Shown: piece by piece, positions 1-64,000 of the stretch | How the letters are laid out: the number at the start of each line of letters is the position of its first letter | Numbering within the stretch: position 1 is the stretch's first letter | Assembly: GCA_002104905.1 (NCBI GenBank) | Contig: MCFE01000055.1 | Location: 124,001 to 188,000 of the forward strand | From: Basidiobolus meristosporus CBS 931.73 | Taxonomy: Eukaryota > Fungi > Basidiobolomycota | DNA: 64,000 bases | Direction: 5' to 3' | Notes under the pieces: generated by a model | Told to the model about the DNA's origin: nothing | The model's database searches: none | Seen by the model: only the letters and a program-made list of their open reading frames with translations | Program-made: the position numbers and the translations under genes

Positions 1-928
1 CATAGCATTCAAAAACTCAAAGTCTGCCTGGCTATTGAGTCCAATATAGTATGATGTTGTAGGTCCGGGTGCAGAGCTCAGACCGTGGGTTGTAAAGTTC
101 AAATCTTCGACGATTGATGGTGTAGCATTGCAACCAACCATATTTGCTATTGACGATGTGCTACCCTCAGAGACTACAGAAGCAGCGTTTGAAGTTCCTA
201 TATCAGAAGTGTCTTTCATAAAGTTGACATTCCAAGGATTATTTTGGGCTTTGGTAGAGGTAGCTACAGGGGTGCTCTTTGGTTCAGGCTTCGTGAGGTT
301 CTGTTCATAGCACATGGCAGAGTGTTAAATCGAATTGTGGATAGTATTTGAATGGAAATTATCATACCAAGATGCCTTTGCTTGTCAATTGACTGTGCTT
401 ACTTGTAGTTGTATTGGAATCCAGAGTAATTACTGTTGAATTAGCCAGTTCGTCGAGGTGTTTAATTTGTATATAGTCATTCGATGGATACTCCTCTAGT
501 TTAATGTCTGGTGTCGTTTTATCTCCAATGGGGTCATTATCAGGTGCTATGAAAAGGGAGTCTGTAGATTCTTGTGGGGTAATGTACATCTTTTTCATTT
601 CGGTAGAATGCGGGGTAGCGGATCTGCTTCTTGGTGTCTCGTCCTTCTGATTTTTCAAAGTCATGGCCATCATTCTCCAAGTGATATTTTCTAAGCGTTC
701 ACCATGCTCCAAGTTATCTTTGGCTTTCGAATATAACCTCCATATCTCAGTTGCAAACGGATATTTTCCGTGTTTCTCATCAGGTTCTTCTCTTGTGGCG
801 GCTGAGTCTCTTGGTAGGAATAGGGTTGTTGATAATATCGAGGAATGGATACCTGAAATCGAAGGAGTACCTCCACGAGTTTGTGGAGGACTCTCAGGTG
901 GAGAATGCAATTCCAAACTCCCCGACAT
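1..928 (-). CDS. AreA/Gat1-like nitrogen-regulatory GATA factor, 5' part (continues beyond window start)
   Basis: ATG at 928. The DUF1752-type motif IWRLYSKAKDNLEHGERLENITWRMMAM is typical of AreA/Gat1/Gln3 N-termini. Predicted intron 367-301 (GTATGA...CAG), then an open frame to base 1. The zinc finger is not in the window. Confidence 0.7.
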
Positions 929-2216
929 TGCGTAAAAGGCGTTCTGGGCTTTGGGGGACAAATAAGCAAGTCGTCGTTAGAATAGCAGTTGCGAAAAATA
1001 GTAATCCAGAATGAGAAGCCTTGAAAGATAGACCTAATATGAGGCAAATAAAGTATTTATTTGTCAAATGATACCATTGATGTCGAGTACTGAATCAATG
1101 GTTCTAAAATAATTAGAAGTATAATAGACAAAAATTAACCGAAAAATTTCATGATTAACTGATATGCTCACCCATGTGACAGTCCGAATATCTTGACTGG
1201 ATAGCACTAGATATTTACGTTAGGCTATTTGGTCTCAGGACTCCCGTGTCACGACGAAGAATAGATGAAGAGTGTTTATGTCTAAGTGGATGACTTGGAA
1301 TAATAGCATCAGGCCTTTGAAATTAAGCCACCACTATGGCAAATGAGTTTGATTCCTATTTCTAGATTGAATGGTCATAGGCATATGTTCAAAACCCTGT
1401 ATTTAGATGAACAAGGCGATCTTGTGATCCGAAGTATCTTAGTAAATCTTGTACCATGAATGTTTATCATGAGTGCGTGAAGTAGTCAAATGCTCAACGC
1501 TCCAATATTGTTGGCTGTTTCCCACAAAGCCTTACAACTATGTCAAAGAGGTGGACTTCCATTACAGAGTGCCATTTCGACTGATCATAGCTACCATTAT
1601 GACTTCAGCTACAGTGGTATCTATTGCAACCCTGCCGGGACCTGCTTGGGAACAGTGGAAGTAGTCAAGGCAGAATCTGCATACATTCTTTGCCTGGAGC
1701 TCAGAAAAGGCCTAGGCAGCACTGAACTGGAGATTCTAGAAAAACTGGTTCCTGCCAACGTATTAGACAAAATTGGGTTGGTGGGAACCTCAGCCAGGAG
1801 ATTAGGAAAGGTCCAAAGCCGTTCCGGCTCTAAAGATGTGATGGTCGGGCTACAAGAGTTGCTAGTCTTTGAATAATCTCGCTTTCAATGTAGAAATATT
1901 CAACTTCCATTTTTCCAGCTGCTGTACTATTTTTTTAGAGTAAGCGAATCAGTGCATTTTGGTATCTTCACTGATTCATTCCATGGATATTTGATTATTT
2001 GTTTTTGATTCGTTTCTACGCAACATTGATATTCCAACAAAACCAAAATAGATATTCACTCAGATCTTGTATCCCTCAATCTAAACGATTGTGTTGCTAA
2101 ATCAAGTGAATAAGTTTCAAGTCTCAATATCTATCCAAGTGCAGCTCTTTCCAGCCTGAAGGTTCCTTTCACATTTCTAATATCTTGTCTCCAAAAGATT
2201 TCTCCAATATTGCGAA

Positions 2217-5200
2217 ATGAAGCTGGAGATTTTGGCCAAATATGATGATTTGCTTAGTGATATTTTGGTCGATTCGTTGTATCTTTGGTTTCGAACTCAT
2301 AAAATGAACCAAAATCGGCGTTCAGCTCGTGTTAAATGCGAGGACATTGTCGAAATAGTTCAGGATAGTATAGTGGCTAAAAGATCCATAGACTCGGCGG
2401 TTCAACGACTTTTAAGGTATTTTCCAAACTTTGTTGCTTCGCTTTTTGGATGGTACATTAGAGAACTGACCAAACAAATTCTAGTCTAGAATATATAGAT
2501 ATTTTTTTGAGGAGAAAAAGCGTCGCGGACACACAAGGCTTTGTTGAGTATGTCTTTAGAAACGTCGAAAATATTCCCTCCTCAATCACTAACTTCAGCA
2601 TGGATTTAATAACAGGCACTCAAAAAGATATTTTTCAATATACCACCCAGAAGCAGGGTTTGAAATAAGTCAGACTCACCGGTATAGAACTAGCAAGACC
2701 GAAGCATCAGTAGTTGCAACCAGACGTTGGGAGGTCGGAGAAGAAATTCGATGCTGTAGCGGTGGAATTGCTGAACTGACTGAAAAGGAGTTACAAAAAT
2801 TGGAAAAAAGGAAAATGGATTTTAGTGTAATGTGGTCAAGTCGAAAAAATAGCTACTGTCTCTTCTTAGGTCCTGCGCGCTTTGTAAACGTATGTATTAT
2901 CTACAAGAACCTTGAATGTTATACATCGACTCAAACCTCAAAGCAACCACTAACTTTTGAACTGTAATACTAGCATGATTGCAATTCTAATTGTGAGGTA
3001 AGTCCTGTACATATGTATTTCCTACTAGACGCGACCTTCTAATGTCTCTCAAGTTTGAGCCTTTCGGACCAGATGGGATTTGCCTAAAGGTAGTTAGACC
3101 CATCGATGTTGGCGAGGAGATTACAACATATTATGGCGGGAATTATTTTGGCGACAAAAATTGCGAGTGCCAATGCGCGACATGCGAGAGGTATGAAGTC
3201 AGGCGCGAACGTCCCCGTTACTTCTCTAATGGTGTATGTGAATTTTAGGGTGGGTGAAGGCGCGTTCAAACCAACTATTGAAAGTATTTTAGAGGAGACA
3301 GAACATGAGCATATTCGTAGAAGTTCAAGAAGACGTAGCTCAAAACATGGTTAGAACGCGGTTTATGAATCTATAGATGGGGGAAAACACGCTCACGTGT
3401 CGATTTGTTAGCTGGTTATAGCGTTCGTTCAATTAAGAAGAAAAAAGCTCAACATCGATATGATGGGCAACAGGCTTTACGTGACAAGTACGGTATTCTA
3501 TGCAAGTTGCTGACGAATAACAACGACAGCGTCCGCGATCTAAACAATATGGAATTCGCGGAATTGCCCAAGGCAATCAATCTCAGCAACATAGCAGCAA
3601 TAACGGCTGCCTCGAATTTGCTACACCATTTTATCGACAGCCTTTATGGTAGAAACGGTTCCAAGAACAGTACAAATGAAGACCCTCCAGAGACTCCCAT
3701 CCCCTCTCTCTCGGAAATCCTGGATATCGTTCGCGGATATTCTATAAACTGTGCGGTTTGTCAGTACATTTGGATTGATGATGGCCTACTTTCTGAGGAC
3801 CCGACAGTCACGTCTATGGAGCTTCGTGTTAATAATGTATGCCCACGCTGTGAGCGGCACGAAAGGATATTCGGTGTCAAATGGCCTGATAGAGCACCAA
3901 GAAAGCATGCCTCTAGCCAAGTAAGTATTCACGCAAACTGTTTTTAAATAGTGAATAACTTATTTATATTTAGGTCATGTTGGAGTGTAAAGGCGAGGTG
4001 GCTGATGAAATTCACGATGTGGTAGCAAAGGGGATCAACATTGGTATGTCAGATGCTTCGTTGTTTGGTATACTTTGAACTAATTTCCCAAGCAGGAATA
4101 CCCGACGTAACAATCAAGCGACAACCTACGACACCAGAGCCTGAAGATTCTCACAGAAAACGACTTGTGAACGAAGCTTCAACAAAGCTGAAGAAAAGAT
4201 CCAAGATATCCGGCTCATCCACACTCTCCCAATCGAATACTGCTGCTAATTCTGAGGAACAAGCCATAGTTACATCATGCGAATCAGGTAATGGTCACTT
4301 TGACATTTCCTATCAGAACAAGACTGACAATAACAAATTGAAGTCTTTCCAGATAATAGTAGTGAAGTGTCCGAAACACCAACTTGTGAATCCAGTCTCG
4401 TCACCGATATATCCGAATCGCACACTCCAAGAGATGGTGTCCCGATAGAAATGCCGCGACTCTATGAGGATATAAGCAAATTGGCATTTGGTATTAAGAA
4501 TGGCGAGTTGCTTACAAACGATGTACACCCGACTGGAGACTTTACATTTATGAAAACTTCCGGTGTTTCCGAGTCGGCTGTCTCTCCAACGACACATGTG
4601 GAAAGTGATTCTTTTGGAGTGCCGGTTCTAGATTTTAACAAAGCTGTGGCTGTGTTTGTGAATCCACTTGATGACAGTGAACCTTTCTGGTGGCCAGCTT
4701 TACTTGTTCCTACATCAGAACGCGATGACTCCATGCGCAAACCAAAGCCTGGTCAACATACTCTAAGATATTTTGAGGATGGGACTTATTCCTTGTGCTC
4801 GTCCAAAGAATTCGTCATTTTCGATCCTTCCACAAAGCCATTTACTCACTTCAAGAATCGTTTCCCGGAGTTTCTTAATCACATCGCAGTACGTCGAGCA
4901 ATAGCGTTTTTTGAGACCGGGCAGGTACTGAACGAAATCAAATGGCTACGCTGGAAGTGCAACGAAAATAAGGTAGATCACCCGTCTTACTTTACAATTT
5001 AACTAGGTTGTAACACAATAATCTCTCTACCTAGCCCTCATCACGACGAAGACATGAAGGTAAGAATGCTAGTGGTTGGCTGAAACCCTGACGAACAATA
5101 AGCTAACGAGTTGACTTAGATGTTGCCATCATAAAAACTTATATGTACAGAATCGGCGACGAGATTCAAGTCATTAGTTCTGAGCACCCAGGGAAATCCT

Positions 5201-5409
5201 GGAGAGCCATAGTGAAGGAAATTGACATTCTCCAAGATGAAACGCATAAAGGGCTCCATTATTTTGTCCATTACTCTAGAGCTAGTACGAAGTACGTTGC
5301 CACCTAATCCTAACTGCTATCACGTGTTCTAATTCGTTATTGATTTAGTCAGGATGAATGGATTTCTCCATCTCGTATTGCGCACTATTACCACCGCAAA
5401 GCCTTATAG
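2217..5409 (+). CDS. SET9: Histone H4K20 methyltransferase Set9/SUV420H with C-terminal PWWP-like and chromo-barrel (Tudor-knot) domains
   Basis: N-terminus AKYDDLLSDILVDSLYLWF. SET core FSVMWSSRKNSYCLFLGPARFVN|HDCNSNCE and GEEITTYYGGNYFGDKNCECQCATCE. CPRCERHERIFGVKWP motif. Phase-compatible GT-AG introns join ORFs 3405-3947, 4041-4448 and 4367-5002 plus three last exons ending at TAG 5409. Confidence 0.88.
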
Positions 5410-6601
5410 ACATTCCCAGAACCATTTTGTAACATTATTTTTTATTTATTTTGATGTTTCCTCAATATTGTGGCGTTTCCTTCTAGATCTCTTTAACTAT
5501 TTCCCATGAATCATTTGATATTTTGACAGGTGATCATCTGTTAGCACGAAACCTACTGTGGGTGTGGTTTATGGTTATACAATGTAACATGAGCATGTAT
5601 GCCTGTATTATCTTGAATTACTAAATATTCACCAACACATCAAGCTGATCATCTAACTCAATACCTCTTTGCTAAAGCCTCTCGTGTGGTCTGATTGACA
5701 ACCAATATGACCCAATGCTAAGTACTCCCATTTCCAACATGTATGGTGAAATGGGCGAGTGTGGGATTAGCCTGTAGTGAAGCTTTTCGCTCATTCAGAT
5801 AATTAGCAAAAGTTACTGCTCATTTGTGTAGCTACAGCTTTCTATTGTGCTTGTATCAGATTATTTCGCTCATTGATCTATAAGATATTCATGCTGATGA
5901 GTGTATCAAAGTGGGTTTAGGTTCAATCAAGATAGCGACTAACTGAGAGAGCTGAAGGAGAACCAGTGACTCGAGAGTAACATGAAATATGCTCCTCCCT
6001 GGCCAGCGAGCCATTTCGAATGTGTTTAATGGCTAGTATATATAGGTGATTATGATTCAGTGAACAATGCTAAGCTAATTGGGTTATTAAACGACTAATT
6101 GAACCCTAGTATCTTGTATTCTAGTCGGTTATATGTTTCTTATGTGTATCTTAATATATTAATCATAGTCCTTGTTGTGTAGTACATAGCACGAACAACG
6201 CATTTAATCACACGCTCCCTGTTTCGTCATGATTTAATCTATTCATCATTGATTCACCATTCGTCATGTGGTATCTAGATTGTTTGCCCGATGATCAGGT
6301 GATTTAATGCAGTGAACAGGAGTCACATTCATATTTTTTTGATGGGCTTCTGAGTTTCACTACCCTTTTTCGCAAAGTTCCATATTGAGACCCCGCACAC
6401 CTGATTCGAAAATACCTACAGTGGATATTCATCTGACCCCTTTACCATATGACCCTAATACCCCTTTCCTTATAAATCACGAATAATCAAGTAACAGAAA
6501 ATAGCAGCTCCTCATTTTATCGTTCCTCTTTATTCAACTTGTATTTTTTAATTGTACTTTGCCAGTGGTGACTCTTCCTTGGTAAACTCCATTCATACAA
6601 T

Positions 6602-7858
6602 ATGGGCTATTATACTTACTTCCTTGTGGGGGGTATGCTTATCACCGGCACCCTGAACACGCTATTAAACAAAATCCAGGATAAGCAATGTGTAGGAAAC
6701 TGTGACGATCCAGATCCCTCAAAGCATCAACTGTTTGAGCAGCCCGTGTGGCAAACGCTGAATATGTTCATTGGAGAGGCTTCGTGTCTGCTCGCTTTCT
6801 ATTTTATCCAATTATCCAACAAACGCCGCAACGCTAATCAAGGGTATGAGGAGATCCCGGACTCTAGCACACCTCGAGCACGTGAAGAAGACGTTGAAGG
6901 CGATGATAGCTCCGTTGTCAAGAAACGTCTTTCGTCAGCTCAACCCTCTACCGAACCTTTAGAAGGTTGGAAGACCCTTTTAATGTGGCTTCCCACGTTA
7001 TGCGATATATGCGGGACTACTGTAGGTCAATCAAACTTCTTTTATTGTTCGTACTAGATTTAACCATTCTGGTTCATTTTGTAGTTGATGAATGTTGGCT
7101 TGATCTATATCTCGGCTTCCATATATCAAATGCTTCGTGGTGCAGTGGTGTTATTTGCTGGTGTTTTCTCCGTTGTTTTCTTGAATCGCAAATTACACCT
7201 CTACCAGTGGTTTTCCTTGATCTTGGTCGTCCTCGGCGTTAGTATTGTTGGTGCTAGCAGTATTTTATTCCCAGATGAAGGCCCCGGGTCGCATCCAGCT
7301 GTAAATGCTTCATTCACAGGAATATTTATGGTCCTGTTTGCACAAATATTTACCGCGTCCCAATTCGTCATCGAGGAAAAGGTTCTACACAGATACCATA
7401 TTGTCCCCGTTAAAGCGGTTGGCTTAGAAGGCGTTTTTGGAATTGCTTCGTTGATTCTTGGAGTCCCGATCCTCTACTTCTTGTTTGGCAAAGGCACGAA
7501 CGGTTACTTCGATATTCCTGTGGGATGGAACCAAATTATCAACCACCCGCCCGTTTTAATCTCTGGCATATTGATTGCATTCAGTATTGCTTTCTTCAAT
7601 TGGTTCGGATTATCAGTTACACGTACGATCAGTGCGACTTCGAGATCAACAATTGATACCTGCCGTACCCTATTCATCTGGATGGCCAGTCTCTCTTTAG
7701 GATGGGAACAGTTCAGATGGCTTCAGGTCCTTGGGTTTGTCGTTTTAATTTACGGGACTTTCTTGTTCAATGGCGTCGTCTCCCCACCCTTCTGCAAAGT
7801 AGATCCTTTGGAAGCTAGTGTTCCACCTCGACCTTCAGCTACGCAAGATGAAGTCTAA
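6602..7858 (+). CDS. SLC35F6-like nucleotide-sugar/drug-metabolite transporter
   Basis: Motifs MLITGTLNTLLNKIQD, FEQPVWQTLNMFIGE, PTLCDICGTT|LMNVGL and SIYQMLRGAVVLF. One intron, 7022-7084. Multiple TM helices. Confidence 0.88.
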
Positions 7859-8269
7859 GTGACTCGTTTTTAGCTCCTCGAGCCCTTGATTTAGGATCCT
7901 TACTACCTGGATAATGTTTCCATTCATTGTAGTTCTCTCTTTGTATATTAAAACTTTTCTAAATAAAATGAAGAAATTGTGCCAAGCAGATGCGTATTTT
8001 CAAATTGTAATTGATTGTGTCGACCATACGATGCCATGATCATAGGCGAAGGCAACGAACTTGGCCATATATTTATCACCGTAGTCTTTTGTTTGTATTG
8101 CAATAAACATTCGGGATTTTACCAATCAAGTTTGACCAAGATTAGCTATTATTGAGCGAAAAAAGTGGCTAAGCAGCCAGTCCGACGTTTAATTTTTATT
8201 TACGTAACTAAAATCATAGTACTTGCTAGATAGTCACACTGCCCATTACCTTTAAATATTTACATCAGT

Positions 8270-8933
8270 ATGTTAGGCACTGGTCAAGAATCTAGCAACA
8301 CTCAATCCCGTCCAAAGATTGAAGCCACTTCCAAATTCACACTACACTCAGTCAACGAGCAAAATCTCGCGAAATTACGTAGACTCAATAGTGTTCTATT
8401 CCCTATAAAATATAGTGAGCGTTTTTATCAAGTCGTCCAGGAAGCTGGAGAGATGGCAAAGCTAGGTATGTAAAATATTATCCGCAATAAGGGCCAGGTC
8501 CAAAAAATCCAGCTAAAACCCTCTTGAACAAAAGCCTACTTCAAGGATACTTGTGTTGGCACTGTATGCTGTCGTCGAGAACACGTGTCTGACTCTCCAG
8601 AACAAACAGAGCTGTACTTGATGACGCTCGGGGTGCTGTCGCCCTATAGACGGTGCGGTTTAGGTATTCCAATGGCTTGAAAAACCAACCGAGCTTCCGG
8701 TTACGGAATTTCTCTATTATATAGGAGCGATGCTTCTTCAACACATATTCACCGAATGCGCAAAAGAAAAGAACATAGTCAAGGTGTATCTTCATACCCA
8801 GTCAGGTAATCAAGAAGCTTTGAAGTTTTACGAGAAGTTTGGGTTTATCAAATCGCATGAGATTGAACATTACTACCGACATATCCAAGATTCGAATGCA
8901 TATGTACTGTACAAAGATTTAGTCCCCAAATAA
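8270..8933 (+). CDS. NAA50: N-terminal acetyltransferase NAA50/Nat5 (GNAT)
   Basis: LNSVLFPIKYSERFY, YLMTLGVLSPYRRCGLG (acetyl-CoA motif), VYLHTQSGNQEALKFYEKFGF. Three exons. Confidence 0.88.
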
Positions 8934-9650
8934 GTTAATCGTATTATTAATAGTCCTCCAAGAAATAAATCAGCCCAAGTGCTGGTTATATACAAGATGT
9001 TCGTTTTGTAATCTGCAAACCTGGCCTGACTGGAATGGCACCATTTGTCCACCATATTGTGAAAGGGTATTTCTCCAAAAAGGTGGCATTGGCGGGTCAC
9101 CATATTGGGAAACTTACCAAAAACATCCCCACAGCTACAAACCAGATTGTGCAACCTATGTAATGAAGCATGAGAATTTGCACTGTAAATGTTAAGGGCA
9201 AAAAAAAAATCGGCCGTGAGAAAATAGGAAATTCAACTTCCTAATCAAGCACGTATGATTTGTCAAAAAGTAACTGCGTCCTTGATTGAAGCAACATTCT
9301 ACATACATCGCTGCGACTCTCACGCTGACGTATATTTATATTGGAGTACAATTGTAATCGACGCATAGTCTCTCCACAGGACTTCTTGTTTGCAATCAGT
9401 ATAGTGTAATGAAGTCATATATATTTACTGTATATATGATTTAATTTCCACGTTTATGCACTAATATTCTAAATAGGTGCCATATGGATATGATATCCCC
9501 ACCCAACCGCTACCTCTGCCCATTGGGTCGTGCCATGGAGAGGTCCAATTGTCCAGTGTACATTTAAATACTCGTGTTCGCTTTTTACCTAACCTAACCT
9601 CTCTCTATCTTCTTAATCATCGTTTCTTTGAGGCCTTCTCCCCCTGCACA

Positions 9651-11114
9651 ATGACTGTTTCAAACGAACTCCGTATTCTTGACAGTATTCTCGAGAATAT
9701 TGGTAACACTCCTCTTGTACGTATTAATAAGATTGCTGAGGCTGAGGGACTGGAATGCGAACTCTTGGCTAAATGCGAGTACTTTAATGCCGGTGGCTCA
9801 GTGAAGGATCGTATTGGTAGACGTATGGTCGAGGAGGCTGAAAAAGCTGGTATACTCAAGCCAGGCTATACAATCATTGAGCCCACTTCTGGTAATACCG
9901 GAATCGGTCTTGCTCTTGCTGGTGCTGTCAAGGGATACAGAGTTATCATCACTCTTCCAGAGAAAATGTCACAAGAAAAGGTAGATGTCCTAAAGGCTCT
10001 GGGTGCTGAGATTATTCGTACTCCAACTGAAGCAGCTTGGGATGCTCCCGAATCCCATATTGGTGTTGCCAGACGCCTCAACAAAGAAATTCCCAACAGT
10101 GTAATTTTGGATCAATACGTCAATATCAACAATCCTATGGCCCATTACGAAGGTACTGCCGAAGAAATCCTCCGTGCATGCGATGGACAAGTAGATATGA
10201 TCGTTGCTGGTGCTGGTACCGGTGGTACCATCACTGGTATTGCAAAGAAAATCAAGGAAAGATGCCCTAATGTTGAGATTGTTGGTGTGGATCCCTTTGG
10301 TTCAATTCTTGCCCTTCCCGAATCTCTGAATGAAACTGATATTACCAGCTACAAGGTTGAAGGAATTGGATACGATTTCATTCCTGATGTCCTTCAGCGT
10401 CAATATATCGACACATGGGTTAAGAGCAATGACAAAGATTCCTTTATTATGTCTAGACGTCTTATCAGGGAGGAGGGACTCTTGTGTGGCGGATCATCCG
10501 GTACTGCTATGGCTGCGGCAGTTAAGGCAGCCAAAAAACTCAAGGCAGGTCAACGTTGTGTTGTTATCTTGCCAGATTCCGTACGTAATTACATGAGCAA
10601 GTTCTTGAATGACGATTGGATGAAAGAGAATGGCTTCTCCGACTCCGTCAGCCAAAAGGAAGAACAACAGCAAACTCAAAAGTGGGGTGGTGCTACCATC
10701 AAAGACCTTAACCTTCCTGCAGCAATTACCGTGCAGCCCAAAACGTCTTGCCGTGAAGCGTTGAGTATAATGGAGAAAAACAGCTTCGATCAACTCCCAG
10801 TAGTTTCCGAAACTCACAGAGTCATTGGTTTGGTAACTATGGGCAATATCTTGTCGAAAGTTAGCTCTGGAAAGATCACCGGTGATACTCCAGTTAATCA
10901 AGTGATGTTCAAGTTCACTACTGTTGGAAAGGACTTCTTTGAGATTTCAGTTAACACTCCATTGGCAGACATGTCCCGTTTCTTTGAAACCAACTCATCG
11001 GCGATTGTCACAGAGCGTGCGGTCAATGTTGAAAAGGTATCTACTGCCGAGCTGAAGGTGCTTCATGTGGTCACCAAGGTGGATTTGTTATCTTGGTTAA
11101 TGAAGCAATTGTAA
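9651..11114 (+). CDS. CYS4: Cystathionine beta-synthase with C-terminal CBS domains
   Basis: IGNTPLVRINK, AKCEYFNAGGSVKDRIG (PLP lysine), IIEPTSGNTGIGLAL, EGIGYDFIP, then a C-terminal Bateman pair. Likely start is MTVSNE at 9651. Confidence 0.95.
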   Translation: MTVSNELRILDSILENIGNTPLVRINKIAEAEGLECELLAKCEYFNAGGSVKDRIGRRMVEEAEKAGILKPGYTIIEPTSGNTGIGLALAGAVKGYRVIITLPEKMSQEKVDVLKALGAEIIRTPTEAAWDAPESHIGVARRLNKEIPNSVILDQYVNINNPMAHYEGTAEEILRACDGQVDMIVAGAGTGGTITGIAKKIKERCPNVEIVGVDPFGSILALPESLNETDITSYKVEGIGYDFIPDVLQRQYIDTWVKSNDKDSFIMSRRLIREEGLLCGGSSGTAMAAAVKAAKKLKAGQRCVVILPDSVRNYMSKFLNDDWMKENGFSDSVSQKEEQQQTQKWGGATIKDLNLPAAITVQPKTSCREALSIMEKNSFDQLPVVSETHRVIGLVTMGNILSKVSSGKITGDTPVNQVMFKFTTVGKDFFEISVNTPLADMSRFFETNSSAIVTERAVNVEKVSTAELKVLHVVTKVDLLSWLMKQL

Positions 11115-11582
11115 ATGTTTTCTATTTCATACCTTAATTGAATTTTTTACATAAATACCTTTTGATAAACCAAATATGCTCCGTAATCAACCGGCTAATA
11201 CTTTCCCCTAATGTTATCGTATGTGGGTTGGCAGAATAAGGTTGATCGAGAATCCCACGATGTCAGGTTCACGAAAGTAAATCTAGATCTGAAACAATGC
11301 CCAAGTGAGCACTTCTCGCTAGCAAAACCCCAGTTAAAGGTATGTAGACGCATGCTGCTGAAAAACCCAGATAGCGCATTATAGATTTCATTTACCACAA
11401 TATCAGTGCATGGAAACCCCAAGTAGACATCTGAAACTATTACCCCTAGGCCGTCTAATATATTAGAGGTGCTGCTGGTTTAATGAGCTTAACCATCCAG
11501 CTGGTTTTCCGCTAATTACTTTATTCGCCTGAAGGTTTAGGCTCTTGGAACAATATTTACGTGAATATTTCTAAAGTGCCAA

Positions 11583-12400
11583 ATGTCAAGATTAACGACT
11601 ACGGAAATTGCGGCTGTGGACACCTTGAGCTCCTTCACTGTTGATTTGGAGAGTATGTCTGTTCAAAAATCGGATGTACCACGAACGTTTAGAGGAAAGA
11701 TTGTCCAGATAATGGAATCACCGATATTTCATTATGTAGTCATAACCTTAGTACTCGTTGACCTAGTCACTATCTTGATTGAGCTGGTACTGAGTACGTA
11801 AGACAATCCTCGAGCATACCTTCACAAATTGACATTTTCACTTTAACTCGTATTACTTTCATTTGCAGGTTTATACGAGTCCGAAGGTATACTTCGCAAC
11901 AGGCATGTGCTGAACGTAGGAAAACAAACTTTGTTCGCAATAGGCATCTCGATTTTAAGCATGTTCATGTTAGAGATCGTATTGAAGCTCCTCTTTATGG
12001 GAATCCGTCACTTTCTAAATTTTTGGCAGATGCTGGATTTAATAGTAGTGAGCGCTTCCTTCATCCTTGAAATCTATTTCCATACAATACGGTCAACTTC
12101 CAACCGAGCTGCTAGCGGTGTAATTATCCTTTTCCGGTTCTGGAAGATTCTTCGGGTTATCCATGCAGTGGCCCATTCAGTCGAAATCAAAGTGAGTATG
12201 AGGTGGCGGAGGAAGTATGTGATGCTCATTCATTCATTTTTTGCCTATAGAATCTTCGAATCATCACCGCTGTCAATCTCGAGAAAGTTCGGATGGAAAA
12301 ACGGATCCATATTTATAAGAGCAAGTACAAAGACCTACAGAGAGCATATAATCAATTGCGAGTCGAATTAGACGCTTCACAATCATCGCATAAGGAGTAA
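11583..12400 (+). CDS. Voltage-gated proton channel Hv1-like
   Basis: S1 LVLVDLVTILIEL has the selectivity Asp. S2 FMLEIVLK, S3 LDLIVVSASFILE, S4 ILFRFWKILRVIH, then a C-terminal coiled coil. No pore domain. Introns 11794-11868 and 12191-12250. Confidence 0.85.
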
Positions 12401-14013
12401 TATCCACTTGAGCATCTATACTGTAGAATAAATTAAACTCAGTTGCGCATTTTATTCAAGTCCCTTGAATCAGAATAGTGCAGTTTTATGGATACCCACT
12501 TAGTAGTAGATGCGGCAGTGAGCTTGGTCTTTGAAATGCTGGTTAAGGCACAGCCCTTAGAATCCATAAGAGATCTTTTGCAACCACTGGATCCAAACTG
12601 GCATATGCCTGGAACAGAAATGTGGAAGGGGCATACAGAGTATAGATCTACTTTACTGCTGGGGGCGCTGAAAACTAAGAAGCTGTAGTGGCATACTTAA
12701 CAGAGGCCTCGATGACCTGTTCTCAATAGTGTTGGCTTTCGATTAAAGGCGACTATTATAGATATTAAACTTCGTCCATAGCTATTCACTAGTTTGAATC
12801 GTGATTACTATATCATTAGAAAATTAGCTATAGGCTTCAAAATACTTTTGAGTGATGCCCAAAAGACACAAGGTTGCCCAGACAATCCAAGCTTCGCACA
12901 TCTTTCTAAAATCTTCCACGACGATAACTTTTTCACTCGTAATAGCACTCGTAATTCAATTCACTTGGCCCCATTCTACCCGTAATAATCAGGTTGCCCA
13001 TCTTAGAAATAAGGAACCTTATACAAATTTTTTGGCATTTCTGATGGTGCCAATTTTTTGAGCCACATTCACTACCGCTGCAATGTGCTAGCAAACTATT
13101 CCATCTGTATCTCATTCCGGATTATGAAATTTACGCACACAACCTGGAGCTTAGAAATATATAAAGTGCTTTAATTCATACCATGGTGTGGTAGATATAT
13201 GAGTGGGTGTGAGAAAAATATGCACAAGGATTGGTGTATTTTTTAATCTCCACAATTAATTCCAACCTGAGAAAGTATACAATGAGCTATATGGTAAAAC
13301 AAGTGTGATGCTAAAAAGTCACAGCCAAGGGTGTTGTAACAAGTATCATATATTAGTAGTGGCTTATTGAAGATATTCACGTAAAACTATACAAATATTT
13401 CCAAGGCTTCCTATTACTCCATACTGTCAGTATTCGAAACAACAGTCAACTTGGTACTTGTCATGGTCTCTTTAGGTATTTGCAATATATCCGGTTGGCC
13501 TTGAGCCCTTATGCTTGATCATTGATTATTTCAGTTAAAGGAAACCAATACGGGGGTTCATTCAATGCTTTTTGTTTTCCAGAAATTTGCTCAGTCTTTC
13601 CTCTCATTACATGTTGATTTATAATGTTGGCGAGACATCACCAAGCATTGATGAACCTGTCTCATACTCGCCCAGATTGCGCGCTTACACCTCTAGCAAC
13701 AATCAAAACGCTGAAAACGAAACAATAACTCAGAGAACCCAAAAATGAAGTGGTATGATTTTACGATGAAATCTAATGTGCTACTCTTTCCCTAAACCAG
13801 GTTCTGGCAAGGAACATCCGCAATATGGCTTATAAACAACTCCAAGCACCTGAATCCTGACATGTTTAAGAATTCACAAGTGAACATCATGAAAGCAAGA
13901 ATTTTGGAACCATGTGTTACTGGGATGAACGAATTGCATTAGCCAATTTCGTCGGGTTTATTTCGATATACTTGTGACTATCCATTGAATCGATCAAGTG
14001 CCATAGGCCAGGC

Positions 14014-14160
14014 TCACATACTCATGCATTCATAGTTGTTTTGTTTGGCAACCATGCACATTTTTGGTGCGCGACAGTTTTGTTCACATTGTGCCTTAGT
14101 AAGAGCGCTTACACTGACAGCGGCAAGAGTAACAAGAGTCAAGACGAGAGTGAAACGCAT
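14014..14160 (-). CDS. Small secreted cysteine-containing peptide (48 aa if unspliced)
   Basis: MRFTLVLTLVTLAAVSVSA-LTKAQCEQNCRAPKMCMVAKQNNYECMSM*. Classic signal peptide, 4 Cys, TATAAA about 85 bp upstream. A GTATGT donor just before the stop may extend it. Confidence 0.65.
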   Translation of the reverse strand: MRFTLVLTLVTLAAVSVSALTKAQCEQNCRAPKMCMVAKQNNYECMSM

Positions 14161-15711
14161 TCTGAAGACGATTGGAGCTTGCTAGGGTAAGGCTGAGAGA
14201 GGTAGCTGCTTGATAATGCTCTAATGTGTTAACTGTGATGAATTTATAGAGACTAGAAAACCCCTGAATGCATTTTTGAGTGTGTTGCTTGTGGTAGCTG
14301 CGTATCTACATGCACACCTGATTCTCTGAGCTGGATAATATAAGACTATCCTATGATTGATACATACAAGACTTATCAAGTCCTATTTACATTGTCTACG
14401 ATATAATAGTCATCTTGGATGCCTCAGAATATGCTGTCTATAGCCTATGCTTCGATCTCGGCTTTAAGATGGCGTCAGATGGTCTCATTTTGGGTATCAT
14501 AAATCAGGGGCCATATAAGAACAGCCAGCCCTGCATGGTATGGTAGATTTTTACTAAGATGACCAGGAATTCTAGACAACGATTCTCAGGCTTGAGAATA
14601 GGCAAGCTATGGTTGTTGTATCACAGTTATTTGGGGGGAAGCATCGTAACCTTACGAATCCTAGCTCCTTCCCTCTTGCCCCCTGATCCCCATATTATTA
14701 TGATACATTGATCACATCTAGGCAGAATCACTAGCCATGTAGCCAACGATGATTGGTAATGAATGCTCTGCATTGTTTGGAAGTGCCATCGGTATAATAC
14801 ATAGATACTTCTTTAATGCAGGTACCCACCCCTTCACCGATCTCCCAACATCGCAATCTTGTGTATCACTTATACGTGGCATTTTATATGACCTGAGACT
14901 TGCACTCTGGATCAGTCAGTGATAGGTGCTTTTACCTATCGAACAATGGAGGAAAAATAGAGACCAACTGATCCGGCTGCTCATTATATCTGCTTAGCCC
15001 TGAAGTTGTTATATCGGCCTGAGGATACAGCTACATTTGTCCAAGTCAAAACGGGCTCGCCAAAGCAGCAGGAACATGGTCGATATAAAGGTCATAATCA
15101 ACCATATGGTACTGGGCTAATGCGTGGGTGCTTCACACACAAGAGTTTTACCTGCTCCATGTCGAGTCTACGGCTAGGATATAAACATGATGTCGCCTCC
15201 AGGGAAAACAAGGTATTCTAGTCCAAAATCACAGACTGTGTAAGGTTAGCCAGAGTAAGTGTCATCACAATGCTGGTTCAATAAATATTCCACCATTACG
15301 AATGATGCCACAATTATTGGTGATCCACAGTTAGCCGCTTAGTCAGGTGGAGATTCTTTTCAAATTGGATAATTCACCCATAGCCTGCAAATGATGGCTG
15401 TTACACTTATGGTAATAGTTTCCTCAATATCGTGCTGATCAATGGATTGGACAAATCATGCTGGCGATTTTTTGTTGGATGAAGCACTCCTCTCCTGGTG
15501 ATGTAATTATGGATCGTGACACTCCAGCATATATTCCAAGTTGGTAGCGTTTTTTTTCAACATCAATAGGTTATGAACGGCCATGATTGGCTAAAATTAG
15601 CCAGATTCGTATTTTTTCTGAGGATGCATTGTGAAATCAATTCAAGGTATATAAGTGTTCAGATGGCCTCTTCTCCAACACACCTTTTTCTGAAGTCTAA
15701 GCCTTTTCGTC

Positions 15712-17058
<1,347 letters not shown>

Positions 17059-17347
17059 GCTGAATTTCATTTCACGGATCCACTATTTATATCGCATCAA
17101 TAAAGTATACTTGTTAAAAAGGGAGATTTGAATGCAGTTGTGGTTAGCAGTGTGACTTTTTGTTTTGCATAAACCTGATATACGTGGTTGACTTCAACAA
17201 TGGCTCGTCTTGCATTAGCTACGAGTACCATCTGATCGCATTTCTACGATTTTGTAATCAAAAACTTGATTTGAACTAGAGGCGTAGTTGGGAAGACGAA
17301 TCCGCGCTGAATATACTGCCGGTTTATTAATTCAACCTTCTGAGAAA

Positions 17348-18612
17348 TCAATTACGCTTGATCTTGATCAGCTGTAGAATTCTCAGTGTGAACCTGAAGA
17401 GGGATTCTTTGGCCATAAACAAGAAAGCAGCAGTTAGGACACTCTGAACCAACTTGTAACATAATCCCTTATAGAGTCCCGCAACGCCTTCATGCTTCAG
17501 TACTTTTCTGAAACCGTCTAATACAGATCTATATCTCTGATTTTCATCGCTTGATTGCTTCAGTTGCATGCGTGATTTGATCACGATGTAGGGGTAGGTG
17601 AGACTTGTAGCTATTAGTTTACTGAAAGCCCCAAGGAGGAAGAAATCCAAGTTACCCAGAACACCGTTATGCATCATTAGCCAATTTTTGGCCTGCTCAA
17701 ATATTGTGTACTGGATCACTGGATTAATCACCAGATAAAGAGCCGGAATGAGACCCTGCCACAAAGAAAAGATGCCATCCTCCTTAACAATGTGAGCCAA
17801 CGTATCAATGGCTCCCATCCGGTGAGTCTCACCTTCCTCATTGGTGAACGTTTTCTTGGTTATCAACCGTGTCTGTCGAAAGCCGGTCAGCGCCCAGTAC
17901 ATGTTACTAGGAGGCAAATCAACTTACATTCACCACCCATATGGGATTAGTAGTGATACAGGTGGCAGCGCCTAAGGTGAAGATGCGTTAATAGATCGGC
18001 TGGCGCTCCCAATGTACGTCAGCTCTATTACCAGCAAGTGCGCCTGCAATCATACTCTGTCCAGTGGTCAAGGTGCTGCCCTTAGTAGTCTTCTCGAATC
18101 CCGACTTGGTCCATTCATAAAAGAAATAATATATCCCTAATCACAGGGTTGTTAGTTCAATGCGCGGCATAACTAGATTTAAAGAATATGCACCATTGGT
18201 CAGAGCAATACCAAAAAGAGCAGAGTTCAAACCACTAGATGAACCTCGTCAATCAGCCGCTCAACAAGATTAATCAAACTACAATTGGTGGATAGTGAAA
18301 CTTACGAGTAAAACCCCGCGACTCCCTCGTTCTTCGCAATTTTTTCAAAGGCATCAACGCCATCCTACGTTGCAGGTTTATTTCGATCCTTGCAATCTAG
18401 TGTCGAAACCAAAGATATACCTTATACGAATCTGGACTGGTGGTATCCTTCTCTACTTGTAGCCTCGAGCTAATGCTGACTAAAGGGTAGGTAAGCAGCA
18501 TCGAGATGATGCCGCCGCCAGCACCTATGGACAAATTGTTACCTCATGATTGACTAGCACATCATACTATCCCATGCTAACCGGCTAAAGCGTGAACGAT
18601 GTTGTCCGGCAT
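17348..18612 (-). CDS. Peroxisomal adenine-nucleotide/CoA carrier (PMP47/SLC25A17-like)
   Basis: MPDNIVHALAG..., MLLTYPL, LWQGLIPALYLVINPVIQYTIFEQ, TSLTYPYIVIKSRMQ. Three carrier repeats over several exons. Confidence 0.85.
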
Positions 18613-19161
18613 GTTGAAAATATATTGCTTTTACAACAGAAATCCATAGAATGGGCATGTCCTTTTATATAAGCAGTTGGATGCAGTCGTAAATGCTATG
18701 ACATAAAATCCCTGGAGTGTTCCAATGTCCCTAACTCATCATTTATCGTGCGAAATCAGGGTATTGTAAGTAGCTACCTTCTATGTCCCCTAATCCCTTC
18801 GAGAAAAGACAGGTTGCTGAGTATTGCTCATTATTGTCACTCTCTTTGTCTGGGCATGTAAATACCAGATCATCGGTGTCAGCGGTCGGTTGGCTCGTGC
18901 AGGCTCAACTGTGTCAGCATATGTGCTTGTATCCAACTATCTGAATTGGTCAGTTGATACCATTCAATCCCGTCGAACTTCTGTTCACAGCCACGTGGGT
19001 CAATCTAAATAGAAAGTACAAACGCCAATTGCTGCCGTTTCATAGTTGCAGGGAGAGTTATGGAGTCACTGCATATGCATAAAATTTATTCGATCCTCTC
19101 GGAATAATGGATATTCCAAGGCGCGGGATTTGCTATTGTTCTCAACTATACTAGTGATCGT

Positions 19162-21091
19162 TCACATGACAAACAAAGTGTTCATGTCCATAGGTCTGCC
19201 TGTAGACATCTGCGGGATCTGAGAATATTTTCCTTTAAGAATATCTCGTAGTTGTTTTAACAGCTGTGTATAGGTTAGGTTGCTATTTTGAGATAGCGCG
19301 CTAATAAGTGCATGGCTCATTGCGCCTGTGGCTTGATTGTCAATAATAGCATCAGCCGATGTCTACACAAGTTGCATTAGCTTTTGGTTGGTGTTCACAA
19401 TGCTCTGCTAAAGGTTACCTGGTTGTCCCGACATCCAGAGAATTGAATGACATCAGCGTTTGACTTCTTTTCTTCCTCGGCTTTTTTCTGCGCCTCTTTA
19501 TTTGGCTTAGGTCTGAAGAGGAATGATACTCCTTCCTTGACAAGCCCTATAGCTCCTGCCCTGTCACCTGAGTGCAAAGAAAAACCTGTTAACGGAGTAG
19601 ACGCTTCATTGAAGCTATCATTTCGTTACCTCTGCTATATGAAAGTCCAGCTTTTAAGAGGGCCATGGCGGCCTCCTTTCGATTGTCTTGACAGGCGACT
19701 TCTATTTCCCCATCGCACGTGTACGTAAATGGGAGGTCCATTACAGTACCACTGTGGCAACAATCGAATATAGCTGTTAGGCGAACTCCAGCGGGGAGGT
19801 GTTTAACACAAATTGCATGAATTTCCTGGTAAGAAAAGGTCAATAATGGCCCCTAACAAATTAATTGAAAGCTCGTATCTACATCATCAACAATCACTCC
19901 AGCACTTTCATGATCAACGGGATAGATTGTTTCGTCAAATCCGTCAACCTCGTCTCCATCTTTAGCACGGAAGCAACAATATCACTTCAGAAACTGCTCA
20001 CGCTATTAAGACCAGAAAGAATTACCTTCATCTTCAATGGATCCACCATGACCTAACAACAACCTGTTACTCTACAAACTCAAAACAATGCATATCGAAT
20101 CCTTGTACCAGAAAAATGCAAAAAGAGGGAATCGCCCATCGCTGCTCCTTCCACCAACCAATGCAGCCCTTGGATGATGTTCTGTCGGGTGGGAATTCTA
20201 CTTGGGTCTTTCTGGTCATCCGTAAGAATAATGCTAGTTTGCTCGCTAAAGCCATAACGACTGAAAACGAAATTTTTGACGTTATGCACATCATTGATGC
20301 AGCCCCGCAGCTCTGCGCTGCTTCCAAAGTAATTGATCCCAATGAATAAAGCCCTTTTCCGACCGCTATGCAGGCATACGTTAGTATGGTATCCAGCTTG
20401 AATACGAGGAGCAAACTCACCGGCAATTTGAGACGGATATGCTTTCACCGTGAACCTGTCCTTGATAAGCACCACCTTGGTTATGGCCTTGCACGAAGTT
20501 GGTGTTCGCGGGAGCAATCGAGTGACCCTGGCCGTCGTTTAAGGGCTCTCCTTGGCTATATGGAAGCCGATTGGAATCGGGGCCTTGGTAGAATGGTTGT
20601 GGTTGATTGAATTGTTGGTCTTGGTTGTATTGAACTGGTTGATTCTGTCTTGGAGCCTGGTTATATTGTAGACCTTGATTGTAATGCTGACTTGGTGTAT
20701 AATCCTGTGGTTGATTATACAGCTGTCCTCGGTTATAAACTTCAGGCTGGGTATATTGTGGTCCTTGAGTGGTCTGATACGGCTGATTGTATTCCTGCCC
20801 TTGGGTATACTGATGCGGTTGGCTGTATTGTTGTCCTTGGTTGTGCTGGTATTGCTGATGGTACTGTTGGTCTTGGGGATACTGTTGGCCTGGGTATTGT
20901 TGCTGTTGATAGTTGCCGTAGTTGTACTGAGGTTGTTCCTGAGGTTGCTGGTAATTCGAGTTGCTATTGTGTGGGCTGAAAGCTTGAGCTTCTTGTTTAT
21001 TACCACCAAAATACTGTTGATTTTGTTGGACAAACCGTGAAGCCTTTTCTTTCAGCTTGTTTTCTAGCACAGCTCCTAACTTCTCAAACAT
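19162..21091 (-). CDS. MCA1: Type I metacaspase with Q/N/Y-rich prodomain
   Basis: GRKRALFIGINY, LRGCINDV, LFLHFSG(H), AIFDCCHSGTVMDLP (catalytic Cys), QFSGCRDNQ|TSADA, QIPQMSTGRPMDMN. Stop at 19162. Confidence 0.93.
20579..20848 (-). repeat. About 15 degenerate 18-bp (hexapeptide xY[N/T]Q[G/P]x) coding repeats in the metacaspase prodomain
   Basis: QHNQGQ QYSQPH QYTQGQ EYNQPY QTTQGP QYTQPE VYNRGQ LYNQPQ DYTPSQ HYNQGL QYNQAP RQNQPV QYNQDQ QFNQPQ, read from ORF 20417-21091. Confidence 0.8.
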
Positions 21092-21978
21092 TAGTACAAG
21101 AACAAATCGCCCGGATGGGTCTAAACATTAACACATGTTAAATAGATGAAATTCTCCTCAGCCTCCCTGACTGGTTTCTCGAGGCCAATATTCCACTGAT
21201 CTCGGATTTATCAGCCAAATGGCATTCAACAGCAATACTCGGTTCCATCTGGAAAATTCTGATCACTTGTACTTCCCAAATATAGATTTATCACATTTTA
21301 TCGATATGGGACTTCGTTGCACCGGTGGCTATGCATACCAACCTAATGTTAGATTCCAAGGTGTATAGAGGCTGTGTACGCTGAACTGACCAAAGGCTTC
21401 TCCAACCAGAAGATGATGTCATGGCGAATTCCATAGATATATCTGACATGGGCGGCCAGTAGATGCAAATTTCAACAGCAAAGCTGATTTGAATATTTGG
21501 ATTTTTTGTTGTACCTGAACATTTTGGTAATCGCCATGTTGTGTAACACACGCATCGCCAACAAATAAACAAAACAGGTTCGTACTGCTTTCCTCCATGC
21601 TAGTGTAACCCATTTTAAAGCCGACTCTTTACTGTCTATTAGCTGCTACTTGGTAGGTGTAATACTGATAGGTCTGTATTGATTGGATTCATGTGATGGT
21701 CAACTATACATAAAGATTAAGATGATAGCATGCTTGCAATCGTTCAAATCTAGCTCCCAAGTCTCACATTGCTGTCACTAGAAATGAATCGTTTGTCAAG
21801 ATGTTGATAATAAATAGGAATAAGGTCAAGTTCCTATTTATCCTGCGGAAACGTAGTGGACTTGAAGATTTGTAAACTATCTCAATGGATTGTGAGTAGG
21901 TAGAATATTAACAAGAATAAATAATTGGCGAAAGCACAGACATGCAAAGAAATTGAGGGGATACTCTATCTTTGCCAT

Positions 21979-24799
21979 TCACCGAAACTCCCAAGGCTCC
22001 AGTTCCCCCGTATCTTTGTTCATGACCACTATGGCACTGACACATTTTTCCTTCCTACGCAGAGATTTCACTTTTTCTTGATTTAAGGCATTGTCTACTT
22101 TCGGAAGTTGTGGTGGGAGTCTCGGAGAGAGCACTGATTTGGGGCCCAATGGAGTCTCAGGTGGGGAAGCAGTCAAAGGAGTTGCCATGGAGTTTCTTTT
22201 GGCCTTTTTACCTCGGGGGAAGTATCCTGTTAATTTCGAAGTGAAAGAGCTTGACTCCAGATTGATCGGAGTTTCTTCTTTACCCTCAGGGATTGAAGGT
22301 GATCGCGTAAAGAAGTTCGAAGTGGTGGGTGTGGTGGGTGAAGAGTTTGTAGAGCCTGGGAGTCTCCAGCTCCAACCATCTAAACTTCTTCTAGTAGAAG
22401 ATTGGCGCTCCAATTTTTTCTTGGTTCCAAACAAATGCTGCTCTGTGGATGCAGCCTGTGTTGGTGTCGTAGCTTCATTGACGATGTCAGAAGGCTTATC
22501 AAGGACCTGATGCGCGTTAGACCCTAGCATCAATCTTCGCAACCCGCTTAGCTGTTTGTTTAGCTTCTCCTTCTCTGACTCTGCTTCCGCGAGAGCTAAT
22601 TTGGCTGCCACAAGCTCTTGTTCAAGACGTGCAACGGATTCGCCTTTCAAGCTTAATTCTTCACGGTATTTCTCTTCTTGGAGCTCTATATCACGAATAT
22701 GTCCACGCAATTCGTCATTCTCTTCTTCAATACAAAACTTCGACGCTTTAATCGAGATGAGCTCTGATGTAAGGTGGGTGTTGTCCTCACGCAGCTGCCC
22801 TATTGCGGTGATGTATGTCTCAGTAGTGACCCTCAAATTATGCAACTCCAACCTCATGTTCTCGGTTTCTGAGGTTGGGTCAGTGGCAACAGGCGTCGCA
22901 CTTGCATTTGGGCTTCCGAGGTTACTGGAAGTGCTCTGAGGCGTCTCGGGTGGTTGGCCCACACTAAGCCCTTTTACCATCCATCCCCATCCTTTTTTCT
23001 TGACTTTTTTTTCAGATCCGGTGTTATTGTCACAGGTGTATTTTTGCGCCAAAGCGTCCAGCTTCTCTTTGGTGATTGTCTGACTTAAAGACATCGCATC
23101 TTGGATCAGCTCAGTAGCGTTGGCAAAGGTATCGAATAGATGAGAACTCAAAAATCCAATAATATCCTCGAATTCCTCCATGGCCAGAAGTTTGTCCTGG
23201 TTGCACTTCAAAAGAGCTAAAGAGATTCGCATGATTGTCTCCGGAGCCCCTTCAGCAAATACTATATCAAAGATGCGTAAAACCAATTGCAAGGGGTAGC
23301 TATATGCAAACAGAGTCAAGAACCACTGGGATGCGAACATCCCGGTATTGATACCATGTTCTTGGAAGTGACGAAATAGGTCGGGGAGAATGGAGGATAA
23401 CAGAGAGTTTAACTGATACAACCGAAGCTCCAAGCCTTCCATCTTCTCAGTAAACATCGACCTCATATCATAATCTTCCATCAGTCTGCAAAGAAATGAA
23501 TTTAGATAAACAACTCTTAATCTCGGTTCAGGAACTCGAATATCCTAGGTACCTGACAAACACGCAAAAGGCTTCGCACTCTGGCATGTTCATTAGTAAT
23601 GGGCCAACAAGAAACCCAAGTCCCTGACAATAGCCTACACCATCGTCATAGATTGAATACGCTTTCATCACATTGAACAATCTGGTTTGGCCTATGCCAT
23701 TTTCATCTTTAAACATCTCGAGCCTGGGGAATGTTCGTGGAAGATCTCGCATGATGATCCTTTCATACGGACTGGATTCCAACAATAGCTGGTTATACAT
23801 AGTTTCGAGGTATGTGGAGCGGCCTTGGCACATGGTCTGCCATAGTATACCACGGAGCCTTCCAGGAATCCCTGCTCTGATCTTGGCAGTCAATAGATAT
23901 GGAGTTTTGGATGCAATAATTGAATAATCCTCCACTAAGGAAGTCCAGAATTCCAAATCGGCAATTCCATCGGAGTGGCCATCCAATACTGAGATCTCTT
24001 CGCTGGCTTTTTCACCTTCAGCAGTGAATTCAGGGTCGATATCACTTGATTCAGTTAACGAAGGAGTAGTGGGAGATTTGCTACTCCCTACAGACTCGGT
24101 GTCTGTATTGGCAAGATCCTCCTCTAAGCCCAATATACTTTCGGATGTCGGTGTCGTGGTCGGCACAGTAAGTGACTCTAGAACAGCGAGAGTGGCTTTA
24201 ACTCCATCCCGATGCATACATACAGATTTCGGATCGTTGCTAAATTGGTCGTTGAGCTTCTCCAGCCTAGCGAGTAAAAACTCAGTAGTATCGATATCTG
24301 AATGCTGCATCTCTGTGTCCCGTCGTTCGAATTTTTTTAGCAATCGGGAGCTCATTTCTGGCGTACTAGGTCTACCTCTTGGTGATGGACTTCTACGCCA
24401 ATTTCTGTCAATCCTGTGAAAAGCGCGGTCAACTGGAGTGGAACATCGGGTCTGGCTTTGGGGTATCTCTAATCTTCCGCCAGAATTGCCTGAAACTTCT
24501 TTATGCTGTTCTATTTTTACAAGTTCCCTCTTGACATATTCGCTGGAAGGGAGCATTGATTTAATTTTGATACTTATTTCATCCTCATAATCCAGGGATG
24601 TTTGGTCCCTCCAACGACATGGTCTGGTTGGAGAGCTTTGCAGACTTGACTGCTTGGGATGAAGTCGATTAGCTAACATACTCATCCCAGGATGAAGTTC
24701 CTCTTCTTCCTGTAGGTACATGTTTGAATACAAGTCAGCTTCAGGTTCACTCTCGAGTTCATACTGTATACGTGATGGAGTCAGTTTGTCTGGTGACAT
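21979..24799 (-). CDS. TBC-domain Rab GTPase-activating protein (EVI5/Gyp5-like) with coiled coil
   Basis: IRAGIPGRLRGILWQ, IMRDLPRTFP, VGYCQGLGF (TBC R and Q fingers), MFASQWFLTLFAY. Intron 23552-23486. Confidence 0.9.
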
Positions 24800-27700
24800 G
24801 CCAGCTTGCTTTCTTGAGAACAGTTTTCAAAATACGAAGGGGAAGGCGGCAGTAAAAATCAAGAGTAGGTAGAGAAGAGGGGTGCAATAATGAAGCGACT
24901 ATCGATATCTAATAACATCTGCAACGACCATGCGGGTTTCAAAACAAGTTTACACTTCTACCTCAAGTGCTGTACATCCCGGTGGTACATATTTAAGATC
25001 CTGATAAAAGTTAATATCTAATAAGGAATAACCTAAAAAGATAGTACTCATTATATTTACGAATCGGATCCTCTAGTAACATACTACAATGTATTCAGGG
25101 CATGTTCAAAGTGTGCAATTTAATATCATTCTAGGCTCTTATTTGTGAAGGAGGGTAGAGCTAAAAATGGGCACTTGCTATTCTGGTCGGGGATCACAAT
25201 TAAAATCCACCTTCTATGCGTAGATTCTAATCTAACCATAACCATTCATACAGCATTCAATTGATCTTAAATATCTTTATTCCCCGGCCCATCTTGTCAC
25301 CGACAGTAGCACACATTACCAATATGCAAACCAGGTGCATATTGGAATTGCATTTCAATTGCTGCCAAAATACAAAGGATAGTGCACACTCCTGTACGAT
25401 GAATACAATGGTTCAGGCGAGTTATGGAAGCAGCCTCACTTCGCTGCATATTATACGTTCAAGTTTATTAGAATCTGTGCTCCCAGAGGCTGCACTTTAT
25501 GAGGGTCAGCCTCCATGCCTGCCATTCTTTTTAGCGTACAGATTAGCGAATATCTCCTATCGAGCACATCGAATGCCTACATCCCAAAAGAGTATTTTCG
25601 CGATATGTTTACTATCACATTTCCAGATGGATATCAGCAGTCCTTACTGGTTAACTGATGCACAAAGGTATTCTTAATTTCACCTGAGTATTTCGAGCAT
25701 CGGCGAGCTTGGTAAGTTATGGTCACCTTCACAGAGGGTCGAAATGTCGCACCAGGGACATTAGTTGTAAAGGTGGTTAGAATCAGGTGGGAATTTCCTG
25801 GGGGCTATTCTAAATAACCCTATATCAATTTACAATACGATTAAGCTTATTCACCGCTTTTGCAATCCAAACTCAGAGGACACTTTATGCGATATTACTT
25901 AACAACAATTATGTATTAATGCAATAAATAATGCCTCGATATCAGGCTTCGCGAAGGAAGTTCAAAATATCCGGTATTCAACTAGCCCAAGCCCATATTT
26001 GAAGTTTATTAAAAGACTATATTTGGCAGGATCGGTAAATTAGATAGTTCAGAATGATGTCCATCCAAGCTACGCAAATGCCGTCAATGATTACTGGGAA
26101 CCCTTTATGCACACTTAATGATGTACAGATTCAGAGGGAATCTTTTTGGAATATCCCGTTTGTTCAAGTCACAACTAAGTAGATTGGGGCTAGATTCTTC
26201 TGAACGTGTTGGTGCAGTTAACAGGGTTAGAGTGCTTGCTTGGTGGTAGAGCTGTTGATAATGTTGAGCCTTCAAGCATCAGGTAATTTATGCATATGCA
26301 ACGACCGATTCGCATGCCTCTTCAACATGAAATATTAATTCCATCACTACGTATATCCATGCCTAACCACCCCTTGCGTGGTTCCAACATAGCCAAGGTT
26401 GGTCAGAATGAAGTTTGAAAAAATGATCTGCGTGTCCGGATATCCAACATTCTCTAGAAAAATGGACCTAGCATCAATGATATACAAGGCTGTGGGCTAC
26501 ATCTTAATAAGCTAATCGCAATCTCGTGCATCTTCCTTCGAGATGACGCCTAGAGTCGACAGATAGGCCGGCTTATGATGTTTGCCCTATACTAGGAAGG
26601 CGTCTTGTTGACCAGCGTGAGTTGGCTGGAACCAATTCATCATATGGGAAACTCAGAAGTATGTTGTAAGTAGTGTTTTCAAAATAGGATCAATAGTTTT
26701 GGTGGCATGCCTGTCTCAGATTTTAACTACATCAGTAGTGCCTATGGCGCTTGAGAAATCCAGGAAATAACAGCAATTTACGAGCGGAATCTCTGTGATT
26801 CTAATGCCCTGTTCGTAGATCAGGCCCTATATGTAGATACGCTTATGCCTTGCACTTCACAAGAGCACCTTAGAACTTGATTAATACATGATGATGCTGA
26901 ACTGGTTAGTATTCTTGCAAGGCAGTTTTCTTCGATCACCATAATAATATCGCGCACTCCGATGGCTATCTCAAAAGCAACTGAAGCACAAGATACCCAT
27001 TCTCCCCTCTTAAGTAAAGTTAGGTTTTGCAACTGCAACGTATGTACAGTGAAAGCAGTGGTTAATTTTGCCTACCGTCCCTTGGTTGTTACTGCAATTG
27101 TATCAATTGCCCCTTGTGATGAAGCATAGTAATTGCAATTAATTTTGTCCAACATCCTATGATAATAAAGGGTCCGTCTTCAATGAGTTCGGTGGTAGGT
27201 TTAGGACACTACATATTATTAGTCAATACAATTTGCATATTGATAGAAGCACGCAAGAGGGAGAAATGAATCCGCTTCATACGTTACTAAAAAAGAATTT
27301 GGCCATATGATTAGTATTCTCTTTTTAGTTTGTTTGAATGGGAGTCTGATCTTGGATATTACCGTAACGAAGGCTTTGGCCAATTTGTTCAGCTACGTAC
27401 TGGAGCTTACGATCACATTCAACACTTTTGTGGTTTGCGAGATATGGGTGTGACGGTCCCAAGGTAGAGCTCCTCGAGCGTTAGACTAGTTAGCCATCGT
27501 TTGAAATTCACATTCTCTGTATGTACACTGGTGTCATTATGAGATAAGTAGCATAGCAGATGGAACTGATTTCCTATCACTCCTTGAAATATTATGATCT
27601 TGGCACCAACATGTCGAATCGATTCAAATCAATGAAGAAACCCTGATATTTAAGCACTGTATATTTCATTTCAGAAGTCAGTAGCAACACTCAGGTAACA

Positions 27701-27953
27701 TTGAATACATATTCAAACTTAATTCACCTGTGTGTTACTTGTGATTTATCTTGAATTGGGCTCGACTAAAAATCTCGTTACACACCAACGGCCCCAATTC
27801 TCGAATACTTTGGCCCTTGTTGTTATAGGTGGATATACTGATTCCCTACATATGAAATCTGCCACTCCTCATATATAAACGCTGTCGCAACAGTTCAAAA
27901 TGAAAAAGAAGCTCAGATAGGGGAAGGAAATATTGGCAAGACCATATTCGAAC

Positions 27954-29018
27954 ATGAATAGACTTCGCAAGGCTTTTATGTCCGCAAGAAAGGGAAGTGC
28001 AGGAGAGACTGACATACACTCAAAGCATCCATATGGCAATCATTCACTTGATATCTCTCGTTCCCAAGCTGAGCTTCTTCGTTATGTGCCTGAAGTTACT
28101 ACTCCACCCAAACCCACCCATTCAAACTCAAACCCTGAAACACTTCTTTATGGTTCTCAGAAGCCTTTAGCTATTAAAACAAATCCTTCTTATCTGTGCC
28201 CACCTGGGATGACAACTTTATCCCGGTCGGCACCTTCTTCTCCAAGTGAGGTCTCCCTTCAGCCGATTCCTTCCCCCCTACCTTCTCCCCTAAAAAGCCC
28301 CATGCATCCTCTACCCTCCCCCATAGTCCCACAGCCTCCTTCTGAGTTATCTTCCACAGCCGGTGTCTCGCCTCATCAGTTTTCACAATTGGCCCAGTCA
28401 GGAAGGCGCCATCCCAACTCTTCGGAATTCGCGGAGGATTACATCCGAAGAGCCATTGATCATCACGAGAAAGGAGAGTTAGAAAAGGCCACCGAATACT
28501 TCCGCATAGCTGCCGAGAAGAACTCTCCACTTGGAATGTTTCTTTATGGAATCTCACTACGACATGGTTGGGTACTTGAAGTTCTGATTTCACCTCAGGC
28601 GTCTCCAGCAAACTAACCCAGTATCCACAATTAGGGCTGCCATCCAAATCAAGTCGTGGCTTTCCAATTCTTGCAGAAGGCTGCAGAGTGTGCAGTATTT
28701 GATCTCAGTAACGTAACTCCGGACAACCCGATAGTTGCCAAAGGTGAATTGGTTTTGGCAATCTATGAACTGGGGATCTGCTTCCGCCACGGATGGGGAG
28801 TACCCAAAAACAAGGTCACCGCTGCGTACTATTTCGAAATTGCCGCTAACCTAGGCGACCCAGATGCTCAAGCTGATCTAGCCTTCTGCTATGCACATGG
28901 GATTGGCGTCAAAAAAGACCGTTACAAAGCAGCCAAGTATTACAAAATGGCCCATGCACAAGGGATCAGTGTATTTGGCAACTCTTGGATTTTCAAAGAT
29001 AAATACAAGCACTGCTAA
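27954..29018 (+). CDS. Sel1-repeat protein (Dsf2/Nif1-like)
   Basis: AIDHHEKGELEKATEYF, GMFLYGISLRHGW|G, AIYELGICFRHGWGV, GDPDAQADLAFCYAHGIGVKKD. One intron near 28571-28633. Confidence 0.85.
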
Positions 29019-30586
29019 TAGCATCGAGGCTGATCACCACAACTTGCACCACATACTTTCCCTTTAATTCGGGTGTATGGAATATGCCCAACACCTATTC
29101 AGCTGTCCTAATATTCCAGTTTTAATTCTTACCATTGTCGCAGCTCCTCACTTCGTATAGCTTTGTTCTCCCTGGGGGAGAAGACCGTTTTCTCGCTGAA
29201 GGAATAAGTTTCATACCTTACAATTGCCAGGGATCCCCCTAATGGTGCTTAATAGAAGCGATTCTTTAGAACTTCATAAGGTCCATATTTACCTCTTTCA
29301 TTACAAGTCACTCATCATGAGAGGTGATTTTTGTTCTTATTAATTGCCTTATTGAGATGAAATGGATACTACGGTTATATTTTCTACGTTGCCTGTTTAT
29401 TACTATCCCCTCATGGAGCCCACTACACATCTCAAGACGGTGCCGTTTTTGTACACGAATAAAGTGATTTATATGTATACCTGGTGCATCTTTGGTAGAA
29501 CGTGATACCAAGAAGCCAAGCTGGATACAAACTACCAGGCTCAATCTCAGGCAATTTCACCGAATTAATTGACGTTACATGGAATGTGCCACGACTGGCC
29601 CTATGCGATTTGGAGTTGGTGTTACAAATGTAACTAGCGGTGGAGGGATTGACACTGTAAGCTTATTGAACAAAGTCAATGGATCATATTGTGATATGCA
29701 CACGGCTGTCTTAGGTTACGTCTCCTGGATGCCCCTATCTCAGGCTCAGCTGAGATGGCGATGTCCAATTTGCGCCACAATCAATCATGTACGTTTATCA
29801 AATGGGCACAACAAGCCTGGCGAAATGCTCAACGCTCAAGTATAGAACCTAATCATCAACCACTTTATTAAATTTATCAAGCGGAAATTATCGTTGTATC
29901 CCTGCAGCGGTACAATTTCGGTTGAGATAACAAATACCAAGCCTGCTAGCGAACCTATCGGTTACTAGGGCGCCATAGCTGGTTAAACCATGTGATCGGT
30001 AGATTCAACCGCGGCTACTCTTTGAGGCAAGCATTCGAGCATACAATGGGTGAAACGCCTTCTAACTTTACATCAGATCTATGATGGTTAGTTTTTCTGA
30101 TCTAGATTGGCTGGGCTGTGTTGGTTGGAGCCGCATTGCTATGATTATAGTCTAAATCATGCATCTTTCTAGGTTCGCTCAGTTACCACATTCTGTGGCC
30201 TATATCAGATGAACATGCAATCTACACCTCATATTTCATTCTAACAAGGTTTCAGGATTGCAAAAGTGCATAGAACACTCTTTTGTGGAATCTTGCATGT
30301 CAGCTTGCTTAAACTCCCTAATTCAATGCTTAGTTATCATACTCGAAAACGCAAGCACACAGCAGAAATGCCATAAATCAAGATTCAAATACGTATTTAA
30401 GTAGTTTTAGTTGCATACAAACTCCAACTGAATAGTAATCGTGCATATATCCTAATTGACACTGAGCTGATTACGATGTATCAAGAGCTCACAGATACAC
30501 AATATTAATGTTCGTGAAAGTCCAGTTGGCCAGTGCTATGGTGAGCCGATTCTTCTTAGGAAACAGGCAAACATGGAGCTACCATT

Positions 30587-31342
30587 CTAATGATTAGTTT
30601 GATAAATACGGTCGCCACAATCACCAAATCCAGGTATGATGTAGCCCTCCTTGCTCAAGGTGTCGTCTATTGCACCTGCATATACAGTGACATCCGGATG
30701 GGCTTCATGAAGTGCGTCTAAACCGATCTTGGAGGCACACACGCAGACGAACTTGATTCGTTTTATTCCCCAGTCTTTCAGTATGCTGATGGCTTCAACG
30801 GATGTTCCACCTGTAGCCACCATGGGGTCCAGGACTACACACAAGTCGACGTTGGGTTCCTTCGGTAGCTTGTTGTAATATTCCACTGGCTGGAGAGATA
30901 TTTGCTCTCTGTAAAGTCCAAGATGTAGAATTCTAGCCGATGGAACCATTGTCAGGAAGCCTAGACAGCTGGAATTAGGCCACCTATAACAGTACTAGAT
31001 GGGTCGAGCAACGTACCATTAACCAAACCTAGGCCTGAACGCAAAATAGGGACCAGTCCAATCTTATCCTTAAGAGCCTCTCCAGTGTAAGGGGCCAAGG
31101 GACTTTCCAGCTGAAAAGAAGTCAGTTGTGAAAAAACGGACAAACGATAGCGCTAGCAACATTACCTGGCCAATTTCTTTCATTTCCAAATCTTGCATCG
31201 ATTCGTAGGCCAGCAGATAGGCAATCTCTTCCAAGAGCTCGCGTGACTGCTTGGCCTTGGTATTTTTGTCCCTCAGTAGAGATAGTTTGTGAGCAATTAA
31301 AGGGTGCTTGCTGATTGTATGGTTCGGCATATTAGTAGGCAT
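30587..31342 (-). CDS. Uracil phosphoribosyltransferase, bacterial Upp-like type
   Basis: [43 protein letters not shown] (PRPP loop), [12 protein letters not shown] (uracil loop). Two introns. Confidence 0.93.
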
Positions 31343-32857
31343 ACTTGTAAAATACAAGAAGAGTTTTGACTTGTTCGCAGCTATGTTCTTTATTTATACC
31401 CAGGATTGCGTGGAATGGTATATCATCCACATAACACCATACTACCATCCTGAAGGGTGTGTCATAGATGCCACCCATCATGATGGGATTCGTTGTTCTT
31501 ATTTTGGAATATGAATATTTCCCAATACTGAGAATGAGCGAGGGAATGTGAAAATGAGCATGTGAGTAGATATGTGTACAGGTATTGTAAACCAGATGAA
31601 TACCAGGTCTGCTTCTAGCCTGTTAAAATGAGACATTATTCTTGCTAATATCGAGACTACCAATGTCCTCTCTGCAAGTGGGCATTTGTGTAGATCGCTT
31701 GCTGGATGAATAGTGCCTCCTTGATCGTGCGGATAACCAGGGGAGCCCCTATCTCATTCAATGGAGCATACATCGGATGGTTCACTTTGGCAAATTGGCA
31801 TGGCTCTGCGTATTTTAGTAATAAGCCCGGAGCGCCTGGGAGGCTTAGAATGTGCAACTATGTCCCAAAGATACAAATAGGCAATGACACTCCTCCATTA
31901 GCCTTGTACCTCTCCATTTGCGACAATACTCCCCATATTGTGAAACAGCCTCATTGTGGCCTCCCTGAGAAAGTGTATCGTTCATTGTAAGACTACAGCT
32001 AAAACCTATGTAATCGGAAGCAGAATTAATATCGGAGTGTGATTTTGCGATGGGTGCATGGGTTCGAATGGAATTCACTGTTTTGAGTTGCCATAAATAT
32101 GGGAGAGATCATTTGTAGGCGATTGTGGTGACGTAGTGTGAGACCATACATTGAGTGCTACAACAGTCCCATAGCAGTCTTCTGATCTGTATGGGCCCTA
32201 AAATTCAGCAAATCATGCGGGACTTGACCACTAGTTTCAAATACCGTAGTCACCAGAGTGTATGCCATGCTATTCCTATGGATAATATCAGCGGACTCGA
32301 TGGCCGAATCCCATCTACTGAGCTGTGTCTTGACAGGAAGGTAACACGTTCAACGAATCAGTAGTATTCGTTTACCCCTTTGGTCCCGTTACAGATCATT
32401 TGCTACCAATTCTGGGTACTACATTCCCTTTTGTAGCGGAGATCCAGCGAGTTGTGTCTCCCCGTACGAGATAGGGAACTTCGCCAAAATTGATGCTCGT
32501 TGGAGTTGAACCCTTACGTGCGGTGGCATTTGTAGTCTACGTACGAATTACATTATGACTGTTCATTTATTCTCCCTGACCCCTTAATATACTAAGGTAT
32601 CTCGTTCTTGTATTGCCAATGCATCTGTCACTGGATTCTGATTCGCTGTGGCCGTTTGCTAGATTATTATATCTGGTCATGCTTTGTATACCTCGTGCTT
32701 GGAACCAGGTATGATTCTGCTTCAGTAGGCCCTATTTTCTTCCCACCCTATTCTCTCAGCCACTTCCACAAAGCATATATAGAGCCCCAGTTTTCAAAGA
32801 TCCCCTGACTCTATTCTACCTGTTTTCAAGCTACTCTCATATTGACTTAGTCCTCTT

Positions 32858-34596
32858 ATGCCTTCTTCTGAGAACGATTCGCCAATACTGCAAAGGATAT
32901 TAGGATGCATTGAAGAGCTACAGAAAGATCAGCAAAATCTGTCAAGCAAGGTTGGTTAGCCCGTTCAGGTTCGTTTACAGACCGGCCCAAGTACTAATCC
33001 ATATCTTCCATGAAGCTGGAGTCTTTCCAGAAAGAAATCAAGGGACAGCTCGCCTCCACGCTACCAACATCCAGCGCGACAGCCAAACCCGATTCCTCCA
33101 AATCGACTTCGGATAAAAGCTGCTCTACTGGTAAGATAGTCATTGCATGGGCCCTAAAGTTGCCATAAGAATCGCCCTCATTGATATATTAGATCCTGGC
33201 GTAGGGAAACTTCCCTCCCCTGTTCTGGGCCCCATTGAAATTAGCTCCAAAGAGCAGATTCCCCAAGCCAAGAAGCAGTATGGATCAAGAATCATCTTGA
33301 CAAGTAAGCATAGCCAAGAGTAACGCTCCTGTAATTTCACACTAACAAAGATCTGCCTTAGCCTACCCTCACCAAGTCGGCATCAATCCCATCCCTTTGG
33401 AATGGGGTGCCAAAGATGCACAAACTCGCGGACCGGTTGTAGTGTCGCGCCATCCAAATTCATTCAGAGTTCGTAATGCCATTGGGGCTTATGGTGGCTC
33501 CTACTGTATATATCGTGCTCTTGCAGTTGCCATTGGTGAGCTAGAGCCTGCCCACCTTCCCAACTTTGCGAACACCCAGCCCCATGCGGAGATTGGGCCA
33601 CATCCACAATGGTTTGATCCAAAGAAGATTGTTTCCTTCGATCCCTTTGGGCATACTATCGTCCGTGATCACGTTGACCATTTAAAAAACGGCATCGATA
33701 TCCGTCCTACCATCGCCATCACCAAAGCTAACATGACTCTTCCTGATTTGGAGAACAGTGTGACGAAGAAGCGTTTCCAAGTAGACAAGAAGATCGTGCT
33801 CAACGAGAAAGGCGATCTCAGAGTCACCAAAGCTGCTGTAGAGCCAGTGTGGTATCTTCCAGGTGTTGCAGAACGATTCAACATTGATGAAGGAACTCTA
33901 AGACGTGCACTTTTCGAAGATACTGGAGGAATGTATCCGGAGTTGATTACTAGGCCCGACCTAAAAGTGTTCATGCCACCTATTGGTGGCCTCACCGTCT
34001 ACATATTTGGTGATCCGAGCAATGTTTCAAACCCAGAAAAACGCTTGACACTGCGCATCCATGACGAATGTAACGGGTCCGATGTTTTTGGATCCGACAT
34101 TTGTACGTGCAGACCTTACCTCATATACGGTATTGAAGAAGCTGTCAAAGAAGCCCAGAATGGTGGCTCTGGGGTTATCGTATACTTCCGCAAGGAGGGG
34201 CGTGCACTTGGTGAAGTGACGAAGTACCTTGTGTATAATGCACGTAAAAGGCAAGAGGGTGGCGATACCGCAGACAATTACTTCTTACGTACCGAATGTA
34301 TTGCCGGAGTGAAGGACATGCGATTCCAAGCGCTAATGCCAGATGTTCTGCATTGGTTAGGAATCACTAAAATCGACAGAATGATGTCCATGTCGAATAT
34401 GAAGCATGATGCCATCACTAGTGCTGGCATTAAAATCTTGGAAAGAGTTCCAATTCCGGATGAATTGGTGCCCCCAGATTCTAGAGTCGAGATAGATGCG
34501 AAGATCGCTTCTGGTTACTTCACTACTGGCGAGATCCCCACTGCCGAGAAATTAGCTGAAGTCAAGGGTCGTGGTTGGGATGACCTGCAGCATTAG
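32858..34596 (+). CDS. URC1: URC1/Urg1 family GTP-cyclohydrolase-II-like uracil catabolism protein
   Basis: TYPHQVGINPIPLEWGA, RGPVV..RNAIGAYGGSY, GMYPELITRPDLKVFMPPIGG, RIHDECNGSDVFGSDICTCRPY (Zn cysteines), KEGRALGEVTKYLVYNARKR. Three short 5' exons from ATG 32858. Confidence 0.92.
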
Positions 34597-35249
34597 GCAG
34601 CTATCAATAATCTGTCAACCTGTTCGGAATTCAGCGGTTCACGAGCTTTCGGTACTATTTCCCATTCTTACAATAATAATAAAGATAAGCCACTTCAAAT
34701 CCAATCATCACTTAGGATCCGTTTGTATGGATCTTCCAAATGCGGCAAGTACACAGGCGTTGAGCATGAATGCTCTATGATTTCATATCGATTTCTATCA
34801 ACTCAGCAATGTAGTTTATTCGTTGGAGGTCAGGAGTAGTGACGGTGTGAGTTGGAAGCCAGCAGCTTACATGTATATTCAATGATTGCTTACTTTGCGA
34901 CTGGAATTGCGTAATAGTGGCTTGTCTTCAAACCATTGGAAGGCTATGGAAGTGATTGTTTAATTGTCCCAAGCATTTGGGTATTGCGGGAAATTGGGGA
35001 TTTCTGTTCATTAGGTAAGGACATTTCTGAAGTATTTATGATTGCTTTATTGTTTTTATATATACAAAACGAGGTTGGGTGCAGGTAATTGAATTCGGAG
35101 GTTCATAAGGAATAACGTTGGGTGGAGAAGGGTACTGGCCAAATATGATATAATAATGAGGTGAAAGTCAATTCGGGTACTTTATGAGCAGCTGAATCTA
35201 GGTATTGAATGAACGGCATTATAAATGTATATATCTATATCTCCCGTTT

Positions 35250-36813
35250 CTAGGACTCCTGCCCATTGTTGAGCAACCGCATGCTTTGTGTATAAACAAA
35301 GAATGTTGTAGCATTCAACGGAAAGGCTCGAAGAATAGTAGCATTCATACCGCGGAAAAGAACTGAAATCCCTTCCTCACGATAACACTTGATAATACAG
35401 TCCACTACACCACGATAGCGCGGTGTGGCATTATTGGTTACATCCGCTTGAATCTTCGTCTTCACAACATCTATCACAATAAAGGTGTAAGTTGCTACAT
35501 CCACACATAAGCACATCATAGCAAAGTTTACCAAATGGATATGTTGACACCCAAGCACATATACCAGCAAATCCACCGGCAACGATTAACCCGAGAGAAC
35601 CCAAGTCGTCAGTTGATTTCCCGGCTGGGGTTAGCATTCTACACAATATCTCGTACGATACAAAATAGGGACCAAAACTGAATTCACGTAGGATAGTGGG
35701 CCATAAGCCACGATAGCATGCAACTACACCGCCAGCCCTATAGGTTTTCAGGAAGCAATCCATAGGCCCTTTGTAGTAGTTCCTACTTTTCAACTGTTCT
35801 GGCCCTTGGTTTTGCAACCGGATCTTTGCCAATTCCATAGGACAGCTTACAAAGCTGGGCTTGTTTTAATAATGAGCCGCTGGAATAAAATCAGGAAACT
35901 CTCTCTTACCTGTTGACAGTACCAGTTACTATACCCGCAATAAACATCTGTTTATATGTGGCATCTCCATCAGAACCCTGCATCTGGAAATTCAACGCTG
36001 ATTCGTACACACCAAATGCCAGGGCGTTTACTAAAGCCACGCCAGCCTAATCCCAAGAATGTGCCTTAGCTTCAATTGTAATGTTGCGCGACTAGTTACA
36101 GTGCAATCAATCACATACCATTGGTGATGCCTATATTCAGAGAAAGGTACAAGAGTTAAAATCCGTCCGATACATATGGCTTGTTTCCACATACCATTCC
36201 TTTAAATAGACCTCGAACCTAGATAGGATGGACAATTAGTCATAAATCAAGTTGAAAAAGTGCAAAGCTCGCAGTACCCCTTCATATCTGACAATCGATG
36301 AGAAACAATGTGCTGTTCCTCTATATAGAGCATGAGATTTTGTTTGTGTCTGAAGTCTAACTTTGACTAGAATTGTGGAGTTTGGTTAAAAATGGAACTT
36401 CAGGGAGTAATATAGGTGAATAAGCCACGACGTACCAGTATCTGTTAACACGCAGAGTTAAAGAGAGAAAGTATCGAGGGCAAATAGGATAAGTTTAGAG
36501 AGTTGACTATAAGATAGTTTAGTATTCTGAAAGTTTTACCAAAAGGATGACCAACTATTAAACCAGCACAGCCTACAGAAACCCCAAGCTCAGCTATTCT
36601 GCTCCGAATAAAAAAAGTAGACAACAAGAAATACCTCCAAGTGTGCCAGCAAGAAAACTCTTCCACGCAAAGGTGGGTGTGGTAAATTCTACATGAAAAT
36701 AAGCTTTAACTTTGTCGAAAACACTCGGTCCCTACTATACAAAGGGCGCTGGTAACCGTGCATATCTTTGAAAACTTACGAATTTGCTCGTTTTCATATG
36801 AGGCAGTAGTCAT
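35250..36813 (-). CDS. Mitochondrial carrier (carnitine/acylcarnitine or basic amino acid carrier-like)
   Basis: FLAGTLGG, VGHPF, CPMELAKIRLQNQ, YRGLWPTILRE, TYPF|DVVKTKIQ, RAFPLNATTF. ATG at 36813 reconstructed through a phase-1 intron. Confidence 0.88.
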
Positions 36814-39621
36814 TACACAAAAGAGTAGATATTTATTATGTTAAAAAGCGGAAGGGGTAAGGACTCGGATATATAAAAACGATAAAGAGGTGAGAAGAGA
36901 GGAAATGTAGGGAGGCAAAAGAATGCAATGATGGAGATGTTGTGGTGAATTTTAAGGTTGAGGATATTGAAATCACTTTCCCACGTAGTGAATTTGGCAG
37001 TCACCGACAGTCCTTGCCCACGCATTACAGACCCTCAATTTTATATATGCAAGCTGAGAATACATTTAGCAAGTGTAGCCGTATTTCTGGGAAAATTCTG
37101 CTGAAATTACGAAAAATAAGCAGATCTAGCAGAAATCCAATCAAATTGGAAGCGAAGACAGTGAAACCAAACTAGGTGTAAGCCAATGATTATGGTCACA
37201 CGACTTTGTTTTATTTCACCGCTGTTCTGCTGCACGGTTGGTGCCCAACACTGCATCATTAGTCAGCTGATTGAGGGATTCTGAGAATTATCATCAGCAT
37301 AGACTTTCCCACCGTACACCAATAGGCACCATATCTTCCCACCATATATCACCAACGGTGCCAGCTTCCAGTCAGGATTCTTCAGATATTCTCATCATTG
37401 TTTACCAACCTCATGCGTACTGAGCTATACTGTGGATGAGTACCCCTATCTTTTGTAATAACATCCATTAATTAGGGTCAACTCTGCTGCAGCATTTCTA
37501 TGGATACCCATATGCCTTCCAACTGAAATAATGTAGCTGCACTCTTGGGTTACCCACAACCATGACCAGATATGATCGATCCTATCCAAGGAATCAACAG
37601 CCCCTGAAATTCCCATCATTATGTATCCTGAGATAGGGATTACGACTTAAAACGTGTTCTGATTTGTAAGTTATGTCACTGGGCAAGGCTTGATGGTGGA
37701 ATCGGAGCCTCCCCCTCCGTAATACGTCGACTGTACATTCGTTATATTCCATCAGTAGACCGATACACCGGCCATCATACACCCTTGCCTTCTCATGTGC
37801 AATGACCAAAGGCGTATGGGATGCAAGTCCGGAGAGGCTCTGCTGCAACATCCAGGGCTTTCCCCAAGAACTACATGTATTCCGGAGTACTGTACAAATG
37901 CTATTGTGGTACGAGTAGTACGGCTGGCATGCAAACATACAATAACCCTTCGCGGTCATATGCGACTGTGGTGACTTGGCAGTATCTTGACTGTTGTGGG
38001 GTTTCACCAATATTGATTAAAACAATCATGGGACTGTCCGGAAGTTTGTACCTGGACTGCTAACTACTAATGGACAAAAAGCATCCAGATAGGTAGTTTC
38101 TAAGACCAGTGGTCCATTAAATAGAGTTCCATTGAAATCATCCCTAGCGATAGCACTTTTTCTGAGCATTGCCACATGCATTAATGCTCAAAACCCTGCG
38201 AGGACTCCTTCCTGTCAATACTCTCAAACCAGCACCAAGGTATTCTGCTCCGAATTGATACACCTACCCGCAAATATCCGTCCGACCTAATTGGCGAAGG
38301 CCCAAGGCTATTCATCACCCATTCACCCACTAAACAGAATGATGGAATTCGTTTTTTCTTTCAAATTGGGTAGAGCAAGCTCAGCCTGATATGATCAAGG
38401 TCACATGAATAATCCAATTACTGTTGACATGCAGCGCTCGTGGGCCCTTGGCGCCCATTGGCAGGTGGTCACTAATCAGCCTAATGGGAATATTACGAAG
38501 TATGTCCTATATACCAGAGTGATCTTATAGTTTTTGTATATAGGGCTACTCTGCTTGGCCCAGTCACCAAAAGATGTTATTTAGCAATGGAGAAGCCAAA
38601 CTGAATTTCGGTTGCTCAATATGGATATCTTGGAGTGGTAATGATTGCTACACATTCCACATACCGTCACAAAGTAAGAAGAGTGCAGTTTACAGCACAT
38701 CCCCTAGGGCCTCAGTTGCAGGTTTCGCGGTGCTATAAACCAATTTTCGGTATTGGGAAAGCAGTAGTCGGGAGTTGGCAGATATGTGATGAACTTCAAC
38801 CGGATTTAAAGAGAATAGCCATCCCATGATGTTTCTTGCAGACAGCCCTATGATCCTATACTCTGACCACGACTGGCCATAAAGGTGCAAACTCGCTGTC
38901 GACAGAGTCAACTAATGGGTGATTTCCTCCATCGAAAGTTTGGTAAATGCTCACACTCATCCTATTATAAATCTAAGCCCATTCCACATCAAAGATGTAT
39001 ACTCTTCAACTCGTGTCTTCCTTGGAAAGCATAAGGTGACAAACTTGTTCAATTTACTATGAACTGGTTTTTTCTCGCATTGAAGCATCTGCCTAGGCAT
39101 TGCCTATGAAATGCTGACATATACAGGGCAGGGAAAAGCCAACAAAATTCCATCCAGAAGCCACATGATTTGGTGGGGAAATCCAGTTGTTCCTTTCTCA
39201 GCATATTCCTATGTTGATCAGTGAGTTACATATCTCAGTTGACATGCTTTTGAATTCATATGTAGTCAACGCATGGGCTGATCAGGATTCGAAATTTCTG
39301 CAAATTACTTGGTGTGACATGGGACATGATGTGTTTCCACTGCTCTCCGTGATACTAGATGGATTCAAGCCTCAACCATTGTAAAATTTGTAACTTAGCC
39401 AAACGACAGAACCATATGCGCTTAGTAATGGGAGGTTTTGATTGGCATAGCGGTACCGGCATTGTTCCCATGCTAGGGGTTAGAGCTAAATATGTCCACT
39501 GGACTTCTTTGTAATCGTATAGGGAGTATCGCCAGCCAGCTTAATAAATTACCATTGATGCTGCAAACAAGTATAAATATATACACCAGCCAATTCAAGG
39601 AATCTTGGCAGCTTCGTTCAG

Positions 39622-40696
39622 ATGTCTTCGAACACTTTAATTGTGTATGACTTTGACTGGTAACAGTACGCTACTTGTTGCATCTCTATTAATGCATTTT
39701 TTAACATGGCGCTCGATGCTTCCAAATCGTTTAGGTCCTTAATTGACGAGGATAGGTAACGGTTTGTAGGAAACTTCTCATCGTCCATCTCGCAGCTTAC
39801 ACCATCTTCTCCGTGATTAGTGATAACTTTTTGGTGAGTAAATTGAGCGCGCTCCTGGGCCAAAAAATGAGCACATTCGAGACAGATACGACATGGACTG
39901 AAAATCTGAACGATATTCAGATAGACAAGTCATGGACTGATCTAATGGTAAGCAGAAGCAGCTATTCGCCGTGATATAAGAGTTAATCCATTCTCATTTT
40001 AGAATCAACTTCTGAGTGAGCTTCATGAGTTGGGATTCACTGAGAAGCAAATGGACGCCATATGGGCCCAAATCCCCTTCAACGAGGACATGATCAAAGC
40101 CCTTCATATTGCCAAAGCAGCAAATGCTGATATAATGATCATCTCGGACGCAAATACCATAGCTATATCCAGGATTTTAACCCATTACCAAATCAACAAC
40201 CTATTTACCAAGATCATCACCAATCCAGCCCAATGGAGCGACGAGGGGAAACTTGTGGTGGATCGACTCGTGCCGAAGGAAACGCCACACGGTTGTCGTA
40301 CCATGGCCGAAGGCTATGGCAGGACTTGCTGTGCAAACATGTGTAAAGGACAAGAAATTACTCGGATGATCCAAGAAAAATATGCGAAAGTCGTATACGT
40401 AGGGGATGGTGCGAATGACTTTTGCCCAATCACGAGGCTAAGAGCGTGGGTAATTTCGATTTTCGAAGATCTGACCATTTTTAATCATCCCCTTTCTTTT
40501 TAGAAACGATATAGCGCTTGTACGTCGTAACCGAGTATTAAGCAATATCCTTGAAACGCCCAGCTCACGTGCGCAGATTCAGGCGAATATAATATTCTGG
40601 TCAGAAGCTGTTGATGTTTTAAGCACTTATCAAGGCCTGTTCCAGCCCCTTTCCCAGGAGCCTGATCTTGCCGCAAAGCTAGCCATATCCTATTAA
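39622..40696 (+). CDS. PHOSPHO1/2-like HAD phosphatase
   Basis: Motif I YDFDW|SLIDEDS|D is split over micro-exons 39735-39755 (21 nt) and 39821-39833 (13 nt). Also WTDLM, IISDANT, ITNPA, CCANMCKG and YVGDGANDFCP. Confidence 0.88.
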
Positions 40697-40962
40697 CAAA
40701 TACTTCGGCTCCATTCCTCCATGTGCGACAATAAACAGGATGAAACGTTGAAAGATCAGGGAGATTGTAGCAAGTTCCATAGCAAATCTAGATTGATCTT
40801 AGATTCAATCGACTCCATCTAAAACAAGGAACGGGTAGTCGTATGAAGGAGCATTGCTTTATTGAATATTTGAATTCGCATAAGACCAACATACAAAGTA
40901 TTCTATGAGGTTTTGTGGTAGATTCATTTACGATAAACGTTTAAATGATATGTTACAATGGA

Positions 40963-43900
40963 TCAATGGGTTGGGTTTTTGACGCTTTCAGGCTCTGCAG
41001 TCATTTTCTTCATTTGAGCACTGAGTGCAATGCCAGGAACAAAGGCAACATGGCTTTCGGCACCAATTGCCGAATTGAGCTCTGGGCCTTCTTGAGATTG
41101 GGGCTTGTCGGAAAGATCGATGTCGTTCATATTGCGATTGGGGTCCAATTGTGCATATTTGCGAACCATTTGTAGTTCCTCCATCAATGTTTGATATCTG
41201 AAAGCAAGTCGGATGTCTGGGACGTTCGTCTTGCGCATATCTGTATTTCTCTTGGTTAGAGCGATATTCAATATGAACTTAAATGAGTCAACCTACCATT
41301 GCCATCGGGGCCTGGAATATGACAGGTTTCTCCAACAAAGTGTCTCTTGACTGCCATTTCAAAACCACTCTGCAATACACTATTGCGAGCCAATTCGCAC
41401 ATATCGACATTGGAAAGCTTCCAAATCTGAAGGTAATTGGGTTAGAGAATGATACTTTGATCTGAAGCTAACAGAGGTCGTACCTGAGCTGCAACACTAT
41501 ACTCCTCGATGAGAGGCTCCTTGGTAAAGTGGAATTGAAGTGGATCATCGGTAGAAAGACTGATGTTCAAACCACGACGGAAGAAGGTGGGGAATGGATT
41601 ACGCTCGTAATTTAGGAAGAGAGCGTTGTTACTCAATGGTGACATAGCGAGACCGATCTGCTTCAAGTAGTAGAGGTACTGTAGGGCAGGAACCTTACGA
41701 AGAAGGATTCCGTGATTGATACTCCACGATGTAAGATAGGCCGATGCCAAATGGTCAGTATCACCAGCTTCGCCAGAGTGAGGACGAAGAACAAAGGTAC
41801 CTGTTGGAATGAAGGAGATGAGCTAATGTTGATCAATCGGCTAATTCACAATAGTTCAACTTACAGAATCCACGCTCTTTTCTCCAGTGGTTGAGGGAAG
41901 CGATGTTGGCAAACATATAGTACAGATAGTAGGTGTATGGAGGATTGAGTGGCATATCCCAAGCCTTGGGGAGGGGATATTTACGATGAATACGGCGCTC
42001 AGCCTTACTTTCATCGTCGACACTGTCGAAACCAACCACTCTCTGAAGGAAGATATGAAGATCGGGATGAGTTGAAGGATCTTTGGTAACTTCGAACAGA
42101 GGATGGAAAATATCTATCAAGCGATGGTATCAGCAAAAATTCAACAACACAAAGAAACTTGCTGCGTTAACGTACTGTAAACGATTTGTTCGAAGTTCTC
42201 CACAATCTCAGTGCTCTTGTACACATTGTACAAACGTGGGATTTGAATGAGCCAGCGCACATTAGGAGAGATCAGTTTGTTGTTGATGACCCAGCTGGCC
42301 AGTTTGTCCCACTCGGTAACAGATCTGGGAGCCCGGTTTAGAACGATAGAACAATCAAGTATTCAAAGCAATAGCTAACCTTCCGTAAATTGATATTCTG
42401 TACTCCGCAAGCTGATACTTGCTAGCTTCCAAATCGCCAATTACCTCTGTTCGCAACAATTAGAATCGGGTATCAATATTGTTAAATCCTACAATACGAA
42501 CAACCCACCTTTGGTGAGCTCAGCAAGATAGGATCCCTGGATCTTGTTGTCAGTCTTCAAGAAGATTTCTCTCAATCTACTCTCTCCAATAGGGTTATAC
42601 TTGAGATTGAATTTGTCAAATCGGTGGAAAGAGTCTGTATGGGCCTGTGTAAAAGAAAATCATGTGTTAACGGACGCAGCAGTGCTAGCATATACGAAAG
42701 ACCTATTTACATGCATATCCAGAGTATCAATGCTCAAATCATAGACAGTTAGCTTCAAACTCTCGAATACTTGAGCCAAGGTCAAATCCTTGTCGTCACG
42801 ATGGATAACAACATCCTAGATTACGAAACAACGTTAGTCATCAACCCATTGACCTGAATCCCACGTTGTACATACATCGGGAGTCTTCTTCAACTTGGAT
42901 TTGATGAAGCGTAACAGGTGCTTTTGGTTCATGCATGCGGAATGGTGAACGTGCGTATCTACTTTACGTACGTTGTAGAAATCTCTGTGTGGTACTCGCT
43001 GAAGAAAACGGTTTAAATTCCCATCCAGGTAAATGTATGGGATAAAGATACATTACCTTGGAGTCAGCGATTTCTTGATATTCGTTTAATAGCGCGTACA
43101 GATCCCACTTGCTCTCAAGGTAGCGGAGTCGATCAAAAGCGAACGATTTATTTTGGCCATCAGATATGACACCTAGGATGTATTCTAGGTCCTGATAGTA
43201 ATCTTTGATAGATGGGATGCGATAAGAGGGCTTTCCCTTCTCCAATTCTGCGACAAATCATTAAAACTAGGCGTCAAGTAAGATGATTACGTGAGCCTAC
43301 GAACCTTCTTGGGAATGATAGACTTGATATACACCATTTGCGTCCATTTTGAATTCATACTTGAAGATCGTCAGATAATGAGCCGTTAATTGTAAACTCT
43401 GAATAACCTTCGTACCTGGTGCTTCTCAGGCATTTTGAAATGAGCTTTGTCAAAGTCATGACCGACTGAAAACTCGCCAGACTTCGAGCCTGGAGGGGGC
43501 GGTGGGGGATAGATTTCCCACCCAGGATGGTTTCTAGGATCATCGGTGGGTCGTTGCAAGGACAGAGCCATGTACTTGTCACGCAAGTCCATACATTTCT
43601 GGATATTGGTATAGATTTGCTTTAGCTCCTCGTTGTATTCCTCATCTAGAATGAGGGTTAGTTCCATTTTCATTCGCGATAAATGAAGGTGGACATACCT
43701 TGGACATGCATAGCCTGATAGGCAGCAACCAGGGCTTGAATTCCTTGAGGGGTGCGATTGTCATAAGAAGCTCTACGAGAAAGAATAGGCTCCTCCTCGG
43801 TGGCCTTGACCTGGTGGGCAATGATCTTGGAATCCTCCTGTTGTTGTGTTTAGGATTAGAAAACGCCAAGCTAAGGTGGAGCGAAGGGATACTTGCATGC

Positions 43901-44022
43901 TTCAATGCTTTCTCAGCATGGTAACTGTAGAAAGGGCTGTTTGGGTTCAAGGACTCGTCGGTTGAGAACAGAGACTCATCGGTATCAGTATTTTCGACGG
44001 ATTGAGTATCAAGATTCTCCAT
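40963..44022 (-). CDS. AMD1: AMP deaminase
   Basis: [66 protein letters not shown]. Multi-exon, start MENLDT at 44022. Confidence 0.93.
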
Positions 44023-47000
44023 ATTGACTTGAAAATTAGAAACTCCGGGTGACGGAATGAAGCGGCTTTTATAGTTCCAGCTGAAGTAAGAATTATCAGG
44101 AGAGACACCAAATAGGAAGATGACCAGACAGATACCCAATCTTGCATAGTTAAATTAAAATTTTTCTATCATATATCCAGTTTAATCCGTGGTAGTATCA
44201 ATCCCAACCTGTAGCCATAAGGAGATGTTTTCGCTTACAAGACCATATTTGGATCACGCTGTGGCTGCATCAGGTTGATTACGACAGTCTCACAGGACCA
44301 GCTTGCTGAAATTGATGAATCTCAATTTTGCAAAAATTTCAATCGTGTAGCACCCAATAGAATTCGTCATCTATCTAATGGGATTTGGTGGAATGCGCGA
44401 TGTCTGATAAAGTCGTATTTGACGGCCAGTAAGATTGCCGCCAATGAGGACCTGAAACCACCGGATGAGTAGTTCGCTAGGGATCATTGGCCCGCGTGGA
44501 TGGCATCCTGATGGCCGTTGGGAGAACTAGATTGGAGTAACAGAACGCTACGCAGAAGGCATCCCCAGGAGATTAGGTTGAGCAATTCATGTCAACGCGA
44601 CCAAGACATATTGGCCAGAAGTAGCAACGCACTCTGCCCGTCCTGGGTGAAAAAGGAAGCTATGTTACTGCTGTGTGGTCGCACAGGTGCCGACACACAA
44701 GGAGAATAGCTACTATTTTAAGATACCTAGGTTACTCCGCAATTCATTTCAAAATGATAATCCTGGTGGAACGGATGTTCTCAGAGAAATGTTACATGGA
44801 ACGCAAGAGCCCATAAATGGTTTCATTCACAATGAAGCTGCGGCCGATAACTTGTCCTTTTTAGCCTCACTTGATTGTTGCATCGGTGGCTTGAGCCACT
44901 TTGCGAATTAGCTGGGTGAGGCTTGTGTTGTTGGATCATCGACTACCATCTCGTAGGGCTCAATCGTATTGCAGTTTGGGGTTCTGGGTACTAGAACATC
45001 TCTTACATCTCTTATTCTGAATAGAACGGAAGCGATTTAAGGTTATCTGGCGAGATGTACCAAGCGTGGCTTGATGTCAGTGTGGCTGCACAAACCAAGC
45101 ATGCCTGGGAAGGAGCCATTCGACACAAGGATGGGGGAATTTTGTTCCTCACGAGGTCCCAAGTGTCACTAGCCATTCTGTGGAAGTGGCCATTTGGATG
45201 TATCACATGTGAGTAATAATCGTAATAGATACTACTCTATTGCATATGCGTGCCTATATTTATCGGCTTCTGTGAAACAGGCTGATTATGGAAAAATCCT
45301 CCAAGAACCATTACCATATATCTGGTGAAAAAAAAAACTTTAAATGCCATGAGAATCTTGAGTAGCTTAACGTCGTATCCCGTTCTATAGCACCTTCTCC
45401 ATATAGAGCTGCAGAGAACCAATATGATTCGCCTTTCGCAACGCAGAGTGATTCTCTAGACCGTAATAGTTGTTCAAGAAGTCCGGGCCCCTTGTAATAT
45501 TAGACTGTTGTGCGGGCTGGGGCTCCGTAGCTAGTTTAATGGCAAGGAAAATGTAACCATCAACCAGAATATGCGGATTTGCCTGCGAAAAGCCGGGGTT
45601 CGTCTGTATAGACAAAATATGCGCTGGTTTTAGATAACCTTGTTCTGTTCAATGAATTTTTTTCAATGCAAGTGATCTCACTCCTACTGGATTCAGATTG
45701 TAGCCACATGTATGGAGATTGAAAGCAGAGTTGTTGTCGGGTTAGGTAGACCTAGATCGATGAAGATCCCTGATCATAATGTGCTTAGCCTGCGATGTTT
45801 TTCCTTAATACATGCTCATACGTTTGGGGACTGCATTGCTACCATTTTCAGTATTTGTATTGGCAGGATGGCGTAACCTCATTTTTACCTTGTGCATATG
45901 GCTTGATTGGCTTGATTGGCTAGATTGTTTATACACCATTTCTCAAGCACTGCAGTGTTGAATGTATCAAAACATTGGCAAGTCTAGAATTTGACGATGC
46001 ATCTTCCTAATCCATTCCAGGTAGTTTCCAACGTAATCTAATGATGCAGTTCATCGAAAATCGTTGCAATCAAAAATCCAAGGTGTTCTTGAGAGCTGGG
46101 ACCAGTCGTGTTTTTTTGAACCTCGATTATCATTCATTCCCCTTCGGAACTTGTTTTCAGTTTTCTCTTCGGCCCAGAATAGGGCTTCTCCAAGGATTTA
46201 CTTGCTCCTTTGGCTTACTCCTGCTAGAAGTAAGTGCTAGGGGGCCATAACCGCGCCCAGCAACGTCCCAGAGCGTCCACCAAAGCCCTGACCTGGCACC
46301 CAAAGATGTCCCAATAGATTTTATGCTGATTCCCCGGCTCACTCCTTTTCAAGTCATCTCGCACACTTACCTATTTTAGTTATATTGTCTCCCTATAGAT
46401 TTTCAAAGATTCGCACCTTTGCGCTTGATATATAGAATCACAGATGGTTCATTGGTCCTTATCGACAAAAACAGACAAATGACCGGCCTTTCTGCTAAAG
46501 TAAGCAACTTGGGACAGCTTAATGACCATTAGAAATATGTACGAGAAAGATCTCTCTATAAGGATGTGAAGGATTTTTCCACAATAGAGGCTAGTAAACT
46601 AAATATTCCAAATGAATAACATGTATTATGGTTTTGCACTTTGCTAATCTTTTGAGCCTAAATCCTGAACAGAACGCCGCAGCCACCTCAAGAATCAAAC
46701 AATTTTAAGTTAGGTGTATTGAAAGAGCAGGTAGATTAAGCATAAATAGTATGTTTATACTTTAACTAGATCTTGACAAAAAACATGTAGAATATGTTTT
46801 GAAAAATCCCAACATGTGTTGAAAGCTTGGGGGTTTTCGGACAGCTTTTATGTTCTGGGCACGGGGCATTTTGGTGTAAAACAAAGCTTACTCATAGTGT
46901 CAGATTTAAAAATTAGTCAAATGGTTATTACAGGATAAAGTAGCTGCAGTACTTGCTTATCCAAGCTACAAATCAACTATTTGCGCATATTTGTTCATAT

Positions 47001-47378
47001 TGGTCAGAAAGGCATAAAAATCAATTGGAGTGTTTGATACAGTGTGTTTCATAATGTATATATATCCACCAATTTCATCTGTGCCAAATGCCTTTACAAG
47101 ATACTAGGGAGTATTGGAAGTGATTTGGAGATCTAGAAGAATTGCATGATACTCACTTTCTGCTTTACTGAGTGCAAATAAAGTATTTGTACTTTTGGAA
47201 AAGCATTGTAAGAGTAATGCTCAAAGTACATTATGAAATGTTACCAGAAGTGGTTTGCAAAGTTTGGGGGCTTTTAACAAGTTTGAAAAATCTTGGTAAC
47301 TATCAGACCTTCACTTGGATAACATCTTTGGATTCTATTTAGCTTATTGCTAGTTTGTGGATTATATAAGCTTTAGTT

Positions 47379-48297
47379 CCCAAGATATGCAGTGTTGTAA
47401 ATTTTGTAATTACACCTAAATATTCACCTAGCTCAGCCACTTGGATCATAGTCTACAAATTTTAGAGAATTCTGGTCAGACTCCTTGCTGAGACTTACTT
47501 GGAATATTTTCACCAAAACATCAGGTACCCAGAGCATGAAGTATCAATAAGTTCTCCGCACAGCGCCAATTCTTGCACACATGCTATTGGGACCTTCTTG
47601 AATATATTATACATGTTCGCTTTGCCAAGATCGTATATAAGTATAAATATTACTTTTACATTCAATAAGCAATATTTAGCATACCGACAAAAATGCTCTC
47701 AAGATGGATCAAAAAAGCTTTTCCTATAAGTTGGAAACTTTTGGGAGGGTTTGGGATATTTTGCAGCATACAGCCTTATTGTATAAATGAAGAATACACG
47801 CACAATACACACTTGGTAAATAAACATCCGCTCCACAACAAAGAAAGCACTCTATCTCAGATATTGGGTAGCAAGTTACTGAACTAGTGATTTGTAACCA
47901 ACAGAATTCAGCTGCTTCTTATTGTAAGAGTTTTGGAGATATTGAAAGTGATTGAGAGAGCAAGTAGATTATGTGGTTTTCACTTGATGCTTTTTTGAAT
48001 GTAAAAGTAGTATTCATACTCTTACATAGTCTGTGCAGAACAAATATCTGGAATATGCTTATGAAGGTCCTAAGAGCATGTGGACAAGTTGGCCCAAAAA
48101 CATGTGTGCAAGGTTTGGGGCTGCTTAGACAACTAATCAAAATTTCATGTTCTAAGTATCTGATATTTTGCTGAAAATATTCTAAGCAAATCCCAACTAA
48201 AAACTTGCTCAGAACTCTCTAAGATTTGTAGGTAATGATCCAAGTGACTAAGGTGAATATCTAGGTGTAGTTACAAAGCTTACAACACTTCTCTTGG
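47379..48297. mobile_element. Foldback/MITE-like relic: diverged inverted repeats of about 290 bp (47379-47665 and 47995-48297) around a spacer of about 330 bp
   Basis: The reverse complement of the left arm (TTGAATGTAAAAGTAATATTTATAC...GAAGGTCC...CTGATGTTTTGGTGAAAATATTCC...CAGAATTCTCTAAAATTTGTAGACTATGATCCAAGTG...TTACAACACT) matches the right arm (TTGAATGTAAAAGTAGTATTCATAC...GAAGGTCC...CTGATATTTTGCTGAAAATATTCT...CAGAACTCTCTAAGATTTGTAGGTAATGATCCAAGTG...TTACAACACT). The TE class is inferred. Confidence 0.65.
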
Positions 48298-49984
48298 CCT
48301 ATGTGGTGCAAGTCTGGCATATGTGATTATATTAATTTAGTCCTTGAACCTAACTATTTCATGATCAATATATCTGTTTGGCCCACTTTGGATACTTTCT
48401 TCAAACAATCAGTGGTATATTCTATTTCTAAGCTGTCCAAAAGCCCCCATACATTTCCCACGCTCTGTTGGGACATTTCCAATCACCTTTTCCAGATTGC
48501 TTTGCCAATATCTTATGCATATGTAAGTATAGTTTTTGTGTTTGATATATCATCAAGTGTATTTTGCATGATCCACTAGCTCTCCTAATCATTTCCAATA
48601 TATCAAAGATCCTCACAATAATAAGTGAGTATAGAGAGTCTGGGAGCAGCAAGTGAGAGAAAACCTGGCAAGAATATCTGAGTGACACCAGAAAATTGCC
48701 ACAAGAAAACCTTGAGCCTAGTTGTTTCCAAGAAATTACAAGTATACTACTGTAGGCAGTATAATGACCCTGAGCCATATGCCATTACTATAAATTACAT
48801 TTGCTTTTCCGCAACGCTTTGGCACAATGATTTTCGGTTGTCAATGGGGGGGGGGAGAATATCATCAAAAGCAGGCAGCGACAAGGTCAAAATAGAGGCA
48901 AAAAATTCAAATTGTGGTAAAAGAGCAAGGATGTAGAGGATATCGTATCGATCAGAAATTTCATTTAGGGGTTTGTAATCATGCAATCTGATTTTCGAGG
49001 AAACCCCAAATGGAATTCATATATATTATGATAAATCGAGCATTTACAAGTAGTTGCAATAATACCATTTTAAAGAATGTCTATAGACATAAGAATAACA
49101 ATTTCTTGCTATATCACGCTTAAGAAATGGACATGTACAGGAAGAAACCGATCGATAAACATAACATTCACTTTGAATAAGTCAAAGAGCGATTTCACTT
49201 CGTGGCCAAAAATCACCAAACAACATTAAAAGGATAAATACGATACTATCAATATTTACTTGATAACGCGTCATTAATATCAGTACAAGCATTTGGAATT
49301 CCGAGGTACTCTAGCAGAATCATACCAAAACCAAGAACGTTTGGACCAAAACAACACTTGGCTAACCGATTCAATCTTACTTCCAACTGCAGCCACAATT
49401 ACGCCCAACCATCCTGAACTATTGACTGGCAATGAAATTCACCCGTGAAAAACACATGGTGAAGTTCCTTGCATTATATGTCCGAAATGGTTCAGGATCA
49501 CTCCAAAAACCTGCAAGCATCGCAGCACGGTAGCACACACTCGTCACATATCCAAACAGACACCTTTGGATGAGAAATTCAGTCAAGACCTGATGAGATT
49601 ATTTGCTATGAACGGGGTTTCTTTTTTGGCTTCACCGGGTCGCACAATCATGGAGAGTCGTGTTACTGCAGGCTCGGTTGTGATCACAATCAAGTCGCAA
49701 TATCAACCTAGGTTTTCATTTAAGTTAGGCTTGATAGGACAACTTGTGTGGGTTCAAAGATCAATAACAGCTCAATATACTGGCGATCTTGTTCACCCAA
49801 GGATGGTGCTCTCGTAATACATAGTTCGACCCCTGGAAAGATCCAACACCACCAACCAATATCAAAAACCCGAGAGATTCCCAACTGATCAGATCGTGTC
49901 CGTGAAGCGAGGCGTGACGAGTATTTAAAAGTGCCATTGGCACCCTTCAGCCCACTTGGTCTAGCTTCCAACGGCCATACTAGA

Positions 49985-50852
49985 ATGGATTATGAACACG
50001 AGATGTTTCCGCACACCATGAACATGGTGATATCTGCTTTGTCCATCCCTATAGGCTTGTCGAATACCATCAAGAGCGTTAAAATGCTTCGATGCGAGAA
50101 CGCGTTCATCTACCAGCTGAACCTGGCTCAATCCTTCATCCTCCTGGTAAGCAAATTGGCCCAATCCATCTTTATCCTTGGTTATCTGTCCGAATGCCAG
50201 TTTGTAATCTTCTTCGCTGCGATAAGCTACTACCTGTCCACGATGCTAATCGAGGCAATCCTGATCACCAAGGCATATTATGCCAACATGCGCTCCAAAT
50301 TGATCATGGGGACTGGTGTTCTTATTGAGCTGGGTAGACTTTGCATCCACATCTTCATCTTAATTCACATCCAGGCCACGTATACGACCCTCGGATCCTG
50401 CTTCTCCTTTGGAACCAACACACTCTTCACCTTTCTCGTTGCTACCGAGGGATGTCTGGTCATCTTCTTGACCACAGCATTCATATGTGGGCTCTGGCGT
50501 ATCTCCCGTGAACAGAGTAGTGGAATCTACTATAGCCTTATCAAAGATGGCCTGATCTATTTGCTTGGGATTTGTCTAGTGATTTCGATCATTATCTTGC
50601 TGATTGCTACCGACGTGGCGCCTCCCATCAATGGCTATTTCTTAGACTTCGGCTGTAAGTGAGCGTTTTTCAATGTACAGAGACTATGTAAAGAGACTGA
50701 TAGGGCTTGTATTTCAAGGGGCCACTAGCTCCCAGCTCATAACCGAGCAACTTTACGAGTCTCATCGACGACGAAAGAAAAGAAGCGACAGGATGAGCCG
50801 CAGTCACATCAACAGCGGCCAGGATTTTCTTTCGGACAGGCTGTATGAATAG
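49985..50852 (+). CDS. Orphan 7-transmembrane (GPCR-like) protein
   Basis: About seven hydrophobic segments with paired extracellular Cys (SECQ, LGSCF). Intron 50655-50718, last exon WATSSQLITEQLYESHRRRKKR with a basic tail. Confidence 0.65.
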
Positions 50853-52939
50853 TACGCCAGCGCATGTGGTTGGTATGTTGGAGGCTGTGTGGCGTACCCG
50901 TAGGGGTTCATTGCGACGAGCACGAATGCGGCTAATGTGTAGTGAGCCATCGAAGTCTGCTAGATTGGCTAGTAAAATAAATGTTTGATAGAAGCAATTA
51001 GTCCTGCAAAGGCGATTGAATGGTCGTACAGGCTCTTGAACATATCGGTACGGCACCTTATTTGAACCAAACATGTGGTACAGCACGTTGTCTATGACCA
51101 GAATAACGCTATGCTGTCTGAATCATGAATCCAACAAGATTTTCACCTTTCTGATTTGCAACATCAATAGCTGTTCTCACCGTACATCATGCGTATATAG
51201 CTTGGTGGAACAGAATAGTGATTCGGCGGCCCAATTTATCTACATCTCCTCCCTATATGTCATGATAATCTCTCAGGATTACTCCCTAGCACATAATTGG
51301 CGTATGGAAGGTTGGTTAGATGAATCTAGAGTAGATGGTAATTACCTTGGGGTTGCAGCGGTTTCCCGCCCATATCACTTCCATTGGTTAGCCGGAATTG
51401 GGTCGCCCATATGAAAATATCCCGGTTGTTGAGGGTTCAGGCCATCGTGCTACTTGGCTGCCCTGTTGCAGAGGAGTTGGCGAGCCGTAGGGAATTGATG
51501 GGCCGTGGCATGGTGAGATTTCGTCCTGGAGCTTTTTCATTTTGGAGCCCGATTCGTACGACAATCTCCACTGATTCTAGCGAGATTAACCCATACTCGA
51601 GAGTGATTTGTGTTGACGATTTGTGTCCGAAAATGAGCTATATGTAGCTATGATGATCTTCATGCCAACGTGGTATGTTTCCAGTGTCTCACTGAGCTGA
51701 TTGGAGCCTCGCATTTTAGTCGATTCCTCTGCAACAAGCCAGCCACGAGATACACAATCCACTGACTTACTCCAGACAGCGTTGACACACTCCAGGTCAA
51801 GCCAGTGTAGTTCTGCACGAGTATATTCCACGAAGATCCGAGATCACACTGATATATCCTCATATTCCGGGTTGTTTGAGATCTGCTGGTTGGGCCGTGG
51901 ACTGTAATGACAATAGATCGTTTATTAAATGGCACTGATGGTGATGCTAATTCCTAGATTCCCGACTGCCTTATGAGGGTTGATTTGGCAGAGAACGCAG
52001 CGAACGGTGCCAACTTGACCGTTATAAATCGAGGCAGTCGAAGCCAATTCGCTGCTCACAGAGACTTCAAGTGCAACCTAATAACAAGGAAATAGATCCA
52101 CCCATCTGTTGCCTCAACAGCTAGAGGTGTATACCACCTGTGGCTATAATGGTTTTCTCGTAGTGCGAGCCATTTCCTACTGTAGGCAAACTAATTAGCT
52201 CCAGCCGCTTTCATTGATGATGGAACGCGCGGTACGAGTTCCTAAAAAGTCATCTCTACCCAATAGGTAGCACACATGGCGATACACACCGGCTGTGATC
52301 AAGCGTAGTGAATAACATAACTGTGGTAGGCTATTTGAGTCTAAAAAGGTCACATTTGGGGTTCTTGCTTTGGAAGTCATCGAGGTAATCAGGTTCACAG
52401 TACGCTGAGCAAACCAATATAGTCCCCGTAAAATGATCACGAGGGTTTGGGCTTAGATCGGGTGATATGAATAGGCCAAAAGCCTGTTGTGGCACATTCG
52501 TCTAATAGCTTACTGGAAGCACTCTATCGCGTTGATCCTTTTTTGCACTTGGGTACTTTCATCACAAGATGATCAGGAAGTACGTAGACTAGGACAATCA
52601 TGCACTTCTAGAAGCAAAGAAATTTCGATCTTTGTGTACGGGGTATCATTGCTAGTAAGGCTCAAGCATGTATCTATTTCCGTATGATACTTTCAAATAT
52701 TGACCGATGCTCGTACTATCACCAGTGCGCAGCCATACTTTGCAGCGATCAGCTATATACAGATTGCGATAGTTGACTAGATGTACAATATATACTATAC
52801 GCGAACAATCAGTGTTTTTTATCAAACCTAAAGGCATCAAGACCTGCAATCTGAGCCGGGGGGAAATAGGTCAACAGAAGCACAAAGATGCCAAGTGGTT
52901 GATTCTGCAGATATCTAATATAGATGTATTTTGAGATTT

Positions 52940-53350
52940 CCGCATATTAGATAGTTCAGAAGCAAGATTTCCCAGTCGTTAATACTCCTAGGTATTGTAG
53001 TTTTCAAAGGATGCCAAACCGCTAACCCAGTGTATCTTTTGCCCACCAGTTTGAAGTGTTGTAGAGCAGTGGCTCCATCTTCTGTCTTCAAAACGTCCTT
53101 GGGTTCACCAACATGGAATCTTTGAAAAATAATTGCAATGTGTTGACAATATATCATCTAACTGTTACATATACAGGTATGGAATTCTCCAATTTCAATT
53201 CACATTCAAACCTCAAGCTTTTAGAAGAATCTGGCTTACATCCACACCAGCAGGGCTAGTAATGGCAACTGTTTGATCATTCTGATAATGTATAGCGTTT
53301 TACATTTTTTTGTACTAAATGGTAGACACGCTGATATCAATCCGATAGAT
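52940..53350 (+). pseudogene. Possible decayed paralog of the 49985-50852 7TM gene
   Basis: Fragments SKISQSLILLG and LAYIHTSRASNGNCL align with SKLAQSIFILG and LIHIQATYTTLGSCF, in the same order, among stops and frameshifts. Confidence 0.3.
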
Positions 53351-54081
53351 GATCCACAAAGGTATGTCAGGTAACTTACCTCAAGGTTGCTGCCTCTATG
53401 AGCATGTATTCGTCTCATTGTTTGAGCTTTGAATGGTAGAAATGCTGTGGAATAGGTGGATATTCCCTCCTATTCATGGTCGGCCCATAGTGTTATCGGT
53501 CTAGCACATTCTTTGAAAGTAGAAATGCTTGGAATTGTTCTTCTGAACTAGATGCATAATTCATTACGAATTGGATGAATGCCATGGACCACCAGATGTG
53601 CTTTGTGTATACCGGACGCTAATTTCGTAGGTGGTGCACACCTCAGACGATTTGGTTATGTCGTGCAGGAAACCCAGGTTTGGTTTTGGATCACACGCTG
53701 GCTATTTGTTCGCTGTAGTGGCTAAGCCACCATACAAAGAAAATGGTTTTCTATGGAAGCGATCTTGGTGAATTAATAAGGCGTATGGAAAGGAAGGCTC
53801 TCCCGCAAATTACGTTTCAAACTCCTATTCCCGCCCTCTTCATTCAGTGGCGTACAATTTGGTGGGAACATTATTATGTTTGGGCTTGCGTCATGTAATT
53901 TGTTCAATTAATCAGGTGTCTGTGTCTTACTCGTGACCGGTACAACGTGTTGCCATCCTTTTAAACAACAGTCACCACTCTGCTCTCTCTTACAAGAGCA
54001 GTCTTTAGTAGTGTTTCCCTTCCAACACTACGCATATACAAACTACCCATCTACAGACATCAACCCCAGGATTCCTTTCAA

Positions 54082-55535
54082 ATGCCGACAAGCCTTGATA
54101 TGGAAGCGCAACTCAAGGAATCAATCGCTTATTTGAAAACCTTGACAGCAGTGCGGGAGAGATCGCAGCAAATATTTGACCTTGTCACCAAGAAAGACAA
54201 AGGGCACTTTGCCGTTCACTTGAATAAACTAGAGAATGTTGCGGACTTCGTCCTAGATATTATCATGCGAGATTACGATTCACCTAAAGAAGTGCCTCCC
54301 CATAGTCGTTGGAGACATTTTGATGTTGGAGGTGTTCCACGGGTTCAGCAGCTGATTGATTCCTGGTCCGGTAAAGCGGAGAAGCCCGAGTTGACCCGAA
54401 GAATACTAGACCTATTTGTTGTGTCGGTGCTGTTGGATGCAGGTGCTGGAAATGTTTGGACTTACAAAGAGTCTAGTACTGGAAGTGTCTTCAATCGTTC
54501 CGAAGGACTCGCCATAGCTTCATTGGCTATGTTCAATTCGGGTGCATTTTCGAGCGATCCTAATCAACCATATCAAGTAGACGCCGCTGCCTTACGGAAA
54601 CTGACAGTAGGCCAGCTCAGCGATGGCTTCCAGGTGTCCGAAAAGAATCCGTTGGAAGGATTGCAAGGCCGTTGCGAGCTACTCAACCGACTAGGAGAGG
54701 CACTGCAGAACAACCCGCAGTATTTCGGCAAAAAAGAAAATGGTGAACCGAGACCAGGAAATCTGCTGGATTATCTGCTAAGCATCGCCAAAAACAACCT
54801 GTCCGTCCCGATCGATAGATTGTGGGAGGCAGTCATAACCGGCTTCTCTCAAGTGTGGCCTTCCACCAGAACCGTCATCAATGGTGAATCGCTGGGTGAC
54901 GTATGGCCGTCAGACATTCTGAAAGGTATTGAAGGCAAAGGTCTCCCTACCGACGAGCTAGTACCGTTCCATAAGTTGTCTCAATGGCTCACGTACTCTC
55001 TGATGGAACCCATGACCAAGGTGATGGGAATCAAATTCGAGCAAGTTCAGAAAATGACTGGTCTTCCGGAATATCGGAATGGTAAGACGCATGGCATCGA
55101 ACTTCAATAGCATTGGTATTCACGGATATTTTAGGTGGATTGTTTGTAGATCTTGGAGTATTGACCCTCAAGGACAATGACCAAGAGAGAGGGCTTGCAC
55201 AAAGTGATCAATCAGGGAAAGAGACCGTGCCCAAATTTGCTCCCTTCGATCCTGTGGTAGTAGAATGGAGAGCTTTGACAATCGTTCTCTTGGATATGAC
55301 AGCAGAAAAAATCCGGGAGAAACTTGGGGTGAACAGCGAGGAGCTGCAACTGGCATCTATACTGGAAGGCGGAACTTGGAAAGTAAGTCGTTAGTTAGGC
55401 TATGTCGTGGTGAACGCATTGGACCCAATCTGATTGCGATCTATCAATTAGGCCGGCCGTGAGATTGCTGCCCAACTTCGCCCCCAGACGAAGGGCCCTC
55501 CTATTGCAATCGTTTCCGATGGTACCGTTTTTTAG
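54082..55535 (+). CDS. URC4: URC4/Urg3 (DUF1688) uracil catabolism protein
   Basis: YLKTLTAVRERS, VPPHSRWRHFDVGG, LFVVSVLLDAGAG, RSEGLA, FHKLSQWLTYSL, TGLPEYRN|GGLFVD, VEWRALT, LEGGTWK|AGRE, SDGTVF*. Confidence 0.92.
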
Positions 55536-55658
55536 GAGCTAGCAACAGCTGTCACCCATGGTATTCCAACAAAACCCAGTTATATACGTTGCTGCATATG
55601 GTTTAATTGCCAATTAAATATGATCTGTAAATCATCTTCGTAAATGTCTTGTCAGTCT

Positions 55659-55660
<2 letters not shown>

Positions 55661-55688
<28 letters not shown>
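55661..55688. repeat. (GT)14 microsatellite
   Basis: Directly visible, between the converging 3' ends of URC4 and the YccF gene. Confidence 0.98.
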
Positions 55689-55691
<3 letters not shown>

Positions 55692-55975
55692 GATGAGAGT
55701 GGCGCAGAAGAGGCAACAAATAAGAGAATGCGATAGTTCGGCTCTAAGCAGTTGTGACTGCTGAATAGGACAGGCCATTCCATATCTGGTGAATCGTAAT
55801 TCAAAGATACAGGACAACATTTGGCTTCCCGGGTTTACAGCACGTCTTTATTAGTATTTATGAACAGAATACGGAAGAATTTAATTGTATGGGACATTGC
55901 AGATAGGTCTTATTACAACGAATATGTAACATTAGATTAAGGCTCAGTGTATGCACACTCAATCGTATCAATGAT

Positions 55976-56371
55976 TTAAGGGATTTGTTCCATGCCCTCC
56001 TCGCCAATGTGCTGACCGAACGGCCATAGAGAAAGCTTCGCAAGTTTCCAATGTTGCATCGCGAAGGGGAAACCGATGATGGTGACGGCAAAAACCAGTG
56101 CGAAAGATAAGTGAAGTAAGAATGCTTCCCAACCTAACAAGAAAAGCCAAAGAACGTTCATCACGAGGCGAATGCCGTCAACGTCAATTCGAGGATTGAG
56201 TTGTTGCTCGAAAGGGAAGAGGGCAAGAATGCTGAGTTTGAAGCATTCATAGCCAAATGGAATACCGACAATCGTTAACATACACAGAATACCACCCAAA
56301 AGGTAATATAGGCCAAAAATCCATCCGCCAAGGACAATCCAAAGAATGTTTCCAACTACTCCGATGATCAT
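55976..56371 (-). CDS. Stand-alone YccF-domain (inner membrane component) protein, intronless
   Basis: Two tandem YccF repeats: GNILWIVLGGW...TIVGIPFGYECFKLSILALFPF and NVLWLFLLGW...TIIGFPFAMQHWKLAKLSLWPFG. TATATAA about 80 bp upstream. Confidence 0.88.
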   Translation of the reverse strand: MIIGVVGNILWIVLGGWIFGLYYLLGGILCMLTIVGIPFGYECFKLSILALFPFEQQLNPRIDVDGIRLVMNVLWLFLLGWEAFLLHLSFALVFAVTIIGFPFAMQHWKLAKLSLWPFGQHIGEEGMEQIP

Positions 56372-57579
56372 TGCGAAGATTACTGTGGCAGGGTTTAGTG
56401 AAAAAGAGAAAAGAACGAAGCAACTGTCGATTCACCCGCATATAGGCACTTATATATAGCGAGCCAATCGTAGTCAGTGACGTCACGGTTACCATCATCG
56501 CCTATTACGATTAGAAAGGTTAGCATGTGAGCTATATGTCTGAAAGTATTCTAATCGAATTCTAGTTGGGCAGCAGTGTTCTACATATTCAGGGCGTTAC
56601 ATGTATGCTGCGTCATCATTGATTATACTCAACTCAGTTTAGTATCTATTACCATAACATACTTGATTTGGACTGGAGCGTGCTCATCATCAATGAACTA
56701 AGCATAAGAAGTACACATCAACATTTGCATAGCTCGCAGTTTAAACTAGGTGACCAATATGACTATGCTTACCTGGATTTGCAAGAACGTGTCTATTGCC
56801 ACAGTTTGTTTCAACTATAGCGGTAACTTGGACGGCAATATCTTGACATTGATATTTGCTAGTTAGTTTAGTTAATAGGGGTGGATCGCGATTTTTCAAA
56901 AATGTCAAGAACATCATTGCCGTATTTACATTTCGCTCACTAAATGCCCCATAAATATTGGGGAGACTCTTGCTTCAAATTAAGGACAATAGGGGCTGCG
57001 ATCAGAGTTCATAGCAGGCTATCTAGCCTTTGTGATGCATGTTCACCGATTCTTCTCACCCCACCCTTCAAATATGCATCTTCATACGGGTGTGCACAGC
57101 CTGGAATAGCCTAGCACGCAGAAATGCCAAGCTTTCATTGCTTTGTAAATTGCTTTTACCCAATATGGCAGAACGGGTTATGCTGCGCCATCAATCGTCA
57201 TCAACTTGCACGAGATTTCATGCACGATCCTTTAATTTGCTTTCATTACTACCCTAAACCAAACTCTACACCACAGCGATGCTACCACTTTCCCAACGAA
57301 TCCAAGGTTAAGTACATAAAAAGTAATCCAGTCTGTACAAGATACATGGAAAAACTCATAATGAATCAGAATCAAGGCTACTATCCAATATCAATGTTGT
57401 ATTACTCACCATAATATTATCGCCGAAATTAAAAGTTCTTGTATCAAGGCCTAAATCACCAGCTGTGGCAAAGTAAAGCGCTCTGCACTATCCTTTTGCC
57501 TAAGGGTGGCATCGACAATGGACTGGGGATACATTATTCATTACAGCAATAAAGAGCAACTGTGTCCGAAATGCTGTTC

Positions 57580-59007
57580 TTAACCAAGATTCTTCAATTC
57601 CATGTCCGCCTCGTGACTTTCTAGTACCATGGTGTATGGATATTCCTGTTGGAGAAAACGTTTGAAGGTGTGCTGATACATCAGAAGCTTTACTTCGGTT
57701 AAGGCTTGGTCCAGCATGTCAAGCGCGTATTCATCCTCACGGATCTTTCTTTCAATCTCAGCGACGATTTCGCCCTTGAGATTTACTTGGTAGTCAGAGT
57801 CCATCTGGATAAACGTTTCATATATAGATTTTAGTTCGGCTCGAATCTCAACTGGTAGTCGATCTTCCTTGGCAGGGTCGTGATTTTTAACGAAGGCAGT
57901 AGGAGTAGTTCTCAATCTGAGGTAGCGTTCGTAGAATAGTGCGTTCTCGATACTGAAGTCCTTGACAGTAAACGCCTTGAATTTTTCGAAGAGAATGGGG
58001 TGTTCCAGAACTTCCTCAAAGCTGGGCAATTTACGCCCATTCAGATAATTCTTAGCTCTCTTGTTAGTTTGATAGATTTCGACCAATGGTAAGCCACAGT
58101 TTAGGAGATGTATGGACCACAAAGTACAAAAGCCCCAGGTACCTACCGGTATTATGGCTCGCACATCGTATAGGGCAGGAGTATAACTAAAGAGTAAATG
58201 CAAGAAGAACCCTGTCCCGGTTGCCATTACTATAAGGGATAACTCCTTGACAATGTTATATGCATCGGAGACGCCTCGGATATATCGGATAACTATACTG
58301 CCGAACAAGAAAATCTCGCAGGAGCCGATTACATACACAGGGATGTACTCCCAGCCATTGAAACAGTCCAATCGCAGAGGCGCAGTGAAGCTGTAGTTCT
58401 GGGTGAATGCTTGTACGGCCACAGTTAGTGCAATATGGAATAGAGTAAGTCCGCCAAGAATGCGAATGAGGAATCGATCCTCAAAGATATAGGAGTGGCG
58501 CTGAATCCAATTACTTTCAATATCGTAGTCTTGCGATAGCTTGAGATTTGTTGAGGAATCGATGGTCAGGAGCACGATAGAAGGCTCGTTCCCTTGGTCT
58601 TTGTTGGATTGGATGGAATTGGTTTTACTTTTTTCCTTCAACCCTTCCTGGCGGCGTCTTTCTGCCTTCAATTTGGCTAGCGATGATCGATAGAGATAGG
58701 TGACACGAAGGAACTTCCCGACGGTAGTCAACATCGTCACTGGTGTTAATAGAGAGCCGAACCATAGAGTAACAAAGCACGGTAGGAAACTGGCAAATAC
58801 GGGGCCCATTAGGTAAACTGTGGAGAGCACGATGTTTGCAGCAACCCCAATCATGGTAATCAACAAACTACGAGATCGAATACCGGGATGCTCGCGGTAC
58901 TTCCAGAAGAAGAATGTGGTAATCAGGACAGAAGACACATACAGTACGTATACCACAAATATGGATGCTTTCTGCCCGTTGGAGACAGGGAAATCCTCGG
59001 TAGCCAT
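57580..59007 (-). CDS. 7TM-RGS fusion protein (GprK/RGS1-like architecture), intronless
   Basis: Seven TM-like segments followed by the RGS signature FEEVLEHPILFEKFKAFTVKDFSIENALFY...IYETFIQMDSDYQVNL...LMYQHTFKRF. Confidence 0.85.
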   Translation of the reverse strand: MATEDFPVSNGQKASIFVVYVLYVSSVLITTFFFWKYREHPGIRSRSLLITMIGVAANIVLSTVYLMGPVFASFLPCFVTLWFGSLLTPVTMLTTVGKFLRVTYLYRSSLAKLKAERRRQEGLKEKSKTNSIQSNKDQGNEPSIVLLTIDSSTNLKLSQDYDIESNWIQRHSYIFEDRFLIRILGGLTLFHIALTVAVQAFTQNYSFTAPLRLDCFNGWEYIPVYVIGSCEIFLFGSIVIRYIRGVSDAYNIVKELSLIVMATGTGFFLHLLFSYTPALYDVRAIIPVGTWGFCTLWSIHLLNCGLPLVEIYQTNKRAKNYLNGRKLPSFEEVLEHPILFEKFKAFTVKDFSIENALFYERYLRLRTTPTAFVKNHDPAKEDRLPVEIRAELKSIYETFIQMDSDYQVNLKGEIVAEIERKIREDEYALDMLDQALTEVKLLMYQHTFKRFLQQEYPYTMVLESHEADMELKNLG

Positions 59008-60135
59008 GCTAAGTGATATATGTACTTTCTATAGGTGTGTTGAAGGCAGATACTACCGAGTACTGTTTGTGCCCAACCGGCCTTTTATAGCTGCCTTATG
59101 TTAGTGCTGAGAGTAATAATCTCTGTATAGTATAATGAGTTGGGTATTTTTCATACCCCCTTCCCTTTTCTAGTCATATTTCTTCATAGCTCCTCACTAT
59201 TTAGGTGTGAGCTGAACGTATACAGAGCAGTATATCACGATCTTTTGTTGCAACCTTATTCTAACAAACGAGGCTAACGTAAACCTGGAATAATTGCATA
59301 TACTCCTGAGACGATATATTCAGATGAGCAGAGATGGATTTAACAAATCGATTATCTCCTGAGCATCGCGAATCGTTTGGTTTCATCTGGGTGAGTTATC
59401 CTTGAAAGTATTACACACTGAACAGTCATATAAAAGGATACATTGCAAGGCAATGATATTAGCACACCTACAATAATGCATGCCCCGCCTCTTGGCTTTA
59501 CTTTTGGTAAATTGGCCGATTGGCTTAATGCTCGCCAATTATTCAACCAGCGTAAGCAGGACTACGCTCTCCTATCTCTCAAGATTCGTGTGTAACTCCA
59601 CCACCATTGGAGGCATTTGCATGAAATGATATCAATCCGTACCCTGATTAGTGGGTTTCCCCATCATTGCTCACTGTACAATGAAGATGAAAACTCTATT
59701 CTCTTCGAAACAAGGGATGGTTTAATGATCCACCGCCTGTTAATCTAACCATCGTGTATCTAACGAATAATGTCCTCCTGATGGGACGCGTATAGGCCAC
59801 ACTATCCCATACCCCAGGCCGTTAGGCTTATGCTCTGCATAAAATAAAATGTCTCAGCCGTGACGCACCACTTACTTATACCGCAGGGAGGGCGCAAATC
59901 ATACGCGAACTCAACATTCCTGAGCACATATTGAGCCTATGAATCCCTCATGACATACAGTCTCCTGGTATTGTTGGATAAATCAGCCAGCTCCCGATTA
60001 GTATAGATTGCAACACAAAACCACAGCTTAGTATCTGACAGTGGAGAAAGTCTGTTTGGCTTAGAAAACCATGGTGTCAATTTAGGGTTGAACAGGATAA
60101 GCGAACCATGTTAACTTTAATTTGGAACGAACTAG

Positions 60136-60564
60136 TTATTTCAACAGCATATCCATGGACTCTACTCTCTGAACGCCCGCCATTGCCTCAACCTCAATCT
60201 CCACCACGAGTTGTGGATCGATAAGCCCGGAAACTTCTACCATTGTTGTGGTTGGGAAAATCTCATCCAATGCCTCTTTATGGGCCTTCGCCACCTTTTC
60301 CCAATTGTCTTTGATATTGACGACAAACATCCGGACACGGTACACATCTTTCAAGCTGGCTCCTAGGCTCCTTAATGCCAGTTCTGCAGTCTGGAAAATA
60401 CGGAGTGTTTGGTGATAGGCATCGTTAGGATGAACAATCGCTCCGGTCTCTGGATCGGTAGATGTGGTTCCAGTAACTATAATCTGATCCCCCATGCGGA
60501 TTGCCCGTGAGTAGCCAACCTTATGCTCCCAAGGACTATTACTTTTAAGGTTTGTCCGAATCAT
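60136..60564 (-). CDS. Rid (YjgF/YER057c/UK114) family protein, intronless
   Basis: SPWEHKVGYSRAIRMGDQIIVTGTT, QTLRIF...LGASLKDVYRVRMFV, PTTTMVEVSGLIDPQLVVEIEVEA. Confidence 0.88.
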   Translation of the reverse strand: MIRTNLKSNSPWEHKVGYSRAIRMGDQIIVTGTTSTDPETGAIVHPNDAYHQTLRIFQTAELALRSLGASLKDVYRVRMFVVNIKDNWEKVAKAHKEALDEIFPTTTMVEVSGLIDPQLVVEIEVEAMAGVQRVESMDMLLK

Positions 60565-60891
60565 AAGGAACGCGGTTGAATCACCAGGAGCTTTATATGA
60601 GAGATCGCATCATTGTGACTCAGAGTCGTGAGAAACCGTTTGTTGCCATTTGCCACCTAGTTTCTGAACACATGTTACGAGAATTGCCACGCACTTGGCT
60701 GTACCCTCCAGATGATCGCTGAGATTGCATAAAATCGGGTATAGCCTTTTCAATCGCTATGATATCATTTTTTCTGGAAAATCTCGTCTGGTCGCCCGCA
60801 GCAATGGCCGGAATTTGATTCATTGAAAATTTAGCATTTACCTTGTGAAGTTGTACATCTTCGTGGAATACCAATCCAGCAAGCCAAAGAT

Positions 60892-63800
60892 ATGTTCTTG
60901 CATTTAAGACATTGTGGTCGAACAAGACCAGCAACACTGCTGAAAGGTGGAATTACAGGCGGACTGAGTAAAAGAACTGTACTCCCCTCTATTACTAAAC
61001 TCCAACAAAAGCAATATTCAACTGTTCTTGAGAGTGATTGTGGGTCTTTGTGTAATGGTCTCCCTTCTCGATAGACTATTAATCGACTATTTCTTGTTTG
61101 CGAATAGCGGCATTTGCTCCAGGCCAGGTTATTCATGGGTTTAAAGTAGAAGAGGTTAGTCGCTGTTGTGGTGCTGGTTTTACCCGTTGTGCCATTCTAA
61201 ATGTAGAGTTCTCTTTTCGTGTCTAGGTTAGGGACGTCAAGGAGTTCAACTTGACCGCTATCAAACTTAAGCATGAGAAAACTGGAGCAGAGTATCTGCA
61301 CCTTGCCCGTGACGATAGCAATAATGTCTTTAGGTAGGCTCCATTTGCAACAAGAGATTGCCAATTTACTTACCATAACTATTACCAGTGTTGGATTTTC
61401 CACCGCTCCGAGCGATAACACCGGAATCACACACATTTTGGTAGGTGATCTATTGCAAAATCCATGTACACATGATTTCTAACCGATTCGCAGGAACATA
61501 CCACTTTGTGCGGTTCGGAAAAATTCCCAGTTAGAGACCCATTTTTCAAGATGCTCAACCGTTCCATGTCAACCTTCATGAACGCTTGGACTGGTATGGG
61601 GCTATTTGGTAGTCGTGACAGTGCGCATCTTTAGGTCTAACATCAAAGATTCCTGTGTCAAATAGCTAGCGATTATACTCAATATCCATTCGCTACGCAG
61701 AATCCTGCGGACTATGCTAACCTTCGTGATGTTTACATGGATGCCGTATTCGCTCCCAAGTTACGCAAGTTGGATTTCCTTCAGGAGGGTTGGCGTATTG
61801 AAAATGAAGACTTGAGCAGTATGTACAAGTCATAAGAATGAGGTTATGTACTTACTAAACACGTAGCTATTGTATAATTTAGATGCTAGTTCACCACTAA
61901 TCTTCAAAGGTGTCGTGTATAATGAGATGAAGGGATCGCTGGTATGTTGAATTTCCTTCATGCATCCCTTGTATTCGCTATTTAAGCGTAGGCTTCGTAG
62001 TCGGATTCTGGCACTCTCTTCTACCATCGCTCTCAACAAAACATGTTCCCTGGCACCACTTATGGGTATGTCAGTGGGGGTGATCCGCAATATATTACAG
62101 ATCTTACCCATGAAGATCTTGTTCATTTCCATCACACTCATTACCATCCAACCAACGCGAAGTTTTTCTCCTATGGTATGCTTTTGCTCGCTTGATATCT
62201 ATTGGCTTGATTATCTAAGTACCTTTCTGCAGGTAACTTCCCACTGAAGAACCAACTTGAGTCTGTAGACGAAAAGATTAGCAAATTTGAGCCCATCAAG
62301 ATTCAGGACCCTAACAAAATTGTTACTCCTTTTACGTCTCCCAAGAAAGTTGTTGCCAACGGGCCTTTTGATTCATGTAAGTTTCCATGTACGTAATGAT
62401 TGCTCGCTAAATATAATTATTAACATTTTATTTCAGTAGGAAATCCGGAGAAACAGACAAAGATGTCTGTTTCTTATTTGACTAATGATTCGACAGTATG
62501 TGTTCAGAAATTTCGAAATCCTAATCTTCTGACTAACGAATATGGTGTAATTCTCTAATAGGATGTATTCGAATCATTCAGCATGAACATTTTATCTGGA
62601 TTGCTCTTAGATGGACCAGCTTCGCCTATGTATAAAGCTCTCATCGACTCTAACCTTGGTTCTGAGTACTCGTCCAACACCGGATATAATACATCTACCA
62701 GGTATATTGCTTAATCACTTAGTTAATAAGGTTATACTTACATGCATCTATTTGTAGAACAAGCTCCTTCAGTGTGGGGCTACAGGGAATTGGATCAAAT
62801 GACGTTGATCTGGTATGCACATGATATAATTAGGCCTAATTTGCAGTATTAATCGTTATTTATTTCTCTAGGTTGGGAATACTATTCAGCAAGTCTTGGA
62901 AAAAGCGCATCAAGAAGGGTTCAGCAAACGCAGGATTGATACCATTGTCCATCCGATTGAGTTGGCTAACAAACATGTGCGTAATCTAACGCATTTATAT
63001 TCTTTAATCTTAAATCAATCTAATTATGTTCAAATAGAAAACTGCCAACTTTGGCCTGACCATTATGCAAGCTGTTTCATCAAGTTGGTTCCATGGCAAC
63101 AACCCTATTGATTTGTTGGAGCTAGACCAGGTACGTTTATACTTTATTTGAGCAGCAAGGGAATATACTGACCGGTATATTATATCAGAATCTTAAGCGA
63201 ATCAAGGAGGAGGCTCCCCAAAAGGGGTTCTTTGAATCCAGAATCGAGAAATACTTCCTTAACAATCCTCACAAGCTCACATTTGTTATGGAACCCGATA
63301 ATAAGTACAATGAACAGCTGCTTGAAAATGAATCTGTGCGCTTGAGCAAAATCACATCCAAGCTCAATGATTCTGATAAGCAACATATCTTCCAACGAGG
63401 ACTCGATTTACGTGCCAGTCAAGAAGCCGTTGAAGGTTGGTTGAAAACTAGTCAAATATGGTGTTCTTATTAACTGACGAGTATTTTGATGAAGATATTT
63501 CGTGCCTCCCATCCTTGACTCTCGCTGATATCCCATTGAAGGGTGAAAGAACTGCTTTGGACCATAGCGCAATTGACGAAGTTCCTGTACAATGGCGTTC
63601 CACGTCCACTAATGGAATCTCGTACTTGCGTGCTATCAGTACCCTGCGCGACTTGCCTGAAGAATTGAAGATCTACTTGCCACTCTTCTGTGATGTCGGT
63701 ATATTAATGTGTGATACTTTAAACTATTTGCTAAATCCTCGTTATATAGTCATTGACCTTCTTGGGTACCAAGACCAAGACTATGGCCGAAATCGATGAA

Positions 63801-64000
63801 GAGATTCGTCTTTATACTGGTGGAATTTCATTTTCTCATTTCCTTTCCCCTAATCATTCAGGTAGGCCATCTCCCTCAATTTTGCTCGAAATTAGGTATC
63901 TAACTGCTCTATGCAGATGTCGACCAATTTGAGGAAGGCGTATCTTTCTCATCTCATGCTCTTGATGCAAACACCCCTCAGATGTATGACATGATTTTGA
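60892..64000 (+). CDS. CYM1: Mitochondrial presequence protease (M16C, Cym1/PreP), 5' part
   Basis: Basic, presequence-like first exon ([14 protein letters not shown]...). Then [27 protein letters not shown]|[33 protein letters not shown] (HxxEH) and FLQEGWR. Many introns, runs off the window. Confidence 0.93.

What the first reader, a model, noticed from the sequence alone, without database searches (positions are those of the whole stretch)
2217..5409. Set9 H4K20 methyltransferase fused to two methyl-lysine reader domains (PWWP-like and chromo-barrel)
Seen: exon phases join without a frame break from the SET domain into VFVNPLDDSEPFWWPALLV...LRYFEDGTYS (PWWP-like, FWWP variant). They continue into YRIGDEIQV...WRAIVKEID...YFVHYSRASTNQDEWISPSRI (Tudor-knot/chromo-barrel, like Esa1/MOF/Eaf3). 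Established: in S. pombe, Set9 needs a separate PWWP protein, Pdp1, which binds H4K20me; Dikarya Set9 and animal SUV420H SET proteins are not, to my knowledge, PWWP-fused. Inference: this is a Rosetta-stone writer-reader-reader fusion that could self-propagate H4K20 methylation in an early-diverging fungus.
Basis: partly seen in the sequence, partly recalled or inferred. Interest (0 to 1): 0.72.

Follow-up and report, generated by a model that had tools for sequence, protein, structure and literature searches.

The report
Set9 methyltransferase with built-in reader domains
This fungal (Basidiobolus-type) gene encodes a histone H4K20 methyltransferase of the Set9/KMT5 class joined in one protein to a PWWP domain and a chromo-barrel domain, a layout shared by many early-diverging fungi, missing from moulds and yeasts, and apparently undescribed in the literature.

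Summary
Positions 2217-5409 (+) form a 13-exon gene with 12 GT-AG introns of 52-84 nt, giving 815 codons plus the stop and no frame break.

- **Enzyme half:** it matches KMT5B/SUV420H (E 9e-17).
- **PWWP exon:** it folds confidently as a PWWP domain (pLDDT 94). Every structural match is a PWWP, with ARID4A nominally first.
- **Last two exons:** they form a chromo-barrel. The family profile hits the ARID4A/RBBP1 chromobarrel at E 2.9e-10.

The fusion is not peculiar to this genome. A B. ranarum paralogue is deposited as one 850-aa "Set9" with the same exon layout and the same C-terminus. Set9 proteins of Kickxellales, Conidiobolus, Mortierellomycota, chytrids, Fonticula and the holozoan Pigoraptor carry the same PWWP, many with the chromo-barrel. 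Those of Mucorales, Glomeromycotina and Ascomycota carry only SET.

The interpretation needs trimming.
It is not demonstrably Pdp1-like.
- In Basidiobolus the chromo-barrel has lost two of the four cage residues needed for H4K20me3 binding in RBBP1.
- The first cage position of the PWWP is non-canonical.

Both domains are under purifying selection. Methyl-lysine reading and self-propagation remain inference.

No RNA reads could be laid. The scan has also noted a second such gene on another piece of this genome.

The parts
2217..2547 (+). Exons 1-2: KMT5/Set9 N-terminal helical domain, including the 'THKMN' motif
   Evidence: phmmer against the PDB hits KMT5B residues 15-58 at E 0.0038. It is 79% identical to B. 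ranarum Set9. Exon 2 matches the orthologue from 2483 onward.
2616..3190 (+). Exons 3-5: SET domain and post-SET cysteine cluster. The 24-nt micro-exon 2974-2997 encodes HDCNSNCE; the post-SET cluster lies at about 3159-3188.
   Evidence: Exon 3 hits KMT5B/SUV420H1 at E 8.9e-17. Exon 5 hits SUV420H2 at E 1.4e-9, with the CxC...C cluster aligned. NHDC and EEITTYYG are read directly from the sequence.
3249..3920 (+). Exons 6-7: Set9 C-terminal region with a CxxC ... CPRCERH cysteine motif at 3750-3860
   Evidence: The motif pattern occurs in 88 of 116 Set9 homologues, Ascomycota included. Exon 7 matches B. ranarum Set9 at E 1.9e-40.
3921..3973 (+). If retained, the frame stops at 3945-3947.
   Evidence: GTAAGT...TTTAG, 53 nt, 23% GC. 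The read-through peptide ends after 8 further residues.
3974..4642 (+). Exons 8, 9 and the first part of exon 10: a poorly conserved, basic and Ser-rich linker
   Evidence: No family match. Only 54% identical to the B. ranarum orthologue fragment, with pN/pS 0.45. The frame stays open through canonical introns I8 and I9.
4643..4972 (+). PWWP domain (FWWP variant), closest to the ARID4/RBB1NT type
   Evidence: Pfam PWWP scores 22.3 bits (gathering score 25.6) and RBB1NT E 0.017. The AF2 model has pLDDT 94.1. The Foldseek top hits are ARID4A 7v8n and 2yrv. The VIA top hit is 7v8n at Z 9.7, and every listed match is a PWWP. The family profile hits DNMT3B, Pdp1 and ARID4A PWWPs. pN/pS is 0.14.
5035..5059 (+). 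Exon 11, a 25-nt micro-exon (PSSRRRHE)
   Evidence: The same peptide joins the PWWP to the chromo-barrel in B. ranarum P0152, P0158 and P0003.
5120..5409 (+). Exons 12-13: chromo-barrel (Tudor-knot type) with a degenerate aromatic cage, then the stop codon TAG at 5407-5409. Intron 12 is 5292-5348.
   Evidence: Alignments A2 and A3. The family profile hits the RBBP1 chromobarrel 6bph at E 2.9e-10, then MRG15, Eaf3 and MOF. Orthologue P0158 scores 20.8 bits on Tudor-knot, equal to the gathering score. Its AF2 model (pLDDT 83) matches Esa1, TIP60, MSL3, MRG15 and RBBP1. Cage columns are counted. pN/pS is 0.19 for exon 12 and 0.05 for exon 13.

Best explanation
Positions 2217-5409 are a single gene for an 815-residue Set9/KMT5-class histone H4K20 methyltransferase. 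Its C-terminal half carries two Royal-family domains, a PWWP and a chromo-barrel, both of the kind found in ARID4/RBBP1 proteins.

The enzyme half has the N-domain, SET, post-SET cysteines and the fungal CPRCERH motif. It looks catalytically intact.

The most likely working is that the PWWP tethers the enzyme to nucleosomes in cis, through DNA and possibly a methylated histone tail. That is the job the separate PWWP protein Pdp1 does in trans for S. pombe Set9. Tethering keeps the enzyme on chromatin and favours further methylation of neighbouring H4K20.

In Basidiobolus the chromo-barrel has lost two of four cage residues. It probably acts as an accessory chromatin, nucleic-acid or protein contact and not as a methyl-lysine reader. 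In Kickxellales, Conidiobolus and Mortierellomycota the cage is complete, so there it may read H4K20me as reported for RBBP1 and MSL3.

Shown here: the gene structure, the domain identities, conservation of the architecture, and purifying selection. Inferred: the H4K20 specificity, what the readers bind, and any feedback.
For: - **Gene model:**
- **KMT5 identity:**
- **PWWP fold:**
- **Chromo-barrel:**
- **Same architecture elsewhere:** about 35 of the top 150 cluster representatives found with the PWWP exon also carry a Set9-type SET domain.
- **Who they are:** B. ranarum Set9 (850 aa, same C-terminus), Conidiobolus, Dipsacomyces, Coemansia, Mortierellomycota, five chytrid genera, Fonticula, and Pigoraptor from the EukProt collection.
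- **Survey of 108 Set9 homologues:** the Kickxellales entries, apart from a few partial models, have SET+PWWP+chromo-barrel, most chytrid entries have SET+PWWP, and Mucorales, Glomeromycotina and Ascomycota have SET only.
- **Shared exon layout:** the B. ranarum paralogue locus has the same layout.
- **Orthologous contig:** it is collinear with the window at 4570-10290.
- **Purifying selection on both reader domains:** pN/pS 0.14 and 0.05-0.19, with synonymous sites saturated.
- **True ARID4-like proteins:** proteins with Tudor, RBB1NT/PWWP, ARID and Tudor-knot domains are in the same PWWP hit list.
Against: - No transcript evidence exists for this genome.
- NCBI models for B. meristosporus and Conidiobolus coronatus split the locus into a SET gene and a PWWP gene.
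- The window's PWWP exon scores below Pfam's gathering score (22.3 against 25.6).
- Exon 12 alone gives no Pfam or PDB sequence hit.
- The chromo-barrel fold was modelled on the orthologue (66-89% identical), not on the window's joined exons.
- Cage residues are incomplete in both readers.
- The reported RBBP1 chromobarrel-H4K20me3 binding is millimolar, and ITC did not reproduce it (10.1101/257527).
Confidence: 0.75

Rival explanations
1. There are two adjacent genes. A Set9 gene ends by read-through into intron 7 (stop at 3945-3947). A separate PWWP/chromo-barrel gene starts at the ATG at 3977.
For: Retaining intron 7 gives a stop after 8 residues, and an in-frame ATG lies at 3977. NCBI models for B. 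meristosporus and C. coronatus are split in this way. The linker exons 8 and 9 have no homology support of their own.
Against: Only about 30 nt would separate the stop from the next start. Introns 7-9 have strong canonical sites, and intron 7 is 23% GC. The B. ranarum paralogue is annotated as one 850-aa protein with isoforms. Other gene calls for Conidiobolus give a fused 910-aa protein. The Pigoraptor protein from EukProt carries SET and PWWP in one chain. About 35 independent cluster representatives are fused.
Confidence: 0.07
2. The fusion is real, but neither C-terminal domain reads methyl-lysine in this species. They would serve as DNA, nucleosome or protein-interaction modules, as reported for other cage-less Royal domains such as the ARID4 hybrid Tudor domain, which binds DNA (PMC9077328).
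For: The RBBP1 cage equivalents W615 and Y619 are Ala and Gln in the window and in the Basidiobolus sequences that reach those columns, but aromatic in all the other sequences that reach them. The canonical first PWWP cage position is never aromatic in this subfamily. RBBP1 chromobarrel binding to H4K20me3 is very weak and disputed (10.1101/257527, PMC9077328).
Against: Two PWWP cage positions are conserved: Trp in 38 of 39 sequences and Tyr/Phe in 38 of 39. The Asp that follows is kept in 29 of 39, and an aromatic sits one residue away from the canonical first position in 30 of 39. Both domains are under purifying selection.
Confidence: 0.35
3. This is the first reader's full model: a self-propagating write-read loop. 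The fused readers bind the H4K20me product of the enzyme and recruit or stimulate it on neighbouring nucleosomes.
For: Writer and candidate readers are in one chain. S. pombe Set9 needs the H4K20me-binding PWWP protein Pdp1 (as cited in PMC10553808). The nearest solved chromo-barrel, RBBP1, was reported to prefer H4K20me3, and MSL3 was solved with H4K20me1 (10.1101/257527).
Against: No binding data exist. The cages are degenerate in this species. The PWWP is no closer to Pdp1 than to H3K36me-reading PWWPs.
Confidence: 0.2

Closest known systems
Basidiobolus ranarum 'histone lysine methyltransferase Set9' KAK9764467.1 (P0152, 850 aa) and the fragment K7432_012523 (P0158)
   Same: Same domain order, same exon layout, same first and last residues. 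P0152 is 53-91% identical exon by exon (linker exons 8-9 unmatched), and the P0158 contig is collinear with the window.
   Different: P0152 is a paralogue on another locus. The true orthologue in that assembly is cut off by a contig end inside exon 10. The database entries name the enzyme only, and no description of the reader domains was found.
S. pombe Set9 with Pdp1
   Same: A Set9/KMT5 enzyme that depends on a PWWP domain (PMC10553808, citing Wang et al. 2009). The fungal CxxC...CPRCERH motif is shared with ascomycete Set9 proteins.
   Different: In S. pombe the PWWP sits on a separate protein, whereas here it is in the same chain. The Pdp1 PWWP (2L89) matches the family profile at only 22.5 bits, no better than DNMT3B or ARID4A. 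Pdp1 has no chromo-barrel, to my knowledge.
Human KMT5B/KMT5C (SUV420H1/2)
   Same: N-domain, SET and post-SET regions align.
   Different: To my knowledge the animal enzymes carry no PWWP or chromo-barrel. Their C-terminal parts are unrelated.
ARID4A/RBBP1 and ARID4B
   Same: Both reader domains find their best, or nominally best, solved match in ARID4A. These are PWWP/RBB1NT (7v8n, 2yrv) and the chromobarrel (6bph, 2lcc). The order, PWWP then chromo-barrel, is the same. ARID4-like proteins of Chromosphaera and Salpingoeca appear in the same PWWP search.
   Different: There is no ARID domain between them, no hybrid Tudor domain and no R2 region, and a SET enzyme sits in front. In this species two RBBP1 cage residues are replaced.
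Other writer-reader fusions (SUV39/Clr4 chromodomain-SET, NSD PWWP-SET)
   Same: The general logic is shared: a lysine methyltransferase carrying Royal-family domains in the same chain (established knowledge).

Membership tests
KMT5 / Set9 / SUV420H H4K20 methyltransferases | SET domain specifically similar to KMT5B/C | tested here: met
   Exon 3 against the PDB: KMT5B at E 8.9e-17, and only KMT5B/C chains listed. Exon 5: SUV420H2 at E 1.4e-9.
KMT5 / Set9 / SUV420H H4K20 methyltransferases | N-terminal helical domain preceding SET | tested here: met
   Exon 1 aligns to KMT5B residues 15-58, including THKMN, at E 0.0038. It is 79% identical to annotated B. ranarum Set9.
KMT5 / Set9 / SUV420H H4K20 methyltransferases | Cofactor and catalytic motifs (NHDC, conserved Tyr) and the post-SET Cys cluster present | tested here: met
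   ARFVN|HDCNSNCE, EEITTYYG and NCECQCATCE are read directly. The post-SET cluster aligns to SUV420H2.
KMT5 / Set9 / SUV420H H4K20 methyltransferases | Methylates H4K20 | not testable with these tools
   This needs an enzyme assay.
PWWP domain (PF00855) | Pfam model at or above its gathering score | tested here: inconclusive
   The window exon scores 22.3 bits against 25.6, E 1.9e-4. Paralogue P0152 scores 26.7 bits. Subfamily members P0005 and P0009 score about 35 bits.
PWWP domain (PF00855) | Five-stranded barrel followed by helices, matching solved PWWP structures | tested here: met
   The AF2 model has pLDDT 94.1 and pTM 0.87. All top Foldseek and VIA matches are PWWP domains, up to Z 9.7.
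PWWP domain (PF00855) | Three-residue aromatic cage | tested here: inconclusive
   The second Trp of the WWP motif and the beta-3 Tyr are conserved (38 of 39 for Trp; 32 Tyr plus 6 Phe). The canonical first position, two residues before the WW, is Pro here and never aromatic in the family. Phe or Tyr sits one residue later in 30 of 39 sequences. Cage geometry could not be inspected.
Chromo-barrel / Tudor-knot (PF11717) | Pfam model at or above its gathering score | tested here: inconclusive
   Exon 12 alone gives no hit. The joined exons were not submitted. Orthologue P0158 scores 20.8 bits, equal to the gathering score. Paralogue tail P0152:760-850 gives no hit. Kickxellales Set9 proteins score 30-33 bits.
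Chromo-barrel / Tudor-knot (PF11717) | Chromo-barrel fold | tested here: met
   Tested on the orthologue, not on the window. The AF2 model of P0158:84-165 has pLDDT 83. All Foldseek top hits are chromo-barrels with probability 1.00. The family profile hits RBBP1 at E 2.9e-10.
Chromo-barrel / Tudor-knot (PF11717) | Methyl-lysine cage (RBBP1 Y592, Y612, W615, Y619) | tested here: not met
   The equivalents of Y592 and Y612 are kept as Trp and Tyr. Those of W615 and Y619 are Ala and Gln in the window and in the Basidiobolus sequences that reach those columns. Cage residues are taken from 10.1101/257527.
ARID4 (RBBP1) family | ARID domain between PWWP and chromo-barrel, and an N-terminal hybrid Tudor domain | tested here: not met
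No exon gives an ARID or Tudor hit. The true ARID4-like hits do carry these domains.
Pdp1-type PWWP (S. pombe) | Closer to Pdp1 than to other PWWP subfamilies | tested here: inconclusive
   Profile scores are 22.5 bits for 2L89, 26.9 for DNMT3B and 21.7 for ARID4A. 2L89 is not among the top structural matches. The backbone of the domain tree is unresolved.

The most novel reading that the evidence does not exclude
The ancestral fungal, and perhaps opisthokont, H4K20 methyltransferase was a writer-reader fusion carrying an ARID4-type PWWP and chromo-barrel. Mucoromycotina, Glomeromycotina and Dikarya later lost or split off the readers, so the trans partnership of Set9 with Pdp1 in fission yeast would be what remains of the old single chain. 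Species with intact cages (Kickxellales, Conidiobolus, Mortierellomycota) would then offer a natural one-protein system to test whether H4K20 methylation can spread by reading its own product.
Probability: 0.3. Interest if true: 0.7.

Novelty: new variant of a known kind. Interest (0 to 1): 0.5.

Why it matters
H4K20 methylation is tied to DNA repair, replication and heterochromatin. How KMT5 enzymes are targeted is poorly understood outside fission yeast and animals.

Here the enzyme and two candidate chromatin-binding domains sit in one chain across several early-diverging fungal lineages, Fonticula and a holozoan. That gives three things.
- Independent genomic support for a functional link between KMT5 and PWWP, as in Set9-Pdp1.
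- An unexpected link between KMT5 and the ARID4-type PWWP and chromo-barrel pair.
- A set of natural variants, some with complete cages and some with degenerate ones, on which read-write coupling could be tested directly.

It also flags split gene models in B. meristosporus and C. coronatus that probably need merging.

Tried and rejected
- **Genome-contig scan with the PWWP exon:** it found nothing, because that collection holds only bacteria and archaea. This says nothing about the gene.
- **Exon 12 alone:** no hit against Pfam or PDB sequences. The domain is split by intron 12.
- I did not submit the joined 815-aa protein to any search or fold tool. The chromo-barrel was assessed through the orthologue P0158 and family alignments.
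- **Exon 2 acceptor:** my first choice of 2512 was replaced by 2485 after aligning P0152.
- **PWWP tree:** the backbone is unresolved. A single origin of the fusion is neither shown nor excluded, and the tree does not place Pdp1.
- **Literature searches:** no paper was found that describes a Set9/KMT5 fused to PWWP or a chromo-barrel. The main text of Grau-Bove et al. only dates KMT5B/C to Opisthokonta.
- **Word search with P0152:** it did not return the window's own protein, so no stored full-length sequence of this gene was available.
- **Pseudogene or assembly artefact:** rejected. The frame is open, the orthologous contig is collinear and pN/pS is low.
Full report
**1. The observation**

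The region is eukaryotic and rich in introns. Three-frame translation and the raw sequence let me build a 13-exon model on the + strand:
- 2217-2416, 2485-2547, 2616-2889, 2974-2997, 3054-3190, 3249-3349, 3412-3920
- 3974-4043, 4096-4287, 4353-4972, 5035-5059, 5120-5291, 5349-5409

A script that walks the exons codon by codon found no in-frame stop. It counted 2448 nt, which is 815 codons plus TAG at 5407-5409. It also found twelve GT..AG introns of 52-84 nt, with GC of 0.23-0.45 against an exon mean of 0.43.

If intron 7 were retained, the frame would stop at 3945-3947, and an ATG follows at 3977. That is the only formal route to two genes, and it would leave about 30 nt between them.

**2. 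The enzyme half**

- Exon 3 matches only KMT5B/KMT5C chains in the PDB (E 8.9e-17).
- Exon 5 matches SUV420H2, including the post-SET cysteines (E 1.4e-9).
- Exon 1 matches the KMT5B N-domain around THKMN (E 0.0038).
- The NHDC motif lies on a 24-nt micro-exon at 2974-2997.
- Exon 7 carries a CxxC...CPRCERH motif. I found its pattern in 88 of 116 Set9 homologues, ascomycetes included.

**3. The PWWP**

Pfam gives PWWP at 22.3 bits for exon 10, below the gathering score of 25.6, and RBB1NT at E 0.017. The language-model search places the exon among PWWP clusters.

A full search of 1.84 billion cluster representatives with exon 10 returned 188 proteins. An alignment of 39 of them (A1) gave an AlphaFold model of the window's own exon with pLDDT 94.1 and pTM 0.87. 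The model has five strands followed by helices.

- Foldseek ranks the ARID4A PWWP-ARID structure (7v8n) and the RBB1NT structure (2yrv) first, then NSD3 and DNMT3B PWWPs.
- VIA-align also ranks 7v8n first at Z 9.7, but within one Z unit of several other PWWPs.
- The family profile hits DNMT3B at 3.5e-5, Pdp1 2L89 at 7.7e-4 and ARID4A at 1.3e-3.

The fold is therefore certain. The ARID4 affinity is the best reading but not decisive. A special closeness to Pdp1 is not seen.

**4. The chromo-barrel**

Intron 12 splits this domain.
- Exon 12 alone finds nothing.
- Exons 12 and 13 align cleanly to the tails of the orthologues (A2 and A3).
- The family profile hits the RBBP1/ARID4A chromobarrel at E 2.9e-10, followed by MRG15, MRG2, Eaf3, MOF, MSL3 and Esa1.
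- The closest orthologue, P0158, is 66% identical to exon 12 and 89% identical to exon 13. It scores 20.8 bits on Tudor-knot, exactly the gathering score.
- Its model (pLDDT 83) matches only chromo-barrels and knotted Tudor domains, at Foldseek probability 1.00.

**5. Is it one gene?**

Among the top 150 representatives found with the PWWP exon, about 35 also match the window's Set9 exons N-terminal of the PWWP. Source names include:
- B. ranarum "histone lysine methyltransferase Set9", KAK9764467.1, 850 aa (P0152)
- Dipsacomyces, Coemansia and Linderina
- Conidiobolus coronatus
- Dissophora, Linnemannia and Actinomortierella
- Podochytrium, Siphonaria, Spizellomyces, Phlyctochytrium and Synchytrium
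- Fonticula alba
- Pigoraptor chileana, from the EukProt collection

P0152 starts and ends as the window's model does, and it aligns to the window exon by exon. Its locus L002 has the same exon layout.

B. ranarum contig L001 is collinear with window 4570-10290. The shared order is the Set9 tail, an EamA-type transporter, an acetyltransferase and cystathionine beta-synthase. L001 begins inside exon 10, which is why its protein P0158 is a fragment. The window therefore comes from a Basidiobolus relative of B. ranarum.

Against a single gene, NCBI models for B. meristosporus and C. coronatus split the locus. Other gene calls for Conidiobolus give a fused 910-aa protein.

**6. Distribution**

I took 108 Set9 homologues from the word search with P0152 and scanned them locally with the PWWP and chromo-barrel profiles.
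- The Kickxellales entries carry SET, PWWP and chromo-barrel, apart from a few partial models.
- Most chytrid entries carry SET and PWWP.
- Mucorales, Umbelopsis, Endogone, Gigaspora, Dispira and all Ascomycota carry SET only.

Mortierellomycota and Fonticula also have the chromo-barrel. PMC9676040 states that SET9 homologues of Aspergillus and its outgroups have only a SET domain.

The same PWWP search also returned true ARID4-like proteins, with Tudor, RBB1NT/PWWP, ARID and Tudor-knot domains, from Chromosphaera and Salpingoeca. It returned stand-alone PWWP proteins from Glomus, Ambispora, Syncephalis, Coemansia and Actinomortierella as well.

A tree of the domain resolves the lineage clades but not the backbone. 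One ancient fusion is compatible with the data but not proven.

**7. Can the readers read?**

The RBBP1 chromobarrel cage is Y583, Y592, Y612, W615 and Y619, and the last four matter for H4K20me3 binding. That binding is millimolar and was not reproduced by ITC (10.1101/257527; see also PMC9077328).

In alignment A3 the equivalents of Y592 and Y612 are kept in the window, as Trp and Tyr. The W615 column reads W10, Y5, A4, and the Y619 column reads Y8, F6, Q3. The Ala and Gln belong to the Basidiobolus sequences, the window included.

In the PWWP:
- The second Trp of the motif is present in 38 of 39 sequences.
- The beta-3 aromatic is Tyr in 32 and Phe in 6.
- The following Asp is present in 29 of 39.
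- The canonical first aromatic position is never aromatic. Phe or Tyr sits one residue later in 30 of 39.

Against the B. ranarum orthologue, synonymous sites are saturated (pS 0.81-1.09) while pN is 0.12 for the PWWP and 0.15 and 0.06 for the two chromo-barrel exons. That gives pN/pS of 0.14, 0.19 and 0.05. The neighbouring transporter and CBS genes give 0.11 and 0.07. Both domains are maintained by selection, whatever they bind.

**8. Reading**

The gene is a real, conserved KMT5/Set9 enzyme with a fused PWWP and chromo-barrel of ARID4 type. I take the PWWP to be a cis-acting chromatin tether, doing what Pdp1 does in trans in S. pombe (PMC10553808, citing Wang et al. 2009). I take the Basidiobolus chromo-barrel to be an accessory contact that has probably lost methyl-lysine reading.

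A self-propagating H4K20me loop is possible. It is better tested in lineages with intact cages.

**9. Novelty**

The proteins are in public databases and several are named Set9. I found no paper that describes this architecture.

The scan's notebook lists a second such gene on another piece of this genome (s1-239839). That fits the two paralogues seen in B. ranarum.

Noticed in passing
window 3750-3860: A CxxC ... CPRCERH cysteine motif lies in the Set9 C-terminal region. The pattern is present in 88 of 116 Set9 homologues from chytrids to Ascomycota. No Pfam family covers it. It may be an undescribed zinc-binding element of fungal Set9.
   Followed up: partly
This fits the two paralogous loci, L001 and L002, in B. 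ranarum.
   Followed up: no
L002:6001-9478 (B. ranarum JASJQH010000423.1): The B. ranarum paralogue is deposited with three products. 'Variant 2' (793 aa) reads into the intron after the 25-nt micro-exon and so lacks the chromo-barrel. 'Variant 3' (639 aa) starts inside the SET domain. Isoforms with and without readers may exist.
   Followed up: no
window 4570-10290 against L001:80-7572: This stretch is collinear with a B. ranarum contig. The Set9 reader half is 66-75% identical at the protein level, while the neighbouring transporter and cystathionine beta-synthase are 88-91% identical.
   Followed up: partly
window 5410-6600: In both B. ranarum loci a glutaredoxin gene follows Set9. In the window only two short, weak collinear matches remain, at 5796-5852 and 6041-6103. 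The gene may be diverged or lost here.
   Followed up: no
window 6602-7858 and 9477-11114: The downstream genes are an EamA/nucleotide-sugar-transporter-like membrane protein and a cystathionine beta-synthase-like (PALP) protein, judged from the ORFs and the Pfam marks on the collinear B. ranarum genes.
   Followed up: no
public models ORX88475/ORX88476/ORY02632 (B. meristosporus) and KXN67577/KXN67578 (C. coronatus): These NCBI gene models split the Set9-PWWP-chromo-barrel locus into two or more partial proteins, whereas other calls on the same DNA give one 910-aa protein. They are probably annotation errors.
   Followed up: partly

What the first reader, a model, noticed from the sequence alone, without database searches (positions are those of the whole stretch)
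30587..55535. Uracil-catabolism (URC/urg) gene neighbourhood in an early-diverging fungus
Seen: UPRT (30587-31342), URC1/Urg1 (32858-34596) and URC4/Urg3 (54082-55535) all lie within 25 kb, interleaved with a mitochondrial carrier, a HAD phosphatase and AMP deaminase. Established: URC1, URC4 and a UPRT (URC6) are core parts of the Lachancea kluyveri URC pathway, which goes through UMP to urea and 3-hydroxypropionate. S. pombe urg1-urg2-urg3 are clustered and uracil-induced, and several steps remain biochemically unresolved. Inference: a partly dispersed ancestral cluster whose extra members may identify the missing steps or transporters.
Basis: partly seen in the sequence, partly recalled or inferred. 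Interest (0 to 1): 0.75.

Follow-up and report, generated by a model that had tools for sequence, protein, structure and literature searches.

The report
Relic uracil-catabolism gene cluster in Basidiobolus
Three uracil-breakdown genes (UPRT, URC1, URC4) lie within 25 kb in the fungus Basidiobolus meristosporus as the stretched remnant of a unit that is a tight operon in many bacteria and a tight cluster in fission yeast, and the genes between them look like unrelated passengers.

Summary
The window is Basidiobolus meristosporus CBS 931.73. It holds UPRT (-, 30587-31342) head-to-head with an intact four-exon URC1 (+, 32858-34596). URC4/DUF1688 (+, 54100-55535) lies 19.5 kb downstream.

The "dispersed ancestral cluster" reading is supported.
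- The divergent UPRT/URC1 pair recurs in Mucor, Chytridium, Dimargaris and Syncephalis.
- Syncephalis has URC4 22 kb from URC1, in the same order and on the same strand.
- Unrelated marker genes (Sel1, SecE, an F-box gene) tie these neighbourhoods together.
- In 80 bacterial genomes that carry DUF1688, 51 have a tight URC1-URC4-UPRT operon.
- The linked UPRT is of the bacterial Upp type, not the FUR1/URC6 type.

The "extra members" reading is not supported. The mitochondrial carrier, PHOSPHO-type phosphatase, AMP deaminase, YccF and RidA recur in none of the 11 fungal or 80 bacterial neighbourhoods.

A confident URC4 model matches the Qng1 queuosine-5'-monophosphate N-glycosylase (Z about 28). 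This suggests URC4 cleaves (phospho)ribosylurea, perhaps with no phosphatase step.

Linkage of these three genes is already known from S. pombe (and, from my memory only, reported for bacteria), so this is a new, loosened member of a known cluster. The scan also noted this same stretch in an overlapping window, not on other DNA.

The parts
30587..31342 (-). UPRT, bacterial Upp type (210 aa, about 3 exons); the divergent partner of URC1
   Evidence: Pfam UPRTase E 9e-42 and 3e-9 on two exons. 100% match to B. meristosporus P0241. Nearest solved structures are bacterial Upp chains. The PRPP motif [11 protein letters not shown] and the motif [11 protein letters not shown] are visible in the translation.
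31343..32857 (.). 1.5-kb divergent intergenic region between the UPRT and URC1 start codons; presumed shared promoter
   Evidence: Head-to-head arrangement read. The same arrangement, with 316-345 bp spacers, occurs in Mucor and Chytridium. Promoter function is inferred, not shown.
32858..34596 (+). URC1 (urg1 orthologue), 517 aa from four exons: 32858-32950, 33016-33130, 33193-33303, 33362-34596
   Evidence: Pfam GTP_CH_N plus GTP_cyclohydro2. 73-76% identity to fungal URC1 proteins, which some sources name 'Uracil-regulated protein 1'. N-terminal exons placed by tblastn and by reading the splice sites. The Cys-x10-Cys-x-Cys motif (CNGSDVFGSDICTC) is present.
54100..55535 (+). URC4 (urg3 orthologue, DUF1688), 437 aa; exons about 54100-55083, 55134-55391 and 55452-55535; an alternative in-frame ATG lies at 54082
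   Evidence: Pfam DUF1688 E 1.7e-176 on P0121. 100% tblastn match. AlphaFold model pLDDT 94.3. Match to Qng1/DUF2419 at Z 27-28.7.
27933..29018 (+). Sel1-repeat gene. It is a synteny marker, not a pathway gene.
   Evidence: Pfam Sel1. Its orthologue lies 2.6 kb from URC4 in Syncephalis (72% identity over 103 aa) and 2.8 kb from URC1 in Gigaspora.
35250..36700 (-). Mitochondrial carrier, convergent with URC1; an intervening gene judged unrelated
   Evidence: Pfam Mito_carr. It is adjacent to URC1 only in the congener B. ranarum and absent from the other URC1 neighbourhoods.
39800..40700 (+). PHOSPHO1/2-type HAD phosphatase (PF06888); an intervening gene judged unrelated; its ends are approximate
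   Evidence: Pfam Put_Phosphatase E 2e-31. No homologue in 80 bacterial URC neighbourhoods. Absent from all other fungal URC loci examined.
40963..44139 (-). AMP deaminase (multi-exon); an intervening gene judged unrelated
   Evidence: Pfam AMP_deaminase on five exon pieces. No recurrence near URC genes elsewhere.

Best explanation
This region holds the loosened remnant of a three-gene uracil-catabolism module made of a Upp-type UPRT, URC1 and URC4. In many bacteria the module is a co-directional operon, URC1-URC4-upp. In early fungi it was probably UPRT(-) URC1(+) URC4(+).

In Basidiobolus the UPRT/URC1 head-to-head pair survives intact and probably shares a bidirectional promoter. URC4 has been pushed 19.5 kb away by insertion of unrelated genes: a mitochondrial carrier, a PHOSPHO-type phosphatase, AMP deaminase, a membrane protein, and about 9 kb with no annotated gene. 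URC4 therefore remains linked by descent.

The inferred pathway has three steps. UPRT makes UMP from uracil and PRPP. URC1, a zinc hydrolase of the GTP cyclohydrolase II type, opens the pyrimidine ring to give a ribosylurea derivative plus a C3 acid. URC4, a helix-hairpin-helix N-glycosidase homologous to Qng1, releases urea from ribosylurea or, more likely, from its 5'-phosphate.

Shown here: gene identities, the conserved linkage and the fold. Inferred: the chemistry and the co-regulation.
For: Gene identities.

UPRT(-)/URC1(+) pair: it is directly adjacent in Mucor lusitanicus and Chytridium lagenaria. It has one RRM gene inserted in Dimargaris and Syncephalis. Equal contig lengths or consecutive gene numbers place the two genes together in Syncephalis fuscata, Endogone, Ambispora, Blyttiomyces helicus (a 5.2-kb contig), Dispira parvispora and Bifiguratus.

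URC4 linkage: in Syncephalis plumigaleata URC4 is on the same scaffold, 22.2 kb beyond URC1, in the same order and on the same strand as here.

Bridging markers:
- Sel1 lies beside UPRT here, beside URC4 in Syncephalis and beside URC1 in Gigaspora.
- SecE lies beside UPRT in Dimargaris and beside URC4 in Syncephalis.
- The same F-box (FBO_C) gene lies beside URC1 in Syncephalis and beside URC4 in D. xerosporica.

Bacteria: of 80 genomes with DUF1688, 51 carry URC1+ URC4+ UPRT+ with gaps of 2-400 bp, except in a few Microcoleus and Tolypothrix loci where the gaps reach 870-1,262 bp. A further 16 carry URC1+ URC4+. One Xanthobacteraceae locus carries UPRT- URC1+ URC4+.

The UPRT is Upp-type. The S. 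pombe urg1-urg2-urg3 genes are clustered and uracil-induced (PMC2174524). The URC4 model has pLDDT 94.3 and matches Qng1 at Z 27-28.7 with rmsd about 3 A over 313-332 residues. The title of PMC9881137 names queuosine-5'-monophosphate as the biological substrate of Qng1.
Against: URC4 lies within 25 kb of URC1 in only 2 of the 6 URC4 neighbourhoods read.

There are no expression data, because no RNA run was listed. No shared promoter motif was found between the UPRT/URC1 spacer and the region upstream of URC4.

Several adjacency claims rest on matching contig lengths rather than on coordinates.

The phosphatase-free chemistry is inferred. From my memory, L. kluyveri urc4 mutants accumulate ribosylurea rather than its phosphate. 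That could mean a phosphatase acts before URC4.

The catalytic Lys and Asp of Qng1 could not be mapped onto URC4 residue by residue.
Confidence: 0.7

Rival explanations
1. One reading: the whole 30-61 kb stretch is an extended functional uracil-catabolism cluster. The mitochondrial carrier, the HAD phosphatase (dephosphorylating phosphoribosylurea), AMP deaminase, and perhaps RidA or YccF supply missing steps or transport.
For: A phosphatase step between the URC1 product and ribosylurea is chemically plausible. The steps between UMP and ribosylurea are described as uncharacterised (PMC7530994). The carrier next to URC1 is conserved in B. ranarum. An unrelated HAD_2 hydrolase lies 5 kb from URC4 on a metagenomic eukaryotic contig.
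Against: None of these families recurs next to URC1 or URC4 in Dimargaris, Syncephalis, Mucor, Gigaspora, Chytridium, Rhizophagus or Batrachochytrium. None has a homologue anywhere in 80 bacterial URC neighbourhoods, and no phosphatase is among the recurrent families there. The genes that separate URC1 from URC4 in Syncephalis are wholly different: F-box, ANAPC2, Ku, L28, EMC7 and SecE. B. ranarum is 93% identical in URC1, so a shared neighbour is expected in any case. The Qng1-like fold of URC4 suits a 5'-phosphate substrate.
Confidence: 0.07
2. URC4 lies 19.5 kb from URC1 by chance or by lineage-specific rearrangement. Only the UPRT/URC1 pair is an inherited unit.
For: URC4 is on a different contig from URC1 in most species where both could be compared. 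It has unrelated neighbours in Rhizophagus, D. xerosporica, Batrachochytrium and the metagenomic contig.
Against: Syncephalis shows the same order, the same strand and a similar distance. For any one genome of tens of megabases, two given genes should fall within 25 kb of each other roughly one time in a thousand. Three independent marker genes bridge the URC1 and URC4 neighbourhoods across lineages. The genes are immediately adjacent in bacteria and in S. pombe.
Confidence: 0.12
3. The three genes entered Basidiobolus recently from bacteria as an operon. The genus is reported, from my memory, to hold many bacterial genes.
For: The UPRT is of the bacterial Upp type. A bacterial-type YccF gene sits beside URC4. 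Bacteria carry the operon.
Against: All three genes have spliceosomal introns. All three are much closer to other early-diverging fungi than to bacteria: URC1 75% against about 60%, URC4 57-59% against 43-49%, UPRT 66% against 39-49%. The pair is shared with chytrids and Mucoromycota. Any transfer between domains would therefore be ancient, and its direction is unresolved.
Confidence: 0.03

Closest known systems
Schizosaccharomyces pombe urg1-urg2-urg3 cluster (SPAC1002.19, .17c, .18)
   Same: It has the same three families: a URC1-type GTP cyclohydrolase II-like protein, a UPRT and DUF1688. The UPRT is on the strand opposite to the other two. The S. pombe genes are neighbours and are rapidly induced by uracil (PMC2174524). 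They are orthologues of L. kluyveri URC1 and URC4 (PMC3869809).
   Different: In S. pombe the three genes are immediately adjacent, with URC4 lying between UPRT and URC1. Here UPRT and URC1 are adjacent, and URC4 is 19.5 kb away beyond at least five unrelated genes. Induction is untested here.
Bacterial URC1-URC4-upp operon (cyanobacteria, Legionella, alphaproteobacteria, myxobacteria, Bacteriovorax)
   Same: It has the same three families at 53-64%, 43-49% and 39-49% identity to the window's proteins. 51 of 80 loci have all three in a row. One Xanthobacteraceae locus has the fungal-style UPRT(-) URC1(+) URC4(+) layout.
   Different: The bacterial unit is co-directional and tightly packed, mostly with gaps of 2-400 bp, and has no introns. 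Its recurrent extras are an aldehyde dehydrogenase, an amidohydrolase and a ureidoglycolate-lyase-like protein. None of these is in the window. From memory, Andersen et al. 2008 (J Mol Biol 380:656) already reported this linkage in bacteria and some fungi. I could not open that paper.
Lachancea kluyveri URC pathway (URC1-6, URC8)
   Same: URC1 and URC4 orthologues are present, and a UPRT supplies UMP. The pathway yields urea and 3-hydroxypropionate. Its middle steps are not characterised (PMC7530994).
   Different: URC6 is described as the uracil phosphoribosyltransferase of that yeast (FUR1-type, from memory), whereas the UPRT here is Upp-type. No urea amidolyase, URC8-type dehydrogenase or URC2-type regulator was found in this window.
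Qng1 / DUF2419 queuosine-5'-monophosphate N-glycosylase (PDB 7ugk, 7uk3, 7u91)
   Same: The URC4 model superposes on nearly the whole Qng1 chain, at Z 27-28.7 and rmsd about 3 A over 313-332 residues. Both belong to the helix-hairpin-helix glycosylase fold. 33 of 96 DUF1688 proteins give sub-threshold Pfam Q_salvage hits.
   Different: Identity is only 14-17%. URC4 is about 110 residues longer. Profile searches do not connect the two at sequence level. The substrate would be a ureido-ribose rather than a 7-deazaguanine nucleotide. Equivalence of the catalytic residues was not verified.

Membership tests
URC / urg gene cluster (URC1 + URC4 + UPRT) | A URC1-type protein with GTP_CH_N followed by a GTP cyclohydrolase II domain | tested here: met
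   Pfam E 1.5e-80 and 6.5e-17. 73-76% identity to fungal URC1/urg1 proteins.
URC / urg gene cluster (URC1 + URC4 + UPRT) | A DUF1688 (URC4/urg3) protein | tested here: met
   Pfam DUF1688 E 1.7e-176 on the annotated protein P0121.
URC / urg gene cluster (URC1 + URC4 + UPRT) | A UPRT gene next to URC1 | tested here: met
   The start codons are 1,515 bp apart on opposite strands. The same pairing is seen in four other lineages.
URC / urg gene cluster (URC1 + URC4 + UPRT) | All three genes immediately adjacent, as in S. pombe and in bacterial operons | tested here: not met
   URC4 starts 19,504 bp after the URC1 stop, with a carrier, a phosphatase, AMP deaminase and a membrane-protein gene in between.
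URC / urg gene cluster (URC1 + URC4 + UPRT) | Co-induction by uracil | not testable with these tools
   No RNA sequencing run was listed for this stretch.
URC / urg gene cluster (URC1 + URC4 + UPRT) | The organism grows on uracil as sole nitrogen source and forms urea plus 3-hydroxypropionate | not testable with these tools
   This needs culture and tracer work.
URC6 / FUR1-type eukaryotic UPRT | Closest similarity to the eukaryotic FUR1 / Toxoplasma-type UPRT rather than to bacterial Upp | tested here: not met
   phmmer against PDB chains gives E 1.7e-61, 2e-57 and 9.5e-51 for the bacterial chains 1i5e, 1v9s and 2ehj. It gives 2.5e-24 to 8e-23 for 7rh8, 1upf and 1bd3. The source organisms of these entries are from memory.
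Qng1 / DUF2419 (Pfam Q_salvage) N-glycosidases, for URC4 | Shared fold over the whole catalytic domain | tested here: met
   Foldseek probability 1.00, E 1e-8. VIA-align Z 27-28.7, well above the next group, the HhH DNA glycosylases at Z 8-11.
Qng1 / DUF2419 (Pfam Q_salvage) N-glycosidases, for URC4 | Reaches the Pfam Q_salvage gathering score | tested here: not met
   P0121 scores 17.0 bits against a cut-off of 25. 33 of 96 homologues give weak hits, the best at E 1.1e-6.
Qng1 / DUF2419 (Pfam Q_salvage) N-glycosidases, for URC4 | The helix-hairpin-helix catalytic Asp and Lys (D231 and K199 of StQng1, PMC9881137) | tested here: inconclusive
   K292 and D333 are invariant in 96 URC4 homologues and lie in the segment that aligns to Q_salvage. 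No residue-level alignment to a Qng1 chain could be obtained.
Extended metabolic gene cluster including the carrier, HAD phosphatase and AMP deaminase | Accessory genes recur beside the core genes in other genomes | tested here: not met
   There is no recurrence in 11 fungal or eukaryotic neighbourhoods, and no homologue in 80 bacterial neighbourhoods.

The most novel reading that the evidence does not exclude
URC4/DUF1688 is a Qng1-like helix-hairpin-helix N-glycosidase whose physiological substrate is 5-phosphoribosylurea. On this reading Upp, URC1 and URC4 alone convert uracil and PRPP into urea, a C3 acid and ribose-5-phosphate, with no phosphatase step. That would explain why exactly these three genes travel together from bacterial operons to fungal clusters. 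The ribosylurea seen in urc4 mutants would then be a dephosphorylated side product.
Probability: 0.45. Interest if true: 0.6.

Novelty: new member of a known kind. Interest (0 to 1): 0.4.

Why it matters
The middle steps of the URC pathway are still described as uncharacterised (PMC7530994). This locus does not supply new pathway genes. Comparing it with other genomes does sharpen the question in three ways.
- The conserved unit is three proteins, including a Upp-type UPRT distinct from FUR1.
- The UPRT/URC1 head-to-head pair has been kept from chytrids to Zoopagomycota, which points to a shared regulatory region.
- URC4 has the fold of a nucleotide N-glycosidase, so its reaction can be tested directly with ribosylurea against 5-phosphoribosylurea.

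The locus also gives a worked example of how an operon-like cluster decays in fungal genomes. The spacing runs from adjacent (bacteria, S. pombe), through one inserted gene (inferred for early Zoopagomycota), to about 20 kb (Basidiobolus, Syncephalis), to unlinked.

Tried and rejected
- RNA evidence: the look-up of sequencing runs listed no RNA run for 30400-34800, so read laying was not used and expression is untested.
- Shared cis-element: shared 9- to 12-mers between the UPRT/URC1 spacer and the 1 kb upstream of URC4 were no more frequent than in control pieces. Only one CGG-N-CCG site was found.
- Sequence link from URC4 to solved structures: phmmer with P0121, a 96-sequence profile and a C-terminal sub-profile all failed to reach Qng1 chains. 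The catalytic-residue mapping therefore stays an inference.
- URC4 tree (FastTree, 96 rows): the eukaryote and bacterium labels need 3 changes, and several metagenomic rows have unknown origin. No donor or direction can be stated.
- Subtype of the carrier and the phosphatase: the protein-atlas look-ups gave only generic names.
- Bacterial operon extras (aldehyde dehydrogenase, amidohydrolase, ureidoglycolate-lyase-like protein, ABC transporter): they have no homologue in the window.
- The left part of the window holds no URC-type gene.
- The papers by Andersen et al. 2008 and Rasmussen et al. 2014 are not held. What I say of them is from memory.
- Only single exons and the public models P0121 and P0241 were searched.
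- The large representative-protein search was not used.
Full report
**What is there.** The window is eukaryotic, intron-bearing DNA. Its URC4 and UPRT proteins are 100% identical to proteins of Basidiobolus meristosporus CBS 931.73, scaffold MCFE01000055.1.
- UPRTase on the minus strand at 30587-31357.
- A URC1-type protein (GTP_CH_N plus GTP cyclohydrolase II) on the plus strand, ending at 34596.
- A mitochondrial carrier (-) at 35250-35838 and beyond.
- A PF06888 PHOSPHO-type HAD phosphatase (+) near 40030-40503.
- AMP deaminase (-) at 40963-43673.
- DUF1688/URC4 (+) at 54082-55394.

Beyond URC4 lie a YccF-domain gene, a 7TM-RGS gene and a RidA-family gene.

URC1 gave no 100% hit among public proteins. 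The best hit was B. ranarum at 93%. The gene is nevertheless intact. tblastn with N-termini of homologues, and a direct reading of the DNA, give four exons with GT-AG introns: 32858-32950, 33016-33130, 33193-33303 and 33362-34596, for 517 codons.

The zinc-ligand pattern Cys-x10-Cys-x-Cys of GTP cyclohydrolase II and the PRPP motif of UPRT are visible in the translations.

**The UPRT/URC1 pair is a conserved unit.** I read the gene neighbourhoods of URC1 homologues within 10 kb on either side.
- UPRT lies on the opposite strand directly upstream of URC1 in Mucor lusitanicus (316-bp spacer) and in Chytridium lagenaria (345 bp).
- The layout is the same, with one small RRM gene inserted, in Dimargaris cristalligena and Syncephalis plumigaleata.
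- Gigaspora rosea lacks the UPRT there.
- The B. ranarum contig is too short on that side.

Equal contig lengths, or consecutive gene numbers, also put UPRT and URC1 on one contig in six further species: Syncephalis fuscata, Endogone, Ambispora (genes 2878 and 2879), Blyttiomyces helicus (a 5.2-kb contig), Dispira parvispora and Bifiguratus. The head-to-head pair therefore spans Chytridiomycota, Mucoromycota and Zoopagomycota. It is broken in some lineages, namely Paraphysoderma, Tieghemiomyces and Diversispora.

**URC4 is linked by descent.** In Syncephalis plumigaleata, URC4 lies on the same scaffold as URC1. URC1 is at 395320-393613 and URC4 at 371407-369750 of JAIXMF010000004.1. That is 22.2 kb apart, in the same order and on the same strand as here, where the distance is 19.5 kb.

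The genes in between are entirely different in Syncephalis: F-box, ANAPC2, Ku, ribosomal L28, EMC7 and SecE. Three unrelated genes tie the neighbourhoods together:
- The Sel1-repeat gene lies 1.6 kb from UPRT here. It has a 72%-identical counterpart 2.6 kb from URC4 in Syncephalis, and another 2.8 kb from URC1 in Gigaspora.
- SecE is next to UPRT in Dimargaris and 3.7 kb from URC4 in Syncephalis.
- The same FBO_C F-box gene is next to URC1 in Syncephalis and head-to-head with URC4 in Dimargaris xerosporica.

The simplest reading is an early arrangement UPRT(-) URC1(+) URC4(+), later pried apart. Elsewhere URC4 has unrelated neighbours: Rhizophagus, D. xerosporica, Batrachochytrium and a metagenomic eukaryote. 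The linkage is therefore a relic kept in some lineages, not a rule.

**Bacteria show the core unit.** A scan of one genome per prokaryotic species found at least 596 relatives of URC4. I examined the best 80 loci. tblastn with the fungal proteins gives the following counts:

| Arrangement | Loci (of 80) |
|---|---|
| URC1+ URC4+ UPRT+ | 51 |
| URC1+ URC4+ | 16 |
| URC4+ UPRT+ | 4 |
| UPRT- URC1+ URC4+ (Xanthobacteraceae) | 1 |
| URC4+ URC1- UPRT+ | 1 |
| URC4 alone, partly on short contigs | 7 |

In the 51 full loci the gaps are mostly 2-400 bp, and longer in a few Microcoleus and Tolypothrix loci.

This fits the UPRT type. The window's enzyme is far closer to bacterial Upp structures (E 1.7e-61 to 1i5e) than to the chains 1bd3, 1upf and 7rh8 (about 1e-23).

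All three fungal genes have introns and are much closer to other fungi than to bacteria. Any transfer between domains is thus ancient, and its direction is unresolved.

**The intervening genes.** None of the carrier, PF06888 phosphatase, AMP deaminase, YccF, RidA or the 243-aa membrane protein has a homologue in the 80 bacterial neighbourhoods. None recurs in the other fungal loci. Only the 93%-identical congener shares the carrier.

The recurrent bacterial extras are different: an aldehyde dehydrogenase (6 loci), an amidohydrolase (8), a ureidoglycolate-lyase-like protein (7), and regulators or transporters confined to one clade. A 50%-identical aldehyde dehydrogenase also lies two genes from URC4 in Batrachochytrium. 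That fits a malonate-semialdehyde product. None of these extras is in the window.

**Mechanism.** A 96-sequence alignment gave a URC4 model with mean pLDDT 94.3.
- Foldseek finds only the queuine-salvage enzyme Qng1/DUF2419, at probability 1.00 and E about 1e-8.
- The second aligner gives Z 27-28.7 at about 3 A over 313-332 residues, covering almost the whole Qng1 chain.
- Helix-hairpin-helix DNA glycosylases follow at Z 8-11.
- One third of DUF1688 proteins give sub-threshold Pfam Q_salvage hits.

Qng1 hydrolyses the N-glycosidic bond of queuosine-5'-monophosphate (PMC9881137). That paper does not mention URC4, and no held paper links DUF1688 to DUF2419.

URC4 is therefore best read as the N-glycosidase that frees urea from ribosylurea, in line with the genetic assignment quoted in PMC7530994. 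Its substrate is possibly the 5'-phosphate. No phosphatase would then be needed, which agrees with the three-gene bacterial operon. This last step is inference. K292 and D333 are invariant and are candidate catalytic residues, but I could not map them onto Qng1.

**What is known and what is not.** The S. pombe urg1-urg2-urg3 genes are neighbours and are induced by uracil (PMC2174524). They are the URC1 and URC4 orthologues, and URC1 and URC4 are conserved in bacteria and fungi (PMC3869809). From memory, Andersen et al. 2008 already stated that URC1, URC4 and UPRT are linked in bacteria and some fungi. I could not open that paper.

The locus is therefore a new and looser member of a known cluster. 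The breadth of the UPRT/URC1 pair in early-diverging fungi, the Upp-type identity of the linked UPRT, and the Qng1-like fold of URC4 are additions that I did not find in the held literature.

**Limits.**
- No RNA run was listed.
- No shared promoter motif was found.
- Neighbourhoods could be read only to 10 kb on either side.
- Some adjacencies rest on contig lengths.
- The same stretch was also noted by the scan in an overlapping window.

Noticed in passing
window 32858-34596: URC1 gave no 100% match among public proteins, although URC4 and UPRT from the same scaffold did. The gene may be missing or mis-modelled in the public B. meristosporus annotation, even though it reads as an intact four-exon gene.
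   Followed up: partly
window 55976-56371 (-): A YccF-domain (PF03733) inner-membrane protein gene lies right after URC4. To my knowledge this family is mostly bacterial, so it may be one of the bacterial-origin genes of Basidiobolus.
   Followed up: no
window 47432-48252: A large imperfect inverted repeat: arms of 160 and 97 nt, 73-74% complementary. It sits inside an AT-richer stretch with no annotated gene between AMP deaminase and URC4, and may be a foldback or transposon relic that helped to spread the cluster.
   Followed up: no
L043, L056, L079, L088, L089, L024; L012:13728-15974: An aldehyde dehydrogenase sits next to URC1, just upstream of it in L043, L056 and L089, in delta-proteobacterial and myxobacterial URC operons. 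A 50%-identical one lies two genes from URC4 in Batrachochytrium. It is a candidate malonate-semialdehyde dehydrogenase of the pathway.
   Followed up: partly
L027, L032, L034, L036-L038, L055, L067 (Microcoleus and relatives): A gene with an adenylate/guanylate cyclase domain is inserted between URC1 and URC4, giving a constant gap of about 1,196 bp in this cyanobacterial clade.
   Followed up: no
L008:11908-13232 (-): In Syncephalis an ECH_1/ECH_2 enoyl-CoA hydratase or 3-hydroxyisobutyryl-CoA hydrolase-like gene is convergent with URC4. This could relate to handling of 3-hydroxypropionate, or could be coincidence.
   Followed up: no
window 57580-59007 (-): A single-exon 475-aa protein with an N-terminal 7TM region (weak 7tm_3 hit) and a C-terminal RGS domain. 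It looks like a fungal GPCR-RGS fusion.
   Followed up: no
window 60136-60564 (-): An intronless RidA/YjgF-family gene (PF01042) lies 4.6 kb beyond URC4. It is not found near URC genes elsewhere.
   Followed up: partly
window 365-961 (-), 9477-11114 (+), 17348-17917 (-): The left part of the window holds a protein with a GATA_AreA domain, a cystathionine beta-synthase-like gene (PALP + CBS) and a second mitochondrial carrier. None of them is URC-related.
   Followed up: no
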